A stretch of 64,000 bases of DNA from an uncultured Gemmatimonadaceae bacterium (lineage in GTDB: Bacteria > Gemmatimonadota > Gemmatimonadetes > Gemmatimonadales > Gemmatimonadaceae). This document shows positions 1 through 64,000 of the stretch, one piece after another. The translations under genes were made by a program, and so were the position numbers. Under the pieces are notes generated by a model that saw nothing but the letters and a program-made list of their open reading frames with translations, ran no database searches and was not told the DNA's origin. How positions within the stretch are numbered: the stretch's first letter is position 1; every line of letters starts with the position of its first letter. Location of the stretch: positions 96,001 through 160,000 of the forward strand of contig CAWAGQ010000004.1 of the NCBI GenBank assembly GCA_963781585.1. Direction: 5' to 3'.

Positions 1-1
1 C

Positions 2-607
2 ACCTACATCAACGAGATCGATGTCCGCAAGGTCGCGGTGGGACAGCCGGCCGTCGTCACCCTCGACGCCGATCCGTCCAAGCGGCTGGCCGGCACCGTG
101 ACGCAGGTGGCCAACGTCGGCGAGCAGCGGCCTAACGCCGACGCCAAGGTGTTCGAGGTGCACGTGACCATCTCTCATCCCGACACCACGCTGCGCCCCG
201 GCATGACGACCGGGAACGCGATCGAGACCTATTCAGTGCAGGATGCCCTTTCCGTGCCGCTCGAGGCAGTGGTCACCGAAGAAGGCGTGCCCTTCGTGTA
301 CAAGACCCAGGGCTCGGGCGTGGTGAAGCAGGAAGTGGAGACGGGGGTGATGAATGACGACGCGGTCATCATCACGAGCGGCCTTACCGGGAAAGATCGC
401 GTGTTGCTGTCACTTCCGTCGTCGACCTCCGGCATCGAGACGGTCCGGCTCCCCGGACCGGGGAAGACTCCGAAACCCACTGTTGGCGGAGACACCGGAG
501 CGGACCGCCGCGCGGTGCCGCCATCCGATTCAGGCACGAAGGGCGACGCGCCGAAGCCCACTCCCGCCGCCCCGAAGATGCCGCCACCCGCCGTCCGTCC
601 GGGCTGA
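2..607 (+). CDS. Efflux periplasmic adaptor (MacA/HlyD-type), 5'-truncated by window edge
   Basis: Open frame from position 2 (TYINEIDVRKVAVGQPAVVTLDA...LRPGMT...VPLEAV...VETG) matches the MFP beta-barrel and membrane-proximal domains. Pro-rich tail. Confidence 0.85.
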   Translation, partial: TYINEIDVRKVAVGQPAVVTLDADPSKRLAGTVTQVANVGEQRPNADAKVFEVHVTISHPDTTLRPGMTTGNAIETYSVQDALSVPLEAVVTEEGVPFVYKTQGSGVVKQEVETGVMNDDAVIITSGLTGKDRVLLSLPSSTSGIETVRLPGPGKTPKPTVGGDTGADRRAVPPSDSGTKGDAPKPTPAAPKMPPPAVRPG

Positions 608-612
608 TTCCC

Positions 613-2034
613 ATGCGCCTCGACGCGGTCCGCTTTGCGGAACTACGCGCCAAACTCATTGCGCACGTGATTTTCAGCATGCGCACGGCGTTCGAAGCCG
701 TGGCGCACAACAAGCTGCGAGCCGGCCTGACATCGCTGGGCATCCTGTTCGGGGTGGCATCGGTCATCGCGATGCTGGCCATCGGGAAGGGAGCGGAAGC
801 GGAGATCCTCGAACAGATGCGTCTTCTGGGAACGAACAACGTGGTCATCACGCCGCTGGTCGAGCAGAAGGAGGGCGCGGTGAAGGACCAGGATGAAAAG
901 GGCAAGCAGACCAAGCGCGTGTCGCCCGGGCTGACGTATCAGGATGCGGAGGCAATCCCGGCGGTGATCCCGGACGTCGAGACGGTGAGCTCGGAGATCG
1001 TGCTCAACACCACGATCACCCGAGAAGGCAGGAGGCGGTCCGGCAAGGCCGTGGGAGTGGACACGACCTATTTCCGCCTGATGAATCTCGGCCTCAAGAG
1101 CGGCGCGATCTTCTCCGGACTCCAGGTGTCGCGCGGGCTTCCGGTCGCCGTCATCGGCTCTGGGGTGCGCACCCGCTTCTTCACGACCGAGGATCCCATC
1201 GGGAAGCCCATCAAGGTCGGCGATTCGTGGCTCACGGTGGTTGGGGTGCTCGAGGATCGCCACGTGGGCGGCGAGGTGACGCAGCGGCTGGGAATCCGGG
1301 ATCCCAATATGGATGTCTACATGCCCGTGCACACGATGCTGCTGCGCTTCCGCAACCGCGCCCAGTTGACCCAGCGGGACATCGAGGCTGCTGCGAAGGG
1401 GGGCGACGACGGGATGATCATCATTGGTGGTCCTGATCAGACCAGCAACCAGAGCGATGAGCAGCGCGCCGAGCGCACCAATATCAACCAGCTCGACCGC
1501 ATCATTGTGCGGGTGAAGGACTCGCGCACGGTGCCCGCGGTGGCGGGGATCCTGCAGCGGATGCTCCAGCGGCGCCACAACGCGATCATCGATTTCGAGA
1601 TCACCGTTCCCGAGCTGCTGCTGCGCCAGGAGCAGCGGACCAAGACCATTTTCAACGTCGTCCTCGGCGCTATCGCCTCGATCTCGCTGATCGTCGGCGG
1701 CATCGGGATCATGAACATCATGCTGGCGTCGGTCCTCGAACGCATCCGTGAAATCGGTGTGCGTCGTGCGACCGGAGCGACGCAACGCGACATCCTTTTC
1801 CAGTTCCTGAGCGAGGCGGTGATCATCAGTGTTGCGGGCGGCATCGCGGGCATCATCGTCGGCGCCGCGCTGAGCAGCGGGATCGAGCACCTCGCCGGTA
1901 TCAAGACCCTGGTATCGTACGTCTCGATCTTCGTGGCATTTGGTGTGTCGCTGACGGTGGGTCTCGGATTCGGGATCGTGCCCGCGTGGCGCGCCGCGCA
2001 GCAGGATCCGGTCGTCTGCCTTCGCTACGAGTGA
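613..2034 (+). CDS. MacB/FtsX-type ABC transporter permease
   Basis: NKLRAGLTSLGILFGVASVIAM; GGIGIMNIMLASVLERIREIGVRRATGA; C-terminal DPVVCLRYE. Start may be ATG 679. Confidence 0.9.
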   Translation: MRLDAVRFAELRAKLIAHVIFSMRTAFEAVAHNKLRAGLTSLGILFGVASVIAMLAIGKGAEAEILEQMRLLGTNNVVITPLVEQKEGAVKDQDEKGKQTKRVSPGLTYQDAEAIPAVIPDVETVSSEIVLNTTITREGRRRSGKAVGVDTTYFRLMNLGLKSGAIFSGLQVSRGLPVAVIGSGVRTRFFTTEDPIGKPIKVGDSWLTVVGVLEDRHVGGEVTQRLGIRDPNMDVYMPVHTMLLRFRNRAQLTQRDIEAAAKGGDDGMIIIGGPDQTSNQSDEQRAERTNINQLDRIIVRVKDSRTVPAVAGILQRMLQRRHNAIIDFEITVPELLLRQEQRTKTIFNVVLGAIASISLIVGGIGIMNIMLASVLERIREIGVRRATGATQRDILFQFLSEAVIISVAGGIAGIIVGAALSSGIEHLAGIKTLVSYVSIFVAFGVSLTVGLGFGIVPAWRAAQQDPVVCLRYE

Positions 2035-2039
2035 TTCCC

Positions 2040-3500
2040 ATGATGTATTCCGTCGCTCGCGCCGCCCGCCGCGTGGTGGCGCTCGTTATCGCGAGCGCGC
2101 CCGCGCTCGGCTCCCAGCAGCCCCTCACCCTCAAGCAGGCCGTCGAGATGGCGCAGCGGCAGGGGCTCCAGGCGCAGTCGGCGCGCAGCACGCGCGACGC
2201 GGCGCGCGCCCGTGACCACGCGTTCGGCGCGCGCCTGCTGCCCCAGCTCTCCCTGAGCGGGACCGTCCCGTCGTACAACCGCTCCATCATCTCGGCGCCG
2301 CAGCCCGACGGCAGTACCATTTTCGCGCCCCAGCAGCAGACCAATGCGTCGCTCAATCTGAACCTGACGCAGCGGCTCCCGTTTACCGGGGGCGACCTGA
2401 CGGTCTCGTCGGCGCTGGCGCAGCTGCGCGTCACCGGCACGCAGGACCGTCAGACGTGGTCATCCAGCCCGTTCACCATCGGCCTCCGGCAGGACATCCT
2501 GCGGCCCAACACCCTCGCGTGGGACCGCCGAGAGCAGGACGTGCGTCAGGACGAGGCTGAACAGCAGTACCTGGAGGCGCGCGAAGACATCGCGGTCCAG
2601 ACCACGTCTGCCTTCTTCGACCTGTACGCCGCACAAACCCAGTTGAGCAACGCGGTCACCAACGCCGCCGTCAACGACACGCTCTACAAGCTGAACCAGG
2701 GACGCTTCGAGGTGGGGAAGATCGGTGAGAACGATCTGCTGCAGAGCGAGCTGGCGTTGTTGCGGGCCCGCACCACGCTCGACGGGGCGCGACTCGAATA
2801 CGATCGCACGCTGGCAGCGCTGCGCCTCGCGATCAACGTCGGACCGGACACGCCGCTGGAGATTGAAGTCCCCGGCGAGGTGCCGACGTTCGACGCCGAC
2901 ACCGCGCAGGCGGTGCGGGAGGCGATGAAGAACCGCTCGCAGATCACCGACCTGGAACTGCAGGACGTCCAGGCGCGACGGCAGATCTCCCAGGCGAAGC
3001 TGAGCAACAGCGTCGGCGCGACTGTCGTGGCGAGCTACGGGTACAATGCGACCGCGCCAGACATGAATCTCGCCTATCACAATCTGCTGGAGGCGCAGAA
3101 GTTCTCCCTGACCCTGCAGATGCCGCTGGTGCAGTGGGGCGCGCACCACGCGGATGTGGAGGCCGCGCAGGCTGACCGCGAGCGCGTCATCGCCAGCGGC
3201 CGCGCCACGCGCGAGTCGGTGGCGCAGGAGGCCCACTTCGCTGCGCTGCAGCTCTCGCAATCCCGCCGCCAGCTGATCCTCTCGGCCAAGGCCGACACCG
3301 TCGGCGCCAAGCGATTCGAGGTCGCCTACAACCGATACGTCATCGGGCGCATCGCGATCGACAACCTGTACCTCGCCCAGAACGAGAAGGACCAGGCACT
3401 ACTGCAATACGTGCAGTCGCTCCGTGGCTACTGGACGGCGTACTATCGTCTGCGCCGGCTCACGCTGTACGACTTCGAGACGAACACCCAGATTCGCTGA
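2040..3500 (+). CDS. TolC-family outer membrane efflux protein
   Basis: Signal peptide, then LTLKQAVEMA, LLPQLSLSG, RFEVGKIGENDLLQ and RYVIGRI OEP repeats. Confidence 0.88.
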   Translation: MMYSVARAARRVVALVIASAPALGSQQPLTLKQAVEMAQRQGLQAQSARSTRDAARARDHAFGARLLPQLSLSGTVPSYNRSIISAPQPDGSTIFAPQQQTNASLNLNLTQRLPFTGGDLTVSSALAQLRVTGTQDRQTWSSSPFTIGLRQDILRPNTLAWDRREQDVRQDEAEQQYLEAREDIAVQTTSAFFDLYAAQTQLSNAVTNAAVNDTLYKLNQGRFEVGKIGENDLLQSELALLRARTTLDGARLEYDRTLAALRLAINVGPDTPLEIEVPGEVPTFDADTAQAVREAMKNRSQITDLELQDVQARRQISQAKLSNSVGATVVASYGYNATAPDMNLAYHNLLEAQKFSLTLQMPLVQWGAHHADVEAAQADRERVIASGRATRESVAQEAHFAALQLSQSRRQLILSAKADTVGAKRFEVAYNRYVIGRIAIDNLYLAQNEKDQALLQYVQSLRGYWTAYYRLRRLTLYDFETNTQIR

Positions 3501-3576
3501 CCCTGCGTCCGGCGGTGTGTGGGAGGCCTGTCCAGCGGTTCCCGCTCAGGCCGTTCGCCCACCAGCCGGTCTCGGG

Positions 3577-4821
3577 TCACTCGTACCGGAGCGCTTCCAC
3601 GGGATCGAGCCGCGCGGCGCGGCGGGCGGGAATGATGCCGAATGCCACCCCGATGGCGATCGACACGGCCACCGCCACGATCGTCTGGGCCAGGGGCGTG
3701 GGCGCGCGTACCGCGATGAGGGTGCTGAGCAGGCGGCCCAGCGCCAGCCCGGTGGCCACGCCAATGATGCCGCCGATGCCGGTCAGCGTGGCCGCCTCGA
3801 TCAGGAACTGGAGCAGGATGTCACGACGCGAGGCGCCTAACGCCTTGCGCATCCCGATCTCTCGGGTGCGACTGGTGACCGACACCATCATGATCGCCAT
3901 CACGCCGATGCCGCCCACCAGCAGGGCCACCGACGACAGGGACACCATCACCAGGAAGAACGCGCCGGTCAGCTGGCCGAACAGGTCGAGGATCTGGTCC
4001 TGGGTGATCAGGTCGAAGGAGTTCTTGTCCGTGGGTCGCAGATGGCGCATTTCCCGCAGCGCCACCGTCACCGCCTCCTCGGCCGCCGCGACCGTGACGC
4101 CGGGGCGCGGCTTCACCGGAATGAAGAGCCCGTTGGTCTTGTCGACGTCGAATTGCGCATCGAGCATCCGGTACGGCAGGACCGCGCCATTATCCGCCCC
4201 CGGTGGAGTGAAGATGTTCGATTCCGGGGCGTACAGTCCGATGATCTGGGCTGGACGACCACCGACCCGCACCACCCGGCCGAGCGGATCGACGCGACCG
4301 AGAAGTCGCCGGGCATGGGACTCGTCCACCACCACAACGCTTGCACCGCTGCGCAGCTCGGAGCGCGTGAACCAGCGACCCTCCACCAGCTGGCCGCCCA
4401 TGATGTCGGGAAAGTGCTCGTCGGCCCCGGTCACGGTCGTCGGCTGCGACCGCGACCCGGCTACCTCGAGCCGCGCCAGCGTCTGTCCCCACAGGCCGGC
4501 GTACCCGATTTCCGGAAGGGCCGCGATGCGATCGGCCTCGGCCGCCGACAGGTCGGGCCGCACCCGGACCCACTTCGGCAGCGCATCGGGATTGAGCGGC
4601 GTTTGCGAGAACACCTTCATCACGTAGAAGGTGGTGGGACCGGCTACCGCGATGGTGTTCACGATCTGCTGCTGCAGTCCGTTCACGATCGTCGCCATTG
4701 CCATGACCGTGCTGATGCCGATCACGACCCCGAGGATCGTCAGGGACGACCGCAACTTGCTGACCCGCAGCGTCTCCAGCGCGATGCCCAGGTTCTCGTG
4801 GATCTGGTCGAGGAGCTTCAT
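3577..4821 (-). CDS. MacB-type ABC transporter permease
   Basis: KLRSSLTILGVVIG...GGIGVMAIMMVSVTSRTREIGMRKALGA...LDPVEALRYE; ATG 4821. Confidence 0.9.
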   Translation of the reverse strand: MKLLDQIHENLGIALETLRVSKLRSSLTILGVVIGISTVMAMATIVNGLQQQIVNTIAVAGPTTFYVMKVFSQTPLNPDALPKWVRVRPDLSAAEADRIAALPEIGYAGLWGQTLARLEVAGSRSQPTTVTGADEHFPDIMGGQLVEGRWFTRSELRSGASVVVVDESHARRLLGRVDPLGRVVRVGGRPAQIIGLYAPESNIFTPPGADNGAVLPYRMLDAQFDVDKTNGLFIPVKPRPGVTVAAAEEAVTVALREMRHLRPTDKNSFDLITQDQILDLFGQLTGAFFLVMVSLSSVALLVGGIGVMAIMMVSVTSRTREIGMRKALGASRRDILLQFLIEAATLTGIGGIIGVATGLALGRLLSTLIAVRAPTPLAQTIVAVAVSIAIGVAFGIIPARRAARLDPVEALRYE

Positions 4822-4837
4822 CGGGCGCCCACGGCGG

Positions 4838-6079
4838 TCAGTCGGGCCGCATCGCCGCAACCGGATCGAGGCGGGCGGCGCGTCGTGCCGGGTAGACCCC
4901 GAACAGGATGCCAACACCCGCACCTAACGTGAGGGCCAGTCCGATGGACCACCACGTGACCCGGGCAGGAAGGGGCGAGGCGACGGCGATCAGCCGCGCC
5001 AGCGCCCACCCCCAGAACACGCCCAGCAGGCCGCCGAGGAGTGCCAGCGCGATCGCTTCGGCGAGGAACTGCCGTTCGATGTCGCGGGCGCGCGCGCCCA
5101 CGGCCTTGCGAATCCCGATCTCGTGGGTGCGCTCGCTCACCGACATCAACATGATGTTCATGATCACGATTCCTCCAACCACGATCCCGATACCGACCAC
5201 GGCCGGCACCACCGCAAACAGCACCCGGGTCAGAGTCTTCCAGAAGGACACCAGCGCGTCCGCGGTCTCGATAGAAAAATCGTTCTCCTGGGTCGGCCGC
5301 AGTCCGTGCGCCACCCGCATCGCTTCTTCGGCACGCTGCATCGCCGGCGCCACGTCGCTCGCGGTCGCCACCTTCACGGAAATGGTGGTGGTCGCCCGTC
5401 GCCCGTACAGCATCTCGAAGCGCGTGATGGGCATCATGACGAACGCGTCGAACGACTGTCCGAGCACGCGGCCCTTGCGCTGATTCACTCCCACGATCGT
5501 GAAGCGCTCCCCCAGAATGCGCACGTCGTGCCCCACCGCGTCGACTGTTTCGAACAGGTCCTGGGCGATCTGGGCGCCCACGACGATCACCGGCCGCCGC
5601 TCCTGCACATCCAGGGCGGTGAGTGGTCGTCCCCGGTCGATGCGGTAGTCCTGCACGATCTGGTATGGCGCCGTCACCCCGAAGATGGGCACATCGCCCA
5701 GCGTTCGGTCTCCCCACACCACATCCGCCTGCGGTGTGGGCCAGCCGGACTGGAGGCTCACGGCGTCCGCGTCGGGAAGGGCATCGATGATGACGCCGGC
5801 GTCGCGCGCGCTGATCTTTGGACGGCGCTGCGCGCGCCGCCATTCGTCATCGCTCAGCCGCGCAAAGTTGATCGGTGTGCGCCGGATCTGAAACGCGTTC
5901 GCCCCGATCACCGCCCCCGCGATGTTCTCCCGGACGTACGCGTTGAGGCCCTGGATGATCGCCACCACGGCGACCAGGAACGTCACGGAAACGATGATGC
6001 CGAGCAGCGTGAAGAAGGAACGCAGCTTGTTGGCTCGGATCTGCCCGATGGCAGTGGCGATGACGTCCTGAAAGCGCAC
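4838..6079 (-). CDS. MacB-type ABC transporter permease
   Basis: NKLRSFFTLLGIIV...GGIVIMNIMLMSVSERTHEIGIRKAVGA...LDPVAAMR; GTG start 6079. Confidence 0.9.
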   Translation of the reverse strand: MRFQDVIATAIGQIRANKLRSFFTLLGIIVSVTFLVAVVAIIQGLNAYVRENIAGAVIGANAFQIRRTPINFARLSDDEWRRAQRRPKISARDAGVIIDALPDADAVSLQSGWPTPQADVVWGDRTLGDVPIFGVTAPYQIVQDYRIDRGRPLTALDVQERRPVIVVGAQIAQDLFETVDAVGHDVRILGERFTIVGVNQRKGRVLGQSFDAFVMMPITRFEMLYGRRATTTISVKVATASDVAPAMQRAEEAMRVAHGLRPTQENDFSIETADALVSFWKTLTRVLFAVVPAVVGIGIVVGGIVIMNIMLMSVSERTHEIGIRKAVGARARDIERQFLAEAIALALLGGLLGVFWGWALARLIAVASPLPARVTWWSIGLALTLGAGVGILFGVYPARRAARLDPVAAMRPD

Positions 6080-6192
6080 GGATGATCGATCTGGCCGCGG
6101 GCGGGATTCGCTGCGAAAACGGCGTTGTGAATGCTTCCCTGGGCGACCGGCCAATTCAAGTCGAGTCGCTCAACCGGTCATCCCGCTTCCGC

Positions 6193-6260
6193 TGGCCGCT
6201 GGCCTCCGGCCTCCGGCCTCTGGCCTCTGGCCTCGGCCTCCGGCCTCTGGCCTCCGGCCT
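6193..6260. repeat. Tandem 7-bp repeat array (YGGCCTC, about 10 units)
   Basis: tggccgc tggcctc cggcctc cggcctc tggcctc tggcctc ggcctc cggcctc tggcctc cggcct, abutting the stop codon at 6261. Confidence 0.9.
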
Positions 6261-7526
6261 TTACTCGTACCTCAACGCCTCCACCGGATCGAGCTTCGCC
6301 GCGCGCGCGGCCGGGGCCATGCCGAACAGGATCCCGGTGAGCGCACTGGCCACCAGGGCCGCAACCACCGCCGCTGGCGGCACCGCCGCTGGAATAGAGG
6401 TGGAGTTCCGGATCAGCAGCGCGATCAAGGCACCAATGCCGAGCCCGATCGATGCCCCCACACTGGTCAGCGTGGCGGCTTCGACCAGGAACTGCCAGAG
6501 AATCGTGCCTCGCGTGGCGCCAAGCGCCTTGCGCACGCCGATCTCACGCGTTCGCTCGGTGACCGAGATCATCATGATCGCGACCACTCCGACCCCCCCA
6601 ACCAGAAGTCCCACGCCGGACAGTGCCAAGCCCACCAGGAAAATGGCTCCGAAAATCTGATTGAACACGTCGAGGATCCGGTCCTCGCCCACCACATAGA
6701 AGTTGTTGCGTTGCGAGGGGCGCAGCCCGCGGTGCGACCGCATGACCGCCGTCACTTCGTCCATGACTTCGTCTCGCTCCATCCCGGCACGCGGCTTCAC
6801 CGTGATCAACATGAATCGCACGTCCGCGCTGAGGTGCCTGCGAGCCGCCTCTGCCGAGAAGATCGCCTTCGGCCGGTCGGGACCGCGCCCGTCGAGCGAC
6901 TTGAGGAACCCAGCCGTGGTCTGATACACGCCAATGACCGTGAATTGCATCTTGTCGATCTGGACTTCCTTCCCGATCGGATCAGACGCCCCGAACAGCT
7001 GCTTGGCAAGCGTGTCGTTGAGAATCACAACCGGAGCCGCGGACGTGTTCTCCTGCTCGGTGAAGTTGCGTCCGGGCCGGATGTCGCCGCCGTCCGTCTC
7101 CAGCCACTGCGGTCCGTAGGCCTCGTAGTTCACCGACGACAGCAGATGCTCGCGGTACTTCACCGAGACGGAACCGAACATCCACGGCACCGCCGCCTTC
7201 ACCGACGGGATCGTGTTGATCAGCCGCCATTCGTCGAGGGTCACGGGCGGATTGCGCCGGTCGGGGCACGTCTCGTCAGTGCCATCGCAGGTATTGATGC
7301 CAACCCCGCGCCGGCGCACCATGAACGTGTTGGCGCCGAGTTGGTCCAGATCGGAGTGAAAGCTCGCATTGATTCCGTGGATGGTGGCGCCCATCGCCAC
7401 CACCACGAACACGCCCACCGCGACCCCCATGATGGTGAGGGCGGCGCGAACCTTGTTCGATCGAATCGCGTCGATCGCGATGACAACGCCTTCCAGCGTG
7501 GCGAGCAGACGAGACTGGATCTGCAT
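6261..7526 (-). CDS. MacB-type ABC transporter permease
   Basis: NKVRAALTIMGVAVG...GGVGVVAIMMISVTERTREIGVRKALGA...LDPVEALRYE; ATG 7526. Confidence 0.9.
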   Translation of the reverse strand: MQIQSRLLATLEGVVIAIDAIRSNKVRAALTIMGVAVGVFVVVAMGATIHGINASFHSDLDQLGANTFMVRRRGVGINTCDGTDETCPDRRNPPVTLDEWRLINTIPSVKAAVPWMFGSVSVKYREHLLSSVNYEAYGPQWLETDGGDIRPGRNFTEQENTSAAPVVILNDTLAKQLFGASDPIGKEVQIDKMQFTVIGVYQTTAGFLKSLDGRGPDRPKAIFSAEAARRHLSADVRFMLITVKPRAGMERDEVMDEVTAVMRSHRGLRPSQRNNFYVVGEDRILDVFNQIFGAIFLVGLALSGVGLLVGGVGVVAIMMISVTERTREIGVRKALGATRGTILWQFLVEAATLTSVGASIGLGIGALIALLIRNSTSIPAAVPPAAVVAALVASALTGILFGMAPAARAAKLDPVEALRYE

Positions 7527-7530
7527 GTCG

Positions 7531-8772
7531 CTATTCCTGCCGGAGTGCGGTGATCGGATCGAGCCGAGCCGCACGACTGGCGGGATACAGTCCGGCCGCG
7601 ATACCGACGCCCGCGCCGACGATCACTGCCGCCACGATCGACCACGGCGCGACCGACGCCGGCAGCGGCGTTACTGCCGCCACCACCTTCGCCATGGCGA
7701 TGCCGAGCGAGATCCCGATCAGGGCGCCGATGACGCTCAGCGTGGCCGCCTCCACCAGGAACTGTCCGAGAATGTCCCGCCGCCGCGCGCCGATGGCTTT
7801 GCGGATCCCGATTTCGCGGGTGCGCTCGGCCACCGCCACCAGCATGATGTTCATGATCACCATCGCGCCGACCACCAGGCCGATCGCCGGGAGTGCCGTC
7901 CCGAAGGCGATGAGCCGATTCCGCAGTCCAGCAAAGAAGGACAGCGCGGCCTCTGAAGTTTCGAGGACGAAGTTGTCCGGTTGTGACGGAGCGAGGCCCC
8001 GGATGCCCCGCATTACGCCCCTGGCCTCCTCCATGGCGTCGGCGAGCACCTCCTCGCCGGGAGCCTGTACCAGCAATCCGTCGATGTCTCCGCGCGGATT
8101 CGTGAGGCGCGAGATGGAGGAAGTGTAGGGGGCAATGGCCAGGCGATCGAGCGAGAAGCCGAATACGGATCCCTGTTTCTCGATCACGCCGATGATCTGA
8201 TAGGGCACACCGCCAATTCGCAGCTCGCGCCCGACGGGATCGAGTCCCGGAAAGAAGTACTGGGCCACCTCCGTTCCCACGACCAGAACCTTCGACCCGA
8301 GCTGCGTCTCCTGCGGCGTGAAAACGCGGCCGCTGGAAAGGTCGTACCGCTTGATCTGGAAGTACGCCGCCTCGCTCCCGATGGCCATTACTTGGCGGGG
8401 ACGGCTGAATGGGGAGGTGGCATACAGGAACCGGATGTTCTCCACCGCCGAACGGGCGCCGGCCGGCAGCACGTCCCGCACCTGGCTGGCTTCCGTCTGA
8501 TAAAGGCGAGGTCGGCGCATCCATTCGCGCCAGGTGGCCTGGCTCACGTCGCCAATCTGCATGTCCGGGAGCCGCCGGAGCGTGAACGTGTTCACGCCGA
8601 GGATGCGCGCGGCAAACTCGTCCGTCATGTACCGGTTCATTCCCTCGACCACCGAAACAACCGCGATGAGGAACATCACGCCGATCACAACCCCGAGCAG
8701 CGTGAAGAAGCTCTTGAGCTTCTGGACGCGGATTTGCGACAGCGCGAGGCGGATGGCTTCGAGAAAGGACAT
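7531..8772 (-). CDS. MacB-type ABC transporter permease
   Basis: QKLKSFFTLLGVVIG...VIMNIMLVAVAERTREIGIRKAIGA...LDPITALRQE. Confidence 0.9.
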   Translation of the reverse strand: MSFLEAIRLALSQIRVQKLKSFFTLLGVVIGVMFLIAVVSVVEGMNRYMTDEFAARILGVNTFTLRRLPDMQIGDVSQATWREWMRRPRLYQTEASQVRDVLPAGARSAVENIRFLYATSPFSRPRQVMAIGSEAAYFQIKRYDLSSGRVFTPQETQLGSKVLVVGTEVAQYFFPGLDPVGRELRIGGVPYQIIGVIEKQGSVFGFSLDRLAIAPYTSSISRLTNPRGDIDGLLVQAPGEEVLADAMEEARGVMRGIRGLAPSQPDNFVLETSEAALSFFAGLRNRLIAFGTALPAIGLVVGAMVIMNIMLVAVAERTREIGIRKAIGARRRDILGQFLVEAATLSVIGALIGISLGIAMAKVVAAVTPLPASVAPWSIVAAVIVGAGVGIAAGLYPASRAARLDPITALRQE

Positions 8773-8936
8773 GAATCAGCGCGCGAAGCGCCGAGGGGAA
8801 ACGAGGAGATTCACGAAACGGCGGCGGCGCTTCCTGTACGGACGGCGCCACCGGGGAGTTTCAGACAGCAAGGACCGTCGGCGATCACCGACGGTCCTTG
8901 CCCGGCTGGGCAGCGCAAGGACTCCGGCCAGTGTCG

Positions 8937-9758
8937 CTAGTGCGCAAATCCTGACTGCGCCGCAAGCGCACCTCGGCGATCATCACTGGCGATGACGCCG
9001 TCACGCAGGACCACGACGCGTCGCGCGTGAGCCGCGATGTCGGCCTCGTGCGTCACCATGATCACCGTCTGTCCCTGCTGCGCGAGTTCCTCGAAGACGT
9101 TCATGATTTCGCTCGAAGTCGCCGAGTCGAGATTCCCCGTGGGTTCGTCCGCCAGCAGGATGGATGGATTGTTCACCAGCGCCCGGGCAATTGCCACGCG
9201 CTGCCGCTGTCCGCCCGACAGCTCGTTAGGTCGGTGCATCATGCGGTCCTTGAGCTGTACCCGCTCGAGCGCCTCCATGGCCCGCTTCTTCCGGTCGGAG
9301 GACGACATGCCCGCGTAGACCAGCGGCAATTCCACGTTGTGCAAGGCCGTGGCCCGCGGCAACAGGTTGAACGTCTGGAAGACGAACCCGATCTCCTTGT
9401 TCCGCACCCGGGCCAGGGCGTTATCGCTCATGCTCGAAACGAGCTGGCCATTCAGCCAGTACTCGCCGTCGGTTGGCGTGTCGAGGCAACCGATGAGATT
9501 CATCAGCGTGGACTTGCCCGAGCCCGACGGGCCCATGATCGCCAGGTACTCATTGCGCCGTACTGCCAGATCCACGCCGCGCAGAGCGTGCACAACCTCG
9601 CCGCCCATGTCGTAGTCCCGACTCAGGCCGCGCGTCACGATGATCCAGTCCTTGCCGGGCGCGACGCCGTGACTGCCGGTCACGGCGATGCGTTCGGCGG
9701 TCGTGCTCATGCCCGGCTCGTCGGTCGCCACCCCGGGTTCGCTGAAAGTGTCAGTCAC
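8937..9758 (-). CDS. ABC transporter ATP-binding protein (MacB/LolD type)
   Basis: Walker A GPSGSGKS, signature LSGGQRQR, Walker [13 protein letters not shown]-loop VTH. Start is GTG 9758 or ATG 9710. Confidence 0.93.
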
Positions 9759-11035
9759 TTGGTGTCCTTGTTCTTGGCGTCCTTGTTCACCGCCTCACGG
9801 ACCAGTATCCCGTCTTTGAGCTCACGGATCGCCTGGTACGTCCCACCCACGATACGCTCGCCATCCTTGAGCCCCGACACGACCTCGAAATACCTGTCCC
9901 CCGCAATCCCTACCTTTACGGCCCGGAAGGTCACTTTGTTGTCCGTGCCAACCACAAAAACGCCTTCGACGTCCCGCTTTCCGACCTCCTTGACCGGGGC
10001 GCGGCCCATTGTGACTGCCGAATCGGCGGTCTTGAGCGCCTCGTTCTCGCGCACGGTCAAAGCGATGATCGGAATGGACAGAACCTGCTTTCGATTGTCC
10101 GTCACGATCTTGGCGGTGGCAGAGAAGTCCGGGCGCGTCTCGGGGGGCGCATTGAGCAACTGCACCTTCACTTCGTAGTCCACCGCCTGTTCCGTATTCG
10201 AGCCGGTCGTCGAAGCGCCGCGCACCGAGCTGTTCGAGATCTCCACTACCTTCCCGCGGAACGTGGTGTCGGGGAACGCGTCGATCTGCACGACCGCCGA
10301 GTCGCCGAGCGAGATGCGGGCCACGTCGGTTTCATCGACCTTCACCTTGGTCTCGAGCACGCTCATGTCGCTGATCGTGAGCAGCGTGGCGGCATCCTTG
10401 TTGAAGGTCCCGGGAACGGCCGTCTCGCCCTGCTCCACTGCCAGCCGGGTGATACGACCGCTCATCGGCGCCAGAATGGTCGTTTTCGCCAGGCTGCTCT
10501 TGGAATCGCTCAGCGACGCGTTGGCCTGGTCCACGTTGTGGTTGGCCGACTCGAGCAGCGCCTGATTCACCTCGGCCTGCGTCTTCAGCTGCTCGAGGCT
10601 CTCGTCCGAAACGAGCTGCGCGTTCGCCTTCCGGATCTCGAGACTGCGGTCGTAGTTGCGCTGCGCCTGGATGGAGTTGGCCCGCGCCTGCGCGGCCTGC
10701 GCCTTGGCCGCTGAGAGCCCGGCTTCGGCGCGTTGCACGGCTGCTTCGTATGAGGCGGGGTCGATGCGCAGGAGGAAGTCGCCCTTGTTCACCCACTGGC
10801 CTTCTTTCACCGCGAGCTGGGTGATGCGGCCGCTGATGTCGGCAGCCACGTCGACCTTGGTGCGCGGCTGCACCTGGCCACTGGCCGTGACCGAGGCCAC
10901 GAGGTCGCGCTTCTCCACCGGCTCCACACGGACCTCCACCCCCTTGTTTCCACGCTTGGCCGCTGTGGTCGCGAATATCGCGCCGCCGCCCAGCAAGGCC
11001 ACGCCAATCAATGACCACTTGAGCTTCTTGCTCAT
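9755..11035 (-). CDS. Efflux periplasmic adaptor subunit (MacA type)
   Basis: N-terminal anchor, lipoyl motifs ([29 protein letters not shown]), coiled hairpin, VDETDVARI. Confidence 0.92.
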
Positions 11036-11050
11036 CGCATTCCGTCCCGG

Positions 11051-12526
11051 TTAGCGCAGAGTGCGCCCGACCGACCGCTCGAGGTCGGCGAACGCCTTGT
11101 GAAAGTCGTAGATCGCGGTGATCAACTGCGTTGCAACATTCTCGTAGTCGGAGCGCGCCTGCGTCAGCTCCACGAACGTGTTGGCACCGACTCGATACCT
11201 CGCCTCGGCGAGCTCCAGCGCCTCGCGAGCCGCTTGCTGATTCTGCTGCTGCAGCTGGACGGCCTCGTAGTCGGCGGTCAGCGTGCGGAACTTCGACGTC
11301 ACATCCGTCGCCACGCGCAGTTCGGTCGCGCGACGAGCGTAGCGCGCGTCGTTACGCGTGAGCGTGGCGTTTTCCAGCTGTTCCTCACGTCGGAACCCGT
11401 CGAAGATCGTGAAGCTGAGGCCGATGGAATACCCGAAGGGCTGGGTCGTGAAGTCGAAAGGATACTTCTCGTTGGCGGCACGAATCGCCGACTCTTGTGC
11501 CGGGCTGAAGGTAATCGCGTCACACTTGGCTGAAATCGAAGGAAGCCCCGCGCCCACGCGAATGGAGTCTTGGCTGAGACAGCTCGCCTTGCCCGCAATC
11601 GCAGATGCCTGGGCGCTTGCGATGGACGGCGCGATGTCCGTGTTGCGCTGCGTATAGCCGGACCGGCTGGTGCTGAAGGAGAGACTTGGAAGCCATGACC
11701 GCCCCTGGGTGGCGTGCACGGCCACGTTCGCCGATGCCTCGCGCTCCCGATCGGCATTGAGGTCGGGATTGTTTCGCTTCGCCATGTCGAGGAGGTCGGG
11801 AAGCTGGAGCGAGGGCTCCGTGACCGAGAACGTTGTGGTCAGGTTCACGCCATCCGGCATTTCGATGCCGATGTCCTGGAAGAGCGTCAACATCGCGACC
11901 TCGACAGCATTCCGATCGCGCAGCTGCTGCACGCGCACCTGGCCGAGCCGCACCTCGGCGGTGCGCACGTCGAGCGTGGTGCCGGCGCCCACCTGCTGCT
12001 TGGCGCGAGCCAGATCCAGCTGCGCCTGAGCGTTCACCAGCAGTGTATCCTGCAGCGCCGACTGGGCCTGAGCCTGCAGGACGTTCAGGTACTGCTGCAC
12101 GATCATGTATCGGGTCGCCTGTTCGGAACTCAGCACCGCCGCCTGCGCCGCATTGAGGTCGGCCTTGGCCACGCGCGGCTGCATGAACGACGCAAGGCTG
12201 TACTGCGCACTCAACCCCAGACTGTAGTTCGTTCCGATGACATCCGACGCTGCGCCGAGCGCCTGCCCCGCGAACAACTGCGTTCCCCCTTTGCGGAAGC
12301 TGGTGCCGAAGCTACTCGACAGTTGTGGAAGCAGGGAACCGTACGACGACCGGAGTGCAGCGCCGGCGCGGCCCTCCTGCGACTTGGATCGCAGGTAGTC
12401 CGGATTGTTCTTCAGCGCCAGCTGAATCGCCTCGGGCAGCGTGAGCGTGGGTCCGGCCGTCTGGTCCTGAGCGAACGAAACAACCGGTAGGCAGATCGCG
12501 ATTGCCAACGCAACGAGTCTTTTCAT
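11051..12526 (-). CDS. TolC-family outer membrane protein
   Basis: Signal peptide MKRLVALAIAICLPVVSFA, LTLPEAIQLALKNNP, ARYRVGANTFVEL. Alternative start 12553. Confidence 0.88.
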   Translation of the reverse strand: MKRLVALAIAICLPVVSFAQDQTAGPTLTLPEAIQLALKNNPDYLRSKSQEGRAGAALRSSYGSLLPQLSSSFGTSFRKGGTQLFAGQALGAASDVIGTNYSLGLSAQYSLASFMQPRVAKADLNAAQAAVLSSEQATRYMIVQQYLNVLQAQAQSALQDTLLVNAQAQLDLARAKQQVGAGTTLDVRTAEVRLGQVRVQQLRDRNAVEVAMLTLFQDIGIEMPDGVNLTTTFSVTEPSLQLPDLLDMAKRNNPDLNADREREASANVAVHATQGRSWLPSLSFSTSRSGYTQRNTDIAPSIASAQASAIAGKASCLSQDSIRVGAGLPSISAKCDAITFSPAQESAIRAANEKYPFDFTTQPFGYSIGLSFTIFDGFRREEQLENATLTRNDARYARRATELRVATDVTSKFRTLTADYEAVQLQQQNQQAAREALELAEARYRVGANTFVELTQARSDYENVATQLITAIYDFHKAFADLERSVGRTLR

Positions 12527-12705
12527 GGAAGGAGACGGGAACGGGTGGTCCATGGTCTGCCCTTCGTACGAGGTGCCTGCCGAAGGGGTTTCAGGGCAAC
12601 AAACCGTGAGACTACGGCCGTGGCCGAGACCGTTGCCGGGCCGTCCTCCCTTCCGCAGACGCCTTGCGATCCTGGGCGCTCCACACGTCGAGCGCCGCCC
12701 GTAAT

Positions 12706-13398
12706 CTACCTCGGCGGATCGTCCCGGATGGCAACGATGCCGCGCGCCGGGATCGCCACTTTCAGGACCCGATCCTTCGTATCCACCCACAGGTCGCGTT
12801 TGGCGCCGTCGCTCTCGGTCAGCACCAGGTGCCGGGCCTCGACGTCCTGACTGCCTATCGTCACATGATCGGTGCCGGCCGCGGACACACGCAGCTGCAC
12901 CTGCGTGTTGCGTTGTGGGACGATGATGGTCACTGCCCCGTTGGTAACGCGATGAGCGATGAAGTAGTACTGATGGTAGACGTCGTCGTCCAGCAGCAAC
13001 GCGCCGCTCGTGGTGATGAACTCTCGTGCGGACTCGCCGCGCGGATTCTGGATTTTCGCGCTGACACGCCCGCGCACGATGTTCGCCGTCCATTTCTCCT
13101 GCGAAGTCCCCGCGCTCTTGATCTCGACGGTATAGTAGGTCGGCGTCCCCGTGGAGTCGGCACGCAGTTCGGGTTCCAGGCGACGGCCGCCGCTCCCGTA
13201 CACCACTGTCGCGGTCGCCATGTAATCGGGGCCCTGACCGCCGGCTGGCCCAAGGATCCGGAAATCTTCACGTCCAGCGCGCTGTCCATTCACCGTGATG
13301 GTAAAGCTCCCCTGGTCGATCAGAGCGCCTTGAGAGAGAACGGGAGCCGGAAGCAGCACGGCCGCGGCAATTGCAACGAAGGGAGTGGGTGAGCGCAT
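12706..13398 (-). CDS. Secreted beta-rich hypothetical protein (possibly DUF3108-like)
   Basis: Signal peptide; G+E+F+I N-terminal motif; 'VTIGSQDVEARHLVL...LWVD..RVLKV' C-terminal pattern. Confidence 0.65.
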   Translation of the reverse strand: MRSPTPFVAIAAAVLLPAPVLSQGALIDQGSFTITVNGQRAGREDFRILGPAGGQGPDYMATATVVYGSGGRRLEPELRADSTGTPTYYTVEIKSAGTSQEKWTANIVRGRVSAKIQNPRGESAREFITTSGALLLDDDVYHQYYFIAHRVTNGAVTIIVPQRNTQVQLRVSAAGTDHVTIGSQDVEARHLVLTESDGAKRDLWVDTKDRVLKVAIPARGIVAIRDDPPR

Positions 13399-13480
13399 GG
13401 CGGGGAGTACACCCGATGAGTGTGGTCGTTCAAGCGAACGCGGGTCGCGGCGGACATGTCAGCACAATGCATTGCGTCCG

Positions 13481-14233
13481 CTAGACTTCGGGCTCCGGTG
13501 TCAGGAAGATCCTGTTTTTCACACGCTCCCGAATCCGGTGGTAAATGGCGGCTCCTTTCTCCGCCGATGCCAGCGACGGACGTCCCACGGATCCGGCACT
13601 CTCCCGGGGGATTCGATAGGTGGCCCGTTTTTGGCGTGCTGCCGAGCGTGGCTCGGCAAAGTAGTCCACTGCCAATTCCTGATGAACCAATTCGGGAGCC
13701 AGATGCAGCAAGACCGAAGTGTCCGCCTCGTCGCCATGCAGAGGTCCCGGGTCGCTGGCTAGCAGGTCCGTGATCCCCGTGGCGAAGACGTCCACCACCC
13801 GTACCCGCGCCCCTTTGGTAAAGACGGTTGCCAAGGCCTCCTGGTGGGGCTCATGACCGTGTGCGGTGAGCAGGATGAACTCCTGCACCCCTTGGGCCTC
13901 CCACGAATCGATGAGATCGTTCAGCGTGCGCAGGAGTGTCTTTCGGCGAAGCGTCGCATTGCCGGGGGCCTGCAACTCGGATTGTGCGTTCACCCCGTAC
14001 TCGAGAGTTGGCGCCCGCAGGATTCCGAACTCGGCCGAGAACGAATCGGCCAGGTGCTCCACGATGATGGTGTCGCAGCCAAGGGGAAGGTGGGGGCCGT
14101 GGTTTTCACAGGTTCCAACCGGGATAATCATCCGGGGATCGGCGCGCAGCGTGCGTGCGACCTCGGCCGGGATCAGTTCCTTCAGTCGCCGGGGCAGTGC
14201 CGAAGGTGATTGAGCAGGGGAGGACGTAGCCAT
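13481..14233 (-). CDS. Creatininase/MftE-family amidohydrolase
   Basis: IIPVGTCENHGPHLPLGCDT and GSVGRPSLASAEKG family motifs. Confidence 0.85.
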   Translation of the reverse strand: MATSSPAQSPSALPRRLKELIPAEVARTLRADPRMIIPVGTCENHGPHLPLGCDTIIVEHLADSFSAEFGILRAPTLEYGVNAQSELQAPGNATLRRKTLLRTLNDLIDSWEAQGVQEFILLTAHGHEPHQEALATVFTKGARVRVVDVFATGITDLLASDPGPLHGDEADTSVLLHLAPELVHQELAVDYFAEPRSAARQKRATYRIPRESAGSVGRPSLASAEKGAAIYHRIRERVKNRIFLTPEPEV

Positions 14234-14309
14234 TCGGATCGAAACGCCGGAGAGATTTCGCGAAGCGCCGGACCGGGCAGGATCGGGTCACGACGCATCG
14301 CGTCGGCAC

Positions 14310-17300
14310 ATGCCGATCGGAGGGGCGGTGTCGCGGTGGTGGCTCGCGCTGGTCGCGGGAGCCGCTCTGGGCATGGCACTCTGGCTGCGAACGATCAGCA
14401 TACCATATCTCGCGCTCTCTTCTCTCGCTACCGCGCTGGCCATAGCGGGCGCCCGTCTGGGCCGCGCCAGAGGGTGGGCGATGGCGGGGACCTTGCTGCT
14501 GGCGCTGAGCGCGGCCGTCGCTGGCGTCTACGAGCGGACTATCTCGGAGATCGATCACGACTGGGAGCGGTATTCGCGGGGCCTGGCGGAGGCGGGGGTC
14601 GTCGCACTCCGAACCGCGGTGACCCACGACGTCGAGGCGCTCAGGGTCGTCTCGCGAAAGGCGCTGGACGCCCCCAGCGACCGGACTGCTGCCTTTTCCA
14701 GCCTGGAGAGATTGCTCGCCGGACAGCGATGGCAGAACGGGGGCGTGGTCCTCCTGGGGGACACGGCGCGGATTGCGTGGGCGGGCGAAACCAGAGTGGC
14801 AGCGGAGGGCGTCGCCGATTCGCTCGCGATCCTGGCGAATCCGTTCTACATCAGTGTGGTAGTGACCGCAGGTGGCGCGGCGCGCCGCACGGTAGCCACA
14901 TCGGTCCTGCATGCCGACCCGCCCGGCGACCGGCTCACGCGATCTGTTGACGGGCCGGTGGTGCGGTCCTCTGGTCTCCGCGGGTTCGAGTATCGCGAAG
15001 GGAGCCGGACGGACAGCGGCTGGACCGTGCTGACCGTGGGCGGACATGACTTGATTTCGGTGCGTCCCGTTCCCTTGTCGCAGGGAGAAGCTCGTGTCCG
15101 CGCGGTCGAGCGCGCCCGGCTGGCCGGCGCGGCAGGACTGGTTCTGGCCTTGCTGGTGCTGATGGCTGTGGCCTGGTGGCGGCCGGCGTCGCTCGCCCAG
15201 CGACTCGTGGCGCTGGGGGTTGGCCTCGCCGCGACGGCGATCGTTCCGTTCAACGCGTACTCCAACGTTTCACGGATCTTCGACCCGGCGGCGTACTTCA
15301 CGTCGCTGGGTGGTCCGCTGACGGGGAATGTGGGGGCACTGGCGGCAACCGGGGCGCTGGTGCTGCTGGGCTGCCTGGCACTCGTCCGCGCTGGCGTCCG
15401 GTCACGCTCCCGGTGGCTGGCCGCGCTGATCGTGGCGGCAGTAGCCTCGTTAGGTCCGTTTCTGCTACGGGATCTGGCGCGCGGCATCACGCTGCCGCCG
15501 CGCGGTGCGCCGGCAATTCTCTGGCTCGCGTGGCAGATCGCGCTTTTCCTGGCGGCGTCGGCGATGCTGTTGATCGGCGCCAGTGCGGGTCGGCTGGCGA
15601 TGGCGGGCCGGCGAGGCTTGTCCCCGGTGCTGGCGCCGGCGATCGCGATCGTGGCGGTCGGTGCCGCCCCGCTGCTCTGGCAGCCACCGGGACGCTGGCC
15701 CGGATGGTATACGGTGTTGTGGATCGTGGCGATGGCCGCACTGGCTCTGGCCCGACGATCACGGGGACTGGTGCTGAATGTGGGAATCGCCGCGGCCTGC
15801 GGCGCGGTCACGCTGGCGTGGGGTGCCGTCTCGCAGGATCGGGTCGAGCTCGCTCAGCTGGACGTCTCGCAGTTGGCGGCCCCGGACTCCTCGAACGTTG
15901 AGCTGCTCGATCGATTCGGCGATGCCCTCGAATCGAGCCCGCCGCCGCTCGATCGCGCGGATCTGCTGCTGCGATACGTCCGCTCGCCGCTGGAGGCGGC
16001 CGGACATCCGATCGGCATGGCGGTCTGGCTTCCGGGAGAGGAGCATCCCCATGCCGAACTGCTGATCTCGGATTTCGAGCATCACCCCGAGTCGGAGCGC
16101 GCCCTGGTTGCCAGGGCGCGCGCCGCGGGCGTGAGGACCTGGGACCTGGACCGGTCGACACAGGGTGTGCAGACGCTGATGGCGGTCCCCTATCCGGACA
16201 GCGTGGTGGTGACGGTGATCATCGCGCCGCGAACTCTGCTCATTCCCGAAGATCCGTTCACGTCGCTGATCGGGCTCGCCCCGGTGGCCGCCACTGAACC
16301 GCCGTACGACCTGACCCTGAGTACCCTGCCGTCGCCGATGCCGCTTTCCGAGCGCCCGTCCTGGATCCGCGTGGACAACGAACTGCACGGTGACTGGCGG
16401 GTGCCCCAGACGGCCGGCACGTCGCGGGTGCACGTGGAGGTCGACCTGCGCGGACTCGACGTTCTGCTGCCGCGGGGCGCCCTGATTGTGCTGCTCGACC
16501 TGGTGATTCTCAGCGGCCTCTGGACGCTGGTCGCTCTGGCCGACGGCGGGTTCGTGCGGTGGGCATGGTATCGCGCGCGTCGATGGACCCGGAGCTATCG
16601 CGGTCGCCTCACCGTCACGCTGTTCGCGTTCTTCGTGATTCCGGCAGCCGCTTTCGCGTCCTGGTCGTACCGGCGTCTGCAGCTGACCGATCTCGATGCG
16701 CGGATACTGCTGGTGCGCGAATCCCTCCGCAGCATCACCGCCGGCTGGGAGGGCGAAGCGCTGGACTCGCTCAGCGACCGGTTTGACACGCCCCTGTTCG
16801 AGTATCGCAACGGCGCGCTGAGCGGCCAAAGCGACGGACTGTATGCGCTGCTGGCGCCCGTGGGACGCTACCTGCCGCCGTCGGTCGCCATCAATCTCGG
16901 CGTGGAGAGCGAGCTGACGGCCACCGCGCGGCCTCCGGTGGCGAGGACTCCGACGCTGTTCGGGTATCGCCCGGTCGTGACCAGCGCCGGAGAGCGCGCC
17001 GTGCTGGCCGCCCCCGCGCGGACCAATGAGCTCGCCCTGGACCGCGAGCGCCGGGACATCGGCATGCTGGTCCTGTTCGCGACCTCGTTAGGCGGTCTGG
17101 CCGCCCTGTGGCTGAGCGGGCTGGCGGCACGGGAACTGGAGCGCCCGGTTGGCGCGTTGCGCCGGGCGGCGCTGCGCATCGCCCGCGGTGAGCGATACGT
17201 CCGGCCCGGCGCGCCGCCGGCGCTGGAGTTCGGACCGGTGTTTTCCGCGTTCGAGCGCATGGACGCGGAACTGACAGCCGGGCGGGAGGCGCTCGAAGAG

Positions 17301-18293
17301 GCCCAACGTCGCACGGCGGCGGTGCTCCGTGATGTCGGAAGCGGGGTTGTGGCGACCGATCGGGACGGGATCATCACCATCGCCAATCCGCCCGCCGAAC
17401 GGATGCTGGGCCGCGCAATCGCTACTGGGGTGAGCCTCTCCACCGTGACGCCCGAGCTTGGCGAGCGCGCCGGCACCTTCCTGGCCGGCACCAGCGAGTC
17501 CGAGGTATTCGACCTGGAGCTGGGCGGACGGCAGCTTCGGGGCAGTCTGACACGGCTGGCCTGGGGAGGGGGTGGGGCGGTGCTCACGCTCGATGACGTC
17601 ACCGACCTCGCGCGCGCGCAGCGGGTTCTGGCATGGGGCGAGATGGCGCGGCAGGTGGCCCATGAGATCAAGAACCCCCTCACTCCGATGCGTCTCGGAG
17701 TGCAGCACCTGCGGAGGGCGCGTCACGACCGGCGCATCGACTTCGATCAGGTCCTCGAACAGAACGCGTCCCGGATCCTTGCCGAGATCGACCGACTGGA
17801 CGAGATCGCGCGGGCGTTCAGCCGATACGGGATGGCGGGTGCCGAGCACGACGCTCCGGAACGCGTGGACGTCGCTGAGGTGGCGCGGGACGTCGTGGAG
17901 CTCGAGCGGATGGGCGTGAGTGAGGTCCGCTGGCATATCGACGGCGCCGACGCTCCGGTCCCGGCCATGGCGCGCCGCGCGGAGTTGCGCGATGTCCTTC
18001 TGAATCTGCTGGAGAACGCGCGGCAGGCGCATGCGCGGAACATCACCGTGGGAGTGGAACGCCGCGATGGCCACGTCCAGATGGTGGTGGCTGACGACGG
18101 CGACGGCATTCCGCGGGAGAACCTGGCCCGCGTGTTCGAGCCGCATTTCTCCACGCGCACCAGCGGTAGCGGCCTTGGGCTCGCGATCAGCCGCGCGCTG
18201 GTCGCGTCCTGGGGCGGCGAGATGCAGGCCCGGAGCGGAGAGGGCCGGGGTACCGAAATGCGGATCACGCTGCGGGCGGCCGAGGATCCCTGA
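14310..18293 (+). CDS. Large multi-TM sensor histidine kinase, NtrY-like (HAMP-PAS-HisKA-HATPase)
   Basis: AWGEMARQVAHEIKNPLTP H-box, LLNLLENA N-box, DDGDGI G1, FEPHFST F, GSGLGL G2; many TM segments. Confidence 0.92.
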   Translation: MPIGGAVSRWWLALVAGAALGMALWLRTISIPYLALSSLATALAIAGARLGRARGWAMAGTLLLALSAAVAGVYERTISEIDHDWERYSRGLAEAGVVALRTAVTHDVEALRVVSRKALDAPSDRTAAFSSLERLLAGQRWQNGGVVLLGDTARIAWAGETRVAAEGVADSLAILANPFYISVVVTAGGAARRTVATSVLHADPPGDRLTRSVDGPVVRSSGLRGFEYREGSRTDSGWTVLTVGGHDLISVRPVPLSQGEARVRAVERARLAGAAGLVLALLVLMAVAWWRPASLAQRLVALGVGLAATAIVPFNAYSNVSRIFDPAAYFTSLGGPLTGNVGALAATGALVLLGCLALVRAGVRSRSRWLAALIVAAVASLGPFLLRDLARGITLPPRGAPAILWLAWQIALFLAASAMLLIGASAGRLAMAGRRGLSPVLAPAIAIVAVGAAPLLWQPPGRWPGWYTVLWIVAMAALALARRSRGLVLNVGIAAACGAVTLAWGAVSQDRVELAQLDVSQLAAPDSSNVELLDRFGDALESSPPPLDRADLLLRYVRSPLEAAGHPIGMAVWLPGEEHPHAELLISDFEHHPESERALVARARAAGVRTWDLDRSTQGVQTLMAVPYPDSVVVTVIIAPRTLLIPEDPFTSLIGLAPVAATEPPYDLTLSTLPSPMPLSERPSWIRVDNELHGDWRVPQTAGTSRVHVEVDLRGLDVLLPRGALIVLLDLVILSGLWTLVALADGGFVRWAWYRARRWTRSYRGRLTVTLFAFFVIPAAAFASWSYRRLQLTDLDARILLVRESLRSITAGWEGEALDSLSDRFDTPLFEYRNGALSGQSDGLYALLAPVGRYLPPSVAINLGVESELTATARPPVARTPTLFGYRPVVTSAGERAVLAAPARTNELALDRERRDIGMLVLFATSLGGLAALWLSGLAARELERPVGALRRAALRIARGERYVRPGAPPALEFGPVFSAFERMDAELTAGREALEEAQRRTAAVLRDVGSGVVATDRDGIITIANPPAERMLGRAIATGVSLSTVTPELGERAGTFLAGTSESEVFDLELGGRQLRGSLTRLAWGGGGAVLTLDDVTDLARAQRVLAWGEMARQVAHEIKNPLTPMRLGVQHLRRARHDRRIDFDQVLEQNASRILAEIDRLDEIARAFSRYGMAGAEHDAPERVDVAEVARDVVELERMGVSEVRWHIDGADAPVPAMARRAELRDVLLNLLENARQAHARNITVGVERRDGHVQMVVADDGDGIPRENLARVFEPHFSTRTSGSGLGLAISRALVASWGGEMQARSGEGRGTEMRITLRAAEDP

Positions 18294-18410
18294 GCGCTTC
18301 GCGCCGCTCAGGTCGGGCCCCGCGACTGCCGGCGAACCGCGCTGGTCGCGAGGTGAACGTACCGGTCAGGTGCGCTGGATTCCGCACTCGACCGTATCCA
18401 CTTTTCCTGA

Positions 18411-20186
18411 ATGGCTGTCACCCCATTCGACGGCGTGCGTGCGGTTCGCCAGACGCCCGCCCCGCCCCGTCCGAACGCCGTCACCCACGAGCTTCCGCCG
18501 CATTTGACGGGGTGGCAGCTGCCTCCCGACTGGCGGTGGGGCAGCGAAGGCGTGCTCCACGAGTTCCGCCACTACCAGGAAGTCGTCGATGCGTTAGGCA
18601 GATCCTTGTCACTGGTGAGCGTGCCGGACCCGTCGCACACCGGGTGGCTGGCTGCCGAAGCACGGTATCTGGCGCACCGGAATCACCCATCGATTCCGAC
18701 CACCTACCACTACTGGCCGCCCCACCGCGAGAGCCGCCGCGGGCCGGGGTACCTGCGACGCTGGATTTCCGCGGAAACAATCGGCTCGCGGGTGCGGCGA
18801 CTGGGACCGGAGACCATTCCGGCCATGATTGCGGTACTCCGCGCCGTCGGTTCCACGCTGGCCTATCTGCACGACACTGGCATGCCGCACGGCGGCCTGT
18901 CGCCGGAATCCGTCTGGGCCGCGCCGACCGGGCGGGTCTGGATGCTGGGGTGGCAATGGGCGGTAGCGCCGTCCGACGCGCCGCCCGGCGTCGCGCCCGA
19001 TGCCCGCTGGACCCCATGGCCGCCTGAATGGCCGGCTTCCGGCTGGCTGCCAACGACTGCGTCCGACCAGTGGCAGCTGGCCGCCACCTGCTTCCTGGCG
19101 ATCACGGGCGAGCTGCCGCCCAGCAACGACGTGCCCCCAGTTGGACTGGTCAGGCCGGAGTGCCCGCGTGGACTTGCCGAGGTCCTCGATCGGGCGCTCC
19201 GCCCGGAGCCGTCCGATCGGCATCCGTCGATCCCGGCTCTCCTTCGTGCACTGGAGCGCGCCGGCGTGGCGCGCCGTCTCTACCTCGAACGCGAGTTGCC
19301 GGGCGAGGCCGACACCGACGAGAAGCGCCTCCGCTGGGCGGTGGGCGACGACTACGATGTGCTCGGCTTCCTTGGACGCGGCACGTTCGGAAGCGTCTGG
19401 CGGGTCCGCGATCTTTCGCTGGAGCGCGAGGTGGCGCTCAAGATGCTGCACCCGACCGTGGCTGAGGATCAGATTGCGGTGGCCCGATTCCATCGGGAGG
19501 CGCGATTGGCCGCGCAGCTCGCACATCCGGCGATCATCCCGATCTTCGATTGGGACAGTCGTGGTGAGGTTGCATGGTACACCATGGAGCTGGCTGAAGG
19601 GGGCTCGATCGCCGATCTGGTCGCGCGCGCGGGCGCCCGGCCGTTCGTCGACGTCCGCGCGCCGATCGATGCGATCCTCGACGCGCTCGCCGCCGCCCAT
19701 GCCAGCGGCATCATTCATCGCGACCTGAAGCCCGAGAACATCCTCATCGACCGCTATCGACGCTGGCGTATCACCGACTTCGGCATCGCCAAGCGCGAGG
19801 AAGATCCGAGTGGTGCCACCGGCACTCCCGCGTTTGCCGCGCCGGAGCAGCTCTTGGGTGAGGCCCAGGGTCCGGCCGTGGATTGCTTCGCGGTCGCCGG
19901 CATCGTGGCGTTCGTGTTGTCGGGAGCACCGCCGTTTTCCGGTCACGATGCGCCATCCATTCTCGCCCAGCAGCTTGCCGACGGCTTCGACCCGGCACCG
20001 TTTCCCGAGCCGCTGCGTCCCTGGCTGGCAAAGGGTCTTGCGGCCGACCTGGAAGAGCGTTTTGCCGACGCCACCGAGATGCGGGCCGCCTGGCGCGAGG
20101 TGGTGCGCGAGATGCGGCGTCGAGCGAAGCGGATGGACTCGTGGTGGGGACGGGTGCTGCGCGGCCCGAACGCGCAAGCGGATTGA
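18411..20186 (+). CDS. Hanks-type Ser/Thr kinase with an N-terminal degenerate kinase domain
   Basis: C-terminal domain has GRGTFG, VALK, HRDLKPEN, DFG and APE. N-terminal domain has LAYLH..HGGLSPESVW and SDQWQLA. Confidence 0.88.
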   Translation: MAVTPFDGVRAVRQTPAPPRPNAVTHELPPHLTGWQLPPDWRWGSEGVLHEFRHYQEVVDALGRSLSLVSVPDPSHTGWLAAEARYLAHRNHPSIPTTYHYWPPHRESRRGPGYLRRWISAETIGSRVRRLGPETIPAMIAVLRAVGSTLAYLHDTGMPHGGLSPESVWAAPTGRVWMLGWQWAVAPSDAPPGVAPDARWTPWPPEWPASGWLPTTASDQWQLAATCFLAITGELPPSNDVPPVGLVRPECPRGLAEVLDRALRPEPSDRHPSIPALLRALERAGVARRLYLERELPGEADTDEKRLRWAVGDDYDVLGFLGRGTFGSVWRVRDLSLEREVALKMLHPTVAEDQIAVARFHREARLAAQLAHPAIIPIFDWDSRGEVAWYTMELAEGGSIADLVARAGARPFVDVRAPIDAILDALAAAHASGIIHRDLKPENILIDRYRRWRITDFGIAKREEDPSGATGTPAFAAPEQLLGEAQGPAVDCFAVAGIVAFVLSGAPPFSGHDAPSILAQQLADGFDPAPFPEPLRPWLAKGLAADLEERFADATEMRAAWREVVREMRRRAKRMDSWWGRVLRGPNAQAD

Positions 20187-20196
20187 GCCCCCGGAC

Positions 20197-21576
20197 TCAG
20201 TCCGGGAACCCGGCGATTCTGATCGTCTTCACGTTGACGAATTCGCGCAGACCCCATGGGCCCAGTTCGCGTCCGTACCCCGACGCCTTGATTCCGCCGA
20301 AGGGGAATCGCGGGTCCGACGCGACGATCCCGTTGACGAACACCGTGCCGCTGTCGATCTCGCGCGCAAAGCGCTCCGCCTCGTCGGCGCGCGACGTCCA
20401 CACGCTGGCACCGAGACCGAACGCAGAGTCATTGGCGCGCTCGATTGCCCCCGTCACGTCGCGCACCCGAAACAGGGACGCCACCGGACCGAACAGCTCC
20501 TGTTCGGCGGCCGGAGACCCCGGGGGCACGTCGCTCAGTACCGTGGGCGCGTAGTAGTTGCCCGGCCCTCCGAGGCGGTGCCCACCGAGCAGCAGCCGCG
20601 CGCCGCGGGACAGGCTCTCCTGCACTTGCGCGTCCAGCGCATCGACCTGGTGCGGCGAGACCAGCGGACCGACGTCAGTCGAGTCGAGCAACGGATCACC
20701 CACCCGCATCGCGCGCATGCGGTCCACGAACCGTTGCTCGAATTCGTCGGCGATATCGTCGACCACGATGAAGCGCTTGGCGGCGATGCAGGACTCCCCG
20801 TTGTTGATGATCCGTGCGGTCACCGCGGCGTCCGCAGCAGCGGCCACGTCGGCGCTGGCGGTGACGACGAACGGATCGCTGCCTCCCAGTTCGAGCACCG
20901 TCTTCTTGAGGTGGCGTCCGGCCGCGGCCGCCACCGCTCGACCCGCACTTTCGCTGCCGGTGAGGGTGACGGCATGCACCCTGACGTCGGCGATGAGCCC
21001 ATCGACACGCTCGGACCCGACCAGGAGCGTCTGGAAGACGCCCTCGGGTGCACCGGCGCGCCGGAACAGATCCTCGAGTGCCAGCGCGCACTGTGGCACG
21101 TTCGACGCGTGCTTCAACAGCCCCACGTTCCCGGCGGCCAGCGCCGGCGCGGCGAAGCGGATCACCTGCCAGAACGGAAAGTTCCACGGCATCACAGCCA
21201 GCACCGTGCCTAACGGCTGGAACCGCACCTCGCCCCGTCCGGTGTCGTCCTTCACCACCAGTTCGGGGGCGAGAAACCGCTCGGCGTGCTCGGCATAGTA
21301 CCGGCACGCGAGCGCACACTTTTCCGCCTCGGCGATCGCCGACCGGTGCGTCTTCCCCATCTCCAGGGTCATGAGCCGGCCCAGCGCACTCTTTTCGCGC
21401 TCGAGCAGCGCCGCCGTGTCAGCGAGCAGACGGGCCCGGTCGTCAATCGGCACGTCTCGCCAATAGCCCGCCGCATCGGCGGCCCGCGCCAGTCGCTGCT
21501 CCACTTCGCCTTCGGAGTGCGGGTCGAACGTGGCGAGCGTCTCCCCGGTGGCCGGATTGATCGATGCGATGGACAT
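20197..21576 (-). CDS. NAD(P)-dependent succinate-semialdehyde dehydrogenase (Sad/GabD1-like)
   Basis: VMPWNFPFWQ, LKHASNVP, LELGGSDP, NNGESCIAAKR, ELFGPVA, PFGGIKASGYGRE. Confidence 0.9.
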   Translation of the reverse strand: MSIASINPATGETLATFDPHSEGEVEQRLARAADAAGYWRDVPIDDRARLLADTAALLEREKSALGRLMTLEMGKTHRSAIAEAEKCALACRYYAEHAERFLAPELVVKDDTGRGEVRFQPLGTVLAVMPWNFPFWQVIRFAAPALAAGNVGLLKHASNVPQCALALEDLFRRAGAPEGVFQTLLVGSERVDGLIADVRVHAVTLTGSESAGRAVAAAAGRHLKKTVLELGGSDPFVVTASADVAAAADAAVTARIINNGESCIAAKRFIVVDDIADEFEQRFVDRMRAMRVGDPLLDSTDVGPLVSPHQVDALDAQVQESLSRGARLLLGGHRLGGPGNYYAPTVLSDVPPGSPAAEQELFGPVASLFRVRDVTGAIERANDSAFGLGASVWTSRADEAERFAREIDSGTVFVNGIVASDPRFPFGGIKASGYGRELGPWGLREFVNVKTIRIAGFPD

Positions 21577-21627
21577 GGCTCGTTGGCTAGGCGCCTGACC
21601 GCCCCGCTCCAGCGTCTGACGAGCGCA

Positions 21628-22422
21628 TCAGCGATTCCCGTCCAGGATGCCGCCGATCACGCCGAGCACGCTCCCCTCTCCCCGCTGCTGCCCGCCGATG
21701 CGCGGTGCGGCCGCGATGATGCGATCGGCGAGTCGCGAGAAGGGAAGGGTCTGCAGGATCACGCGGCCCGGTCCGGTGAGCCGCGCGAAGAACAGTCCCT
21801 CGCCGCCGAACAGCGCGGTCTTGACCCCCGGAACCATCTGGATGTCGTAGTCCACGCTTGGCTGAAAGGCCACCAGACATCCGGTGTCGACGCGCAGGGT
21901 TTCTCCCGCCGCGAGTGTCATCTCGGTGAGCGTGCCCGAAGCATGGAGAAAGATCAGTCCGTCACCGCTGAGCTTCTGAAGAATAAAGCCTTCGCCCCCG
22001 AAGAATCCCGCGCCGATCCGCTTGGCGAATGCAATCGAGATGTCGAGTCCCCGCGCGCCGCACAGGAACGCGTCCTTCTGCGCCACCATCGTGCCGCCCC
22101 ATTGAGAGAGCTCGATGGGCTGGATCTTGCCGGGGAACGGCGAGGCGAAGGCCACGTCGCGCCGGACGCTCGTCTCATTGAGGAAGATTGTCACGAACAG
22201 CGAGTCGCCGGACAGGACGCGGCGCCCCGCGCTCATGAGCCGGTCAACCAGTGAACTGCGGCCGCGGCCCGTCTGGTCGAGCGTGGTGATCATCCGGATG
22301 CCATCCTGCATGTACATCATGGCGCCGGCTTCGGCCACGACAGCCTCCTCGGGGTCCAGCGTAACCACAACTCCCTGCAGGTCATCGCCAATGAGCTTGT
22401 AATCGATCTGATCCGACACCAT
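21628..22422 (-). CDS. TIGR00266/AIM24-family protein
   Basis: AEAGAMMYM, GFFGGEGFILQKL, LFGGEGLFFARLTGPG, QTLPFSRLA. Confidence 0.88.
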   Translation of the reverse strand: MVSDQIDYKLIGDDLQGVVVTLDPEEAVVAEAGAMMYMQDGIRMITTLDQTGRGRSSLVDRLMSAGRRVLSGDSLFVTIFLNETSVRRDVAFASPFPGKIQPIELSQWGGTMVAQKDAFLCGARGLDISIAFAKRIGAGFFGGEGFILQKLSGDGLIFLHASGTLTEMTLAAGETLRVDTGCLVAFQPSVDYDIQMVPGVKTALFGGEGLFFARLTGPGRVILQTLPFSRLADRIIAAAPRIGGQQRGEGSVLGVIGGILDGNR

Positions 22423-22636
22423 GATGCTGCTCCGAGTTGAGTGAACCGCGATGCGGTGGCGTGTCGGTCGTAATGAACCGACGCGATGGTCGTAGCGAAA
22501 GAGCGACCGGGAACCGCCGCGACGGGTCGGGAATTCAGGCAGATCGCTGGCTGGCAGGCGGAGCCGTGGAGGTGGACGATGGTGATCGGGCGGGCGCAGT
22601 GGGTGCCTTGGCGGGAGTTGCGCGGCGAGGGAGACG

Positions 22637-23386
22637 ATGCCACCCGGTGAGGAAGGGCAGACCGCCCGGGCGCCGCGTCACCACTGGATCGTGCGGGTCA
22701 CGCATTGGGTAAACGCGGTGGCGCTGACGATCATGATCGGGAGCGGGCTGCGCATCTTCAACGCGTATCCGGCGTTTGCCCCTCGTGGAGACACGTTCTG
22801 TTGCTATCCGTTCGCGGGGCGGCGAATCCCGGCTGGGCTCACTTTTGGCGGCTGGCTCGGCGGCGCGCGCAACTGGCACTTCGCACTGATGTGGATCCTC
22901 GCCGTCAACGGCTTCGTCTATCTGGGTTTCGTGTATCTGCACGGTGAGTGGCGCGATCTCGTGCCGCGTCGCGGCGATCTGCGCGACGCCTGGGAAATGG
23001 CGAAGTTCTACCTCTTTGTGCGGCCCGATCACCCCCACCAGGGGAAGCACAACGCACTGCAGAAGGGCGTGTACTTCGCACTGCCGTGGCTGGCCGTCGC
23101 GGCCGTGGTGACCGGGGTCGCCATCTGGAAGCCGGTACAGCTCCCATGGTTGACCGGTGCGTTAGGCGGATACGCGTGGGCGCGCTATTGGCACTTTCTC
23201 GTCATGGTTGCCCTGGTCGTGCTGTCGGTGGGCCATGTGTTCATGGTGTTCGCGGTCGATCCCTATTCGCTTCGGGCAATCACGACAGGCGGCTACGACG
23301 AGTCGAAATCGCCGGAAGCGCGCAATGCGCGCCCGCTCCTCTGGAGGCAGCCCCACCCCGAACGACGGCCGGAGCCCGGCCAATGA
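22637..23386 (+). CDS. Cytochrome b membrane subunit (Ni-hydrogenase/YdhU-type cytochrome b)
   Basis: VRVTHWVNA, RNWHFA, KHNALQK and RYWHF..HV heme-ligand His pattern. Confidence 0.85.
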   Translation: MPPGEEGQTARAPRHHWIVRVTHWVNAVALTIMIGSGLRIFNAYPAFAPRGDTFCCYPFAGRRIPAGLTFGGWLGGARNWHFALMWILAVNGFVYLGFVYLHGEWRDLVPRRGDLRDAWEMAKFYLFVRPDHPHQGKHNALQKGVYFALPWLAVAAVVTGVAIWKPVQLPWLTGALGGYAWARYWHFLVMVALVVLSVGHVFMVFAVDPYSLRAITTGGYDESKSPEARNARPLLWRQPHPERRPEPGQ

Positions 23387-24219
23387 CCCGGTTACGCGCG
23401 GCACGGGCCCATGCACGCGGGACGCGCGCGAGTGCGCACGTCCGCATGGCCGTGACGCTTTCCGCTTCGCAGGATGCGATTGCTCCTGATGGCCTCCCGC
23501 GCGCGTCCGGGTTCAGCCGTCGCCGCTTCCTCGAGTCGATTGGCGCCGCCACGTCGGCCGCACTGCTGGCCGCGTGCAATTCCCGCGGGCCCGCTTCCGC
23601 ACAGGGTCTCCTGCGCTGGGCCGAACGACGGAACGAGTCGATCGAGCGCTGGCTCTTCCACGCGGGTTCCCGCGATCGCGCCGCCGCGGACGCACAGCTC
23701 GCCGGGAACGCCTTCCCCAAGTACTTCGTCTCGGACACCATGCCGCTCTGGGATCCGGCGGTGCGTGGCGCCTGGAGTCTCGAGATTGGCGGTGCGGTCA
23801 AGCGCCCGCTTCGGCTCACCCTCGAGGACCTCCAGAAGTTGCCGGGCCTTACCCAGCGGGTGAACCACTACTGTGTGGAAGGCTGGCTGGCACGCGCCGA
23901 GTGGACGGGTGTGCGGCTGAGCGAACTGGCACGAGCGGTAGGGCCGAGGCCAGACGCGCGGTATGTCGATTTTCAGTCCTTCGACAGCGGATATCACGAA
24001 TCGTGGGACATTGACAGTGCACTGCACCCGCAGACGCTCATCGCCTACGGCCTCGACGGACACCTGCTCGGCCCGGAGCATGGCGCGCCGGTGCGGGTCC
24101 ATTCGCCGGTGAAGCTCGGGTACAAGAACACCAAGTACCTGACAAGGGTGCTCTTCATGCCGGAACGAAACGGAGGGTACTGGAGCGACCAGGGTTATGA
24201 GTGGTACGGGGGAACGTAG
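23383..24219 (+). CDS. Molybdopterin-dependent oxidoreductase (sulfite oxidase/MsrP family), Tat-exported
   Basis: SRRRFL twin-arginine motif; HYCVEGW Mo-ligand Cys; HGAPVR; KLGYKNTKY; GYWSDQGY. Start is 23383 or 23446. Confidence 0.88.
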   Translation: MTRLRAARAHARGTRASAHVRMAVTLSASQDAIAPDGLPRASGFSRRRFLESIGAATSAALLAACNSRGPASAQGLLRWAERRNESIERWLFHAGSRDRAAADAQLAGNAFPKYFVSDTMPLWDPAVRGAWSLEIGGAVKRPLRLTLEDLQKLPGLTQRVNHYCVEGWLARAEWTGVRLSELARAVGPRPDARYVDFQSFDSGYHESWDIDSALHPQTLIAYGLDGHLLGPEHGAPVRVHSPVKLGYKNTKYLTRVLFMPERNGGYWSDQGYEWYGGT

Positions 24220-24259
24220 GAGCAGCGCGAGCGCAGCCCGCCTCGCGCTGGCGAATCGC

Positions 24260-24868
24260 ATGGTGAGGGCCGCGCTCTGCGCGACCCTGGCCGCCGCGCA
24301 GGTGGCGGCGTGCGGCGGCGGCAGGACCGGCGCGACCGATACGGCGCGGCCCGGTGGTGGTACCTCATCTGCGGCGCCCGGCGTCGACTCGAGCGCGGCA
24401 CCGGGTGGCGGGGGTGCGACCGCGCCTGCCGTCCCTTCCAGGCCTGGCGCAGCTCAGCAGATCGCGACGCCGTCAACGGGGGCGGACACCACATGCCCGA
24501 TGTGGGGAAACTGGCGTGAGTGCAGCGTCGCATACCGGCTGACGCGCGCGGGCCTCGACGTGACGCGACGGGACGCTCCAGTCAGCCACCCGTTTCTTCG
24601 TGTTCCGGGAACGGTTTATGAGACGCGGAACGCGGAAATCGAGGTGTTTCTCTACACGTCGGCGGCCGATCGGGCGCGCGATACTGACGCGCTCGACTCG
24701 GTGACCGTGGCACCGCGCGGACAGCAGGTGGTGTGGCGGGACCCGCCCACACTGGTCACCTCGAACAACCTGGCGGCGATCATTCTTTCGCCGAACGATC
24801 GTCAGTCCGAACGAATCGCGCTGGCGTTGGGCGCCGGCATGCCGCTCGAGCCGCCGCGACGCGAGTGA
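24260..24868 (+). CDS. Hypothetical lipoprotein
   Basis: Lipobox-like VAAC, a low-complexity linker, then a globular domain with a Cys pair. Confidence 0.6.
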   Translation: MVRAALCATLAAAQVAACGGGRTGATDTARPGGGTSSAAPGVDSSAAPGGGGATAPAVPSRPGAAQQIATPSTGADTTCPMWGNWRECSVAYRLTRAGLDVTRRDAPVSHPFLRVPGTVYETRNAEIEVFLYTSAADRARDTDALDSVTVAPRGQQVVWRDPPTLVTSNNLAAIILSPNDRQSERIALALGAGMPLEPPRRE

Positions 24869-24898
24869 ATCGCGCGAAACGGGAGTGGAAGAGGACAG

Positions 24899-25555
24899 AT
24901 GAGAATTGGGATACTCGGGACCGGCACGGTCGGTCAGACGCTCGGCACCAGGCTCGTGCAGGAGGGTCACGACGTGCGGCTCGGCGCGCGCGCGGCCACC
25001 AACGAGAAGGCCGAGAAGTGGGCGCAGGCGGCGGGGGAACACGCATCGCACGGCACCTTTGCCGACGCGGCGTCGTTTGGCGCGGTACTGTTCAACTGCA
25101 CGGCCGGCTCGGCAGCCCTCGCGGCGGTCGGCGCCGCGGGCGCGGGGAACATGGCGGGCAAGATCCTGATCGACGTGTCGAATCCGCTCGACTTTTCGCG
25201 CGGCATGCCCCCGACCCTGACCGTCTGCAACACCGATTCGGTCGGCGAGCAGATCCAGCGGTCGCTGCCCGCGGTGAAGGTCGTGAAGGCGCTCAACACC
25301 GTGAACGCGTCGGTGATGGTCGACCCGGGGGCGCTGCCGGGGACGCATGATCTCTTCATCTGCGGGAACGACGCCGAGGCGAAAGCGGCGGTGACGGGCT
25401 ACCTCCGGACGTGGTTTGGTTGGCACACCATCATCGACATCGGCGACATCAGTGGAGCACGCGGGATGGAGATGTACCTGCCCCTTTGGCTCCGTCTGAT
25501 GAAGACGTTCGGCGACGCGCGCTTCAACGTCCACGTGGTGCGCACGGCGCGGTAA
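24899..25555 (+). CDS. NADPH-dependent F420 reductase-family oxidoreductase
   Basis: GILGTGTVG Rossmann motif, IDVSNPL, VVKALNT, CGNDAEAK. Confidence 0.88.
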   Translation: MRIGILGTGTVGQTLGTRLVQEGHDVRLGARAATNEKAEKWAQAAGEHASHGTFADAASFGAVLFNCTAGSAALAAVGAAGAGNMAGKILIDVSNPLDFSRGMPPTLTVCNTDSVGEQIQRSLPAVKVVKALNTVNASVMVDPGALPGTHDLFICGNDAEAKAAVTGYLRTWFGWHTIIDIGDISGARGMEMYLPLWLRLMKTFGDARFNVHVVRTAR

Positions 25556-25577
25556 TCAGCCGTGGTGCGACGCCGAT

Positions 25578-26837
25578 TCAGGAACGATCCCGTCGATTCG
25601 CCGTGAGGGCGCCCGGTCCGATCGCAGCCCGCCCGTAGCGTGCACGCACGGTGTCGACCGTCCGCGCGAGCAAGCGATCCCGATCGGTGTCGCTTTCCTC
25701 AGGTGCGGGCGCGAGCAGCGAATACTGGGAGTCTCCGGCCGACGTCTGCAGCGACGTGAGCGCAACCCCGAGCAGGCGTGCAGGGACGCGCCGCGCCTCC
25801 CGGAGCCGACGGAGCAGCGCCAGCGCCGTGTCGTGAATCACGCGGTCGCCCACCACCGCCGCCGCGAGCGTCCGGCTTGCGCGGCGCGTGCGAAAGTCGG
25901 CGTCGCGCAGCTTGACGCTGATCGTCCGGACCGCCAAGTGGTGCGCCCGCAGATCGCCGGCGGCCTGTGTGCTGAGTCCGAGCAGCAGGTGCTCCAGGGT
26001 CTGATCGTCGGCAATGTCGCGGTCGAAGGTCTCCTCCCGACTGAGACTGCGCGAGCGATCGCGGGCGGTGACCGTGTCGTCTGCCGCCCCCTGGAGCCGC
26101 GGCCAGAGCCAGTCCGCGTCGCGCGCCCCGATCGCGCGCTCCAGCGCCGGCCGGCCAAGTGCGAGCGCCTCGCCGACCGAGCGAAGACCGGCGGCCTCCA
26201 GCCTCGTGCGGAATCGCGGGCCCACACCGGGGATGTCGGCCAGCCGGATCCGCTGCATGAACGCCGCTTCCGCCCCGGGTTCGACGACGTACACCCCGGT
26301 GGCGCGTTCGCCAGAGTGTGGCTTGGCGAATTCCACGGCCAGTTTCGCCAGCAGCCTGTTGGTTCCACCGCCTAACGATACGGACAGACCCGTTTCCGTC
26401 CGCACGGCGTCGCGAATGCGGTGGGCGGTGTCGGCCAGTGGTTCATGGCGATACAGAGCCTCGGTACCGGTGAGGTCGAGGTACCACTCGTCGATGCTCG
26501 CCGACTCCACCACCGGCGTGAAGCGCCCCAGCACCGCCGCGATCGTCCGGCTGAGGCGGGAGCAAGCGCCACGCGGCACCGGAACGCACAGCGCGTCCGG
26601 ACAGAGACGCAGCGCCCGCGAGATGGGCATCGCCGACCGCACGCCGAAGGCGCGCGCCTCGTACGACGCGGAACACACCACGCCGCGGCTTCCGGGTCGC
26701 CCCCCGACAATCAGCAGGCGCGCTCGCCCGGCGCCCTCCGGATCCTCCCTCCGTGCCACCGCCACGAAGAAGGCGTCTGCGTCCGCGAGCAGGATGCGAC
26801 GCACCGGGCTCCCCGCGACCACCTCCCTTTCCCTCAC
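25578..26837 (-). CDS. dinB: DNA polymerase IV (Y family)
   Basis: LADADAFF, SYEARAFGVRSAMP, SIDEWYLD, LAKLA, IPGVG, IMS_C (KLRDADFRT). GTG start overlaps the upstream stop. Confidence 0.93.
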   Translation of the reverse strand: MREREVVAGSPVRRILLADADAFFVAVARREDPEGAGRARLLIVGGRPGSRGVVCSASYEARAFGVRSAMPISRALRLCPDALCVPVPRGACSRLSRTIAAVLGRFTPVVESASIDEWYLDLTGTEALYRHEPLADTAHRIRDAVRTETGLSVSLGGGTNRLLAKLAVEFAKPHSGERATGVYVVEPGAEAAFMQRIRLADIPGVGPRFRTRLEAAGLRSVGEALALGRPALERAIGARDADWLWPRLQGAADDTVTARDRSRSLSREETFDRDIADDQTLEHLLLGLSTQAAGDLRAHHLAVRTISVKLRDADFRTRRASRTLAAAVVGDRVIHDTALALLRRLREARRVPARLLGVALTSLQTSAGDSQYSLLAPAPEESDTDRDRLLARTVDTVRARYGRAAIGPGALTANRRDRS

Positions 26838-28483
26838 CCCGACGCGCCCGCCGCCGCTTCGGTGACCGCGCTCCGGTAGTGGTCTCCGTATTCGCGGCGA
26901 AGAGTGGACTTCGAGAACTTGCCGGCACTGGTCTTCGGAATCGCCGGCACAAAGACGATGTCGTCGGGAAGACACCACTTCGCAAATTTCAACGCCAGGT
27001 GTGCTTTCAGCATTTCGCACGTCACGGCGCGTCCCTCCTTCAATGTCACCACCGCGAGCGGGCGCTCGTCCCACTTTGCGTGCGGCACCGCGATCACCGC
27101 CGCCTCGGCCACGTCGGGATGCCCCATCAGTTCGTTTTCCAACGCGACCGAGCTGATCCACTCGCCGCCTGACTTGATGAGGTCCTTTGCGCGGTCCTGG
27201 ATGGTCAGACATCCGCTGGGGTCGATCGTCACGACGTCGCCGGTGCGAAACCAGCCGTCGTCGCTGAACTGCGTAATCGCTTCGTCCGGCCGGTAGTACG
27301 CGGAGGCCACCCACGGACCGCGTACTTCGAGTTCCCCCATCGCCCTGCCATCCCATGGTACGAAGCCGTCCTCGCTCCGCGCACGAATCTCGATCAGCGA
27401 CACTGGACGGCCCTGCCTGGCTCGACAGGCGTACTTCGTGTCATCATCCGCGGCGTCCAGCGCGCACGGCACGTGCGAAATCGATCCGATCGGAGCGAGC
27501 TCCGTCATCCCCCATCCCTGGACAACGTGAAGCCCATGCCGCTCCTGAAAGCCACGGATCATCGCCTCAGGGACGGCTGCGCCACCGCAGGCCAGGGTGC
27601 GGAGTGCCGAGAGGTCGTAGCGCCCGGGAGCAGCATCGAGGGTCTGCAGTATGCCCAGCCAGATCGTCGGGACCCCCGAGGTGAACGTCACCCGCTCGGC
27701 GCTGAGCAGCTCGAGCAGCGATGGCGGATCGAGATGCGGACCGGGATGCACCTGAGCGGCGCCGACCAGGGCACCGGAAAACGGAAGACCCCAGGCGTTG
27801 GCGTGAAACATGGGAACGACCGGCAGGATGCGATCCCGCTCGGTGCAGGGCAATGCGTCGGCGAGGAGAACGCCCAGCGTGTGGAGCACCAGCGCCCGGT
27901 GCGAGTAGAGCACGCCCTTTGGCTTTCCCGTCGTCCCTGACGTGTAGCACAACACCGCGGCGAGCCGCTCGTCCACATCGTCGAACGGGAAGGCATTCCC
28001 GTCTTCGCCGGCCAGAATATCCTCGTAGTCGAGCGTACCCGGTTCCTTCACGCCGCCATCGGACATCACGACGACGTGTCGCACATGCGTCAGCGGCGCG
28101 ACCTTCCGCCAGAGTGGGAGCAGCACGTCATCAACCAGCACGACCGAATCGTCCGCATGGTTCACGATGTACGCGAGGTCCGAGGGGTGGAGGCGGAGGT
28201 TGAGCGTGTGCAGTACCGCGCCGGTCGACGGAACGCCGTAGTACGCCTCGAGGTGTCTCGCGTGATTCCAGGCCAGCGTCGCCACACGATCGCCGTCCGC
28301 CACGCCGAGCCGGTGAAGCGCCTGCACCAGCCGACCGGATCGTTCCAGGCACTCGCGGTACGTGTAGCGCTGGACCGAGCGGTCGGGCCGTCGCCAGACG
28401 ATCTCCTGTGACCCGAAGAGCGCACGCGTTCGCCGCAACAGCAGGGGGACGGACAACGGTGTGTCCATCATCAAGCCTTGCAT
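26834..28483 (-). CDS. Long-chain fatty acid--CoA ligase (AlkK-like)
   Basis: YTSGTTGKPKG, QGWGMTE, GWFRTGD, DRAKDLIKSGGEWISS, PKTSAGK. Confidence 0.92.
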   Translation of the reverse strand: MQGLMMDTPLSVPLLLRRTRALFGSQEIVWRRPDRSVQRYTYRECLERSGRLVQALHRLGVADGDRVATLAWNHARHLEAYYGVPSTGAVLHTLNLRLHPSDLAYIVNHADDSVVLVDDVLLPLWRKVAPLTHVRHVVVMSDGGVKEPGTLDYEDILAGEDGNAFPFDDVDERLAAVLCYTSGTTGKPKGVLYSHRALVLHTLGVLLADALPCTERDRILPVVPMFHANAWGLPFSGALVGAAQVHPGPHLDPPSLLELLSAERVTFTSGVPTIWLGILQTLDAAPGRYDLSALRTLACGGAAVPEAMIRGFQERHGLHVVQGWGMTELAPIGSISHVPCALDAADDDTKYACRARQGRPVSLIEIRARSEDGFVPWDGRAMGELEVRGPWVASAYYRPDEAITQFSDDGWFRTGDVVTIDPSGCLTIQDRAKDLIKSGGEWISSVALENELMGHPDVAEAAVIAVPHAKWDERPLAVVTLKEGRAVTCEMLKAHLALKFAKWCLPDDIVFVPAIPKTSAGKFSKSTLRREYGDHYRSAVTEAAAGASG

Positions 28484-28632
28484 GGTCGCCTCCGCGGCCG
28501 GGTACGTTCCTGACGCGCGGCTGAAACTGGAACGTGCCTCGCACGCGCACAAGCCGGCGACTTTCGGGTCACGCGGCGCTGCCGCATGTTGTGGGCTGCG
28601 CGGCGCCCGCCCGGCGCAACACGAGGCCCGTC

Positions 28633-29562
28633 ATGTCCCGACGACACACACACCAGTCTCATTGGTGGACGAATTCGCGTTCCTTCACGATCGGGGCGCT
28701 GGCGTCCTGCGTCATTCAGGCATCCGGCGCCAGGGCACAGGCGTCCGACCCGGACATCTTCCTTGCGCGCCTGACGAGTCGCGCGGGGCGGCTCTCGGTC
28801 GACTCACTCCGGAACCTGACGCACCGAGCCGGCTACGACAACCAGCCGTCGTGGTCGCCCGACGGGAAGGATCTCTACTTCACGTCGGTCCGTGACGACG
28901 CGCAGGCCGACATCTATCGTATCGACGTCGCGTCGGGGGCCATGACGCGCGTGACGACCACCGCGCCGGAAAGCGAGTACTCGGCAACGGTGATGCCCGG
29001 CGGCGGCGCGATTTCGGTTGTACGGGTCGAGCGCGACTCCGCGCAACGTCTCTGGCGCGTTCCCCTGCACGGTGGACCTCCGACACTCATCCTGGAGCGC
29101 GTGAAGCCGGTGGGATACCACGCCTGGGCGGACTCCACGACGCTCGCGCTCTACGTGCTCGGCAATCCGAACACGCTCCAGATCGCGGACACGCGCACCG
29201 GGCGCGCTGATACCGTGGTGACCAACATCGGCCGCTCGTTGCAGCGCGTCCCCGGCGCGCATCGCGTGAGCTTCGTGCGCAGGGTCAGTCGTGACGAGTC
29301 GTGGATCGAGTTGCTCGACCCGGCGACTCGGGCGATGCAGCGAATCGTGAAGCTTCCCGCCGGTGTGGAGGACTATGCCTGGACACCGGACGGAATGCTG
29401 CTCGCCGGCAAGGGCAGCGAGTTGTTGCGCTGCGATCCTGGTGGCGGCACCACGTGGGAGACGGTTGCCGACCTCTCGTCGTTCGGACTGACCAGCATCA
29501 CGCGGCTGGCAGTATCACCCCGCGGAGACGCGATCGCGATTGTTGCCGTGCCGCGAGAGTAG
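28633..29562 (+). CDS. TolB/PD40 beta-propeller protein, secreted
   Basis: YDNQPSWSPDG, ESEYSAT, YAWTPDG and AVSPRGD repeats; signal-like N-terminus. Confidence 0.8.
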   Translation: MSRRHTHQSHWWTNSRSFTIGALASCVIQASGARAQASDPDIFLARLTSRAGRLSVDSLRNLTHRAGYDNQPSWSPDGKDLYFTSVRDDAQADIYRIDVASGAMTRVTTTAPESEYSATVMPGGGAISVVRVERDSAQRLWRVPLHGGPPTLILERVKPVGYHAWADSTTLALYVLGNPNTLQIADTRTGRADTVVTNIGRSLQRVPGAHRVSFVRRVSRDESWIELLDPATRAMQRIVKLPAGVEDYAWTPDGMLLAGKGSELLRCDPGGGTTWETVADLSSFGLTSITRLAVSPRGDAIAIVAVPRE

Positions 29563-29611
29563 GATCGCCGTCCCCGGAACGGCGTCCGCGGGGCGACCGC
29601 CTGGATTCACG

Positions 29612-30145
29612 TCACACCGCGTTTCGGCGGAAGCATGCCCGCGGCACGATCGGCACGCCGTGCGCACGGAGGGTCTCGTATCGCGCGAGTTTCTCGGGGT
29701 ACCGCGACACCGAGGTCCGGGTGTAGCCGAGCGACTCGAAGAAGCCATGCGAGAGCGTCATGGCGAAGACTTCGTCGATGCCTCGCCGGCGCGCGATGGC
29801 TTCCGCTCCCCGAACCGCGAGGCTGCCCAGGCCACGTCCGTGGGCGTCGGGGTCGACGGCCACGCAGCCGATTTCGGCGAGCGAAGGCGAGTACTCGTAG
29901 AGCGCGGAGCACGCCCTGACCCGATCGTTGCCGTCGGCGACCACAACATACGAGTCGATGTCTCCCGCGATTTCTTCCGGCGTTCTGCGGATCATCAGGC
30001 CGTTGGCCGCGTAGCGGGCAACCAGGTCGTGGATCGCGGGGACGTCGGCGGCGCAGGCTGGGCGCACCACATGAGACGCCGTGAGGTGCGGGCGAGTGGT
30101 GGAGACGAGGGGTCGTGGTCGGCCGGCCCATGCCAGTTTATGCAT
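29612..30145 (-). CDS. GNAT acetyltransferase, short ArgA (N-acetylglutamate synthase)-like
   Basis: DVPAIHDLVARYAANGLMIRR, LAEIGCVAVDP..HGRGLGS, VFAMT, FFESLGY, PEK. Start uncertain. Confidence 0.75.
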   Translation of the reverse strand: MHKLAWAGRPRPLVSTTRPHLTASHVVRPACAADVPAIHDLVARYAANGLMIRRTPEEIAGDIDSYVVVADGNDRVRACSALYEYSPSLAEIGCVAVDPDAHGRGLGSLAVRGAEAIARRRGIDEVFAMTLSHGFFESLGYTRTSVSRYPEKLARYETLRAHGVPIVPRACFRRNAV

Positions 30146-30159
30146 AGACAATGCATAAA
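30137..30159. promoter_or_regulatory. AT-rich palindrome TTTATGCAT-N5-ATGCATAAA (ARG-box-like operator)
   Basis: Perfect 9-bp inverted repeat overlapping the 5' end of the argA-like gene. Confidence 0.5.
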
Positions 30160-30224
30160 TAGGCGCTCGGGTGAACGCAAGAGACGCTGATCGGAGTCCG
30201 GCGACCAAAGGTCGCAGTGGAGCG

Positions 30225-31226
30225 TCAGCCCCGGGCGTCCACGTCGATCACCACTTTCCCGAACGTCGCATTCGACTCCATTCGCCGGTGCGCGTCGCCG
30301 ATCCGGCTCAGCGGAAAGATGGAGTCCACCACGGGACGCAACTCGCCCGACGCCAGACGGGGCACGACCTCGCGACTGAACGCCTCCGCCACCGCGATCT
30401 TCTCTTCCAGGGCGCGCGCACGCAGCACCGTGCCGCGCAGCGTCAGCCGCTTCCCCAGAACGCGGCGCACATCGATGGTCGACTGGGCGCCGGCCACCGC
30501 ACCCACCATCATCAGGCGTCCCTTCACGGCCAGCGCTTCGACGCAGGCAGGAAAGTACGGTCCGCCCAGCAGGTCGAGTACGACATCCACGCCGCGCTGG
30601 GCAGTCCAGCCGGCGACTGCGGCCGTGAGGGCCTGGGGATTGCTCCCGTCCACCACCGCCCCGTCGGCCAGACCAAGGTCGCGGGCCCGTTCGATCTTGT
30701 CCGGCGTGCGGGATGTCCCGTAGGGCACCGCCTCCCAGGCGCGGGCCACCTGCACCGCCGCCAGCCCTACTCCGCTCCCGGTGGCGAGCACGAGCACGGT
30801 CTCTCCGGCCTGGAGCCCTGCCTGGCTGACCAGGGCATCGTGCGCGGTGATGAAGGCTTCCGGCACCGCGGCGGCGCCGATCCAGTCGAGCCGTTCCGGG
30901 ATGGCGGCCAGGGTCGCTTCGTGCGCCACGAGGAACTCGGCGTGGCCGCCGCCGCCGATGATGCCGAATACGCGCGCTCCAACCTGCCACCGCGTGGCGC
31001 CGGGTCCGGTCGCGTCCACGACGCCGGCGAACTCGATGCCGGGAATCGACCGCGGAGCGTCGTTAGGCGGCGAGTACCGGCCCGTCCGTTGCAGTACATC
31101 GGCCCGATTGAGTGCCGACGCGTGCACGCGTACCAGCACCTGGCGCGGACCCGGGACCGGTTGCTCCGCCTCGCGAACCTCGAGATGCTCGGGGCCGCCC
31201 GGCTGGGTGATCACGACGGCTCTCAC
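30225..31226 (-). CDS. NAD(P)H:quinone oxidoreductase (PIG3/zeta-crystallin, MDR family)
   Basis: ASALNRADVLQRTGRY, PGIEFAG, AAVPEAFITA, GSGVGLAA, GKVVI. GTG start with GGAG RBS. Confidence 0.9.
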   Translation of the reverse strand: MRAVVITQPGGPEHLEVREAEQPVPGPRQVLVRVHASALNRADVLQRTGRYSPPNDAPRSIPGIEFAGVVDATGPGATRWQVGARVFGIIGGGGHAEFLVAHEATLAAIPERLDWIGAAAVPEAFITAHDALVSQAGLQAGETVLVLATGSGVGLAAVQVARAWEAVPYGTSRTPDKIERARDLGLADGAVVDGSNPQALTAAVAGWTAQRGVDVVLDLLGGPYFPACVEALAVKGRLMMVGAVAGAQSTIDVRRVLGKRLTLRGTVLRARALEEKIAVAEAFSREVVPRLASGELRPVVDSIFPLSRIGDAHRRMESNATFGKVVIDVDARG

Positions 31227-31380
31227 GGTGACTCCGGTACGGGGTGACCGGGCTCCTCCTGCACGTCCCCTCCCGTGCCGCGATCGCTGCCGGCCGGGCG
31301 TGCGCGAAACCCGCTGCTCCACATATCGTAGTGGGAGGCGAAGCACCTCGCATTTCCTGTGCGCAACGAGGACACCGATC

Positions 31381-31665
31381 ATGCTGCAGACACTGCTCTG
31401 GCTCGCGGCCTCCACCGCCGTCGCCTACTGGGGATATTCACGCGCGCGGCGGTTCGTCGCCCAACGCCTTCGCTACGTGGACGTCGTGAATCACCCGGCC
31501 GCTCCGGTCGTCGCTGCGGTCGCGGCCGCGGCGCTCGCCACGCCAATCGTCGCATTCCTTCCGATTGTGGGCGGCGTGACCGCCGTCGCATTCGGCGTTT
31601 CGGTCGGCATGGGCGTGGCCGCCGGCCGCTCAGAGATCCGGCGCAGCCTGCCTCCCGCCTCCTGA
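31381..31665 (+). CDS. Small hypothetical membrane protein
   Basis: 94 aa, three hydrophobic segments, GAGGA RBS upstream. Confidence 0.7.
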   Translation: MLQTLLWLAASTAVAYWGYSRARRFVAQRLRYVDVVNHPAAPVVAAVAAAALATPIVAFLPIVGGVTAVAFGVSVGMGVAAGRSEIRRSLPPAS

Positions 31666-31919
31666 CTCGGCCGGAGGTCGACAACCTCCGCGGCATCGCC
31701 TCCGCCGGATCGCGTCGCACGGAGTCCGGCGAGCCGGGAAACCCGGAAGCGAGAATCGGGCCGGACGACGACCTACAATCCGTCGGCCGGCCCGATTCTG
31801 TTGAGCGCCACCTGTTGCTCGCCTTCCGTCGATCGGCGCTAACGGCGGCGCCCGACCAACGGCCGACTGCGGCGAAACGCGCCGTGTCAGGTTCCGGCTG
31901 CCGGCGCGAAACGCGCCTG

Positions 31920-32282
31920 CTACTCGGTTGCCGGGTTGATCCCTCCGTCGGTCTTCCGATCGCGCGTCAGCCAGCGCACCAACCACACGATCAGCATGAT
32001 GGGAATCGCGATCTTGAGCGCGGCCACGCCCAGGGAAAGCAGCGCGAAGAACCCGGCGATCAGCAGACCGCCCACCAGGAAGACCAGCAGGAACGGAAGG
32101 CCGACCAGCGCGAGCACGATGAAGATCGGCAGGGCGAGAATCAGCAGGAGCAGGAGCATCGGAAGACCAATGGCTTTGAGGATGAACGCGATCGGAACGA
32201 GCCAGGCGAGCGACCCGAGCGTGCGGAGCAGCACCTTGAACAGCGCGAGCTTCGCAATGAGGGACTTCAGGATGGTCCACAT
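31920..32282 (-). CDS. Small, very hydrophobic hypothetical membrane protein
   Basis: MWTILKSLIAKL...; GGAGGA RBS upstream of ATG 32282. Confidence 0.7.
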   Translation of the reverse strand: MWTILKSLIAKLALFKVLLRTLGSLAWLVPIAFILKAIGLPMLLLLLILALPIFIVLALVGLPFLLVFLVGGLLIAGFFALLSLGVAALKIAIPIMLIVWLVRWLTRDRKTDGGINPATE

Positions 32283-32509
32283 GCCGGGTTCCTCCGGTTG
32301 GTGCAGTCTGGAACCAATACGCGCGGGCGCCGGCGCGGGTTTCGTCGCCGGCATGGCTCGTGCAACGCAACGAGTGGTGCGGCGTCGCGTTCCGCCGCCC
32401 GTCTGGCCTCGCCCGGGTGAGCCGTCGGTCGCCGCGACATTCCGGCGCTGACACGCGCCTGAGGAGACGTGTTTAGCTTTCGGGCTGCTCCACTCGGTAT
32501 GATTGAGCC

Positions 32510-34468
32510 ATGGCACCTGCCGGAATCAAAGTAGGCCCGTCAGACCGGTTTCGCGCCGAGGCGCGCGGCACCAGTCGGGGCGCGCGCGCCACCACGATCC
32601 AGCCGCTCACCCCCGAGGACGAGAAAAAGAAGATTCGCCGGGAGCGAATGGCCCGGGCCTGGGCCGAATCGCGCGACCTGATCTGGCGTCACCGCCGCTC
32701 ACTCTCGATCGGCCTGGGGCTGATGTTGATCAGCCGTCTGGCGGGGCTGGTCCTCCCGGCCAGCTCGAAGTTTCTGATCGACAATGTGTTCACGAAGCAT
32801 CAGGTGGAGCTGCTCGTCCCGATCGCAATGGCGTCGGGACTGGCGACCCTGATTCAGGCGGCGACGTCGTTCGCCCTGGCCAAGGTGGTGAGCATCACCG
32901 CCCAGCGGGCCATCACGGACATGCGCATCGACGTACAGCGGCACGTGATGCGACTTCCCGTGTCGTTCTTCGACTCGACCAAGACCGGTGTCCTGATCTC
33001 GCGGGTGATGAGCGACGCCGAAGGGATCCGGAATCTCGTCGGCACCGGCATCGTGCAGCTGGTGGGAGGCTTCGTCACGGCGGGTCTGGCGCTGGCCGTC
33101 CTGTTCTATCTCAACTGGCACCTCACGACGATCACGATCGTGATGCTGGCGGCGTTCGGCGGAATGATGTCGGTGGCCTTCAAGCGGCTGCGGCCGATGT
33201 TCCACGAACGGAGCGTGATCAACGCCGAGGTCACGGGACGCCTGGGCGAATCAATCGGCGGCGTGCGGATCGTGAAGGTCTATACTGCCGAAGAGCGGGA
33301 GCAGAAGATCTTCACCGTCGGCGTGGAACGGTTGTTCGACAACGTGCGCCGGACGATCACCGGCACGTCGGCGGTAGGCGCCGGCACGACGGTCATCACC
33401 GGCGCGATCGGCGTACTGCTCACGATCGTGGGCGGGCGGTCGATCCTCGCCGGCCAGATGACGCTGGGATCGTTCGTGATGTACGTGTTCTTCATCGGCA
33501 TGGTCGCCGCGCCGCTGGTGGGCATCGCGTCCATCGGCACGCAGATCACCGAGGCGTTCGCCGGACTCGATCGCATCCGGGAACTGCGGGAGATGCACCG
33601 CGAGGACGCGGATGACGCGACCCGCGGTGCCGTCCCCGAGGTGGACGGCGACGTGGCCTTCGAACACGTGAGTTTCGAGTACGTGACGGATGTCCCCGTA
33701 CTGCGCGATGTCTCGTTTCGCGCGCCTGCCGGGTCCACCACCGCCCTCGTGGGGTCGAGCGGGGCGGGGAAGAGCACTCTCATCGGACTGGTGATGGCGT
33801 TCAGCCGCCCGCAATTGGGGCGCGTGCTGGTGGACGGGCGCGACCTGGCGGAGTTGCGGTTGCGAGAATACCGCCAGCACCTGGGCGTCGTCATGCAGGA
33901 CAATTTCCTGTTCGACGGCACGGTGCGGGAAAACATCGCCTACGCGCGTCCCGACGCCACCGACGATGACATCCGCCGCGTCGCGCGGATCGCCCACGTG
34001 GACGAGTTCGTGGAAAAGTGGGAGAAGCAGTACGACACGGTGGTGGGTGAACGCGGCGTGAAGCTGTCCGGCGGCCAGCGGCAGCGGGTAGCGATCGCGC
34101 GCGCGATTCTGGCCGATCCCCGCATCCTCATACTCGACGAAGCCACGTCGAGCCTGGACAGCGAGAGCGAGGCGCTGATTCGCGATGGCCTCCGCTCGCT
34201 ACGCCGCGGCCGGACCACGTTCGTCATCGCGCACCGCCTCTCCACCATCGAGAGTTCCGATCAGATCCTCGTGATGGAAGAAGGGCGGATCGTGGAGCGC
34301 GGGACCCATGCCGAATTGATGGACCTGGGAGGGCGGTACCGGGAACTGCACGACCGTCAGTACGGGATCGAGAGCGACATCTTCGTGAATCCGGGCGAGG
34401 ACTTCACCCCGGAACCGGAATCGACACACCCGACTGCGCCGACCACGCCTCCCAGCAGGTCGTTGTAG
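32510..34468 (+). CDS. ABC exporter, fused TMD-NBD (MsbA/Sav1866-like)
   Basis: 6-TM domain, [34 protein letters not shown]. Confidence 0.93.
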   Translation: MAPAGIKVGPSDRFRAEARGTSRGARATTIQPLTPEDEKKKIRRERMARAWAESRDLIWRHRRSLSIGLGLMLISRLAGLVLPASSKFLIDNVFTKHQVELLVPIAMASGLATLIQAATSFALAKVVSITAQRAITDMRIDVQRHVMRLPVSFFDSTKTGVLISRVMSDAEGIRNLVGTGIVQLVGGFVTAGLALAVLFYLNWHLTTITIVMLAAFGGMMSVAFKRLRPMFHERSVINAEVTGRLGESIGGVRIVKVYTAEEREQKIFTVGVERLFDNVRRTITGTSAVGAGTTVITGAIGVLLTIVGGRSILAGQMTLGSFVMYVFFIGMVAAPLVGIASIGTQITEAFAGLDRIRELREMHREDADDATRGAVPEVDGDVAFEHVSFEYVTDVPVLRDVSFRAPAGSTTALVGSSGAGKSTLIGLVMAFSRPQLGRVLVDGRDLAELRLREYRQHLGVVMQDNFLFDGTVRENIAYARPDATDDDIRRVARIAHVDEFVEKWEKQYDTVVGERGVKLSGGQRQRVAIARAILADPRILILDEATSSLDSESEALIRDGLRSLRRGRTTFVIAHRLSTIESSDQILVMEEGRIVERGTHAELMDLGGRYRELHDRQYGIESDIFVNPGEDFTPEPESTHPTAPTTPPSRSL

Positions 34469-34723
34469 CGCCTCGCCTGCGCGGCGATTCGCCGGCGACG
34501 GTTCGGAATCGAACCGAATGTCGCTTGCCAATCGATCGAATTGGTGCCACAATCGCGGGTTGGCTGACTCAGCAGGCGCGTCCGCCGTCCCGGCTTGTGA
34601 AGTTGGGCGCCGCCGACGCACCCGTTGGCCTCCTTCGACCTGCCGGCCCGGTTCTCGATCGATCCACTACGGATGCCCTCCATGTGGTTGCATCACCGCG
34701 CGCGATTTCTCCCGAATGCCGGT

Positions 34724-36193
34724 GTGAGCGACGGCGGGCACGGCCTGACGATCATCGCACGGCGCGCGACCCTGGTATCGGTTCTGGCGTGGTCCGGTTC
34801 GTTCGGCGGCGCCGGCGGTTCCGTCGGCTCGCACGCCACGATTATCCCGACCCGCCCGGCCGCGGCGCCTCTGGCCAATCCGCCGGTTCTCCAGAACCTC
34901 TCGCACGTTCCCGGCACGGTCGAGGTCACGCTGACCGCGGCTCCGGCGCGAATGACCCTGCGTCCAGGCGTAGCCACCGAGGTGTACGCGTACAACGGGC
35001 GCATTCCGGGGCCCACGCTCGAGGTGCACGAGGGCGATCACGTCGTCGTCCACTTCCATAACGAGCTTCCCGAGACCACAACTGTCCACTGGCATGGTGT
35101 CCATCTCCCGGCCGATCAGGATGGGAGTCCGTTTAATCCCGTGGCACCGGGCAAACAGCGCGACTACGTGTTCACAGTCAGCCCCGGAAGCGCCGGTACC
35201 TACTGGTACCATCCACATCCCGACGCTCACACCACCGCCCAGGTCGCGAAGGGACTCGTCGGCGCGCTGATCATCCGGGCGCCTGACGACCCGCTGCCGG
35301 CGTCGCTCACGGAAAAGATCCTCATCCTGACGGACAACCGATTTCGCCCCGACGGCCAGGTTGACCTTCCGGACCCCAGATCGCTGCAGGGTCAGATCGA
35401 TGACGAGAACGGGCGCGAAGGCAACGTCCTGTTCGTGAACGGTCAGGTGATGCCGACCCTCGTCATCCGGAGCGGAGAAACACAACGGTGGCGCATCATC
35501 AACGCTTCGGCCGCGCGGGTCTACCGATTGGCGATTCCCGGGCAGACGTTTCTGCAGGTCGGCAGCGACGGCGGGCTGTTCGAGCGGCCGGTAGACGTCA
35601 GGGAGATTCTGCTGGCCAATGCCGAGCGGGTCGAGGTGCTGGTGCGTGGCACCGGAAGGCCAGGGACCCGGACCAGGCTGCAGGACCTCCCTTATGATCG
35701 GTACGTCCCGCAGACGCGCCCGAAGGACTGGACGGTGACGCGCGATCTGTTGACGCTGCGGTACACGAATGCCACGCCGCTACAACCCGTTGCGATTCCG
35801 TCCACGCTGCGCCGCGTGCCCCCGCTCGACACGTTGAAGGCATCCACGACCCGGATCATCTCCATGACCCAGGGGCTGATCAATGGCAAGAAGATGGACA
35901 TGAACCGGGTCGATGTGCGCTCGCGCCTGGGCGTGACCGAGATCTGGCAGGTGGAGAACCTGGTGGGCATGGACCACCCGTTCCACCTGCATGGATTCCA
36001 GTTCCAGGTGATCAGCCGCAACGGGGTTCCCGAACCGTTCCGGAGCTGGAAGGACCTGGTGAACGTGCCCAAGCACGAGACCGTGCGGCTGATCGTGCGC
36101 TACACCGACTATGCCGGAAAATGGATGTTTCACTGCCACATCCTGAACCACGAGGACATGGGGATGATGGGCATTCTCGAACTCAAACCGTAA
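34724..36193 (+). CDS. Multicopper oxidase (CueO/laccase-like)
   Basis: All Cu motifs present: HWHG, WYHPH, HPFHLHG, HCHILNHEDMGM. Possible Tat signal ARRATL. Start uncertain. Confidence 0.9.
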   Translation: MSDGGHGLTIIARRATLVSVLAWSGSFGGAGGSVGSHATIIPTRPAAAPLANPPVLQNLSHVPGTVEVTLTAAPARMTLRPGVATEVYAYNGRIPGPTLEVHEGDHVVVHFHNELPETTTVHWHGVHLPADQDGSPFNPVAPGKQRDYVFTVSPGSAGTYWYHPHPDAHTTAQVAKGLVGALIIRAPDDPLPASLTEKILILTDNRFRPDGQVDLPDPRSLQGQIDDENGREGNVLFVNGQVMPTLVIRSGETQRWRIINASAARVYRLAIPGQTFLQVGSDGGLFERPVDVREILLANAERVEVLVRGTGRPGTRTRLQDLPYDRYVPQTRPKDWTVTRDLLTLRYTNATPLQPVAIPSTLRRVPPLDTLKASTTRIISMTQGLINGKKMDMNRVDVRSRLGVTEIWQVENLVGMDHPFHLHGFQFQVISRNGVPEPFRSWKDLVNVPKHETVRLIVRYTDYAGKWMFHCHILNHEDMGMMGILELKP

Positions 36194-36207
36194 GAGGGGG
36201 TGCTGCG

Positions 36208-36861
36208 ATGCCGATGCCTGACAAGTCACTGCGGTTTCTGGGCGTACTCCTGGCGGGTGGCGTCATTGCCGCCTGCGCTCCATCGGGCGGCGGGGGAGCA
36301 GCGCCGGGCGGCGCGATGGCCGCCGGGACGGCGCAGGACACGATTCTCCGCGGGCGGCTGCTGGTTATCAGCCACGCGTGTGGCGACTGCCACGGCGGCT
36401 TCGACAATCCGGCGGCCCCGGGATGGCTCGACGGTCTGCGCGACACCCTCACCCAGCAGTTCAAGGTCGGGCCGTTCACAACCCGTGCGCGCAACCTGAC
36501 CCCCGATCCCACAACCGGCACCGGGCGGTACAGCGAACGCCAGATCTTCAACGCGCTGCGGTACGGGTTGCGGCCCAGTGAAACGCCGGACGTAGACATC
36601 ACCTCGGCGACACCCGGGCAGGGGAACTTCCCCGCCGCGCCGCACTATCTCGCGCCCCCCATGCCCTGGCCGGCCTGGCGCCACATGCCCGACGCGGACC
36701 TGTGGGCGATTGCGGCGTACATCAAGCGCGGGCTCAATCCGGTGAGTCACAAGGTGGAGGACAGCGAAGGGCCGCCGGACTTCTGGGCCGACACGTACCG
36801 GCAGATGATCGGCAGCAATCCACCGGCGGCGTTCCCGACCGCTAACGAGAAGATGCCGTAG
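36208..36861 (+). CDS. Monoheme cytochrome c lipoprotein
   Basis: Lipobox VIAAC, CGDCH, ARNLTPDPTTG, MPW (probable axial Met). Confidence 0.82.
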   Translation: MPMPDKSLRFLGVLLAGGVIAACAPSGGGGAAPGGAMAAGTAQDTILRGRLLVISHACGDCHGGFDNPAAPGWLDGLRDTLTQQFKVGPFTTRARNLTPDPTTGTGRYSERQIFNALRYGLRPSETPDVDITSATPGQGNFPAAPHYLAPPMPWPAWRHMPDADLWAIAAYIKRGLNPVSHKVEDSEGPPDFWADTYRQMIGSNPPAAFPTANEKMP

Positions 36862-36948
36862 GTGCCGGACCACGCCGAGCGCGTTCGCATGATCCGTCCG
36901 GCGCTCGCATGATGGCGCTCGCGCCCCGTCGCGGCGCGAGCGTTCCTC

Positions 36949-38523
36949 ATGCTTGCGGCCGTGCGGTCTGCCGCCCTCCTCGGCATCGAGGCGTACCACG
37001 TCCTGGTGGAGGTCGACGTCGCGCCCGGCCTGCCGCACTGGACCATCGTGGGGCTCGCCGCCGGCGCGGTGAAGGAGAGCCGCGAGCGGGTGAGTGCCGC
37101 GGTACTGAATTCGGGGTTTCAGCTGCCGCCGCGCCGGGTCACGGTGAACCTCGCCCCGGCCGACGTCCGCAAGGATGGCACGGCCTTCGACCTCCCGATC
37201 GCGTTAGGCTTCCTGATCGGTACGGGACAGCTGCGGGCTGAGCTGCTCGGCAGGATGCTCGCGCTCGGGGAACTGGGTCTGGACGGCGCGCTGCGGCCAG
37301 TACGCGGCGTGCTGCCCGTAGCCCGGCTGCTCGCTCGTGAAAGCGGCGGTACACACAAGGTTGTGGGCTGTACGGCGGATCCCGAGGGAGCGGCGCTGCT
37401 CATTCCACCGCTCAACGTGCCGGAAGCTGCCCTGGTGTCGTCGCTGCGTCTCGGTGCCCCCGCGACGCTGGGCGAGCTTGTGCACGGCCTCCGGAACGGC
37501 GGCATCTCGGCGCCGATGGTACCCGAGCCGGTTCGCCCGTCATTGGCCGACACGCTCGACGTGGCTGACGTCGTTGACCAGGAGGTCGCCAAACGGGCGC
37601 TGGAAATCGCCGCGGCCGGCGGTCACGCGCTCCTCATGATCGGTCCGCCCGGCGCGGGGAAGACGATGCTGGCGCGCCGGCTTCCCACGATCCTCCCGTC
37701 GTTGTCCGAGGAAGAAGCGCTCGAAGTGATCGCCATCCACTCCGTAGCAGGACTCATCCCGCCCGGTGAGCTGCCAGTCGGTCAGCGTCCGTTTCGCGCT
37801 CCGCACCACTCCCTGTCGAGCGCGGCGCTGATCGGTGGCGGGAGCTCCCCGCGGCCGGGAGAAGTGAGTCTGGCGCACCACGGCGTGCTCTTTCTGGATG
37901 AAATGCAGGAAATGCCACGTGCGGTGCTGGACGCACTCCGGCAACCGCTCGAAGAGGGACGCGTGGTGATTTCGAGAGCGCTGTCTTCGGTCGCCTATCC
38001 GGCGCGATTCACCCTGCTTGGGGCGATGAACCCCTGTCCGTGTGGTCGCAGTGGTGAGCCCGGCGCGAGCTGCTCGTGCTCCGCCAGCGACATCCAGCGC
38101 CACCGGGCCCGCATTTCCGGCCCGCTGGCCGATCGCATCGACATGACGGTCTACGTCCCGGCGGTAGCCGTACGCGCATTGGCGGACACGCGTCCCGCCG
38201 AACGCTCGGCGGTGATTCGCGACCGCGTGGAGATGGCGCGCGCGCGCCAGCTCGTGCGCTACGCCCGATTCGCCGCGGTGCGATGCAACGCGCATGTCCA
38301 CGGGCGCTGGCTCGACGTACATGGGAAGATCGACGCCGACGCCCGCGAACTGCTGGCCACTGCCGCCGAACGGCTGCGGCTTACCGCGCGCGGCTATCAT
38401 CGGGTGCTCAAGGTGGCGCAAACGATCTGTGACCTGGACGGCGACGCGGGGATCGCGAAACGGCAGGTAGCCGAGGCGCTGCACTTCCGGACCGCAGAAA
38501 CCTTCCGCCCTGAATCCGGGTGA
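36949..38523 (+). CDS. comM: YifB/ComM Mg-chelatase-like AAA+ ATPase
   Basis: VKESRERV, VNLAPAD, GPPGAGKT, RAPHH, PGEVSLAHHGVLFLDE, AMNPCPCG, SGPLADRID. Confidence 0.92.
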   Translation: MLAAVRSAALLGIEAYHVLVEVDVAPGLPHWTIVGLAAGAVKESRERVSAAVLNSGFQLPPRRVTVNLAPADVRKDGTAFDLPIALGFLIGTGQLRAELLGRMLALGELGLDGALRPVRGVLPVARLLARESGGTHKVVGCTADPEGAALLIPPLNVPEAALVSSLRLGAPATLGELVHGLRNGGISAPMVPEPVRPSLADTLDVADVVDQEVAKRALEIAAAGGHALLMIGPPGAGKTMLARRLPTILPSLSEEEALEVIAIHSVAGLIPPGELPVGQRPFRAPHHSLSSAALIGGGSSPRPGEVSLAHHGVLFLDEMQEMPRAVLDALRQPLEEGRVVISRALSSVAYPARFTLLGAMNPCPCGRSGEPGASCSCSASDIQRHRARISGPLADRIDMTVYVPAVAVRALADTRPAERSAVIRDRVEMARARQLVRYARFAAVRCNAHVHGRWLDVHGKIDADARELLATAAERLRLTARGYHRVLKVAQTICDLDGDAGIAKRQVAEALHFRTAETFRPESG

Positions 38524-38626
38524 TGGTTACCTCGTGCCAGATCACGCCATGCCGCTCCTCCGGCACCCAGCGCACATGTTCGGGTCGCGGCTGCCTCGGG
38601 GTCGCGCGCCGTCGTAGTTTTCGTCC

Positions 38627-39916
38627 GTGACCGCCGCCCTGGAACGCCACTTCGATTCCGACCCGCGCACTGCCGACGAACATGGGCTCCTCGCCTGGTT
38701 CCGGAACGCCGGTTCGGTGCTCATCGGTTTCAGCGGGGGCGTGGACTCTGCGTATCTCGCCTGCGTCGCTGTCGAGGCGCTCGGCCCGGAACACGTCCTG
38801 GCGGTCATCGGTCGGAGTACGTCGTATCCAGAAGAGCAGTGGAGCCGGGCCCTCGGCGTGGCGCGCCATGTCGGTATCCCCGTGCTCGAAGTGGATACCG
38901 ATGAGATCAGCGACCCTCGTTACGCTGCGAATTCCCCGAATCGATGCTACTTCTGCAAGACCGAGCTCTGGTCGCGGCTCGTGCCGATCGCCCGTGCACG
39001 TGGACTCGCCGTGGTGGTGGACGGGACCAACGCCGATGATGTGGCGGACTACCGCCCCGGACGGCAGGCCGCGGAAGAACGAGGCATCCGGTCGCCTCTC
39101 GCGGAGCTGGGGTTTGGCAAGGAGGAGATCAGACGCCTGTCCGCGGCCCGAGGGCTCCCCACGTGGTCCGCGCCCTCGTCGCCGTGTCTCTCGTCGCGGC
39201 TTCCCTACGGACTGGCAGTGACGCCCGAGAGATTGCGTCAGGTGGAGCGCGCCGAGGCGGCGCTGCGGACGCTGGGCGTGACGGGAAACCTGCGCGTCCG
39301 GCACCATGGCGATCTCGCCCGCGTGGAGCTCGACGACGCCGAACTTTCCGGCCGGTTGTCCCGCGAAGGACTGCAGACGCTGCGCGAGGCTGTCGCCGGC
39401 GCGGGATTCGCGCGCGTGACGGTGGAACTGGGTGGATTCCGGAGCGGATCACTCAACCTGCTCGAGGGGATTCACGCGTCGCCGGCGAGTGCCGCGCCCA
39501 CCGATCCTGCGGGAATCGACGACCGCTCCGCGAGTGTCCGGCGACACGTTACTTCGTCTCTCGGCAGTCCCTCTTCAGGTCCCGAACATCCCGGAGCGCA
39601 GCCTCCGCACGATGCCGGGCCGTTCGAGGCCTCGCCGTCGAGCGGCAGCGCGAGCAGGTTGGCGAGTGCGCTGCATCTGCGCGGCTACACCTGCACGGTG
39701 GAAGGTCGCGACCGCCTGGCCGTGGTGACATCGGGGCCCGCTTCGCTCGAAGGCGACCTCGCGGGATTTCGGAACTCGGCAATTGGGCTCGCCCGCGAAT
39801 TTCGCTTCACCCATATCGCGCTCGAGATCCCCGATCGCGGCGCGATTCGGGCCGCAGCAGAAGAGTCACGAGAATCCGGGCAGAACTCCGCCGGTGCGGC
39901 TGTTCCTGGCGATTAA
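38627..39916 (+). CDS. larE: LarE-family ATP-dependent sulfur transferase with a C-terminal extension
   Basis: PP-loop FSGGVDS, RCYFCK, DGTNADD..DYRPG, SPCLSSR, RVRHH, GFRSGSLN, then about 150 extra aa. Confidence 0.88.
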   Translation: MTAALERHFDSDPRTADEHGLLAWFRNAGSVLIGFSGGVDSAYLACVAVEALGPEHVLAVIGRSTSYPEEQWSRALGVARHVGIPVLEVDTDEISDPRYAANSPNRCYFCKTELWSRLVPIARARGLAVVVDGTNADDVADYRPGRQAAEERGIRSPLAELGFGKEEIRRLSAARGLPTWSAPSSPCLSSRLPYGLAVTPERLRQVERAEAALRTLGVTGNLRVRHHGDLARVELDDAELSGRLSREGLQTLREAVAGAGFARVTVELGGFRSGSLNLLEGIHASPASAAPTDPAGIDDRSASVRRHVTSSLGSPSSGPEHPGAQPPHDAGPFEASPSSGSASRLASALHLRGYTCTVEGRDRLAVVTSGPASLEGDLAGFRNSAIGLAREFRFTHIALEIPDRGAIRAAAEESRESGQNSAGAAVPGD

Positions 39917-40460
39917 CCTTCCCCCAGCGCTGCGCTCGCGCATCCACCGTGGGTGCGAACCGCTCAGGCTGGCGGCCCCGCAGGTATCCTGGATCCGTTC
40001 CGAACTCCTGCATTTCACGGTCAAGTTCCTCGGCGACGTGGCGGATCATCGGCTCGCCGAGCTGCGCCGAGGTCTTGCGGCCGCGGCGTCGGAGCACCGG
40101 CCCTTCAGACTGCTCCTGGCAGACGCGGGCGCCTTCCCGAACTTTCGTCGTCCGCGGGTGGTATGGATCGGCGTGAGAGATCAGAGGCCTGTGAACGCCC
40201 TCGCCGAAGATGTCGAGCAGGCATGCGACCTGCTCGGCTTTGCGCGCGATGCTCGATCGTTCAGCGCTCACCTTACGCTGGGCCGTGTGAAGCGTGAGCT
40301 GCCGCCGGGCGTGGCCGGCACACTGGCACAAGCGGCCGGCGCAACGCATAACGAGTATGATGTGGATGTACATTCCCTCGACCTTATGAGGAGCGATCTG
40401 CTGCCGAACGGCCCCCGCTACACCACGTTGGCGTCGCTCCCCCTGGCTGCGCCTGCGTGA
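39894..40460 (+). CDS. thpR: RNA 2',3'-cyclic phosphodiesterase (2H family)
   Basis: RLFLAI, two 2H motifs (HFTVKFLG, HLTLGR), GAFP..PRVVW. Confidence 0.9.
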   Translation: MRLFLAINLPPALRSRIHRGCEPLRLAAPQVSWIRSELLHFTVKFLGDVADHRLAELRRGLAAAASEHRPFRLLLADAGAFPNFRRPRVVWIGVRDQRPVNALAEDVEQACDLLGFARDARSFSAHLTLGRVKRELPPGVAGTLAQAAGATHNEYDVDVHSLDLMRSDLLPNGPRYTTLASLPLAAPA

Positions 40461-40532
40461 GCCTCCAGCGACAGCGGCACCTCCGGTGCCGCTGTCGAAA
40501 CGCCAAGGCACGCTGTACCGTACTCATTCAAC

Positions 40533-41183
40533 ATGCTCGGGTGTCTTCGACGCGTCGGCTGTCTGATCCTGCTGTTCATCGGCATCGCTGTCGCCCTGTG
40601 GCTGACCCGCGACCGGTGGCGGTCGCGCATCTTCGGCGAACGCGCGGCCCCGGCAGTGCAGTGGCACGCGGTCACCGACTCGGGTGCAGACCGCGCGCGG
40701 CAGGCGGTGAGTTCGCTGGGAGGAAAGGCAGGGCCGGTGTTCTCCAATCTCACTCCGGAGGAGCTTGGCGCCCTCCTCCTCGCCCAGTCCGGTTCGCGGA
40801 TCCGGTCGGCGATCAGCGATCCCGAGGTGGCGATCGACGGCAACGAGATCCTCCTGCGGGCGAACGTGCAGCTCGACGACATCGGCGACATCGGGGACCT
40901 TGGGCCGCTTGCGGGGATGCTCAAGCGGCGCGAGACCTTCGAAGCGCGAGGCACCCTCGACATCGTTCATCCGGGGCTCGCCGAGTACCGCGTGGAGTCG
41001 GCCAGGATGGGAGAGCTGGCGATTCCGCGCGCCGCCATCCCCAGGTTGGTGGCGCACGTGTGGCGCGGTGCGGAACGCCCCGAGGGAGCATCTGACAACG
41101 GGATCCCGTTCCCCGTTCCGAACTATATCGGTGACGTGAGGGTGGCACGCGGCCGTGTCACCCTGTACAAGAACGTCCAATGA
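40533..41183 (+). CDS. Hypothetical membrane-anchored protein
   Basis: N-terminal GCL..GCL TM segment; stop overlaps the next ATG. Confidence 0.7.
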   Translation: MLGCLRRVGCLILLFIGIAVALWLTRDRWRSRIFGERAAPAVQWHAVTDSGADRARQAVSSLGGKAGPVFSNLTPEELGALLLAQSGSRIRSAISDPEVAIDGNEILLRANVQLDDIGDIGDLGPLAGMLKRRETFEARGTLDIVHPGLAEYRVESARMGELAIPRAAIPRLVAHVWRGAERPEGASDNGIPFPVPNYIGDVRVARGRVTLYKNVQ

Positions 41184-42544
41184 GCCATCGCATTCTGATC
41201 GTCGACGACGAACAGGGGGTGCGCGCGGCCCTGGGGCAGCTGCTGGAATACGAGGGATATGAGGTGCGCGCCGAATCGAGCGGCGTCCAGGGGCTCGCCC
41301 TCTACGAGAAGTGGCGACCGCAACTTGTCTTTCTCGATGTGAAGATGGCCGGGATGGATGGGCTGGAGGTGCTGCGGCGGATCAAGCAACTGGACCCGGC
41401 CGCCAGCGTGGTCATGATCAGCGGGCACGCGACCATCCAGACGGCGGTCGAAGCCACCCAGCTCGGTGCGTACGACATCCTCGAAAAGCCGCTCGACACC
41501 GACCGGATTCTCGTCCTGCTCCGCAACGCGCTCCAGCACCTCACGCTGCAGGAGGAGAACACCCGGCTGCGTGAGTCGATCGAGTCGCGGTACGAGATCG
41601 TCGGCAAGTCGTACGCGATCCGCGCGCTCACCGGCCAGCTGGAGAAGATCGCCGTGACGCCGGCACGGGTGCTCATCAGCGGAGAGAACGGGACCGGAAA
41701 GGAGCTGGTGGCGCGCGCCATCCACCGGCTGTCTTCGCGCGCAGCGAAGCCATTCGTGGAGGTGAATTGCGCCGCTATTCCGTCGGAGCTGATCGAGAGC
41801 GAGCTGTTCGGCCACGTTAAGGGATCGTTCACCGGCGCGGTGAACGATCGTGCGGGCAAGTTCGAGCAGGCGGACAAGGGGACCCTCTTCCTGGACGAGG
41901 TAGGCGATATGAGCCTGGCCGCACAGGCGAAGGTCCTGCGGGTCCTTCAGGACGGCGAGGTGACGCGCATCGGCGGCAGCCGACGGGTCCGGGTGGATGT
42001 TCGTGTGATCTCGGCCACGAACAAGAATCTCGAGGAGGAAATCGCCGCCGGCCGTTTCCGGGAGGACCTGTACTACCGGTTGAACGTCGTCCCGCTGCAC
42101 GTCCCGCCACTGCGTGACCGTCGAGAGGACATCCCCCTTTTGGCGCAGTATTTCGTGAACCAGCTCGGTCGCGCGGAAGGCGCGGCCGCGCGGACCCTGG
42201 ACTCGGGCGCAGTGGAGGCGCTTTCGTCGCTCGACTGGGCCGGCAACGTCCGCGAGCTGCGCAACACGATCGAGCGTCTGCTGATACTGGGGTCGGGGAC
42301 CCGGATCACGGCGTCCGACGTCGCGCGACTGACCGGGCCGCGCACGCCCGATGCGTCGGGGTTGGGGTCGCTGCTGGAGTGTCGCACCTACGACGACTTC
42401 AAGCACGCCGCAGAGCGAGCGTTCCTCCTGCACAAACTGCGCGAGTTCGACTGGAACGTGAGCGAGACGGCACGCGTGCTCGAGATGCCGCGATCCAACC
42501 TCTACAAGAAGATCGAACGCTACGGACTAACGAGGGAATCGTGA
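41180..42544 (+). CDS. Sigma-54-interacting response regulator (NtrX/NtrC family)
   Basis: Receiver (IVDD, LDVKM), [33 protein letters not shown], Fis-type HTH. Confidence 0.93.
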
Positions 42545-42984
42545 CCACCCGCAACTGGGACGCCGAACTGAAGAAGATCGACCGGCAACTGGAGCAGACG
42601 TCCGACGAGGCGCTCCTGCCTGCGAAGACGGCGCCCACGCCGGCGGCTCGCGCCGAAGCAGTGGAGAAGCAGCGGACTACATCCACGCTCGGAGTGATGG
42701 CTCGGCTCGTGCTTTCCGTGGCGCTCGGCGTGGGGATGGTGTTCTGGCCGTATTCGGCGCGCTGTGGTACGGGGCTGTTCGCCTATCTCGGAGCGGTTGC
42801 TGTCGTTGTCACCGGCGGGATCTGGTCATCCATCTGGACATGGCGTCACCGTGCGGTCAAGGCGCACATTCTGTCGTTGCTGCTCGTTCTCTGGGGCGGA
42901 TTGCTCGCGGCCCAGGAGATTCTGCCACGTGTGGGCTACGCGACGCCGTCGCCGACCCATCCCGCCGAGTGGATGTGCGGGTGA
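42541..42984 (+). CDS. Hypothetical membrane protein
   Basis: GTG overlaps the upstream stop; WDAELKKID N-terminus; three TM segments. Confidence 0.72.
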   Translation: MTTRNWDAELKKIDRQLEQTSDEALLPAKTAPTPAARAEAVEKQRTTSTLGVMARLVLSVALGVGMVFWPYSARCGTGLFAYLGAVAVVVTGGIWSSIWTWRHRAVKAHILSLLLVLWGGLLAAQEILPRVGYATPSPTHPAEWMCG

Positions 42985-42987
42985 GAG

Positions 42988-43077
42988 AGGCCATAGACGG
43001 CAGGCCATAGGTCAAAGGTCAAGGGTCAAAGGCCACAGGTCAAAGCCACAGGTCGCACGCCAGCTGCCACAGGCGAA
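42988..43077 (+). repeat. Degenerate 7-bp tandem repeat array (AGGYCAN)
   Basis: aggccat agacggc aggccat aggtcaa aggtcaa gggtcaa aggccac aggtcaa agccac aggtcgc..., directly after the stop codon. Confidence 0.75.
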
Positions 43078-43203
43078 CGTTCACACGTCAACAGCAACCG
43101 CACAGCCCAAGGGTCACATCAGGTAAGTTTCCGGTCAGACGTCGGCACGATCTCGCGGGCGCCGCTGGTCGCTGAGCCCCGCGCGCTGCTGGCCGATTGC
43201 CGC

Positions 43204-43245
43204 CCGCTTATCGCTGACAGCTGACCGCTGAGAACTGACAACTGC
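43204..43245 (+). repeat. Degenerate 7-bp tandem repeat array (NNRCTGA)
   Basis: ccgctta tcgctga cagctga ccgctga gaactga caactgc, just upstream of ATG 43255. Confidence 0.7.
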
Positions 43246-43254
43246 CCTTATCCG

Positions 43255-44751
43255 ATGCCCCCCAGCTTCAAGAACTTCATTGGCGGCCGGTGGGTCGAGC
43301 CCTCGACCGCCGAGTATTTCGACAACGTCAATCCGGCCGACACGTCCGACGTTGTCGGGCGCTTCCCGCTTTCCGGGCCCGACGATGTGAATCGCGCTGT
43401 CGCGTCTGCAATGCGTGGTTTCGACATCTGGCGCCGAACCCCTGCGCCCTTACGCGGTGAGGTGCTGCGCCGAGTCGGCGACCTTCTCGCGAGCCGGAAG
43501 GAAGAAATCGCGGACCTGATGACGCGCGAGATGGGCAAGCCCCTCGCAGAAACGCGAGGGGACGTGCAGGAAGGGATTGATACCGCGTACTACGCGTCGT
43601 CGGAGGGGCGACGCCTCTTCGGGCATACGGTGCCCAGCGAGCTGCGCAACAAGTGGGCGATGAGCTATCGCCGTCCCATCGGGGTGTGCGGCATCATCAC
43701 GCCGTTCAACTTTCCCATGGCGATTCCCACGTGGAAGATGTTCCCGGCGCTGCTGTGCGGAAACGCCTGCGTGTTCAAGCCTGCCGGAGACGTGCCGCAT
43801 ACTGGGACCGTGCTGGTGCAGATTCTCCTCGATGCGGGGCTCCCGCCTGAGGTCATCCAGCTCGTGCACGGATCGGGTGCCAACGCCGGGGCGGCGATCA
43901 TCGGGCACCCGGACGTGCCCGTGGTGTCCTTCACCGGCTCCACTGAGACTGGCAGCGCGGTCGGCGAAACCTGTGGCCGGCTTCACAAGCGTCTGTCTCT
44001 GGAGATGGGAGGGAAGAACGCGGAGATCGTGCTGGACGACGCCGACCTGGGACTCGCGCTGGAGGGGGTCCTGTGGGGCGCGTTCGGCACCACGGGCCAA
44101 CGCTGCACCGCCACGTCGCGGCTCATTCTGCAGGCGGGGATCCACGACCAATTCGTGGAAATGCTCGTTGACCGCGCCGGCCGGCTCCGGCTTGGAGATG
44201 GCCGTGCGGCCGGAACGGACGTTGGGCCGCTCATCCACGAAGACGCGGTGGCGAAGGTCGAAAGCTATGTCGCCATCGGGCGCGGCGAGGGCGCGACGCT
44301 CAAACTGGGCGGCGAGCGGGCAACGGACCCGGAACTCCGGCGTGGTCACTTCTTCCAGCCGACGATCTTTACCGACGTGCGTCCCGGGAGCCGTCTGGAA
44401 CAGGAGGAGATCTTCGGGCCGGTATTGTCCGTCATCAAGGTGGACTCGGTCGACAGCGCGTTCGCCGTCAACAACGACGTGCGGTATGGCCTCTCGTCCT
44501 CGGTGTACACGAGCAACGTGGACGCGGCCTTTCGGGCGTTGCAGGAGCTCGACAACGGCATCACATATGTGAACGCGCCGACGATAGGAGCCGAGGCCCA
44601 TCTTCCGTTCGGGGGCGTGAAGCAGACCGGAAACGGTCACCGGGAGGGGGGATGGGAAGTGTACGAGTTCTATTCGGAGACGAAGGTGGGCTACGTGGAC
44701 TTCTCCGGGGCGCTTCAGCGCGCGCAGATCGACACCTATGGTACGGAATGA
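43255..44751 (+). CDS. Aldehyde dehydrogenase family protein
   Basis: ITPFNFP, FTGSTETG, LEMGGKNA, GQRCTATS, EEIFGPV, PFGGVKQTG. Confidence 0.92.
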   Translation: MPPSFKNFIGGRWVEPSTAEYFDNVNPADTSDVVGRFPLSGPDDVNRAVASAMRGFDIWRRTPAPLRGEVLRRVGDLLASRKEEIADLMTREMGKPLAETRGDVQEGIDTAYYASSEGRRLFGHTVPSELRNKWAMSYRRPIGVCGIITPFNFPMAIPTWKMFPALLCGNACVFKPAGDVPHTGTVLVQILLDAGLPPEVIQLVHGSGANAGAAIIGHPDVPVVSFTGSTETGSAVGETCGRLHKRLSLEMGGKNAEIVLDDADLGLALEGVLWGAFGTTGQRCTATSRLILQAGIHDQFVEMLVDRAGRLRLGDGRAAGTDVGPLIHEDAVAKVESYVAIGRGEGATLKLGGERATDPELRRGHFFQPTIFTDVRPGSRLEQEEIFGPVLSVIKVDSVDSAFAVNNDVRYGLSSSVYTSNVDAAFRALQELDNGITYVNAPTIGAEAHLPFGGVKQTGNGHREGGWEVYEFYSETKVGYVDFSGALQRAQIDTYGTE

Positions 44752-45073
44752 CGGTGTGGCGGAACGCGCAGGGTGTTCGTCAGGCTTCGATGGGGCTGGT
44801 GTGACGTGTCGGCGACACCAGCGCCATCTGGAGCAGCCCACGGCGCACCGGCGGCCGGGCACCGGGCCGGCGGTATGAGGTTTGCGATTTGTGGTGGACG
44901 CCCTGAGTGGGCGATCGACAGGGCCGATGCGCGGCGGAATATCGCGTGCGATGCTGAACGGCCGGCGGGTCGCGTCGTGCGTGATCGCACACGCGCGACG
45001 ACTTGACACGCTGTGCGATGTCCCGCATTCACTTGCGGGAGATGGAGGCAGCGAATTAATTGACCGCGTACCT

Positions 45074-45460
45074 ATGAAGTTGTCGCAGGGTGAGCGAGAT
45101 GCGCTGGTTTTGCGTGTCGAGGAGCGTCTTGGCGGGCGGGGCGTGGATCGCGCCGACGTTCGGTGGGCGGTGGATCGTGTGCTCGCGCGTCTCGGTCTGC
45201 CTGACGAGTCACCCGCGAGTCCGTCGGAAGTTTTCGCCTTGAGTGCGGCCTCCATGCCAGATCTTTCATCACGCGTCCGTGAGCAGTTGACCCGCATGGG
45301 TGTGGCGCACTGCGAGAACGGCACGGCAACCGCCGGTCGGTTTACGGTCGTGACGTTGCGCGGGCACGACCTGGCGCGATCGCGGATCGATGACCTGGCG
45401 CAGGCCGTCGGCGCGCAGGTACAGGTAATCGATTCCGCCGAAGCGGGGAGCGCCGCATGA
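45074..45460 (+). CDS. Hypothetical protein, possible C-terminal ACT-like domain
   Basis: Stop overlaps the lepB start (ATGA); C-terminal half has a beta-alpha-beta-beta-alpha-beta pattern. Confidence 0.55.
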   Translation: MKLSQGERDALVLRVEERLGGRGVDRADVRWAVDRVLARLGLPDESPASPSEVFALSAASMPDLSSRVREQLTRMGVAHCENGTATAGRFTVVTLRGHDLARSRIDDLAQAVGAQVQVIDSAEAGSAA

Positions 45461-46236
45461 GCGACTCCATCTCCGTGCGGGTGCCCACACCGACCATTTC
45501 GGAAAACGAACGTGCCCATGCACTGCGGCAGGTGAATCGACAGCGCGGTCGGGCCCTGCGGCTGGCGGTGGAGTGGGCGCGGTCGTTCCTGGTCGCGATC
45601 GTGGTCTTCCTCCTGGTCCGCGCGTTTCTCGTCGAGGCGTTCAAGATCCCGAGCGGCAGCATGGAAGGGACGCTGCTGGTGGGCGACTTCCTGCTCGTGA
45701 ACAAACTCGTCTACGGAGCCGAAGTCCCGTTCACGCACGTGCGGTTGCCGGCGGTTCGAACCCCGCACCGCGGCGACGTGGTGGTCTTTCAGTGGCCGGA
45801 AGATCCCAGCAAGAACTTCGTGAAGCGGCTCGTCGGCCTGCCGGGCGATACCCTCGCGATGCGCGACGGCAAGCTCATTCGCAACAGCGTCCCGTTGCGG
45901 GAAGCGTATGTGCGGCACACCGAGCCAGGCGTGGACCCGAGCGGCGAGGACTTCCGTTGGCAGCGAGACCATCTCGTCCGCACCGCCGAAGCCTCAGAGA
46001 GCTATCACCCGTCCCGGGACAATTGGGGTCCGATCGTCGTGCCACCCCAGGAATATTTCATGCTGGGTGACAATCGCGACAACTCGCTCGACAGCCGGTA
46101 CTGGGGATTCGTACCCGACAGCCTGATTCGCGGAGAACCTCTGATCATCTACTACAGTTACCAGCCCGATGCGGGGACGAGCGCCGCCTGGCTCACCCGC
46201 ATCCGCTGGCATAGGCTGGGCGCTCGGGTTCGCTGA
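45457..46236 (+). CDS. lepB: Signal peptidase I
   Basis: IPSGSMEGTLLVGD (Ser), FVKRLVGLPGD (Lys), MLGDNRDNSLDSRYWG. Confidence 0.95.
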   Translation: MSDSISVRVPTPTISENERAHALRQVNRQRGRALRLAVEWARSFLVAIVVFLLVRAFLVEAFKIPSGSMEGTLLVGDFLLVNKLVYGAEVPFTHVRLPAVRTPHRGDVVVFQWPEDPSKNFVKRLVGLPGDTLAMRDGKLIRNSVPLREAYVRHTEPGVDPSGEDFRWQRDHLVRTAEASESYHPSRDNWGPIVVPPQEYFMLGDNRDNSLDSRYWGFVPDSLIRGEPLIIYYSYQPDAGTSAAWLTRIRWHRLGARVR

Positions 46237-46308
46237 CCATACAATGCCCGGTTCGTCGTTGACATCCGGCGTGCGCACGGGCGCACCGCGATAGGCGGGA
46301 GAACTTCA

Positions 46309-47172
46309 GTGGGAGTAGGGCGCGTCGTCACCAAGAAGTCCTCGTTCGACGAGGGCTCGCTCGACCAGTACCTCCGTGACATCAGCGCGTATCCGCTCAT
46401 CTCGCGCGAGGAGGAGGTCGAGCTCGCCCGACGCATCCGCGGCCAGGACCAGGAGGCGCTCGACAAGCTGGTGCGCAGCAACCTCCGGTTCGTGGTGTCG
46501 GTCGCCAAGAAGTATCAGAACCAGGGCGTCTCTCTTTCGGACCTGATCAACGAAGGCAACCTGGGTCTCATCCGGGCCGCGCACAAATTCGACGAGACCA
46601 AGGGGATCAAGTTCATCTCCTACGCCGTCTGGTGGATCCGCCAGGCGATCCTCCAGGCCCTCGCCGAGCAGTCACGGATCGTGCGGGTCCCGCTCAATCG
46701 GGCCGGGACCCTTCATCGCATTGGCAAACGCGCGAACACGTTGCTCCAGGAGCTGGGTCGCGAGGCGACCCACGCCGAGATCGCCGATGGTATGGACATC
46801 TCGGAGGAAGAGGTCGCCAAGACGATGTCGATCTCTCAGACCCATCTGTCGCTCGACGCACCGCTTACGCCCGGCGAAGACAACAAGCTCCTGGACTATC
46901 TGCCCGACAACCTGAATCCCACGCCGGACGAGCAGACATTCGAGAAGGCGCTCACCGAGTCGATCGAGGAAGCGCTGGGCAGTCTCAAGGAGCGTGAAGC
47001 AAAGATCCTCCGACTCTATTTCGGGCTTGACGGCAGCGAGCCCATGACCCTCGAGGAGATCGGATCCCTCCTGGGCATCACGCGAGAGCGGGTGCGCCAG
47101 ATCAAGGAGAAGGCGCTGTCCCGTCTACGGCACGTCTCGCGCGCCCGCGCTCTGGAGTCGTTTCTGGGATAG
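46309..47172 (+). CDS. RpoD/SigA-family sigma-70 factor lacking region 1.1
   Basis: LDQYLRDI, NLRFVVSVAKKY, DLINEGNLGL, KFISYAVWWIRQ, TLEEIG..TRERVRQI. Confidence 0.93.
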   Translation: MGVGRVVTKKSSFDEGSLDQYLRDISAYPLISREEEVELARRIRGQDQEALDKLVRSNLRFVVSVAKKYQNQGVSLSDLINEGNLGLIRAAHKFDETKGIKFISYAVWWIRQAILQALAEQSRIVRVPLNRAGTLHRIGKRANTLLQELGREATHAEIADGMDISEEEVAKTMSISQTHLSLDAPLTPGEDNKLLDYLPDNLNPTPDEQTFEKALTESIEEALGSLKEREAKILRLYFGLDGSEPMTLEEIGSLLGITRERVRQIKEKALSRLRHVSRARALESFLG

Positions 47173-47177
47173 CGAGC

Positions 47178-47265
47178 GGTCCGAATCGCCCGTCGCGCGT
47201 CCAAGGGGTGGTCCGGTTGGCCCGTCGGGCGCCCAAGGGGGGCCGGATCGCCCGTCGCAGGCGCC
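47178..47265 (+). repeat. Three imperfect direct repeats (30-32 bp period, core GCCCGTCG)
   Basis: ggtccgaatcGCCCGTCGcgcgtccaagggg / ggtccggttgGCCCGTCGggcgcccaagggg / gggccggatcGCCCGTCGcaggcgcc. Confidence 0.7.
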
Positions 47266-47320
47266 AGCGGTTTCGCCGCCCCCGCCGGTGCCAATCCGGG
47301 GCAACGCTAGATTCCCTCCC

Positions 47321-48703
47321 ATGAAGTTCTCCATTCTCACGCTCGGTTGCGACAAGAACACCGTCGACACCGAGCGGTATCGGGCCGAACTGGTGGCGCT
47401 CGGCGCCGAACTCGCTCCCGAGGCCGGCGACGCCGATGTCGTCCTGGTCAATACCTGCGGGTTCATCGATGCCGCGAAGAAGGAGTCGATCGATACCCTG
47501 CTCGAGGCCGCACAGCTCAAGGAATCGGGACGCTGTCGCTTCGTCGCCGCCATCGGCTGCATGGTGGAGCGGCACGAGCGTGAATTGCGCGACGCGCTCC
47601 CCGAAGTGGATCTCTTCCTCGGCACGTCCACCGTCGACCGGCTGGCGCCGGAACTCGCCAGCCGAGGGTTCCTGTCCGAGTCCCCCCTGCTGCGCCATCC
47701 GGGGATGCGTCTCTACTCGGGTGACCTGCCCCACGTGCGCTATCTCAAGATCAGCGAAGGCTGCGATCATGGGTGCGCCTTCTGCGCCATTCCGCTGATG
47801 CGGGGGCGTCACCGGTCTTTCGACCCTGGTGACGTGGTGCGCGAGGCACAGCTGCTCGAAGCGCAGGGGGCGCGCGAGGTCAACCTCGTCGCGCAGGACT
47901 TGGCGCACTATGGGCGGGATGCGCGCACTGGTGCCGGGCTGCCGGAACTGCTCGAGGCCCTGCTCGAGAACACCACCATCCCGTGGTTCCGACTGCTTTA
48001 CATCTACAGCGCCGGGCTCTCGTCGCGGATGCTCGAACTCATGGCTCGGGAATCCCGCATCGTGCGATATCTCGACATCCCCATGCAGCATGCTGCCGAC
48101 AGCGTGCTGCAACGGATGCGGCGACCCGAGCGCAAAGCCGCGCAGCGGAGGCGGCTGCGGGCGATTCGCGAAGCCATTCCCGACGTCGCAATCCGGACCA
48201 CCGTGATCGTGGGCTTCCCTGGCGAGACGACAGCCGAGTTCGAGGAGTTGCTCGAATTCCTGGAGGAGGCTCGCTTCGAGCGGGTGGGAGCGTTCACATA
48301 TTCCGCACAGGAAGGCACCAGGTCCGCCGCGATGGCCGATGACGTGCCGGATGAGATCAAGCGCGAACGCCACGAGCGCGTCGTTGAGCTGCAGCGGCTG
48401 ATCACCGGTGAGCGGTACGAGCGCCTGGTGGGGCGCCGTGTGCGCGCGGTGGTCGATCGGGCCGCCGACGAGGGGGCGCCCGCGCAGGCAAGAACGGATG
48501 CCCAGGCCGACGACATTGACGGCGTGACGTGGGTGGAGACAGACGCTCCCCCTGGCAGTCTGATCGAGGTGCGCCTCGATTCCGTGGTGGACGACTACGA
48601 CTTCTCGGCGACACAGATGCGGGAAGTGGAGCGCTTCAGCGCCGTCCGCCCCCGCCGGAGGGAGCTGCCGATGATGAGCAGCGCCGGCGCCTACGGTCGC
48701 TGA
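47321..48703 (+). CDS. rimO: Ribosomal protein S12 methylthiotransferase
   Basis: LGCDKNTVDTE, NTCGFID, radical SAM motif CDHGCAFC, IVGFPGET, TRAM domain. Confidence 0.93.
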   Translation: MKFSILTLGCDKNTVDTERYRAELVALGAELAPEAGDADVVLVNTCGFIDAAKKESIDTLLEAAQLKESGRCRFVAAIGCMVERHERELRDALPEVDLFLGTSTVDRLAPELASRGFLSESPLLRHPGMRLYSGDLPHVRYLKISEGCDHGCAFCAIPLMRGRHRSFDPGDVVREAQLLEAQGAREVNLVAQDLAHYGRDARTGAGLPELLEALLENTTIPWFRLLYIYSAGLSSRMLELMARESRIVRYLDIPMQHAADSVLQRMRRPERKAAQRRRLRAIREAIPDVAIRTTVIVGFPGETTAEFEELLEFLEEARFERVGAFTYSAQEGTRSAAMADDVPDEIKRERHERVVELQRLITGERYERLVGRRVRAVVDRAADEGAPAQARTDAQADDIDGVTWVETDAPPGSLIEVRLDSVVDDYDFSATQMREVERFSAVRPRRRELPMMSSAGAYGR

Positions 48704-48755
48704 TCGTGTTGATGGGGTGTGTGGCGCGTGATGACCGGCGAACGGCGGTGCGCCG

Positions 48756-50031
48756 GTGAACCTGTCGCGAACGTGGACGTGCCGGCCGCCCGGTGCCTGG
48801 ATGGCGGTGCTTGCGTTGGCAGGGGCTGTGCTCTCCGGCGGGATCATTCCGGCGCGCGGGGGACAGGCACCATCGTCGCGTCCGGTTCGGGTACTGCTTG
48901 CGGTGCAGCGCGACGAGGCGCCGGTGCATGCGTCGGTGTCGTGGCGGCTCGTCGACGGGAGTCGCCACGTGATCGCCCGCGCCGACCCGGGCGCTGAGTG
49001 GATGATGCAGCGCGAGGGGGGACGCGTGCGCGCCGTCGGTCCGTCGGGCGAGCACTCTGCCTGGTTCGAGGGGCCGGCGACCCTCGAGCTCTCCGATACA
49101 AGCGGGCTTCTGTTGTGGAACGCGCGCCACTTTCGCGGCGTGCTGGTCTACGTGCCGATCGACACTGCGCTGTTGGTCATCGACCGGCTCGGTGTGGAGG
49201 ACTATCTCCGTGGGGTCGTTCCGCTGGAGGCGGGAACCGGGCTCCCTGCCGAACACGCGGCCGTGGAAGCCCAGGCTGTGGCGGCGCGGAGCTTCACCTA
49301 TACCAGGATGCTGGCCGCCGGGGCGCGGCCGTACGATCTCACGGCGTCTTCGACCGACCAGGTGTTCGGGGGCGTGGACGTGGAGACGTTCATCGGCGAT
49401 CTGGCGGTGGACGCGACCGCCGGCTGGGTGCTGAGCTACGCCGGTCAGGTGGTCAACGCGCCGTATCACTCCACCTGTGGTGGGAACACGGCTGCGCCGG
49501 ACGAAGTGTGGAAGACGGCGAGCGTGCCGTATCTGCAGCCGGTGAGCGACCGCATTCCGGGCACCGATCGGTTCTACTGCGACATCGCGCCCCGATTTCA
49601 CTGGGAGCGAGCCCTGGGGGCCGACGAGCTGACGGCGGCAGTGGAGCGCTACGCGCGTGCGTACGCTCCAGTGCCTTCGGGGGGGGGTGGGTGGGGTGCG
49701 CGCGGTTGTGGTGGAGGGGACGACGCCGTCGGGGCGCGTGAGCGCGGTCTCGATCGTGGCGGACCGCGCGCGACTGCGGATCGCGGGCAACGACATGCGA
49801 TACGTACTGCGCGCAGTCGGTGGCGAGATCCTGCCCAGCACGTATTTTTCGCTGCACCCGGAGACCGCGGCCAACGGGCGGCTGGCGCGGCTGGTAATTC
49901 GTGGCCAGGGCAACGGACACGGTGTGGGGATGTGCCAGTGGGGCGCGATCGGGCGGGCGCGGGCTGGCCAGGACTTCCGGGCGATTCTTCGGGCATATTA
50001 TCCTGGCGCGCAGCTCATGCGCGCTCCCTGA
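48756..50031 (+). pseudogene. SpoIID/LytB-domain lytic transglycosylase, frameshifted at a G9 tract (49679-49687)
   Basis: First frame has EDYLRGVVPLE, AQAVAARS, DQVFGG and YHSTCGG. The C-terminal GNGHGVGMCQWGA..ILRAYYPG is in another frame. Removing one G joins the two. Confidence 0.8.
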
Positions 50032-50050
50032 TTCGTTAGGCACGCCGGGG

Positions 50051-51055
50051 ATGACAGCCGACGTTCGACTCGCGGTGGTGGGGGCGGGAGCGATTGCCCA
50101 GGTGGCGCACCTGCCCGTGCTCTCGAAGATGCGAGGGGCGCGCCTGGTCGCGCTCTGCGACAATGATCGCGCCAAGGCCCGCGCGCTGGCCGACCGGTTC
50201 GCGGTTCCCGATGTGTTTGCCGACATCGACGACCTGTTCGCGTACGACAACATGGACGCCGTCGTGATCGCGACTCCGAACCATCTTCACGAACCGCATG
50301 TCCTGGAGGCCCTGGCGGCGGGGATCGACGTCCTGTGCGAGCGGCCCCTGTCGCTGCACTCTCGAGGGGTCGAGGGCATTCTGGCCGCGGCGGCCGCCGG
50401 AGGGCGCAAGGTCCTGGTCGGGAACAACCACCGCTTCCGCAGCGACGTACAGGCGCTCGATCGCTTTCTGCGCGGCGGCGAGCTCGGAAGGCTGAACGGC
50501 ATCCGCGCGGGGTCCTATCACACGCGGGGCCTGGTGGAAGGCTGGCGGCTCCGGCGGGCCGAATCGGGCGGCGGTGCGCTTCTCGAGCATGGCTTCCCGC
50601 TCCTTGACCTCGCGCTCTGGCTTGCGGACTTTCCCCCGCCGCAGCGTGTCTGGGCGCACATGCGGCCGGGGCGCGCCGGGAACGAAGTGGAAGAGGAGGC
50701 GCTGGTCACGATCGAATGCGCGACCGGGGTGGCGTTCACGGTCGACGTGTCGTGGTCATACGTTGGCAGCGACGATCGCTGGTGGTTCGAAGCGCTGTCC
50801 TCGCGCGGGAGCGCGCGGCTGGCGCCGCTGCGCGTCCGGAAGGAGATCAATGGCAAGCCCGTGGACGTCTCTCCCATGGGGGCCGCGGCGCGGGAGAGCG
50901 CGTTCATCCAGTCGTACCGCGCCGAGCTCGCCCACTTCCTGGCCGTGGCGCGCGGCGAGAGCGCCTACGAGCCGCCCGCCGATCAGGTCGTGGTGCACCG
51001 GATCGTCGAGGCCGCGTATCGGTCCGCCGACGAGGGATGCGAAATCCGCCTGTGA
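50051..51055 (+). CDS. Gfo/Idh/MocA-family oxidoreductase
   Basis: VVGAGAIA, IATPNHLH, VLCERP, NHRF, GGGALLEHG. Confidence 0.9.
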   Translation: MTADVRLAVVGAGAIAQVAHLPVLSKMRGARLVALCDNDRAKARALADRFAVPDVFADIDDLFAYDNMDAVVIATPNHLHEPHVLEALAAGIDVLCERPLSLHSRGVEGILAAAAAGGRKVLVGNNHRFRSDVQALDRFLRGGELGRLNGIRAGSYHTRGLVEGWRLRRAESGGGALLEHGFPLLDLALWLADFPPPQRVWAHMRPGRAGNEVEEEALVTIECATGVAFTVDVSWSYVGSDDRWWFEALSSRGSARLAPLRVRKEINGKPVDVSPMGAAARESAFIQSYRAELAHFLAVARGESAYEPPADQVVVHRIVEAAYRSADEGCEIRL

Positions 51056-52392
51056 CGCCCCGGCTGCCTGACGAGCGTTGGTGGAGGTCCAGCCGCATCG
51101 CCGCGACGGTGATCACCGCGATTCTGTTCGGCGCGACGATGGCGGCTACCGCGCGTCCGCCCGAGCCGTCCCGGGCCGCCGAGCGTGACGCGACGGGTCG
51201 GAATCGCGCCGATCCGGACTCCGCCGGCGACAGCCTCTCGGTCTATCTGCTCACCGTCGGCCAGGGCGACGCCGTCTGGGAGCGCTTCGGACACAACGCC
51301 ATCGGCGTACGCGACCGGCGTACCAACAGCGACGTCCTGTACAACTGGGGCCTGTTCGACTTCGGGCAGCCCGATTTCATCGCCCGGTTCGTGCACGGCG
51401 ACATGCGGTACTGGATGGCCGGCTCTCCGGCCGCCGTGGACATCCCGTTCTACGAGCACGAGAACCGTGACATCACCATTCAGGAACTGAACCTCACGCC
51501 AGCACAGCGGCACGCGGTCCTCGCGTTCGTGCTATGGAATTCCCGTGAGGAGAACAAGTATTACCGGTACGACTACTTTCGCGACAACTGTTCCACCCGC
51601 GTTCGCGACGCGCTCGATCGGGTGCTGAATGGCGCACTCCGTGCCGCGACATCGTCCGAGATTACCACCCAGTCGTACCGCGACCATGCGCTGCGACTCA
51701 TGACCGGGGAGAAGCTGGTGGCGACGGGCATCGACATCGGGCTCGGCCGTCCGGCCGACCGTCCGATCTCGGTGTGGGATGAGATGTTCATCCCCATGCG
51801 CATGCGAGATCGCCTCCGCAGCATCCAGGTCACGGACGCGGATGGGCGCGCACTTCCATTGGTCGCTTCGGAGCGTGCGGTGTGGCGATCCGGGCGCACG
51901 CCGGAAGCGCACACGCCGCCGCGTCGCGCTCCCGCGTTCCTGCTGATCGGTACGGCGGTCGCGGCACTCCTCCTGCTGGCCGCGGGCGTGGTCGGTCCCC
52001 GCGCCACGCCGCGTGCCGGTGTGGCGCGCGCGCTCACCACCATCTGGTCTCTGCTGGTCGGAACGATCGGCGTGCTCCTGCTCTATCTGCGGTTCGGCAC
52101 CGCGCACGTCTTCGCGTACCACAATCTGAATCTTCTCCAGTACAACCCGCTGTGGTGCCTGGTGGGGCTGCTGCTCCCGTTTGCGCGGCGAGGGGCGCGA
52201 CTCGCGCGCCTCACCGTCGACATCGGGCTGTTGGGCGGCCTCCTGACCGCGGCGGCCATGGTGCTGTCGGGGCTTCCGTCGCTGCGTCAGGACAACCTCG
52301 CCGTCGTACTGCTCGCGGCGCCGGTCAATATCGCCGTCGCAGTAGTGACCTGGCGCGTTCTGTCGCTCCCCGGTGCGGATCGAGCCCGATAA
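51052..52392 (+). CDS. DUF4105 (Lnb-like) membrane protein
   Basis: LLTVGQG..WERFGHNAI, YNWGLFDF, YRYDYFRDNCSTR, MFIP, four C-terminal TMs. Confidence 0.8.
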   Translation: MTPRLPDERWWRSSRIAATVITAILFGATMAATARPPEPSRAAERDATGRNRADPDSAGDSLSVYLLTVGQGDAVWERFGHNAIGVRDRRTNSDVLYNWGLFDFGQPDFIARFVHGDMRYWMAGSPAAVDIPFYEHENRDITIQELNLTPAQRHAVLAFVLWNSREENKYYRYDYFRDNCSTRVRDALDRVLNGALRAATSSEITTQSYRDHALRLMTGEKLVATGIDIGLGRPADRPISVWDEMFIPMRMRDRLRSIQVTDADGRALPLVASERAVWRSGRTPEAHTPPRRAPAFLLIGTAVAALLLLAAGVVGPRATPRAGVARALTTIWSLLVGTIGVLLLYLRFGTAHVFAYHNLNLLQYNPLWCLVGLLLPFARRGARLARLTVDIGLLGGLLTAAAMVLSGLPSLRQDNLAVVLLAAPVNIAVAVVTWRVLSLPGADRAR

Positions 52393-54308
52393 TGGCCCTC
52401 TCGATCGGCATCGACGTGGGCGGCACGTTCACCGATCTGGTCAGCGTTGCCGACGACGGCGAAGTGGAGACCGGAAAGGTCCTGAGCACACCGGAGGACC
52501 AGAGTCAGGGCGTGGAGCGCGCGATGCGCGCCTTCGGCGCGGGGCCGGACGCGGTGGGCCGTATCGTGCACGGCACCACGGTGGTGACCAACATGCTGCT
52601 CGAACGCTCCGGGTCCCGGGTGGTGCTGTGCGCGACCGCAGCCGCCGCGGATCTGCTGGAGCTCCGCCGTCAGGAGCGCGCGTCGCTGTACGATCTGTCC
52701 GTGCATCATCCGGAGCCGCTGGTGCCGCGGGAGCGGGTGCTCGGCGTGACCGAGCGCCGCGAGCCGCAGGGCATTCGTGTTCGGCTCACGCAGGAGGAGG
52801 CCGACGACGTCGCCGAGCGAGCGGCGCGATTGGACCCCGAAGTGGTTGCGGTCTCCCTGCTCCACGCCTACCTCGACGATACCCACGAGCGTATGCTGGC
52901 CGGGGCAATCCGCCGGCGCGTCCCCGGCATCGATGTCGTGTGTTCGAGTGACGTGCTGCCGGAAATCCGGGAATACGAGCGGACGACCACGACCTGCTGC
53001 GAGGCCTATACGCGTCCTGGCGTCGGGCGGTATCTGGAGCGACTCGCCGACCGGTTGACGGGTCTCGGGTTGCCGGTCCCGGGGGTGATCGCGTCGAGCG
53101 GAGGAATGAGTACGGCGCGCGATGCCGCGCGTGCGGCGGCATCCCTGGCCCTGTCGGGTCCCGCGGGCGGAGTGGCGGGGGCGGCGCTGGTCGCCCGGAT
53201 GGCGGGGTTCGATCGCGCACTGAGCATCGACATTGGTGGCACGAGTGCCGATGCGGGGCTGGTACTCGATGGTGAGCCGCTGGTGGAGGCCGGAGGCCAG
53301 GTGGCGGGCGTGCCGATCGCCCTGCCGCGGGTGCTCGTGGAGACGGTGTCGGCTGGCGGAGGGAGCATCGGGTGGCTGGACGACGGCGGAGCGTTGCGGG
53401 TCGGTCCGCGCAGCGCCGGGGCAGTGCCGGGACCGGTGGCGTTTGCCCGCGGCGGCTCGCATCCCACCGTCACCGACGCTCACGTCGCGTTAGGCAATAT
53501 CCGGGCCGAACACATGAGCGACGAGGTGCGTCTGGACGCCGCGGCGGCGCGCACGGCGGTGAGCGCGCTGGCCCGGCGTCTGGGGGCCGACCCGGCACGG
53601 ACGGCCGAAGCGATGATCGCGGCGGCCGATGCCGCGGTGGCCCGCGCGCTCCGGCGGGTGAGCGTGGAGCGCGGCATCGACCCGCGGACCTGTGTGCTGG
53701 TGGCGTTCGGGGGTGGCGGTCCCCTGCACGCCTGTGGTCTGGCCGACCGCCTCGGCATGCGGCGTATTCTGGTGCCGCCCTGTGCCGGCGTCCTCAGCGC
53801 CCTCGGCCTGGCCGTGGCACCGGAGCGGCGCGTGGTTCTGGCCAGTGTCATGCGCTGCGTGGACGAGCTGGAGCCCGGCGCGCTCGGCCGCCTGTCCGCC
53901 GAGATGGCCGGCCGGGCCGGGACGGCGCCGAACGTGACGTGGATCGCGCGGGCGAGGTATCGCGGCCAGGGACACGAATTGGAGGTGCCGTTCGAGCCGG
54001 CTGAGTCGCCCGGGCGACTGGGGGAACGATTCGCCGCGATGCACCAGACGCGGTACGGATTCACGCTGCACCTTCCGGTGGAGGTCGTCAGCGCCCGCTG
54101 TGCCCGGTCGGGATCCTCCGTGAGCGCGGCGCTCTCCCGACGCGGACCATCGCGGTGGGCCGACGATCGCGCCACCGACGACGGCGGAGAACTCGACGCC
54201 GTGGTGGTCGGCCCGTGCGTCGTTGCGCTCCGCGACGCGACCATGCTCGTGGCTCCCGAGTGGACAGCGCGATCGCTGCCCATCGGCGGGTGGATGATGG
54301 AGCGATGA
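52392..54308 (+). CDS. Hydantoinase/5-oxoprolinase subunit A (ATP-binding)
   Basis: GIDVGGTFTD, HGTTVVTN, EIREYER, SGPAGG, DIGGTSAD, AFGGGGPLH. Confidence 0.92.
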   Translation: MALSIGIDVGGTFTDLVSVADDGEVETGKVLSTPEDQSQGVERAMRAFGAGPDAVGRIVHGTTVVTNMLLERSGSRVVLCATAAAADLLELRRQERASLYDLSVHHPEPLVPRERVLGVTERREPQGIRVRLTQEEADDVAERAARLDPEVVAVSLLHAYLDDTHERMLAGAIRRRVPGIDVVCSSDVLPEIREYERTTTTCCEAYTRPGVGRYLERLADRLTGLGLPVPGVIASSGGMSTARDAARAAASLALSGPAGGVAGAALVARMAGFDRALSIDIGGTSADAGLVLDGEPLVEAGGQVAGVPIALPRVLVETVSAGGGSIGWLDDGGALRVGPRSAGAVPGPVAFARGGSHPTVTDAHVALGNIRAEHMSDEVRLDAAAARTAVSALARRLGADPARTAEAMIAAADAAVARALRRVSVERGIDPRTCVLVAFGGGGPLHACGLADRLGMRRILVPPCAGVLSALGLAVAPERRVVLASVMRCVDELEPGALGRLSAEMAGRAGTAPNVTWIARARYRGQGHELEVPFEPAESPGRLGERFAAMHQTRYGFTLHLPVEVVSARCARSGSSVSAALSRRGPSRWADDRATDDGGELDAVVVGPCVVALRDATMLVAPEWTARSLPIGGWMMER

Positions 54309-54350
54309 AATCAGTTTTCATGCATCAGTTGTCTTTGACCCGCCTTCGTC

Positions 54351-55919
54351 ATGAGCACTGAGATCCAGCACCCGCTCCCTTTCGACCCTCTGTCGCTCAC
54401 CGTGATGTCGCATGCGGTGGCGATGGTCGCCGAGGAAATGGGAACGGTGCTGGAACGCGGTGCCCTGTCGCCGAACATCCGCGAGCGCCGCGACGCGTCG
54501 GCGGCGCTCTTCGATGCCGGCGGAAGAATGGTCGCCCAGGCCGCCCACATCCCCGTGCACCTGGGGGCGATGCCGGAGTCCGTGCGCGCCGTGCGCGAGC
54601 GCCGGCCGCGCGTGGGCGACGTGTTCCTGCTCAACGACCCATATCGCGGGGGATCGCATCTGCCCGATCTCACGATGGTCGAAGCCATCGGGCTCGGTGA
54701 GCGCATTGTTGGCTTCTCGGCCGTACGTGCCCATCACGCGGACGTGGGGGGCATGAGCCCCGGCAGCATGCCGCGCGGCGCGACCGAACTGGTGCAGGAG
54801 GGAATTGTCGTCCCGCCGGTGCGCATCGCCCGCGGCGACGCGTTCGACGAGGAGATGCTGGAATTCATCCTTGCGAACGTCCGTACACCCGAGGAGCGAC
54901 GCGGCGATCTCAAGGCGCAGCGGGCCGCGTGCGCGGCGGGACGGGATGGCTGGCTCGCGCTGCTCGCCCGTGAAGGCGAGGACCACGTGGTCGCGGCCTG
55001 CGACGCCCTGCTGGACTACACCGAGCGGCGGGCGCGGGCACGAATCAATCAGCTGCAGGGCGCCCGCGGCTCGGCGCGCGACGCGCTGGAAGGGGATGGT
55101 GTGACAGACGACCCGGTGGTTGTAGCCGTGCGTCTCGAGGCGATGTCGGACGATCGGCTGCGCCTCGACTTCACCGGAACCTCCGCGATGGTGCGGGGCA
55201 ACGTGAACTGCCCGTTCGCCGTGACTCGTGCGGCGAGCGTCTTCGTCCTGCGTACCCTGCTCGACGACGACGTACCGACCAACGACGGGATTGCGCGGGC
55301 CCTCGACCTGGTGGTTCCGGAAGGCAGCGTGATCAACGCGCGGTGGCCGGCGGCGGTGGCCGCCGGGAACGTCGAAACTTCGCAGCGGATTACGGACACC
55401 CTGTTCGCCGCCCTGGCGGACGCGGGGGTCCCCGTCCCGGCGCAGGGGCAGGGAACGATGAACAACATCACGTTCGGGGGCGACGGCTGGACGTTCTACG
55501 AAACGTTAGGCGGAGGGCAGGGCGGCGGTCCCCGTGGCGACGGACCGAGCGCCGTGCACGTGGGCATGAGCAACACGCGCAACACACCCATCGAATCGCT
55601 CGAGCAGACGTATCCGCTGCGCATCGACGAATACGCCGTGCGCCGCGATTCGGGTGGCGCCGGACGGCATCGCGGGGGTGACGGCGTGATCCGCCGGTAC
55701 CGGGTCCTGGAACGGTGCACGGTGACCCTGCTCACCGAGCGCCGGCGGCTGCAACCCGCGGGCGTGGCTGGTGGCTCCAGCGGCGCCGCCGGTGCAAATC
55801 TGCTGAACGGGGCACCTCTCCCCGCCAAATGCCGGGTGGAGCTCGCTCCCGGCGACGTCGTCACCATCATGACGCCTGGTGGCGGAGGATGGGGCGCCCC
55901 CGGCGGTCGAGACCAGTAG
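54351..55919 (+). CDS. Hydantoinase B/5-oxoprolinase subunit
   Basis: SPNIRERRD, HIPVHLG, NDPYRGGSHLPD, HHADVGG, AAGNVETSQ, TPGGGGWG. Confidence 0.92.
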   Translation: MSTEIQHPLPFDPLSLTVMSHAVAMVAEEMGTVLERGALSPNIRERRDASAALFDAGGRMVAQAAHIPVHLGAMPESVRAVRERRPRVGDVFLLNDPYRGGSHLPDLTMVEAIGLGERIVGFSAVRAHHADVGGMSPGSMPRGATELVQEGIVVPPVRIARGDAFDEEMLEFILANVRTPEERRGDLKAQRAACAAGRDGWLALLAREGEDHVVAACDALLDYTERRARARINQLQGARGSARDALEGDGVTDDPVVVAVRLEAMSDDRLRLDFTGTSAMVRGNVNCPFAVTRAASVFVLRTLLDDDVPTNDGIARALDLVVPEGSVINARWPAAVAAGNVETSQRITDTLFAALADAGVPVPAQGQGTMNNITFGGDGWTFYETLGGGQGGGPRGDGPSAVHVGMSNTRNTPIESLEQTYPLRIDEYAVRRDSGGAGRHRGGDGVIRRYRVLERCTVTLLTERRRLQPAGVAGGSSGAAGANLLNGAPLPAKCRVELAPGDVVTIMTPGGGGWGAPGGRDQ

Positions 55920-55937
55920 CAGAGCCGCGTCGTGTCG

Positions 55938-57001
55938 CTACTGCTGCTTGTTCTGTTTGCGGGCGGCTCGGGCCCCGGTCACGACATACCTCGTCTTTCC
56001 GTCCGATCCGGTGACCACTGTTCACCGCGCCACGAGCCCGTCTCGAGCCCGAATCCGTAGCGCACCGGCGCAGCTGACGTGTCGCCGGCAACCGGCACGA
56101 GGGGCGTGAGCCAGGTGCGAACGACCCCTTCGGGGAGGGCCTGGCGCCCGTCCAGCCGTCCGTCGTTCATCATGGCCATGGCGAGTCGAGCGAAATCGAG
56201 TGCACTGGTGAACGCCGAACCCGCGGGCCAGTACCGCGAGTCGTCAGGCGCCGGGCGGACGACATGCGGCGCGCCGTCGCGGTCGCGCTGGTGTCCCTGC
56301 GACAGGGGCCATGTCATCGCCTCGATAGGCCGGATGGTGGAGCGGGCCATGCCGAGTGGCGCGAAGACCTCGTCGTGCATCACATCGGCGTACGGCTTTC
56401 CCGTCGCCACGCTCAGGACGTAGCCGGCCACTACGTAACCGAGGTTGGAGTAGGAGTAGATGTCTCCCGGTTGCGTGAAGAATACGGTGTCGGTGAGCGT
56501 GGGAATGAACGCGTTCATCGCGTCGTCGTCGTGCGGTCCCGACATCGATGTGTAGTCGAGGAGCCCCGCGCTGTGCGACAGGAGCTGCCGCAGCGTCACC
56601 GCTTTCAGTCTCGGAGACGCAAGATCGGGCGCATACGTGCCGATGGGGCGATCGAGGTCGACCGTGCCACGCGCAGCCAGCGAGATCGCGGCCAGCGAGG
56701 TCATCATCTTGGTCGTCGAGCCGAGACGAAACAGGAAATCCGGCCCGACCGGCTGTCGCGTGTCCACGCTGGCAACCCCGTATCCCCTGGCGTACACGAC
56801 CTGGTCTCCCTGAACGATCACGAGCGCCGATCCGGGGGTGTGGCTCGCAGCGAGTTCCGCGGTGGCCACGGAGTCGATGCGACGAGCGGTGGCCTCCGGA
56901 AGGCTGCCCGCACTCTGGGACCGGAGCGTGCCGGGGAGCGCCAGCGCGGCGAGCACGGGGGCCGCGGCGCGGAGGACGGGAATCAGGCGGAGCGGGGCCA
57001 T
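55938..57001 (-). pseudogene. Serine hydrolase (class C beta-lactamase/DD-peptidase family), apparently internally deleted
   Basis: SxxK (STTK), LLSHSAG and YSN present. The frame breaks after YGFG..WRGEQW, before the expected HxG motif. A plausible native C-terminus lies in another frame (56018-55938). Confidence 0.7.
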
Positions 57002-57155
57002 GGCGTTCGTGTCCTAACGAGCAGCAGCTCCCGGGTTCAGCGTACGCCGGGTACAATGCGTCCGGGACGATACGCCGGCAACCATGGTCGGGATGGGGAG
57101 CGCCACCGCCCGCGCTGCCGGAAAGCAACGGTCGTGCGGCCGGGCTCCCCCGCGG

Positions 57156-58022
57156 TCAGACGGGGATTTCCAGGCCTTCGGCGGCCGCGACGACCACCAC
57201 CGAGCCGCTCCGTTCGCGCACCATCTGCCGGCAGAGCGCCAGCTGGCCCTGCAGCGATTCGTCGGTGCGCTCCGGATCGTGGTGAAAAAGCACGAGTGTC
57301 TCCACCTCGGCGGCGATCGCGAAGTCGACTGCGTCGCGATACGAGGAGTGGCCCCACCCCTGATGGTCCATGTATTCGGTTCCTGTGTACATCGCGTCGT
57401 GGATCAACACTCGGGCGTGGCGTGCGAAATCGACCAGAGCATCTCGCGTCGAGGCGTCGGCGGCGGTGTCGCCGAAGCGATCCAGCTCGTTGTCCGGGAT
57501 GAAAACAACCGATCGTTCCGGGTCCCCGCTCGGCGCAATGCGGAATCCCAGCGCGCCGCCGGGATGCCGTACGTTCATGGCGCGGATGTCGCAGCCGTTG
57601 CCCTCGAAGCGGTGCTGGGCGAGTTCGAGGAACTCCATCCGCGCGTGCAGCGCCTCGAACGCCACCGGGAAGACCACGGGACTCATCTGCTGTCGCAGCA
57701 CCACCTCCAGACTCTTCAGAAGCGCTGGCGCGCCCCAGAGACGGAAGTGGTTGCCAGTCTGGAATGCCGGAGTGAAGAAGGGAAGGCCCTGGATGTGGTC
57801 CCAGTGGGCGTGACTGAACAGGACGTCGCCGCGAATCGGACCGCCGTTCGCTCCGGCCATCAGGGATCGGCCCAGCTCGCGTATGCCGGTGCCGGCGTCA
57901 AAGATGATCAGCTGGTCATCATCCGTTCGAACCTCGACGCAGGTCGTGTTCCCACCGTAGCGGACGGTGGCCGGGCCCGGCGCGGGACAGGAGCCGCGTG
58001 TTCCCCAGAAGCGCAGACGCAT
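57156..58022 (-). CDS. MBL-fold metallo-hydrolase (RNase Z/phosphodiesterase-like)
   Basis: RFWGTRGS, YGGNTTCVE, DAGTG, SHAHWDH, GWGHS, LFHHDP. Confidence 0.9.
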   Translation of the reverse strand: MRLRFWGTRGSCPAPGPATVRYGGNTTCVEVRTDDDQLIIFDAGTGIRELGRSLMAGANGGPIRGDVLFSHAHWDHIQGLPFFTPAFQTGNHFRLWGAPALLKSLEVVLRQQMSPVVFPVAFEALHARMEFLELAQHRFEGNGCDIRAMNVRHPGGALGFRIAPSGDPERSVVFIPDNELDRFGDTAADASTRDALVDFARHARVLIHDAMYTGTEYMDHQGWGHSSYRDAVDFAIAAEVETLVLFHHDPERTDESLQGQLALCRQMVRERSGSVVVVAAAEGLEIPV

Positions 58023-58130
58023 GGGCGAGTGCCTAGCGAGTGGACGGCCCGAAGGGGCGAAGCGACGAACGGAGAGGGGAGGACAGCGGCCGGGCGACGC
58101 TCAGCGACGCGCCTGCAGCGTCCGTCCTCG

Positions 58131-58805
58131 TCACACCCGCGCCTGCGCGAGCTGTCGCAATGCGGGTCGATTCGCGACCGAGATACGGCGTCGCTCCACG
58201 CGGATGAAGCCCTGATTCTGGAAGTCGCGAATGGTGCGCGAAACGGTCTCGCGACTGGCCCCGATCATGTGGGCGATCGTCTGGTGCGTCAGCGGCTTCT
58301 CGATCGTCTCGGCCTGGCCTTCCTGTGCAAAGTCGAGGAGGAGGCGTGCGATGCGTCCGGGGACGTCGAGGAGCGCCAGTCCGTGGATCTTTGCGTCGGC
58401 GCGGCGCAGGCGGTGCGCCAGCTCCACCATCAGGGCCCAGGCGACTGCGGCATTCGACTCGACTCGGCGCCGGAAGTCGTCCCGCCGGAGCACCAGGAGG
58501 CTGGTCTCTTCCATCGCGATCACGTGGGCGGACCGGGGCTGATCGTCGATCAGCGACAGCTCCCCGAAGTGCTCGCCGACGCCGAGTACGCCGAGGATGA
58601 CCTCGCGGCCATCCTCGCCGATGAGGACAACCTTGACCCGCCCCAACCGGACCACGAAGAGCGAGTCGCCCGGATCGTCCTCGAACACGATGACGCTGCC
58701 CTTCGGATAGTTCTTCTCGCGGGTGAGTTCGGCGAACCGCGTGAGCTCGCCATCGTCGAGGCGGGAGAAGAGCGGGACGGTTCGCAGGAAGCTGGCTGTT
58801 TCCAT
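58131..58805 (-). CDS. Crp/Fnr-family transcriptional regulator (CRP-like)
   Basis: cNMP cassette FGELSLIDDQPRSA; HTH IGASRETVSR. Confidence 0.92.
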   Translation of the reverse strand: METASFLRTVPLFSRLDDGELTRFAELTREKNYPKGSVIVFEDDPGDSLFVVRLGRVKVVLIGEDGREVILGVLGVGEHFGELSLIDDQPRSAHVIAMEETSLLVLRRDDFRRRVESNAAVAWALMVELAHRLRRADAKIHGLALLDVPGRIARLLLDFAQEGQAETIEKPLTHQTIAHMIGASRETVSRTIRDFQNQGFIRVERRRISVANRPALRQLAQARV

Positions 58806-59174
58806 TCGACGAGAGGTGGTGCTGGAGGTTGGTATCTCGGGAACGGCAATGCTCACCGCGGAATGGTGAGCTCCCACTTCTGATGACGCCGGCACAGCGC
58901 ACGCGTCACGTTCCGACGGGTCCCACCGGACGCCTGGAAGGCCGTCTCCCGTTGACCGAGGTCGGGTTCGGGGCGACCGCGGCGGCTGTGTGGTGGATCA
59001 CCAGGGACGGCGAGTGCCCTCGAACGACGGAAAAGGCGCTCCATGCGCGGTGCCATGCTAAGCCGTCGTCGCGCGGAGCGCCAGAGCACTCGGAGCCCCC
59101 AATCCGCTGACGTGGTCTGTCCCGGCGTTCCCGCGAGCGGCCCCTGCGGAACCACTACCCAACTGGTTGAATTC

Positions 59175-59204
59175 TTGTGTGTTAGCGCTTGACTCGGTTA
59201 TACT
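59175..59204 (+). promoter_or_regulatory. Putative sigma-70 promoter of the rpmE-prfA operon
   Basis: TTGTGT-N18-TATACT in an AT-rich patch; GAGGT RBS at 59231. Confidence 0.5.
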
Positions 59205-59239
59205 TCTCAGCTGTTCGCTGACATGACAACGAGGTAATT

Positions 59240-59446
59240 GTGAAGCCTGGAATCCATCCGGAATACGCCACCGCTACCGTCAAATGCGCTTGCGGCCATA
59301 CCTGGCAGACACGGTCCACGGTCGGGGAGCTGCATCTCGATATCTGCTCGAATTGCCACCCCTTCTTCACCGGGAAGCAGAAGCTGGTCGACACCGCAGG
59401 TCGCGTTGAGCGCTTCCGCCAGAAGTACGCCGGGAAGAAGTCCTGA
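59240..59446 (+). CDS. rpmE: 50S ribosomal protein L31 (Zn-binding type)
   Basis: [31 protein letters not shown]. Confidence 0.97.
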
Positions 59447-60564
59447 GCCTCCGCGATCGACTCGCTGAAGAAGTCGCGCGGGCGGCCGAAGTCGAACGTC
59501 AACTCAGCGACCCCGGCACGCATCGTGACGCCAGGCTCCTTGCGTCGCTGGGCCGGGAGCACCAGCGGCTCTCGGGCCTCGTGCTCCTGTCATCGCGACT
59601 CCAGAAGCTCGACACCGAGCTGGCGCAGGCGCGCGAGCTCGCGCACGCGGACGACCCCGAGCTGGCGGCCGAGGCCCGCGCGGAAGTCGATCGCCTCGCC
59701 GAAGAACTGGAGCGGGCCGAGGAGTCGCTGAAGCCGCTGCTCGTCCCGCGCGACCCGCTCGATGATCGCGCGTGCATCATGGAGATCCGCGCCGGTACCG
59801 GCGGTGACGAGGCGGCCCTGTTTGCGGCGGACCTCTTCCGCATGTACACCCGCTACGTCGAACGGCGCGGCTGGCGCACCGACGTGCTGTCCTACTCCGA
59901 AGGATCGTTAGGCGGCATCAAGGAAGTGGTGTTCAAGGTGGACGGCCCCGGGGCGTTCGGCGACATGCGATGGGAATCGGGCGTGCATCGAGTGCAGCGC
60001 GTTCCCCAGACGGAGGCGCAGGGGCGCATCCATACGTCGGCGGCGACCGTGGCCGTCCTTCCCGAGGCCGAAGAGGTGGACATCGAGCTCGAGGACAAGG
60101 ATCTTCGGATCGACGTGTATCGCGCCTCCGGTCCGGGCGGCCAGGGCGTCAACACCACCGATTCGGCGGTACGGATCACGCACCTGCCGACCGGCGAAGT
60201 AGTCACCCAGCAGGATCAGCGCTCGCAGCTGCAGAACAAGGCCCGCGCCCTCGCGGTCCTGCGGTCGCGGTTGCTCGACCGCCGCATCGCCGAGCAGGAG
60301 GCGGAGCGATCGCGCCTCCGCCGCGCCCAGGTGTCCACCGGTGATCGTTCGGCCAAGATCCGGACCTACAACTTTCCGCAGAATCGTGTGACCGATCATC
60401 GGATCAGGTTCGAGTCGCACAACCTCCCGGGTATTCTGGATGGCGGCATCGGCGACCTGATCGAAGCCCTGAAGCTAGCGGACCTGGAGGAACGTCTGAA
60501 CGGGGACGCGGTGGCTGGCGACGACGCGGTGCTCAAACGGCCACGGGGAGGAAAGGGGACGTGA
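59443..60564 (+). CDS. prfA: Peptide chain release factor 1 (probable CTG start)
   Basis: [14 protein letters not shown] (RF1 PxT), [16 protein letters not shown]1-like N-terminal helices extend upstream to CTG 59443. Confidence 0.93.
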
Positions 60565-61466
60565 GGCCGCGTTCGGTCGCACCGGCGACCGACTTGCGGC
60601 CCCTGGGCGCCTTCACGCTGCGCGCGCTTGTGGACGAGGTCCACGAGAAGTTCGCGACCGCCGGCTTCGCGGTCGCACGGGCCGAGGCCCGGGACCTGGT
60701 TGCCGCAGCGTGCGATCGGCCGCGCTTCTGGCCGACCCTCCACGCGGGCCTGGGGGTGGACGACGATGTCGTTAGGCGCGTCACACTCGCGGCCGAACGC
60801 AGATGCCGCGGCGCGCCTTTCGCCTACGCAGTGGGCCGCGCGGCATTCCGGCGTCTGACGCTGACGGTGGACGAGCGCGTGCTCATTCCACGGCAGGAGA
60901 CGGAGGTGCTGGTTGACCTCGTCCTGGCGGCGCGCCGCGGCATTCCGGGAGGCGTCGCCGTCGACGTGGGTACGGGATCCGGCGCCATCGCCCTGGCGCT
61001 CGCGTCCGAGCACTCGTTCGAGCGCGTCATCGCGACCGACGTCTCGTCCGACGCGTTGACGGTGGCCCGCGGCAACGCCCGCGCGCTGCAGGCAGCCTGT
61101 CGGGCGCCGGTCGAGTTTCGCGCCGGGAGCACTCTGGCTCCATTGGGAGCGGACTGCGTGGATGTTATCGTCTCCAATCCCCCCTACATCGCGTTCGGCG
61201 AGGTGACCTCACTCCCACCATCCGTCCGGGACTGGGAGCCGATGCCCGCCCTCATCTGCGGCGATTCCGGCCTCGCGGTCTCGCGCCGGATAATCGAAGC
61301 CGCCCCGGCCCGACTCTGCACGGGCGGACTGCTGGCGCTGGAGGCCGACGTGCGACGGGTGGCAGCGGTGGCCCAGCTGCTCTCGCAGTCGGGGGCGTTC
61401 TCGGACGTCTCAGTGCATTGCGACCTCACGGGTCGTGAGCGCTTCGTTCTCGCGCGGCGCGGCTAG
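60561..61466 (+). CDS. prmC: Release factor glutamine methyltransferase
   Basis: VLIPRQETE, DVGTGSGAIA, VSNPPYI; follows prfA. Confidence 0.95.
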   Translation: MRPRSVAPATDLRPLGAFTLRALVDEVHEKFATAGFAVARAEARDLVAAACDRPRFWPTLHAGLGVDDDVVRRVTLAAERRCRGAPFAYAVGRAAFRRLTLTVDERVLIPRQETEVLVDLVLAARRGIPGGVAVDVGTGSGAIALALASEHSFERVIATDVSSDALTVARGNARALQAACRAPVEFRAGSTLAPLGADCVDVIVSNPPYIAFGEVTSLPPSVRDWEPMPALICGDSGLAVSRRIIEAAPARLCTGGLLALEADVRRVAAVAQLLSQSGAFSDVSVHCDLTGRERFVLARRG

Positions 61467-61535
61467 CCTCGCTGTGTGCACGGACCTACTCTCCGACGTA
61501 CCCGCGCACATCGACCTCCAACCCGAGCCAGCCAA

Positions 61536-61889
61536 ATGGTAGACCAGAAGGCGCGCGAGCTGGGCCGCCTGATCGGCCAGAGTTCCGAATACCAGTCGCT
61601 GCGGCGTGCGAACGACGGATTGAACGGCGACGCCGAAGCGGTGAAACTGTTACGGCGAATGGAGGAACTGCGCGTCAACGCGCAGCAGATGATCGAACGC
61701 GATCAGACGCCCACGTCCGAGATGGAGCGGGAGCTGGATGATCTCCTGGCGAAGGTGCAGGTGAACCCCGCATACCAGCGTGCGATCGTGGCACAGGAGA
61801 ATTTCGACAAGCTGATGCTGCAGGTGAACGCGTGGATCGCCGAGGGCATCAAGGCCGGTGCGGCGAGTCCGATCATCACCCTCGGATAA
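61536..61889 (+). CDS. YlbF/YmcA (Com_YlbF)-family protein
   Basis: KARELGRLIGQSSEY..L helical motif; NPAY..AQENFDKLM..VN..I. Confidence 0.75.
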   Translation: MVDQKARELGRLIGQSSEYQSLRRANDGLNGDAEAVKLLRRMEELRVNAQQMIERDQTPTSEMERELDDLLAKVQVNPAYQRAIVAQENFDKLMLQVNAWIAEGIKAGAASPIITLG

Positions 61890-62566
61890 TGGATCACCGC
61901 GGCGCGCTGATCGTTCTGGAGGGCGCCGAAGGCGTCGGCAAGTCGACGCAGGTGCGCGGGCTGGTTGAGCGATTCGGGCGTGCCGGAATGCCATGTGTGG
62001 CCGTCCGGGAGCCTGGCGGCACTCCTCTGGGGGACGCGATCCGCGGACTGCTGCTCGACCCCAACTGGAACGTAAGTCCGCAGACCGAGGCCTTGCTCTT
62101 CATGGCTTCCCGCGGGCAACTGGTGCGCGAGGTCATCCGGCCCGCGATGGCTGCCGGGTCCATCGTCGTCGCCGACCGCTTCTTCCTCTCCACGTACGCC
62201 TACCAGATTGCCGGCCGGCGGCTCCCCGAGGAGGAAGTGCGGAGCGCCAATCGTCTGGCCACCGGAGGACTTGTTCCGGACCTCACCATTCTTCTCCACC
62301 TGCCGGCGCGAGAGGGCATGAGTCGGGCCGCCGCGCGCGGCCAGCGCGACCGCATGGAGGAGTCCGGCAACGCCTTCCATGATGGTGTGTCGGCCGCATT
62401 CGTGGAGTTCGCGACGCCGTCGTGGCAGGCGAACCACCCGGAGTGTGGAGCCATCGTCCTGGTCGATGCGGCGGGCGAGGTGCCCGAGGTGGCGGCGCGA
62501 ATCGGTGCGGCTGTCGACGCTGGGCTGGCGCGAACGCTCGGCGGCCTTGCGGGGTCGCACCCATGA
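61889..62566 (+). CDS. tmk: Thymidylate kinase
   Basis: LEGAEGVGKSTQ, REPGGT, EALLF.ASR, DRF..STYAYQ, PDLT. Confidence 0.95.
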   Translation: MDHRGALIVLEGAEGVGKSTQVRGLVERFGRAGMPCVAVREPGGTPLGDAIRGLLLDPNWNVSPQTEALLFMASRGQLVREVIRPAMAAGSIVVADRFFLSTYAYQIAGRRLPEEEVRSANRLATGGLVPDLTILLHLPAREGMSRAAARGQRDRMEESGNAFHDGVSAAFVEFATPSWQANHPECGAIVLVDAAGEVPEVAARIGAAVDAGLARTLGGLAGSHP

Positions 62567-62582
62567 TGCCGAGACTTACCGC

Positions 62583-64000
62583 ATGAAGCCGCGAGGTGTG
62601 GTTGTCGCTGGCGTCCTGGGGACGTCGCTGGTGAGCGGGGGATGGCTGCTCGGACGTGGGCTGACCGGGCGCGACGCCGGGTTTTCCTCGGCCCGCTTGT
62701 TCGATGTGGTCTCCAACGACATCCGGCGCTTCTACGTCGACTCGGTGGGCGACTCGGCGCTGTTCGAGAAGGCGGCAGTCGGGATGCTGCAGGCGCTCCG
62801 CGATCCCTTTACGTTGTACCTGCCTCCGGCGCGCGTCCGCCGCCTCACGGAAAGCACCACCGGCAACTACGTGGGCATCGGCGCGCAGGTGCAGCGACGC
62901 GACAACTGGCCGATGGTCATCACGCCGTTCCCGGGTTCGCCGGCGGAGCGCGCCGGTCTGCACACCGGCGACCGGATCGTGGAGGTTGATGGCAAGGAGA
63001 CCCACGGCTGGACCGCGGACGAGACGCTCAGGGCGCTGCGTGGTCCTCCCGAGACGGACGTCCGGATCGTGATCGAGCGCCCGGGGCATGTGCGACGCCA
63101 GTCCCTGACGCTCACGAGGAGCGGTATCCATCGACGGTCGGTGGCGCGAACTATTCTGCTGGGGGACCACGTGGGCTACGTGGATGTGAACATCTTCAAC
63201 GACTCCACGGAAACTGAGCTCCTCCAGGCGGTCGATTCGCTGAGCGGGCTGGGCATGCGCTCGCTCATCCTCGACCTGCGCGGCAATCCGGGGGGCGTGC
63301 TGACTGAGGGCGTGGGGGTGGCCGACATGTTTCTGACCCGCGGACAGACGATCGTGAGCATGCGCGGGCGGACTGCGGAGACGAACGCGAAGTACGTTGC
63401 GACGTCGGCACAGCGGTGGCCGGATCTGCCGCTGGTGGTCCTGATCGACGAGGGGAGTGCCAGCGCCTCGGAGATCGTGGCGGGCGCGCTCCAGGACCAC
63501 GATCGGGCGGTGCTCGTGGGGCGGACGTCGTTCGGCAAGGGAAGCGCCCAGACGGTCTTCTCGGTGGCGGGAGGCGGCGCCGTGAAGCTCACGACGGCGC
63601 GCTGGTATACGCCGGTTGGCCGCTCGATCGAGCGCGCGCAGCCGAGTGACGACGCGGACCTCGGTGGCAGTCCGGCCGCGAGGCGGGTGTTCCACACGGA
63701 GCATGGCCGCAAGGTCTATGGCGGGGGCGGCATCGTCCCCGACGTGGCCGTGGGCGACACGGTGCTGGCGCCGGCCGAGCAGGCTCTCGAGGCCGCGTTA
63801 GACTCGCGGGTGATCGACTTCCGCGATGCCATGACCGCCTACGCCATTCAGCTGAAGACGAAAGGCGGTATCGCCTCACGTGATTTTTCCGTGACGCCGG
63901 CCATGCTCGACGGTCTGTGGACCACCATGCGCTCGCGCGGCTTCTCGTTCGATCGCCGGGTGTTCGACGGCGCGTCGTCCATTGTGTCGCGCCTGCTGGC
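62583..64000 (+). CDS. S41 C-terminal processing peptidase (CtpA-like), 3'-truncated by window edge
   Basis: PDZ (YVGIG..SPAERAGL..GD), DLRGNPGG, SASASEIVAGALQD, TSFGKGS, KLTTARWYTP. Confidence 0.92.
   Translation, partial: MKPRGVVVAGVLGTSLVSGGWLLGRGLTGRDAGFSSARLFDVVSNDIRRFYVDSVGDSALFEKAAVGMLQALRDPFTLYLPPARVRRLTESTTGNYVGIGAQVQRRDNWPMVITPFPGSPAERAGLHTGDRIVEVDGKETHGWTADETLRALRGPPETDVRIVIERPGHVRRQSLTLTRSGIHRRSVARTILLGDHVGYVDVNIFNDSTETELLQAVDSLSGLGMRSLILDLRGNPGGVLTEGVGVADMFLTRGQTIVSMRGRTAETNAKYVATSAQRWPDLPLVVLIDEGSASASEIVAGALQDHDRAVLVGRTSFGKGSAQTVFSVAGGGAVKLTTARWYTPVGRSIERAQPSDDADLGGSPAARRVFHTEHGRKVYGGGGIVPDVAVGDTVLAPAEQALEAALDSRVIDFRDAMTAYAIQLKTKGGIASRDFSVTPAMLDGLWTTMRSRGFSFDRRVFDGASSIVSRLL

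Follow-up and report, generated by a model that had tools for sequence, protein, structure and literature searches.

CGTTAGGY, a lineage-restricted DNA word written into genes through rare codons in Gemmatimonadaceae

Results

The word CGTTAGGY, mostly in the form CGTTAGGC, is with very high confidence a non-random, DNA-level and lineage-restricted feature of the genome segment studied here. The window, i.e. the whole stretch of DNA analysed, comprised 64,000 nt of an uncultured Gemmatimonadaceae bacterium (GCA_963781585.1, contig CAWAGQ010000004.1, positions 96,001-160,000); the host is described as a soil-type member of the family. On both strands together CGTTAGG/CCTAACG occurred 18 times, and every coordinate and strand given by an earlier sequence-only reading was reproduced (Table 1). 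Positions 1-7 were invariant in 18/18 copies, base 8 was C in 14, T in three and A in one; the recount of 14 copies of CGTTAGGC and of Y at base 8 in 17/18 gave the same figures as that reading. Its zero-order expectations of about seven 7-mers and about two 8-mers were too generous to chance, the stricter null models yielding 1.4-3.0 and 0.4-1.4, so the excess is larger than first stated. Expected counts of the 7-mer and the 8-mer were 2.44 (largest 7) and 0.89 (largest 4) in dinucleotide shuffles (n = 100), 1.35 and 0.42 in an order-3 Markov model, and 2.96 (maximum 8) and 1.37 (maximum 5) in within-gene shuffles of synonymous codons (n = 1000) that held the two intergenic copies fixed. The observed 18 and 14 were never reached by any shuffle; the excess in the window thus survives Markov and codon-aware models alike, and a chance origin is ruled out under three nulls. 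Enrichment amounted to 10-33-fold against the nulls and about 100-fold against relatives.

An unbiased 8-mer scan of the window returned CGTTAGGC as top outlier, followed by its own sub-words. All 18 occurrences of TTAGG and 18 of the 26 occurrences of TTAG/CTAA lay inside the word, the latter in line with the majority claimed before. The mismatch halo was narrow, only CGTTAGGT and CGTTCGGC exceeding the codon-shuffle null. Density was 0.22-0.28 per kb in the window. The spacing analysis (n = 18) revealed no short-range clustering; the closest pair was 864 bp apart (P about 0.01; three spacing statistics were tried). Neither a conserved flank around the 18 copies nor inverted pairs of the word were present in the window.

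Table 1 Copies of the word in the window, with gene context and coding-strand codons
Word	Position	Strand	Context	Codons
CGTTAGGC	130..137	-	antisense to HlyD-like ORF (2-607, +)	CGG-CCT-AAC-GCC
CGTTAGGC	3835..3842	-	sense, MacB/FtsX permease gene (3577-4821, -)	GCG-TTA-GGC
CGTTAGGT	4922..4929	-	sense, MacB/FtsX permease gene (4838-6079, -)	ACG-TTA-GGT
CGTTAGGT	9224..9231	+	antisense to ABC ATPase gene (8937-9758, -)	CGA-CCT-AAC-GAG
CGTTAGGT	15448..15455	+	sense, large histidine kinase gene (14310-18293, +)	TCG-TTA-GGT
CGTTAGGC	17086..17093	+	sense, histidine kinase gene (14310-18293, +)	TCG-TTA-GGC
CGTTAGGC	18592..18599	+	sense, near 5' end of Ser/Thr kinase ORF (18552-20186, +; start codon uncertain)	GCG-TTA-GGC
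CGTTAGGC	21208..21215	-	sense, aldehyde dehydrogenase gene (20197-21576, -)	CCG-TTA-GGC
CGTTAGGC	23160..23167	+	sense, cytochrome b561-type gene (22691-23386, +)	GCG-TTA-GGC
CGTTAGGC	26370..26377	-	sense, DinB-type (IMS family) polymerase gene (25578-26822, -)	TCG-TTA-GGC
CGTTAGGC	31061..31068	+	antisense to Zn-dependent dehydrogenase gene (30225-31214, -)	CCG-CCT-AAC-GAC
CGTTAGGC	37202..37209	+	sense, ComM-type (Mg chelatase-like) gene (36949-38523, +)	GCG-TTA-GGC
CGTTAGGC	50034..50041	+	intergenic; 2 nt past TGA of ORF 49687-50031, 9 nt before ATG at 50051	
CGTTAGGC	53488..53495	+	sense, hydantoinase/oxoprolinase A gene (52392-54308, +)	GCG-TTA-GGC
CGTTAGGC	55504..55511	+	sense, hydantoinase B gene (54351-55919, +)	ACG-TTA-GGC
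CGTTAGGA	57012..57019	-	intergenic; 12 nt upstream of ATG, beta-lactamase-family gene (55979-57001, -)	
CGTTAGGC	59906..59913	+	sense, prfA (RF1, 59581-60564, +)	TCG-TTA-GGC
CGTTAGGC	60770..60777	+	sense, PrmC-like methyltransferase gene (60594-61466, +); Val-Arg rare codons	GTC-GTT-AGG-CGC

Reading contexts were taken from our own gene calls with Pfam support. These agreed with the contexts claimed before (12 NCG-TTA-GGY, three antisense CCT-AAC-G, one GTT-AGG and two intergenic copies, at 50034 and 57013) as well as with the gene identities (DinB-type polymerase, RF1, PrmC-like, ComM, kinases, ABC/MacB). Sixteen of the 18 copies were genic; 13 of the 16 had sense orientation, and 12 of these shared a single frame. 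TTA is the rarest leucine codon in control Gemmatimonadota genes (31 of 95,645 codons), where a CG_GG context surrounded none of the 31. In the window 12 of 15 TTA codons stood inside NCG-TTA-GGY, hence TTA is not distributed independently of that context; the 13th reads GCG-TTA-GAC. The word was used at 12 of the 55 [ASTP]-L-G sites of the window and, antisense and by means of the rare proline codon CCT (53 of 980 proline codons), at three of seven P-N-[VADEG] sites, while x-L-T sites, at which it would be written via CTA after a single transition, were never used (0 of 97-113). Strand use was 12 plus to 6 minus, neither orientation exceeding 67 %, with nine sense and one antisense copy in plus-strand genes and four sense and two antisense copies in minus-strand genes; adding the related loci L001 and L002 in prfA orientation gave 17 to 9. 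This bias lacks statistical significance and goes with the orientation of the genes, not with a fixed strand.

A terminator-like hairpin was found at neither intergenic copy. The TAG of the copy at 50034..50041 also ends an alternative SpoIID-like frame (48756-50039). The copy at 57012..57019, the only one lacking Y at position 8, may be a chance copy, and its AGGA may be a ribosome-binding site. No Rfam match was obtained, and the window held no tRNA gene. The 51 called proteins of the window included, by Pfam, no integrase or recombinase, no pilin or receptor and no DNA methyltransferase; the sole methyltransferase fold was that of the PrmC-like protein methyltransferase.

Outside the window, the word was enriched in two Gemmatimonadaceae loci from independent assemblies: L002 had six copies against 0.18 expected and L001 two in 3.8 kb, a density of about 0.5 per kb in the two loci. 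Window, L001 and L002 together held 22 copies in 79,217 bases, all carrier counts resting on these 79 kb, whereas 24 other Gemmatimonadota loci had one copy in 390,638 bases, which bears out the earlier view of a lineage-specific signal that is dense in some Gemmatimonadaceae. The word was absent from three other members of the family and from about 20 further loci of the phylum, and a single clade of carriers was rejected (AU p = 0.004). In L002 three copies were antisense and one was called sense, two being without gene assignment; L001 and L002 added three further cases of the antisense form. L002 also contained CGTCAGGC eight times against 1.16 expected, partly via the rare codons TCA and CCT, and may therefore carry a dialect, CGTYAGGC. 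L003, L005 and L007 showed no alternative word in its place, though their 11-21 kb offer little power.

The comparison of orthologues called for by the sequence-only reading demonstrated that relatives mostly do not conserve the word and use CTC/CTG or GTG-CGC in its place. Among about seven comparable sites only that in prfA was shared, between the window (TCG-TTA-GGC) and L001 (ACG-TTA-GGC); in 13 other relatives this leucine is encoded by CTC (8), CTG (3), TTG (1) or CTT (1). At the hydantoinase A site all eight aligned relatives have leucine, as CTC, CTG, CTA or CTT, and at the hydantoinase B site four of nine aligned relatives use CTC or CTG and the other five ATC. The site in the PrmC-like gene (60770) is variable among relatives, and a Val-Arg site reads GTT-AGG in L002 and GTG-CGC in L005. 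That most comparable sites are unshared indicates turnover between genomes, and since relatives keep the amino acids with common codons, the word arose by multi-step, mostly synonymous rewriting. The genome was thus rewritten to carry it (CTC/CTG to TTA, CCG to CCT, GTG-CGC to GTT-AGG), irrespective of orientation and across unrelated genes. Protein-level selection is rejected, as common codons specify the same residues in relatives; the preference for the DNA level expressed before is upheld by the codon-aware excess, the confinement of TTA and the antisense use of CCT.

Discussion

A rare-codon word across unrelated genes points to a DNA-level signal, perhaps serving self-recognition for uptake or recombination. 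By analogy with known systems, we tentatively favour an uptake-sequence-like tag of self DNA spread by molecular drive, a possible role held with low confidence. In some Gemmatimonadaceae genomes a persistent directional force would maintain a copy of the word about every 3.5-4.6 kb. A sequence-specific protein would read it as duplex or single-stranded DNA and act on the cell's own DNA; fragments bearing the word would be preferentially bound and taken up in natural transformation, and recombination would then carry new copies through the population. Loss of the reader in some lineages, followed by decay of the word aided by selection against rare codons, would account for the patchy distribution. 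The use of both orientations, with antisense exceeding sense copies in L002, is consistent with such a tag, as are the possible dialect of L002 and the minimum spacing of 864 bp, and the only two DNA-metabolism genes of the window (DinB-type and ComM) each hold a copy, which lends weak support. As the word is nearly absent from related DNA, prior abundance cannot explain its adoption, and it must be the genome that adjusted to the reader, the direction described for uptake sequences in the available text of PMC1939737. Against a tag stands that only two of 18 copies are intergenic, while about half of the known uptake sequences coincide with transcription terminators, frequently arranged in inverted pairs, according to the available part of 10.1101/2025.10.24.684340. 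The complete avoidance of x-L-T sites is not predicted by orientation-blind selection on DNA. DUS and USS occur throughout their families, at densities of roughly 0.4-0.9 per kb, in contrast to the patchy carriers of the present word, which are not a single clade.

Next in rank is a Chi-like recombination signal, which we regard as unlikely: read on one strand by a helicase-nuclease of the RecBCD/AddAB type, the word would switch degradation to RecA loading; selection acting on the repair of double-strand breaks and on discrimination of self from foreign DNA would keep it at a functional density. A non-palindromic 8-mer of such sharp specificity, mainly genic and not clustered, suits this role, and 0.22 per kb resembles the density of E. 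coli Chi (about 1,000 per 4.6 Mb). The ratio of 12 to 6, or 17 to 9 pooled, would agree with the leading-strand bias of Chi of roughly 75 %, but here the bias is non-significant and tracks gene orientation. Known Chi words are G-rich, use common codons and are modestly over-represented, whereas this word depends on the rarest codon, and its density exceeds that in relatives about 100-fold. One would not expect a core repair enzyme to be distributed so patchily, and the three loci inspected for a replacement word showed none within their limited length.

Somewhat less likely still is a chromosome or nucleoid word comparable to HIP1, bound or modified by an abundant protein with a structural or epigenetic role; an orphan methyltransferase with sites under selection would be one candidate reader. 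The dispersed copies agree with this, as does the patchy distribution, typical of methyltransferase and restriction-modification genes. However, the window encodes no DNA methyltransferase, and we know of no process that strongly enriches a modification site. The enrichment falls within the 15-300-fold over-representation given for HIP1, yet HIP1 is palindromic with conserved sites in the available text of PMC5861425, while the present word is asymmetric and most of its sites are unconserved.

It is very improbable that the word is a functionless by-product of context-specific mutation or repair, such as deamination at methylated CGTCAGGC, G-to-T damage at GCCGAACG or Vsr-type short-patch repair. 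The one-step neighbour CGTCAGGC is somewhat enriched in L002, as is CGTTCGGC in the window (19 against 9.3-9.6, reached by 0/300 shuffles), and by the genetic code a change of G to A at position 5 or of C to T at position 3 would be synonymous in the main frames. The orthologous leucine codons are nevertheless CTC/CTG and not Ser (TCA), Phe (TTC) or TTG, thus two substitutions are needed, including GC-to-AT changes opposite to Vsr-type repair, and Val-Arg was rewritten from GTG-CGC to GTT-AGG. Putative substrates are undepleted in the window (CGTTGGGC 4 against 3.3, CGCTAGGC 1 against 1.3, CGTCAGGC 7 against 7.8), and 14 product copies exceed the supply of these pools. A one-step origin by methylation or deamination is contradicted by the orthologous codons, and the comparison of orthologues largely refutes a mutational by-product.

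Equally improbable is a signal at the level of RNA or translation, in which UUA would be acceptable or employed solely within the mRNA context CG-UUA-GG, for instance to slow translation in a programmed manner or to bind an RNA-binding factor. The prevalence of sense copies in one frame and the unused x-L-T antisense contexts would suit it, but the antisense form is enriched at P-N-[VADEG] sites despite the rarity of CCT, recurs in L001 and L002 and outnumbers called sense copies in L002; frame-2 (GTT-AGG) and intergenic copies exist, and there is neither an Rfam match nor a conserved flank. The least credible role is a polar guide of the FtsK/SpoIIIE type (KOPS-like) or an integron attC core: although a non-palindromic 8-mer would suit the former and GTTAGGC matches the GTTRRRY core noted by the sequence-only reading, at most 67 % of copies share one orientation, the window has no DnaA box (0 matches with up to one mismatch) and no skew switch placing an origin inside it, an integrase or recombinase domain occurs in 0/51 proteins, and a minimum distance of 864 bp precludes attC-type inverted cores.

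Comparison with known systems

The word resembles the DUS of Neisseriaceae and the USS of Pasteurellaceae, as far as the available texts of PMC1939737 and 10.1101/2025.10.24.684340 describe them, in being short, non-palindromic, lineage-restricted and hugely over-represented, in lying in coding regions via the least costly frames and in either orientation with turnover of sites, and in a possible dialect (CGTYAGGC in L002) and a genome that adapts to its reader. It differs in its length of 8 bp as compared to 9-12 bp, in lacking terminator association and inverted pairs, in its lower density, narrow mismatch halo and patchiness within the family, and in belonging to another phylum. With Chi (E. 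coli GCTGGTGG and species variants) it shares asymmetry, a similar length, a mainly genic location and a frequency of about one per 4.6 kb, and the moderate strand preference of 12 to 6 could be compatible; unlike Chi it is not G-rich, relies on the rarest instead of common codons, is far more enriched and has patchy carriers. Cyanobacterial HIP1 (GCGATCGC) is likewise a hyper-abundant octamer whose excess is held to be selected in the available text of PMC5861425. HIP1 is, however, palindromic, much denser and conserved in its sites, in contrast to the asymmetric, sparser word at mostly unconserved positions. In high-GC Actinobacteria, TTA codons are scarce and regulation acts through the rare bldA tRNA; here, too, TTA is nearly absent and the few TTA codons stand out, but what accounts for them is a DNA word also written antisense and between genes, and not rare-tRNA regulation.

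Results

Excess of the word in the window

By DNA search CGTTAGG was found 18 times, the plus strand contributing 12 and the minus strand 6 copies, and every coordinate of an earlier sequence-only reading was reproduced. Fourteen of them are the 8-mer CGTTAGGC; base 8 was a C in these 14, a T in three and an A in one copy, and the flanks of the 18 copies presented no sequence conservation outside the eight bases. Expectations for the 7-mer and the 8-mer were 2.44 and 0.89 with dinucleotide shuffles and 1.35 and 0.42 with an order-3 Markov model. The excess, previously claimed from composition, persisted under a codon-aware null of 1000 within-gene synonymous-codon shuffles (expected 2.96 and 1.37), whose maxima of 8 and 5 copies never approached the observed 18 and 14. 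These expectations count two intergenic copies, which were kept fixed, and use our own gene calls: 51 genes by codon-usage score, with Pfam support for most. When all 8-mers of the window were scanned without bias, CGTTAGGC was the top outlier, followed by sub-words of the same word. All 18 occurrences of TTAGG and 18 of the 26 TTAG/CTAA tetramers lie inside the word. Chi words are asymmetric, have 5-8 nt and recur about once in a few kb, and the asymmetric 8-mer, with 14 copies per 64 kb, resembles them in length and spacing. The AGGA of the single copy ending in A (CGTTAGGA, see table) could act as a ribosome-binding site.

Only two of the 24 one-mismatch forms exceeded the codon-aware null in the window, CGTTAGGT (3 copies vs 0.13 expected) and CGTTCGGC. 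The latter occurs 19 times vs 8.4-9.6 under dinucleotide or codon shuffles, an about twofold excess, and its density is about twice that of control Gemmatimonadota; the copies use several frames, such as A/S/T-F-G, A-E-R and P-N.

Coordinates of sequence features in the window and in two compared loci
Feature	Sequence	Position	Remark
CGTTCGGC	window	2221, 25506, 33153, 59954, 61192	examples from 19 sites
CGTCAGGC	L002	1528, 2520, 2937, 3118, 6601, 6978, 9402, 10680	8 sites
CGTTAGGA copy of the word	window	57012-57019	precedes the ATG of a beta-lactamase-family gene by 12 nt
Longest copy-free stretch	window	37210-50033	12.8 kb; P=0.29
SpoIID-domain ORF	window	48756-50039	
Coding-like frame of the SpoIID 3' part	window	49687-50031	
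TAG of the word ending the SpoIID frame	window	50037-50039	
Transporter gene cluster	window	613-12508	five MacB/FtsX-type permease genes
Single permease gene	window	613-2034	
Four tandem permease genes	window	3577-8772	
Tandem heptamer repeat	L049	9685-9760	GGCGTTA units, some GGCGTAA

Codon and peptide contexts

The word is read in frame as NCG-TTA-GGY in 12 copies, antisense as CCT-AAC-G in 3 and as GTT-AGG in 1, the remaining 2 being intergenic; these contexts agree with the earlier assignment, as does the suspected tie to TTA, since 12 of the 15 TTA codons of the window (80 %) belong to the word. No leucine codon is rarer than TTA in the genes of 24 further Gemmatimonadota loci (31 of 95,645 codons, compared with 126 for CTA), and none of these 31 TTA codons is flanked by CG and GG. 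Spelled as the word in the window were 12 of 55 [ASTP]-L-G sites, 3 of 7 P-N-[VADEG] sites, with CCT writing only 53 of 980 proline codons, and 1 of 128-145 x-V-R sites. None of the 97-113 x-L-T sites was so spelled, the antisense form C-CTA-ACG being one transition from CTG; this is a frame asymmetry, though the phylum uses CTA more than TTA. One x-L-T copy with CTA is present in L002, a further carrier locus of the family.

The antisense P-N form locates the signal in the DNA and not in peptide or mRNA. Together with the codon-aware excess it supports the original proposal of a DNA-level signal.

The frame of a SpoIID-domain ORF ends at the word's own stop codon. Its GC3 is coding-like in the first half only, and the 3' part is coding-like in the frame listed in the table, pointing to two genes or to a frameshift, be it genuine or an error of sequencing.

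Distribution among relatives

The comparison set comprised 80 loci from species-representative genomes, retrieved with the RF1 protein of the window and not including the source genome; the best RF1 matches were Gemmatimonadaceae MAGs with 71-74 % amino-acid identity. L002 contained the 8-mer six times in 11.4 kb vs 0.18 expected, a count reached by 0 of 200 shuffles, and L001, the second carrier locus, had 2 copies in 3.8 kb. Pooled over the 79,217 bases of the window, L001 and L002, the count is 22, and the 390,638 bases of the 24 other Gemmatimonadota loci (L003-L024 minus L015 and L020, plus L026, L027, L031 and L060) contain a single copy; the dropped loci L015 and L020 have none. All conclusions are based on carrier sequence totalling 79 kb and comparison loci totalling ~1.2 Mb. 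The non-Gemmatimonadota loci presented 0-2 copies each, the chance level, with the exception of L049 from a Desulfacinum MAG. With seven same-strand copies this locus was considered as a distant carrier and rejected: one intergenic tandem heptamer repeat spells the 8-mer seven times by coincidence, and the repeat is absent from the sister species (L052) despite ~95 % identical flanks. The strongest unrelated outlier of the all-locus scan was AGCCCCTA with five dispersed copies vs 0.13 expected in a Nitrospirota MAG locus (L032), an excess that may be a multiple-testing effect.

Trees were calculated for RF1 (33 rows) and a six-gene concatenation (13 rows). In both, the window, L001, L002, L003, L005 and L007 formed a fully supported clade of six, and the word was found in three of these six sampled members of the Gemmatimonadaceae and missing in three. 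L003, L005 and L007 had 0 copies in 51 kb, where ~11 are expected at the density of the window. A replacement word was not seen in these three loci, nor another lineage-specific word of similar strength in further Gemmatimonadota of the 80-locus set, both at the low power given by 11-21 kb per locus. The three carriers were never one side of any tree branch, and the AU test rejected their grouping (p=0.004). Thus the word has either disappeared on two or three occasions or arisen repeatedly.

Within L002, CGTCAGGC occurred 8 times vs 1.16 expected, based on 11 kb; eight copies were reached by 0 of 200 shuffles. Four of the seven genic copies employ TCA or CCT, both rare codons, a hint of a relaxed position 4, which suggests that the lineage of L002 may use a dialect, CGTYAGGC.

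Origin of copies at orthologous sites

The RF1 (prfA) site is TCG-TTA-GGC in the window and ACG-TTA-GGC in L001; among 30 other loci, leucine is present in 13 (CTC 8, CTG 3, TTG 1, CTT 1) and TTA in none. The hydantoinase A site is leucine in all 8 aligned relatives, written CTC, CTG, CTA or CTT, and the hydantoinase B site is CTC or CTG in 4 and ATC in 5 of 9 relatives. A Val-Arg pair is GTT-AGG in L002 vs GTG-CGC in L005. Copies that change residues lie in variable protein segments, e.g., V-R in a PrmC-like protein (window) and P-N-D in RF1 (L002). From these orthologous codons it follows that each site needed at least two substitutions to become the word, which were as a rule synonymous and ran counter to the codon preference. 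Among about seven comparable sites only the prfA site is common to carriers and the others differ, thus the upkeep is genome-wide and not per site.

Mutational by-products were rejected on the same codons. A G-to-A hotspot turning CGTTGGGC into CGTTAGGC or a deamination of CGTCAGGC would produce the word in a single step, but the orthologous CTC and CTG codons are two steps away and the neighbour words are undepleted in the window: CGTTGGGC was observed 4 times vs 3.3 expected, CGCTAGGC once vs 1.3, and CGTCAGGC, neither depleted nor enriched, 7 times vs 6.5-7.8. Likewise, the one recurrent substitution and the depleted substrate word expected from a by-product of VSP repair were not observed.

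Strand, spacing and genomic surroundings

Strand use was 12:6 in the window and 17:9 with L001 and L002 added in prfA orientation. The orientation tracks the coding strand, with 9 sense and 1 antisense copies in plus-strand genes and 4 and 2 in minus-strand genes; in L002 sense copies are fewer than antisense ones. A replication origin inside the window, with minus copies to its left and plus copies to its right, was considered and rejected: DnaA boxes are absent from the window and the GC skew tracks gene orientation, the four-fold-site skew on the coding strand being 0.083 for plus- and 0.081 for minus-strand genes. Equal skew and missing DnaA boxes leave the replication direction unreadable from the window. 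The apparent switch falls within an operon of MacB-type genes. KOPS/SRS guides of FtsK/SpoIIIE lie to more than 85-90 % on the leading strand; such a strong polarity is excluded for the word, with at most 67 % on one strand and no sign of origin or terminus in the window.

Integron attC sites consist of a paired inverse core and core site 50-150 bp apart, beside an integron integrase. An integron reading of the match to this core, remarked on from the bare sequence, was not supported: no integrase domain was present among the 51 proteins of the window, and the closest two copies are 864 bp apart (P ~0.01, for one of the three spacing statistics computed). Terminator-like hairpins were absent at both intergenic copies (2 of 18). 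Rfam families, tRNA genes, pilin or uptake-receptor genes and recBCD or addAB genes were not found in the window. Uptake sequences act through the preferred uptake or transformation of DNA that bears them, with a cognate receptor, e.g., a minor pilin of the ComP type, whereas Chi attenuates the RecBCD/AddAB nuclease.

The longest copy-free stretch was unremarkable. It has a slightly lower GC content (0.65-0.66) and encodes an NAD synthase-like protein, LigT, a sigma-54 activator, an aldehyde dehydrogenase, a signal peptidase, a sigma-70 factor and a MiaB-like protein. Close to the start of the window the MacB/FtsX-type permease genes are clustered with an ABC ATPase, an HlyD-type adaptor and two outer-membrane efflux (OEP) genes, a large assemblage of duplicated efflux or lipoprotein-release-type transporters. 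The 706 PLSDB records matching a MacB-type protein of the window included no Gemmatimonadota plasmid, and the best match had 37 % identity.

Discussion

The word is a real, lineage-restricted feature at the DNA level. Because unrelated genes were re-coded in part, a directional force, selection or drive, acts on it. Chance, peptide selection, a single-step mutational or repair by-product, attC sites, a KOPS-like guide and a pure mRNA signal are excluded or made unlikely. The reader of the word would be a sequence-specific DNA-handling protein.

Among the functions of such a reader, a self tag resembling uptake sequences ranks first in our analysis, as a tentative proposal. The word is virtually absent from related DNA, so it cannot owe its adoption to prior abundance; rather, the genome would have adapted to the reader. 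Adaptation of this kind is described as an effect of uptake bias with recombination (PMC1939737). The turnover of sites, the use of both orientations, the possible dialect and the loss in some lineages would fit an uptake tag. Against it stand the modest density, the narrow halo of mismatched forms and the lack of an association with terminators or inverted pairs; DNA uptake sequences (DUS/USS) are frequently found within transcription terminators, and inverted pairs are common among them (10.1101/2025.10.24.684340).

A Chi-like role comes second and appears rather doubtful. Length, density, genic location and the mild strand preference fit a Chi-like site, but composition, size of the enrichment and patchy distribution do not. 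The remaining probability is shared by a structural or epigenetic word of the HIP1 type (PMC5861425) and other readers. HIP1 is a palindrome with sites conserved between genomes, whereas the word is asymmetric and has 1 of about 7 sites common to carriers.

One may speculate that some Gemmatimonadaceae possess a novel system for recognising self-DNA, in which CGTTAGGC is the 8-bp tag and has re-coded their genomes against the codon bias. Specificity of the uptake-sequence type would then have arisen independently for a third time, or a new reader of similar force would be at work; the determinant would be gained and lost among genera and maybe mobile. The restriction of the word to some of the related genera could allow a direct identification of the reader by comparative genomics.

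Hyper-abundant genomic words are rare, and the understood ones, DUS/USS, Chi and KOPS, show how cells recognise and handle their own DNA. The Gemmatimonadota are a largely uncultured soil phylum for which, to our knowledge, no genetic system has been described. If the word governs uptake or recombination, it would bear on gene flow among soil communities and offer a handle for the genetic manipulation of the phylum. In practice the word can serve as a sharp marker when carrier genomes are binned or foreign DNA is to be spotted in them. In open-access papers and bioRxiv we found no paper tying Gemmatimonadota to an uptake sequence and none describing this word, the string matches listed being primers or unrelated by title; papers on natural transformation or competence in gemmatimonads did not, by title or start of the abstract, treat a DNA word.

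Like DUS/USS, the word is a single short sequence, hyper-abundant beyond composition and codon usage. DUS/USS are family-wide with dialects; here three of the six sampled clade members carry the word, one of them with a possible dialect. Chi presents a leading-strand excess; the 12:6 ratio observed here goes along with the coding strand and would be compatible with a Chi-type polarity as well as with none. The kind of feature is thus known from DUS/USS, Chi and HIP1; new are the word itself, the phylum, the construction from the rarest codon and the patchy distribution.
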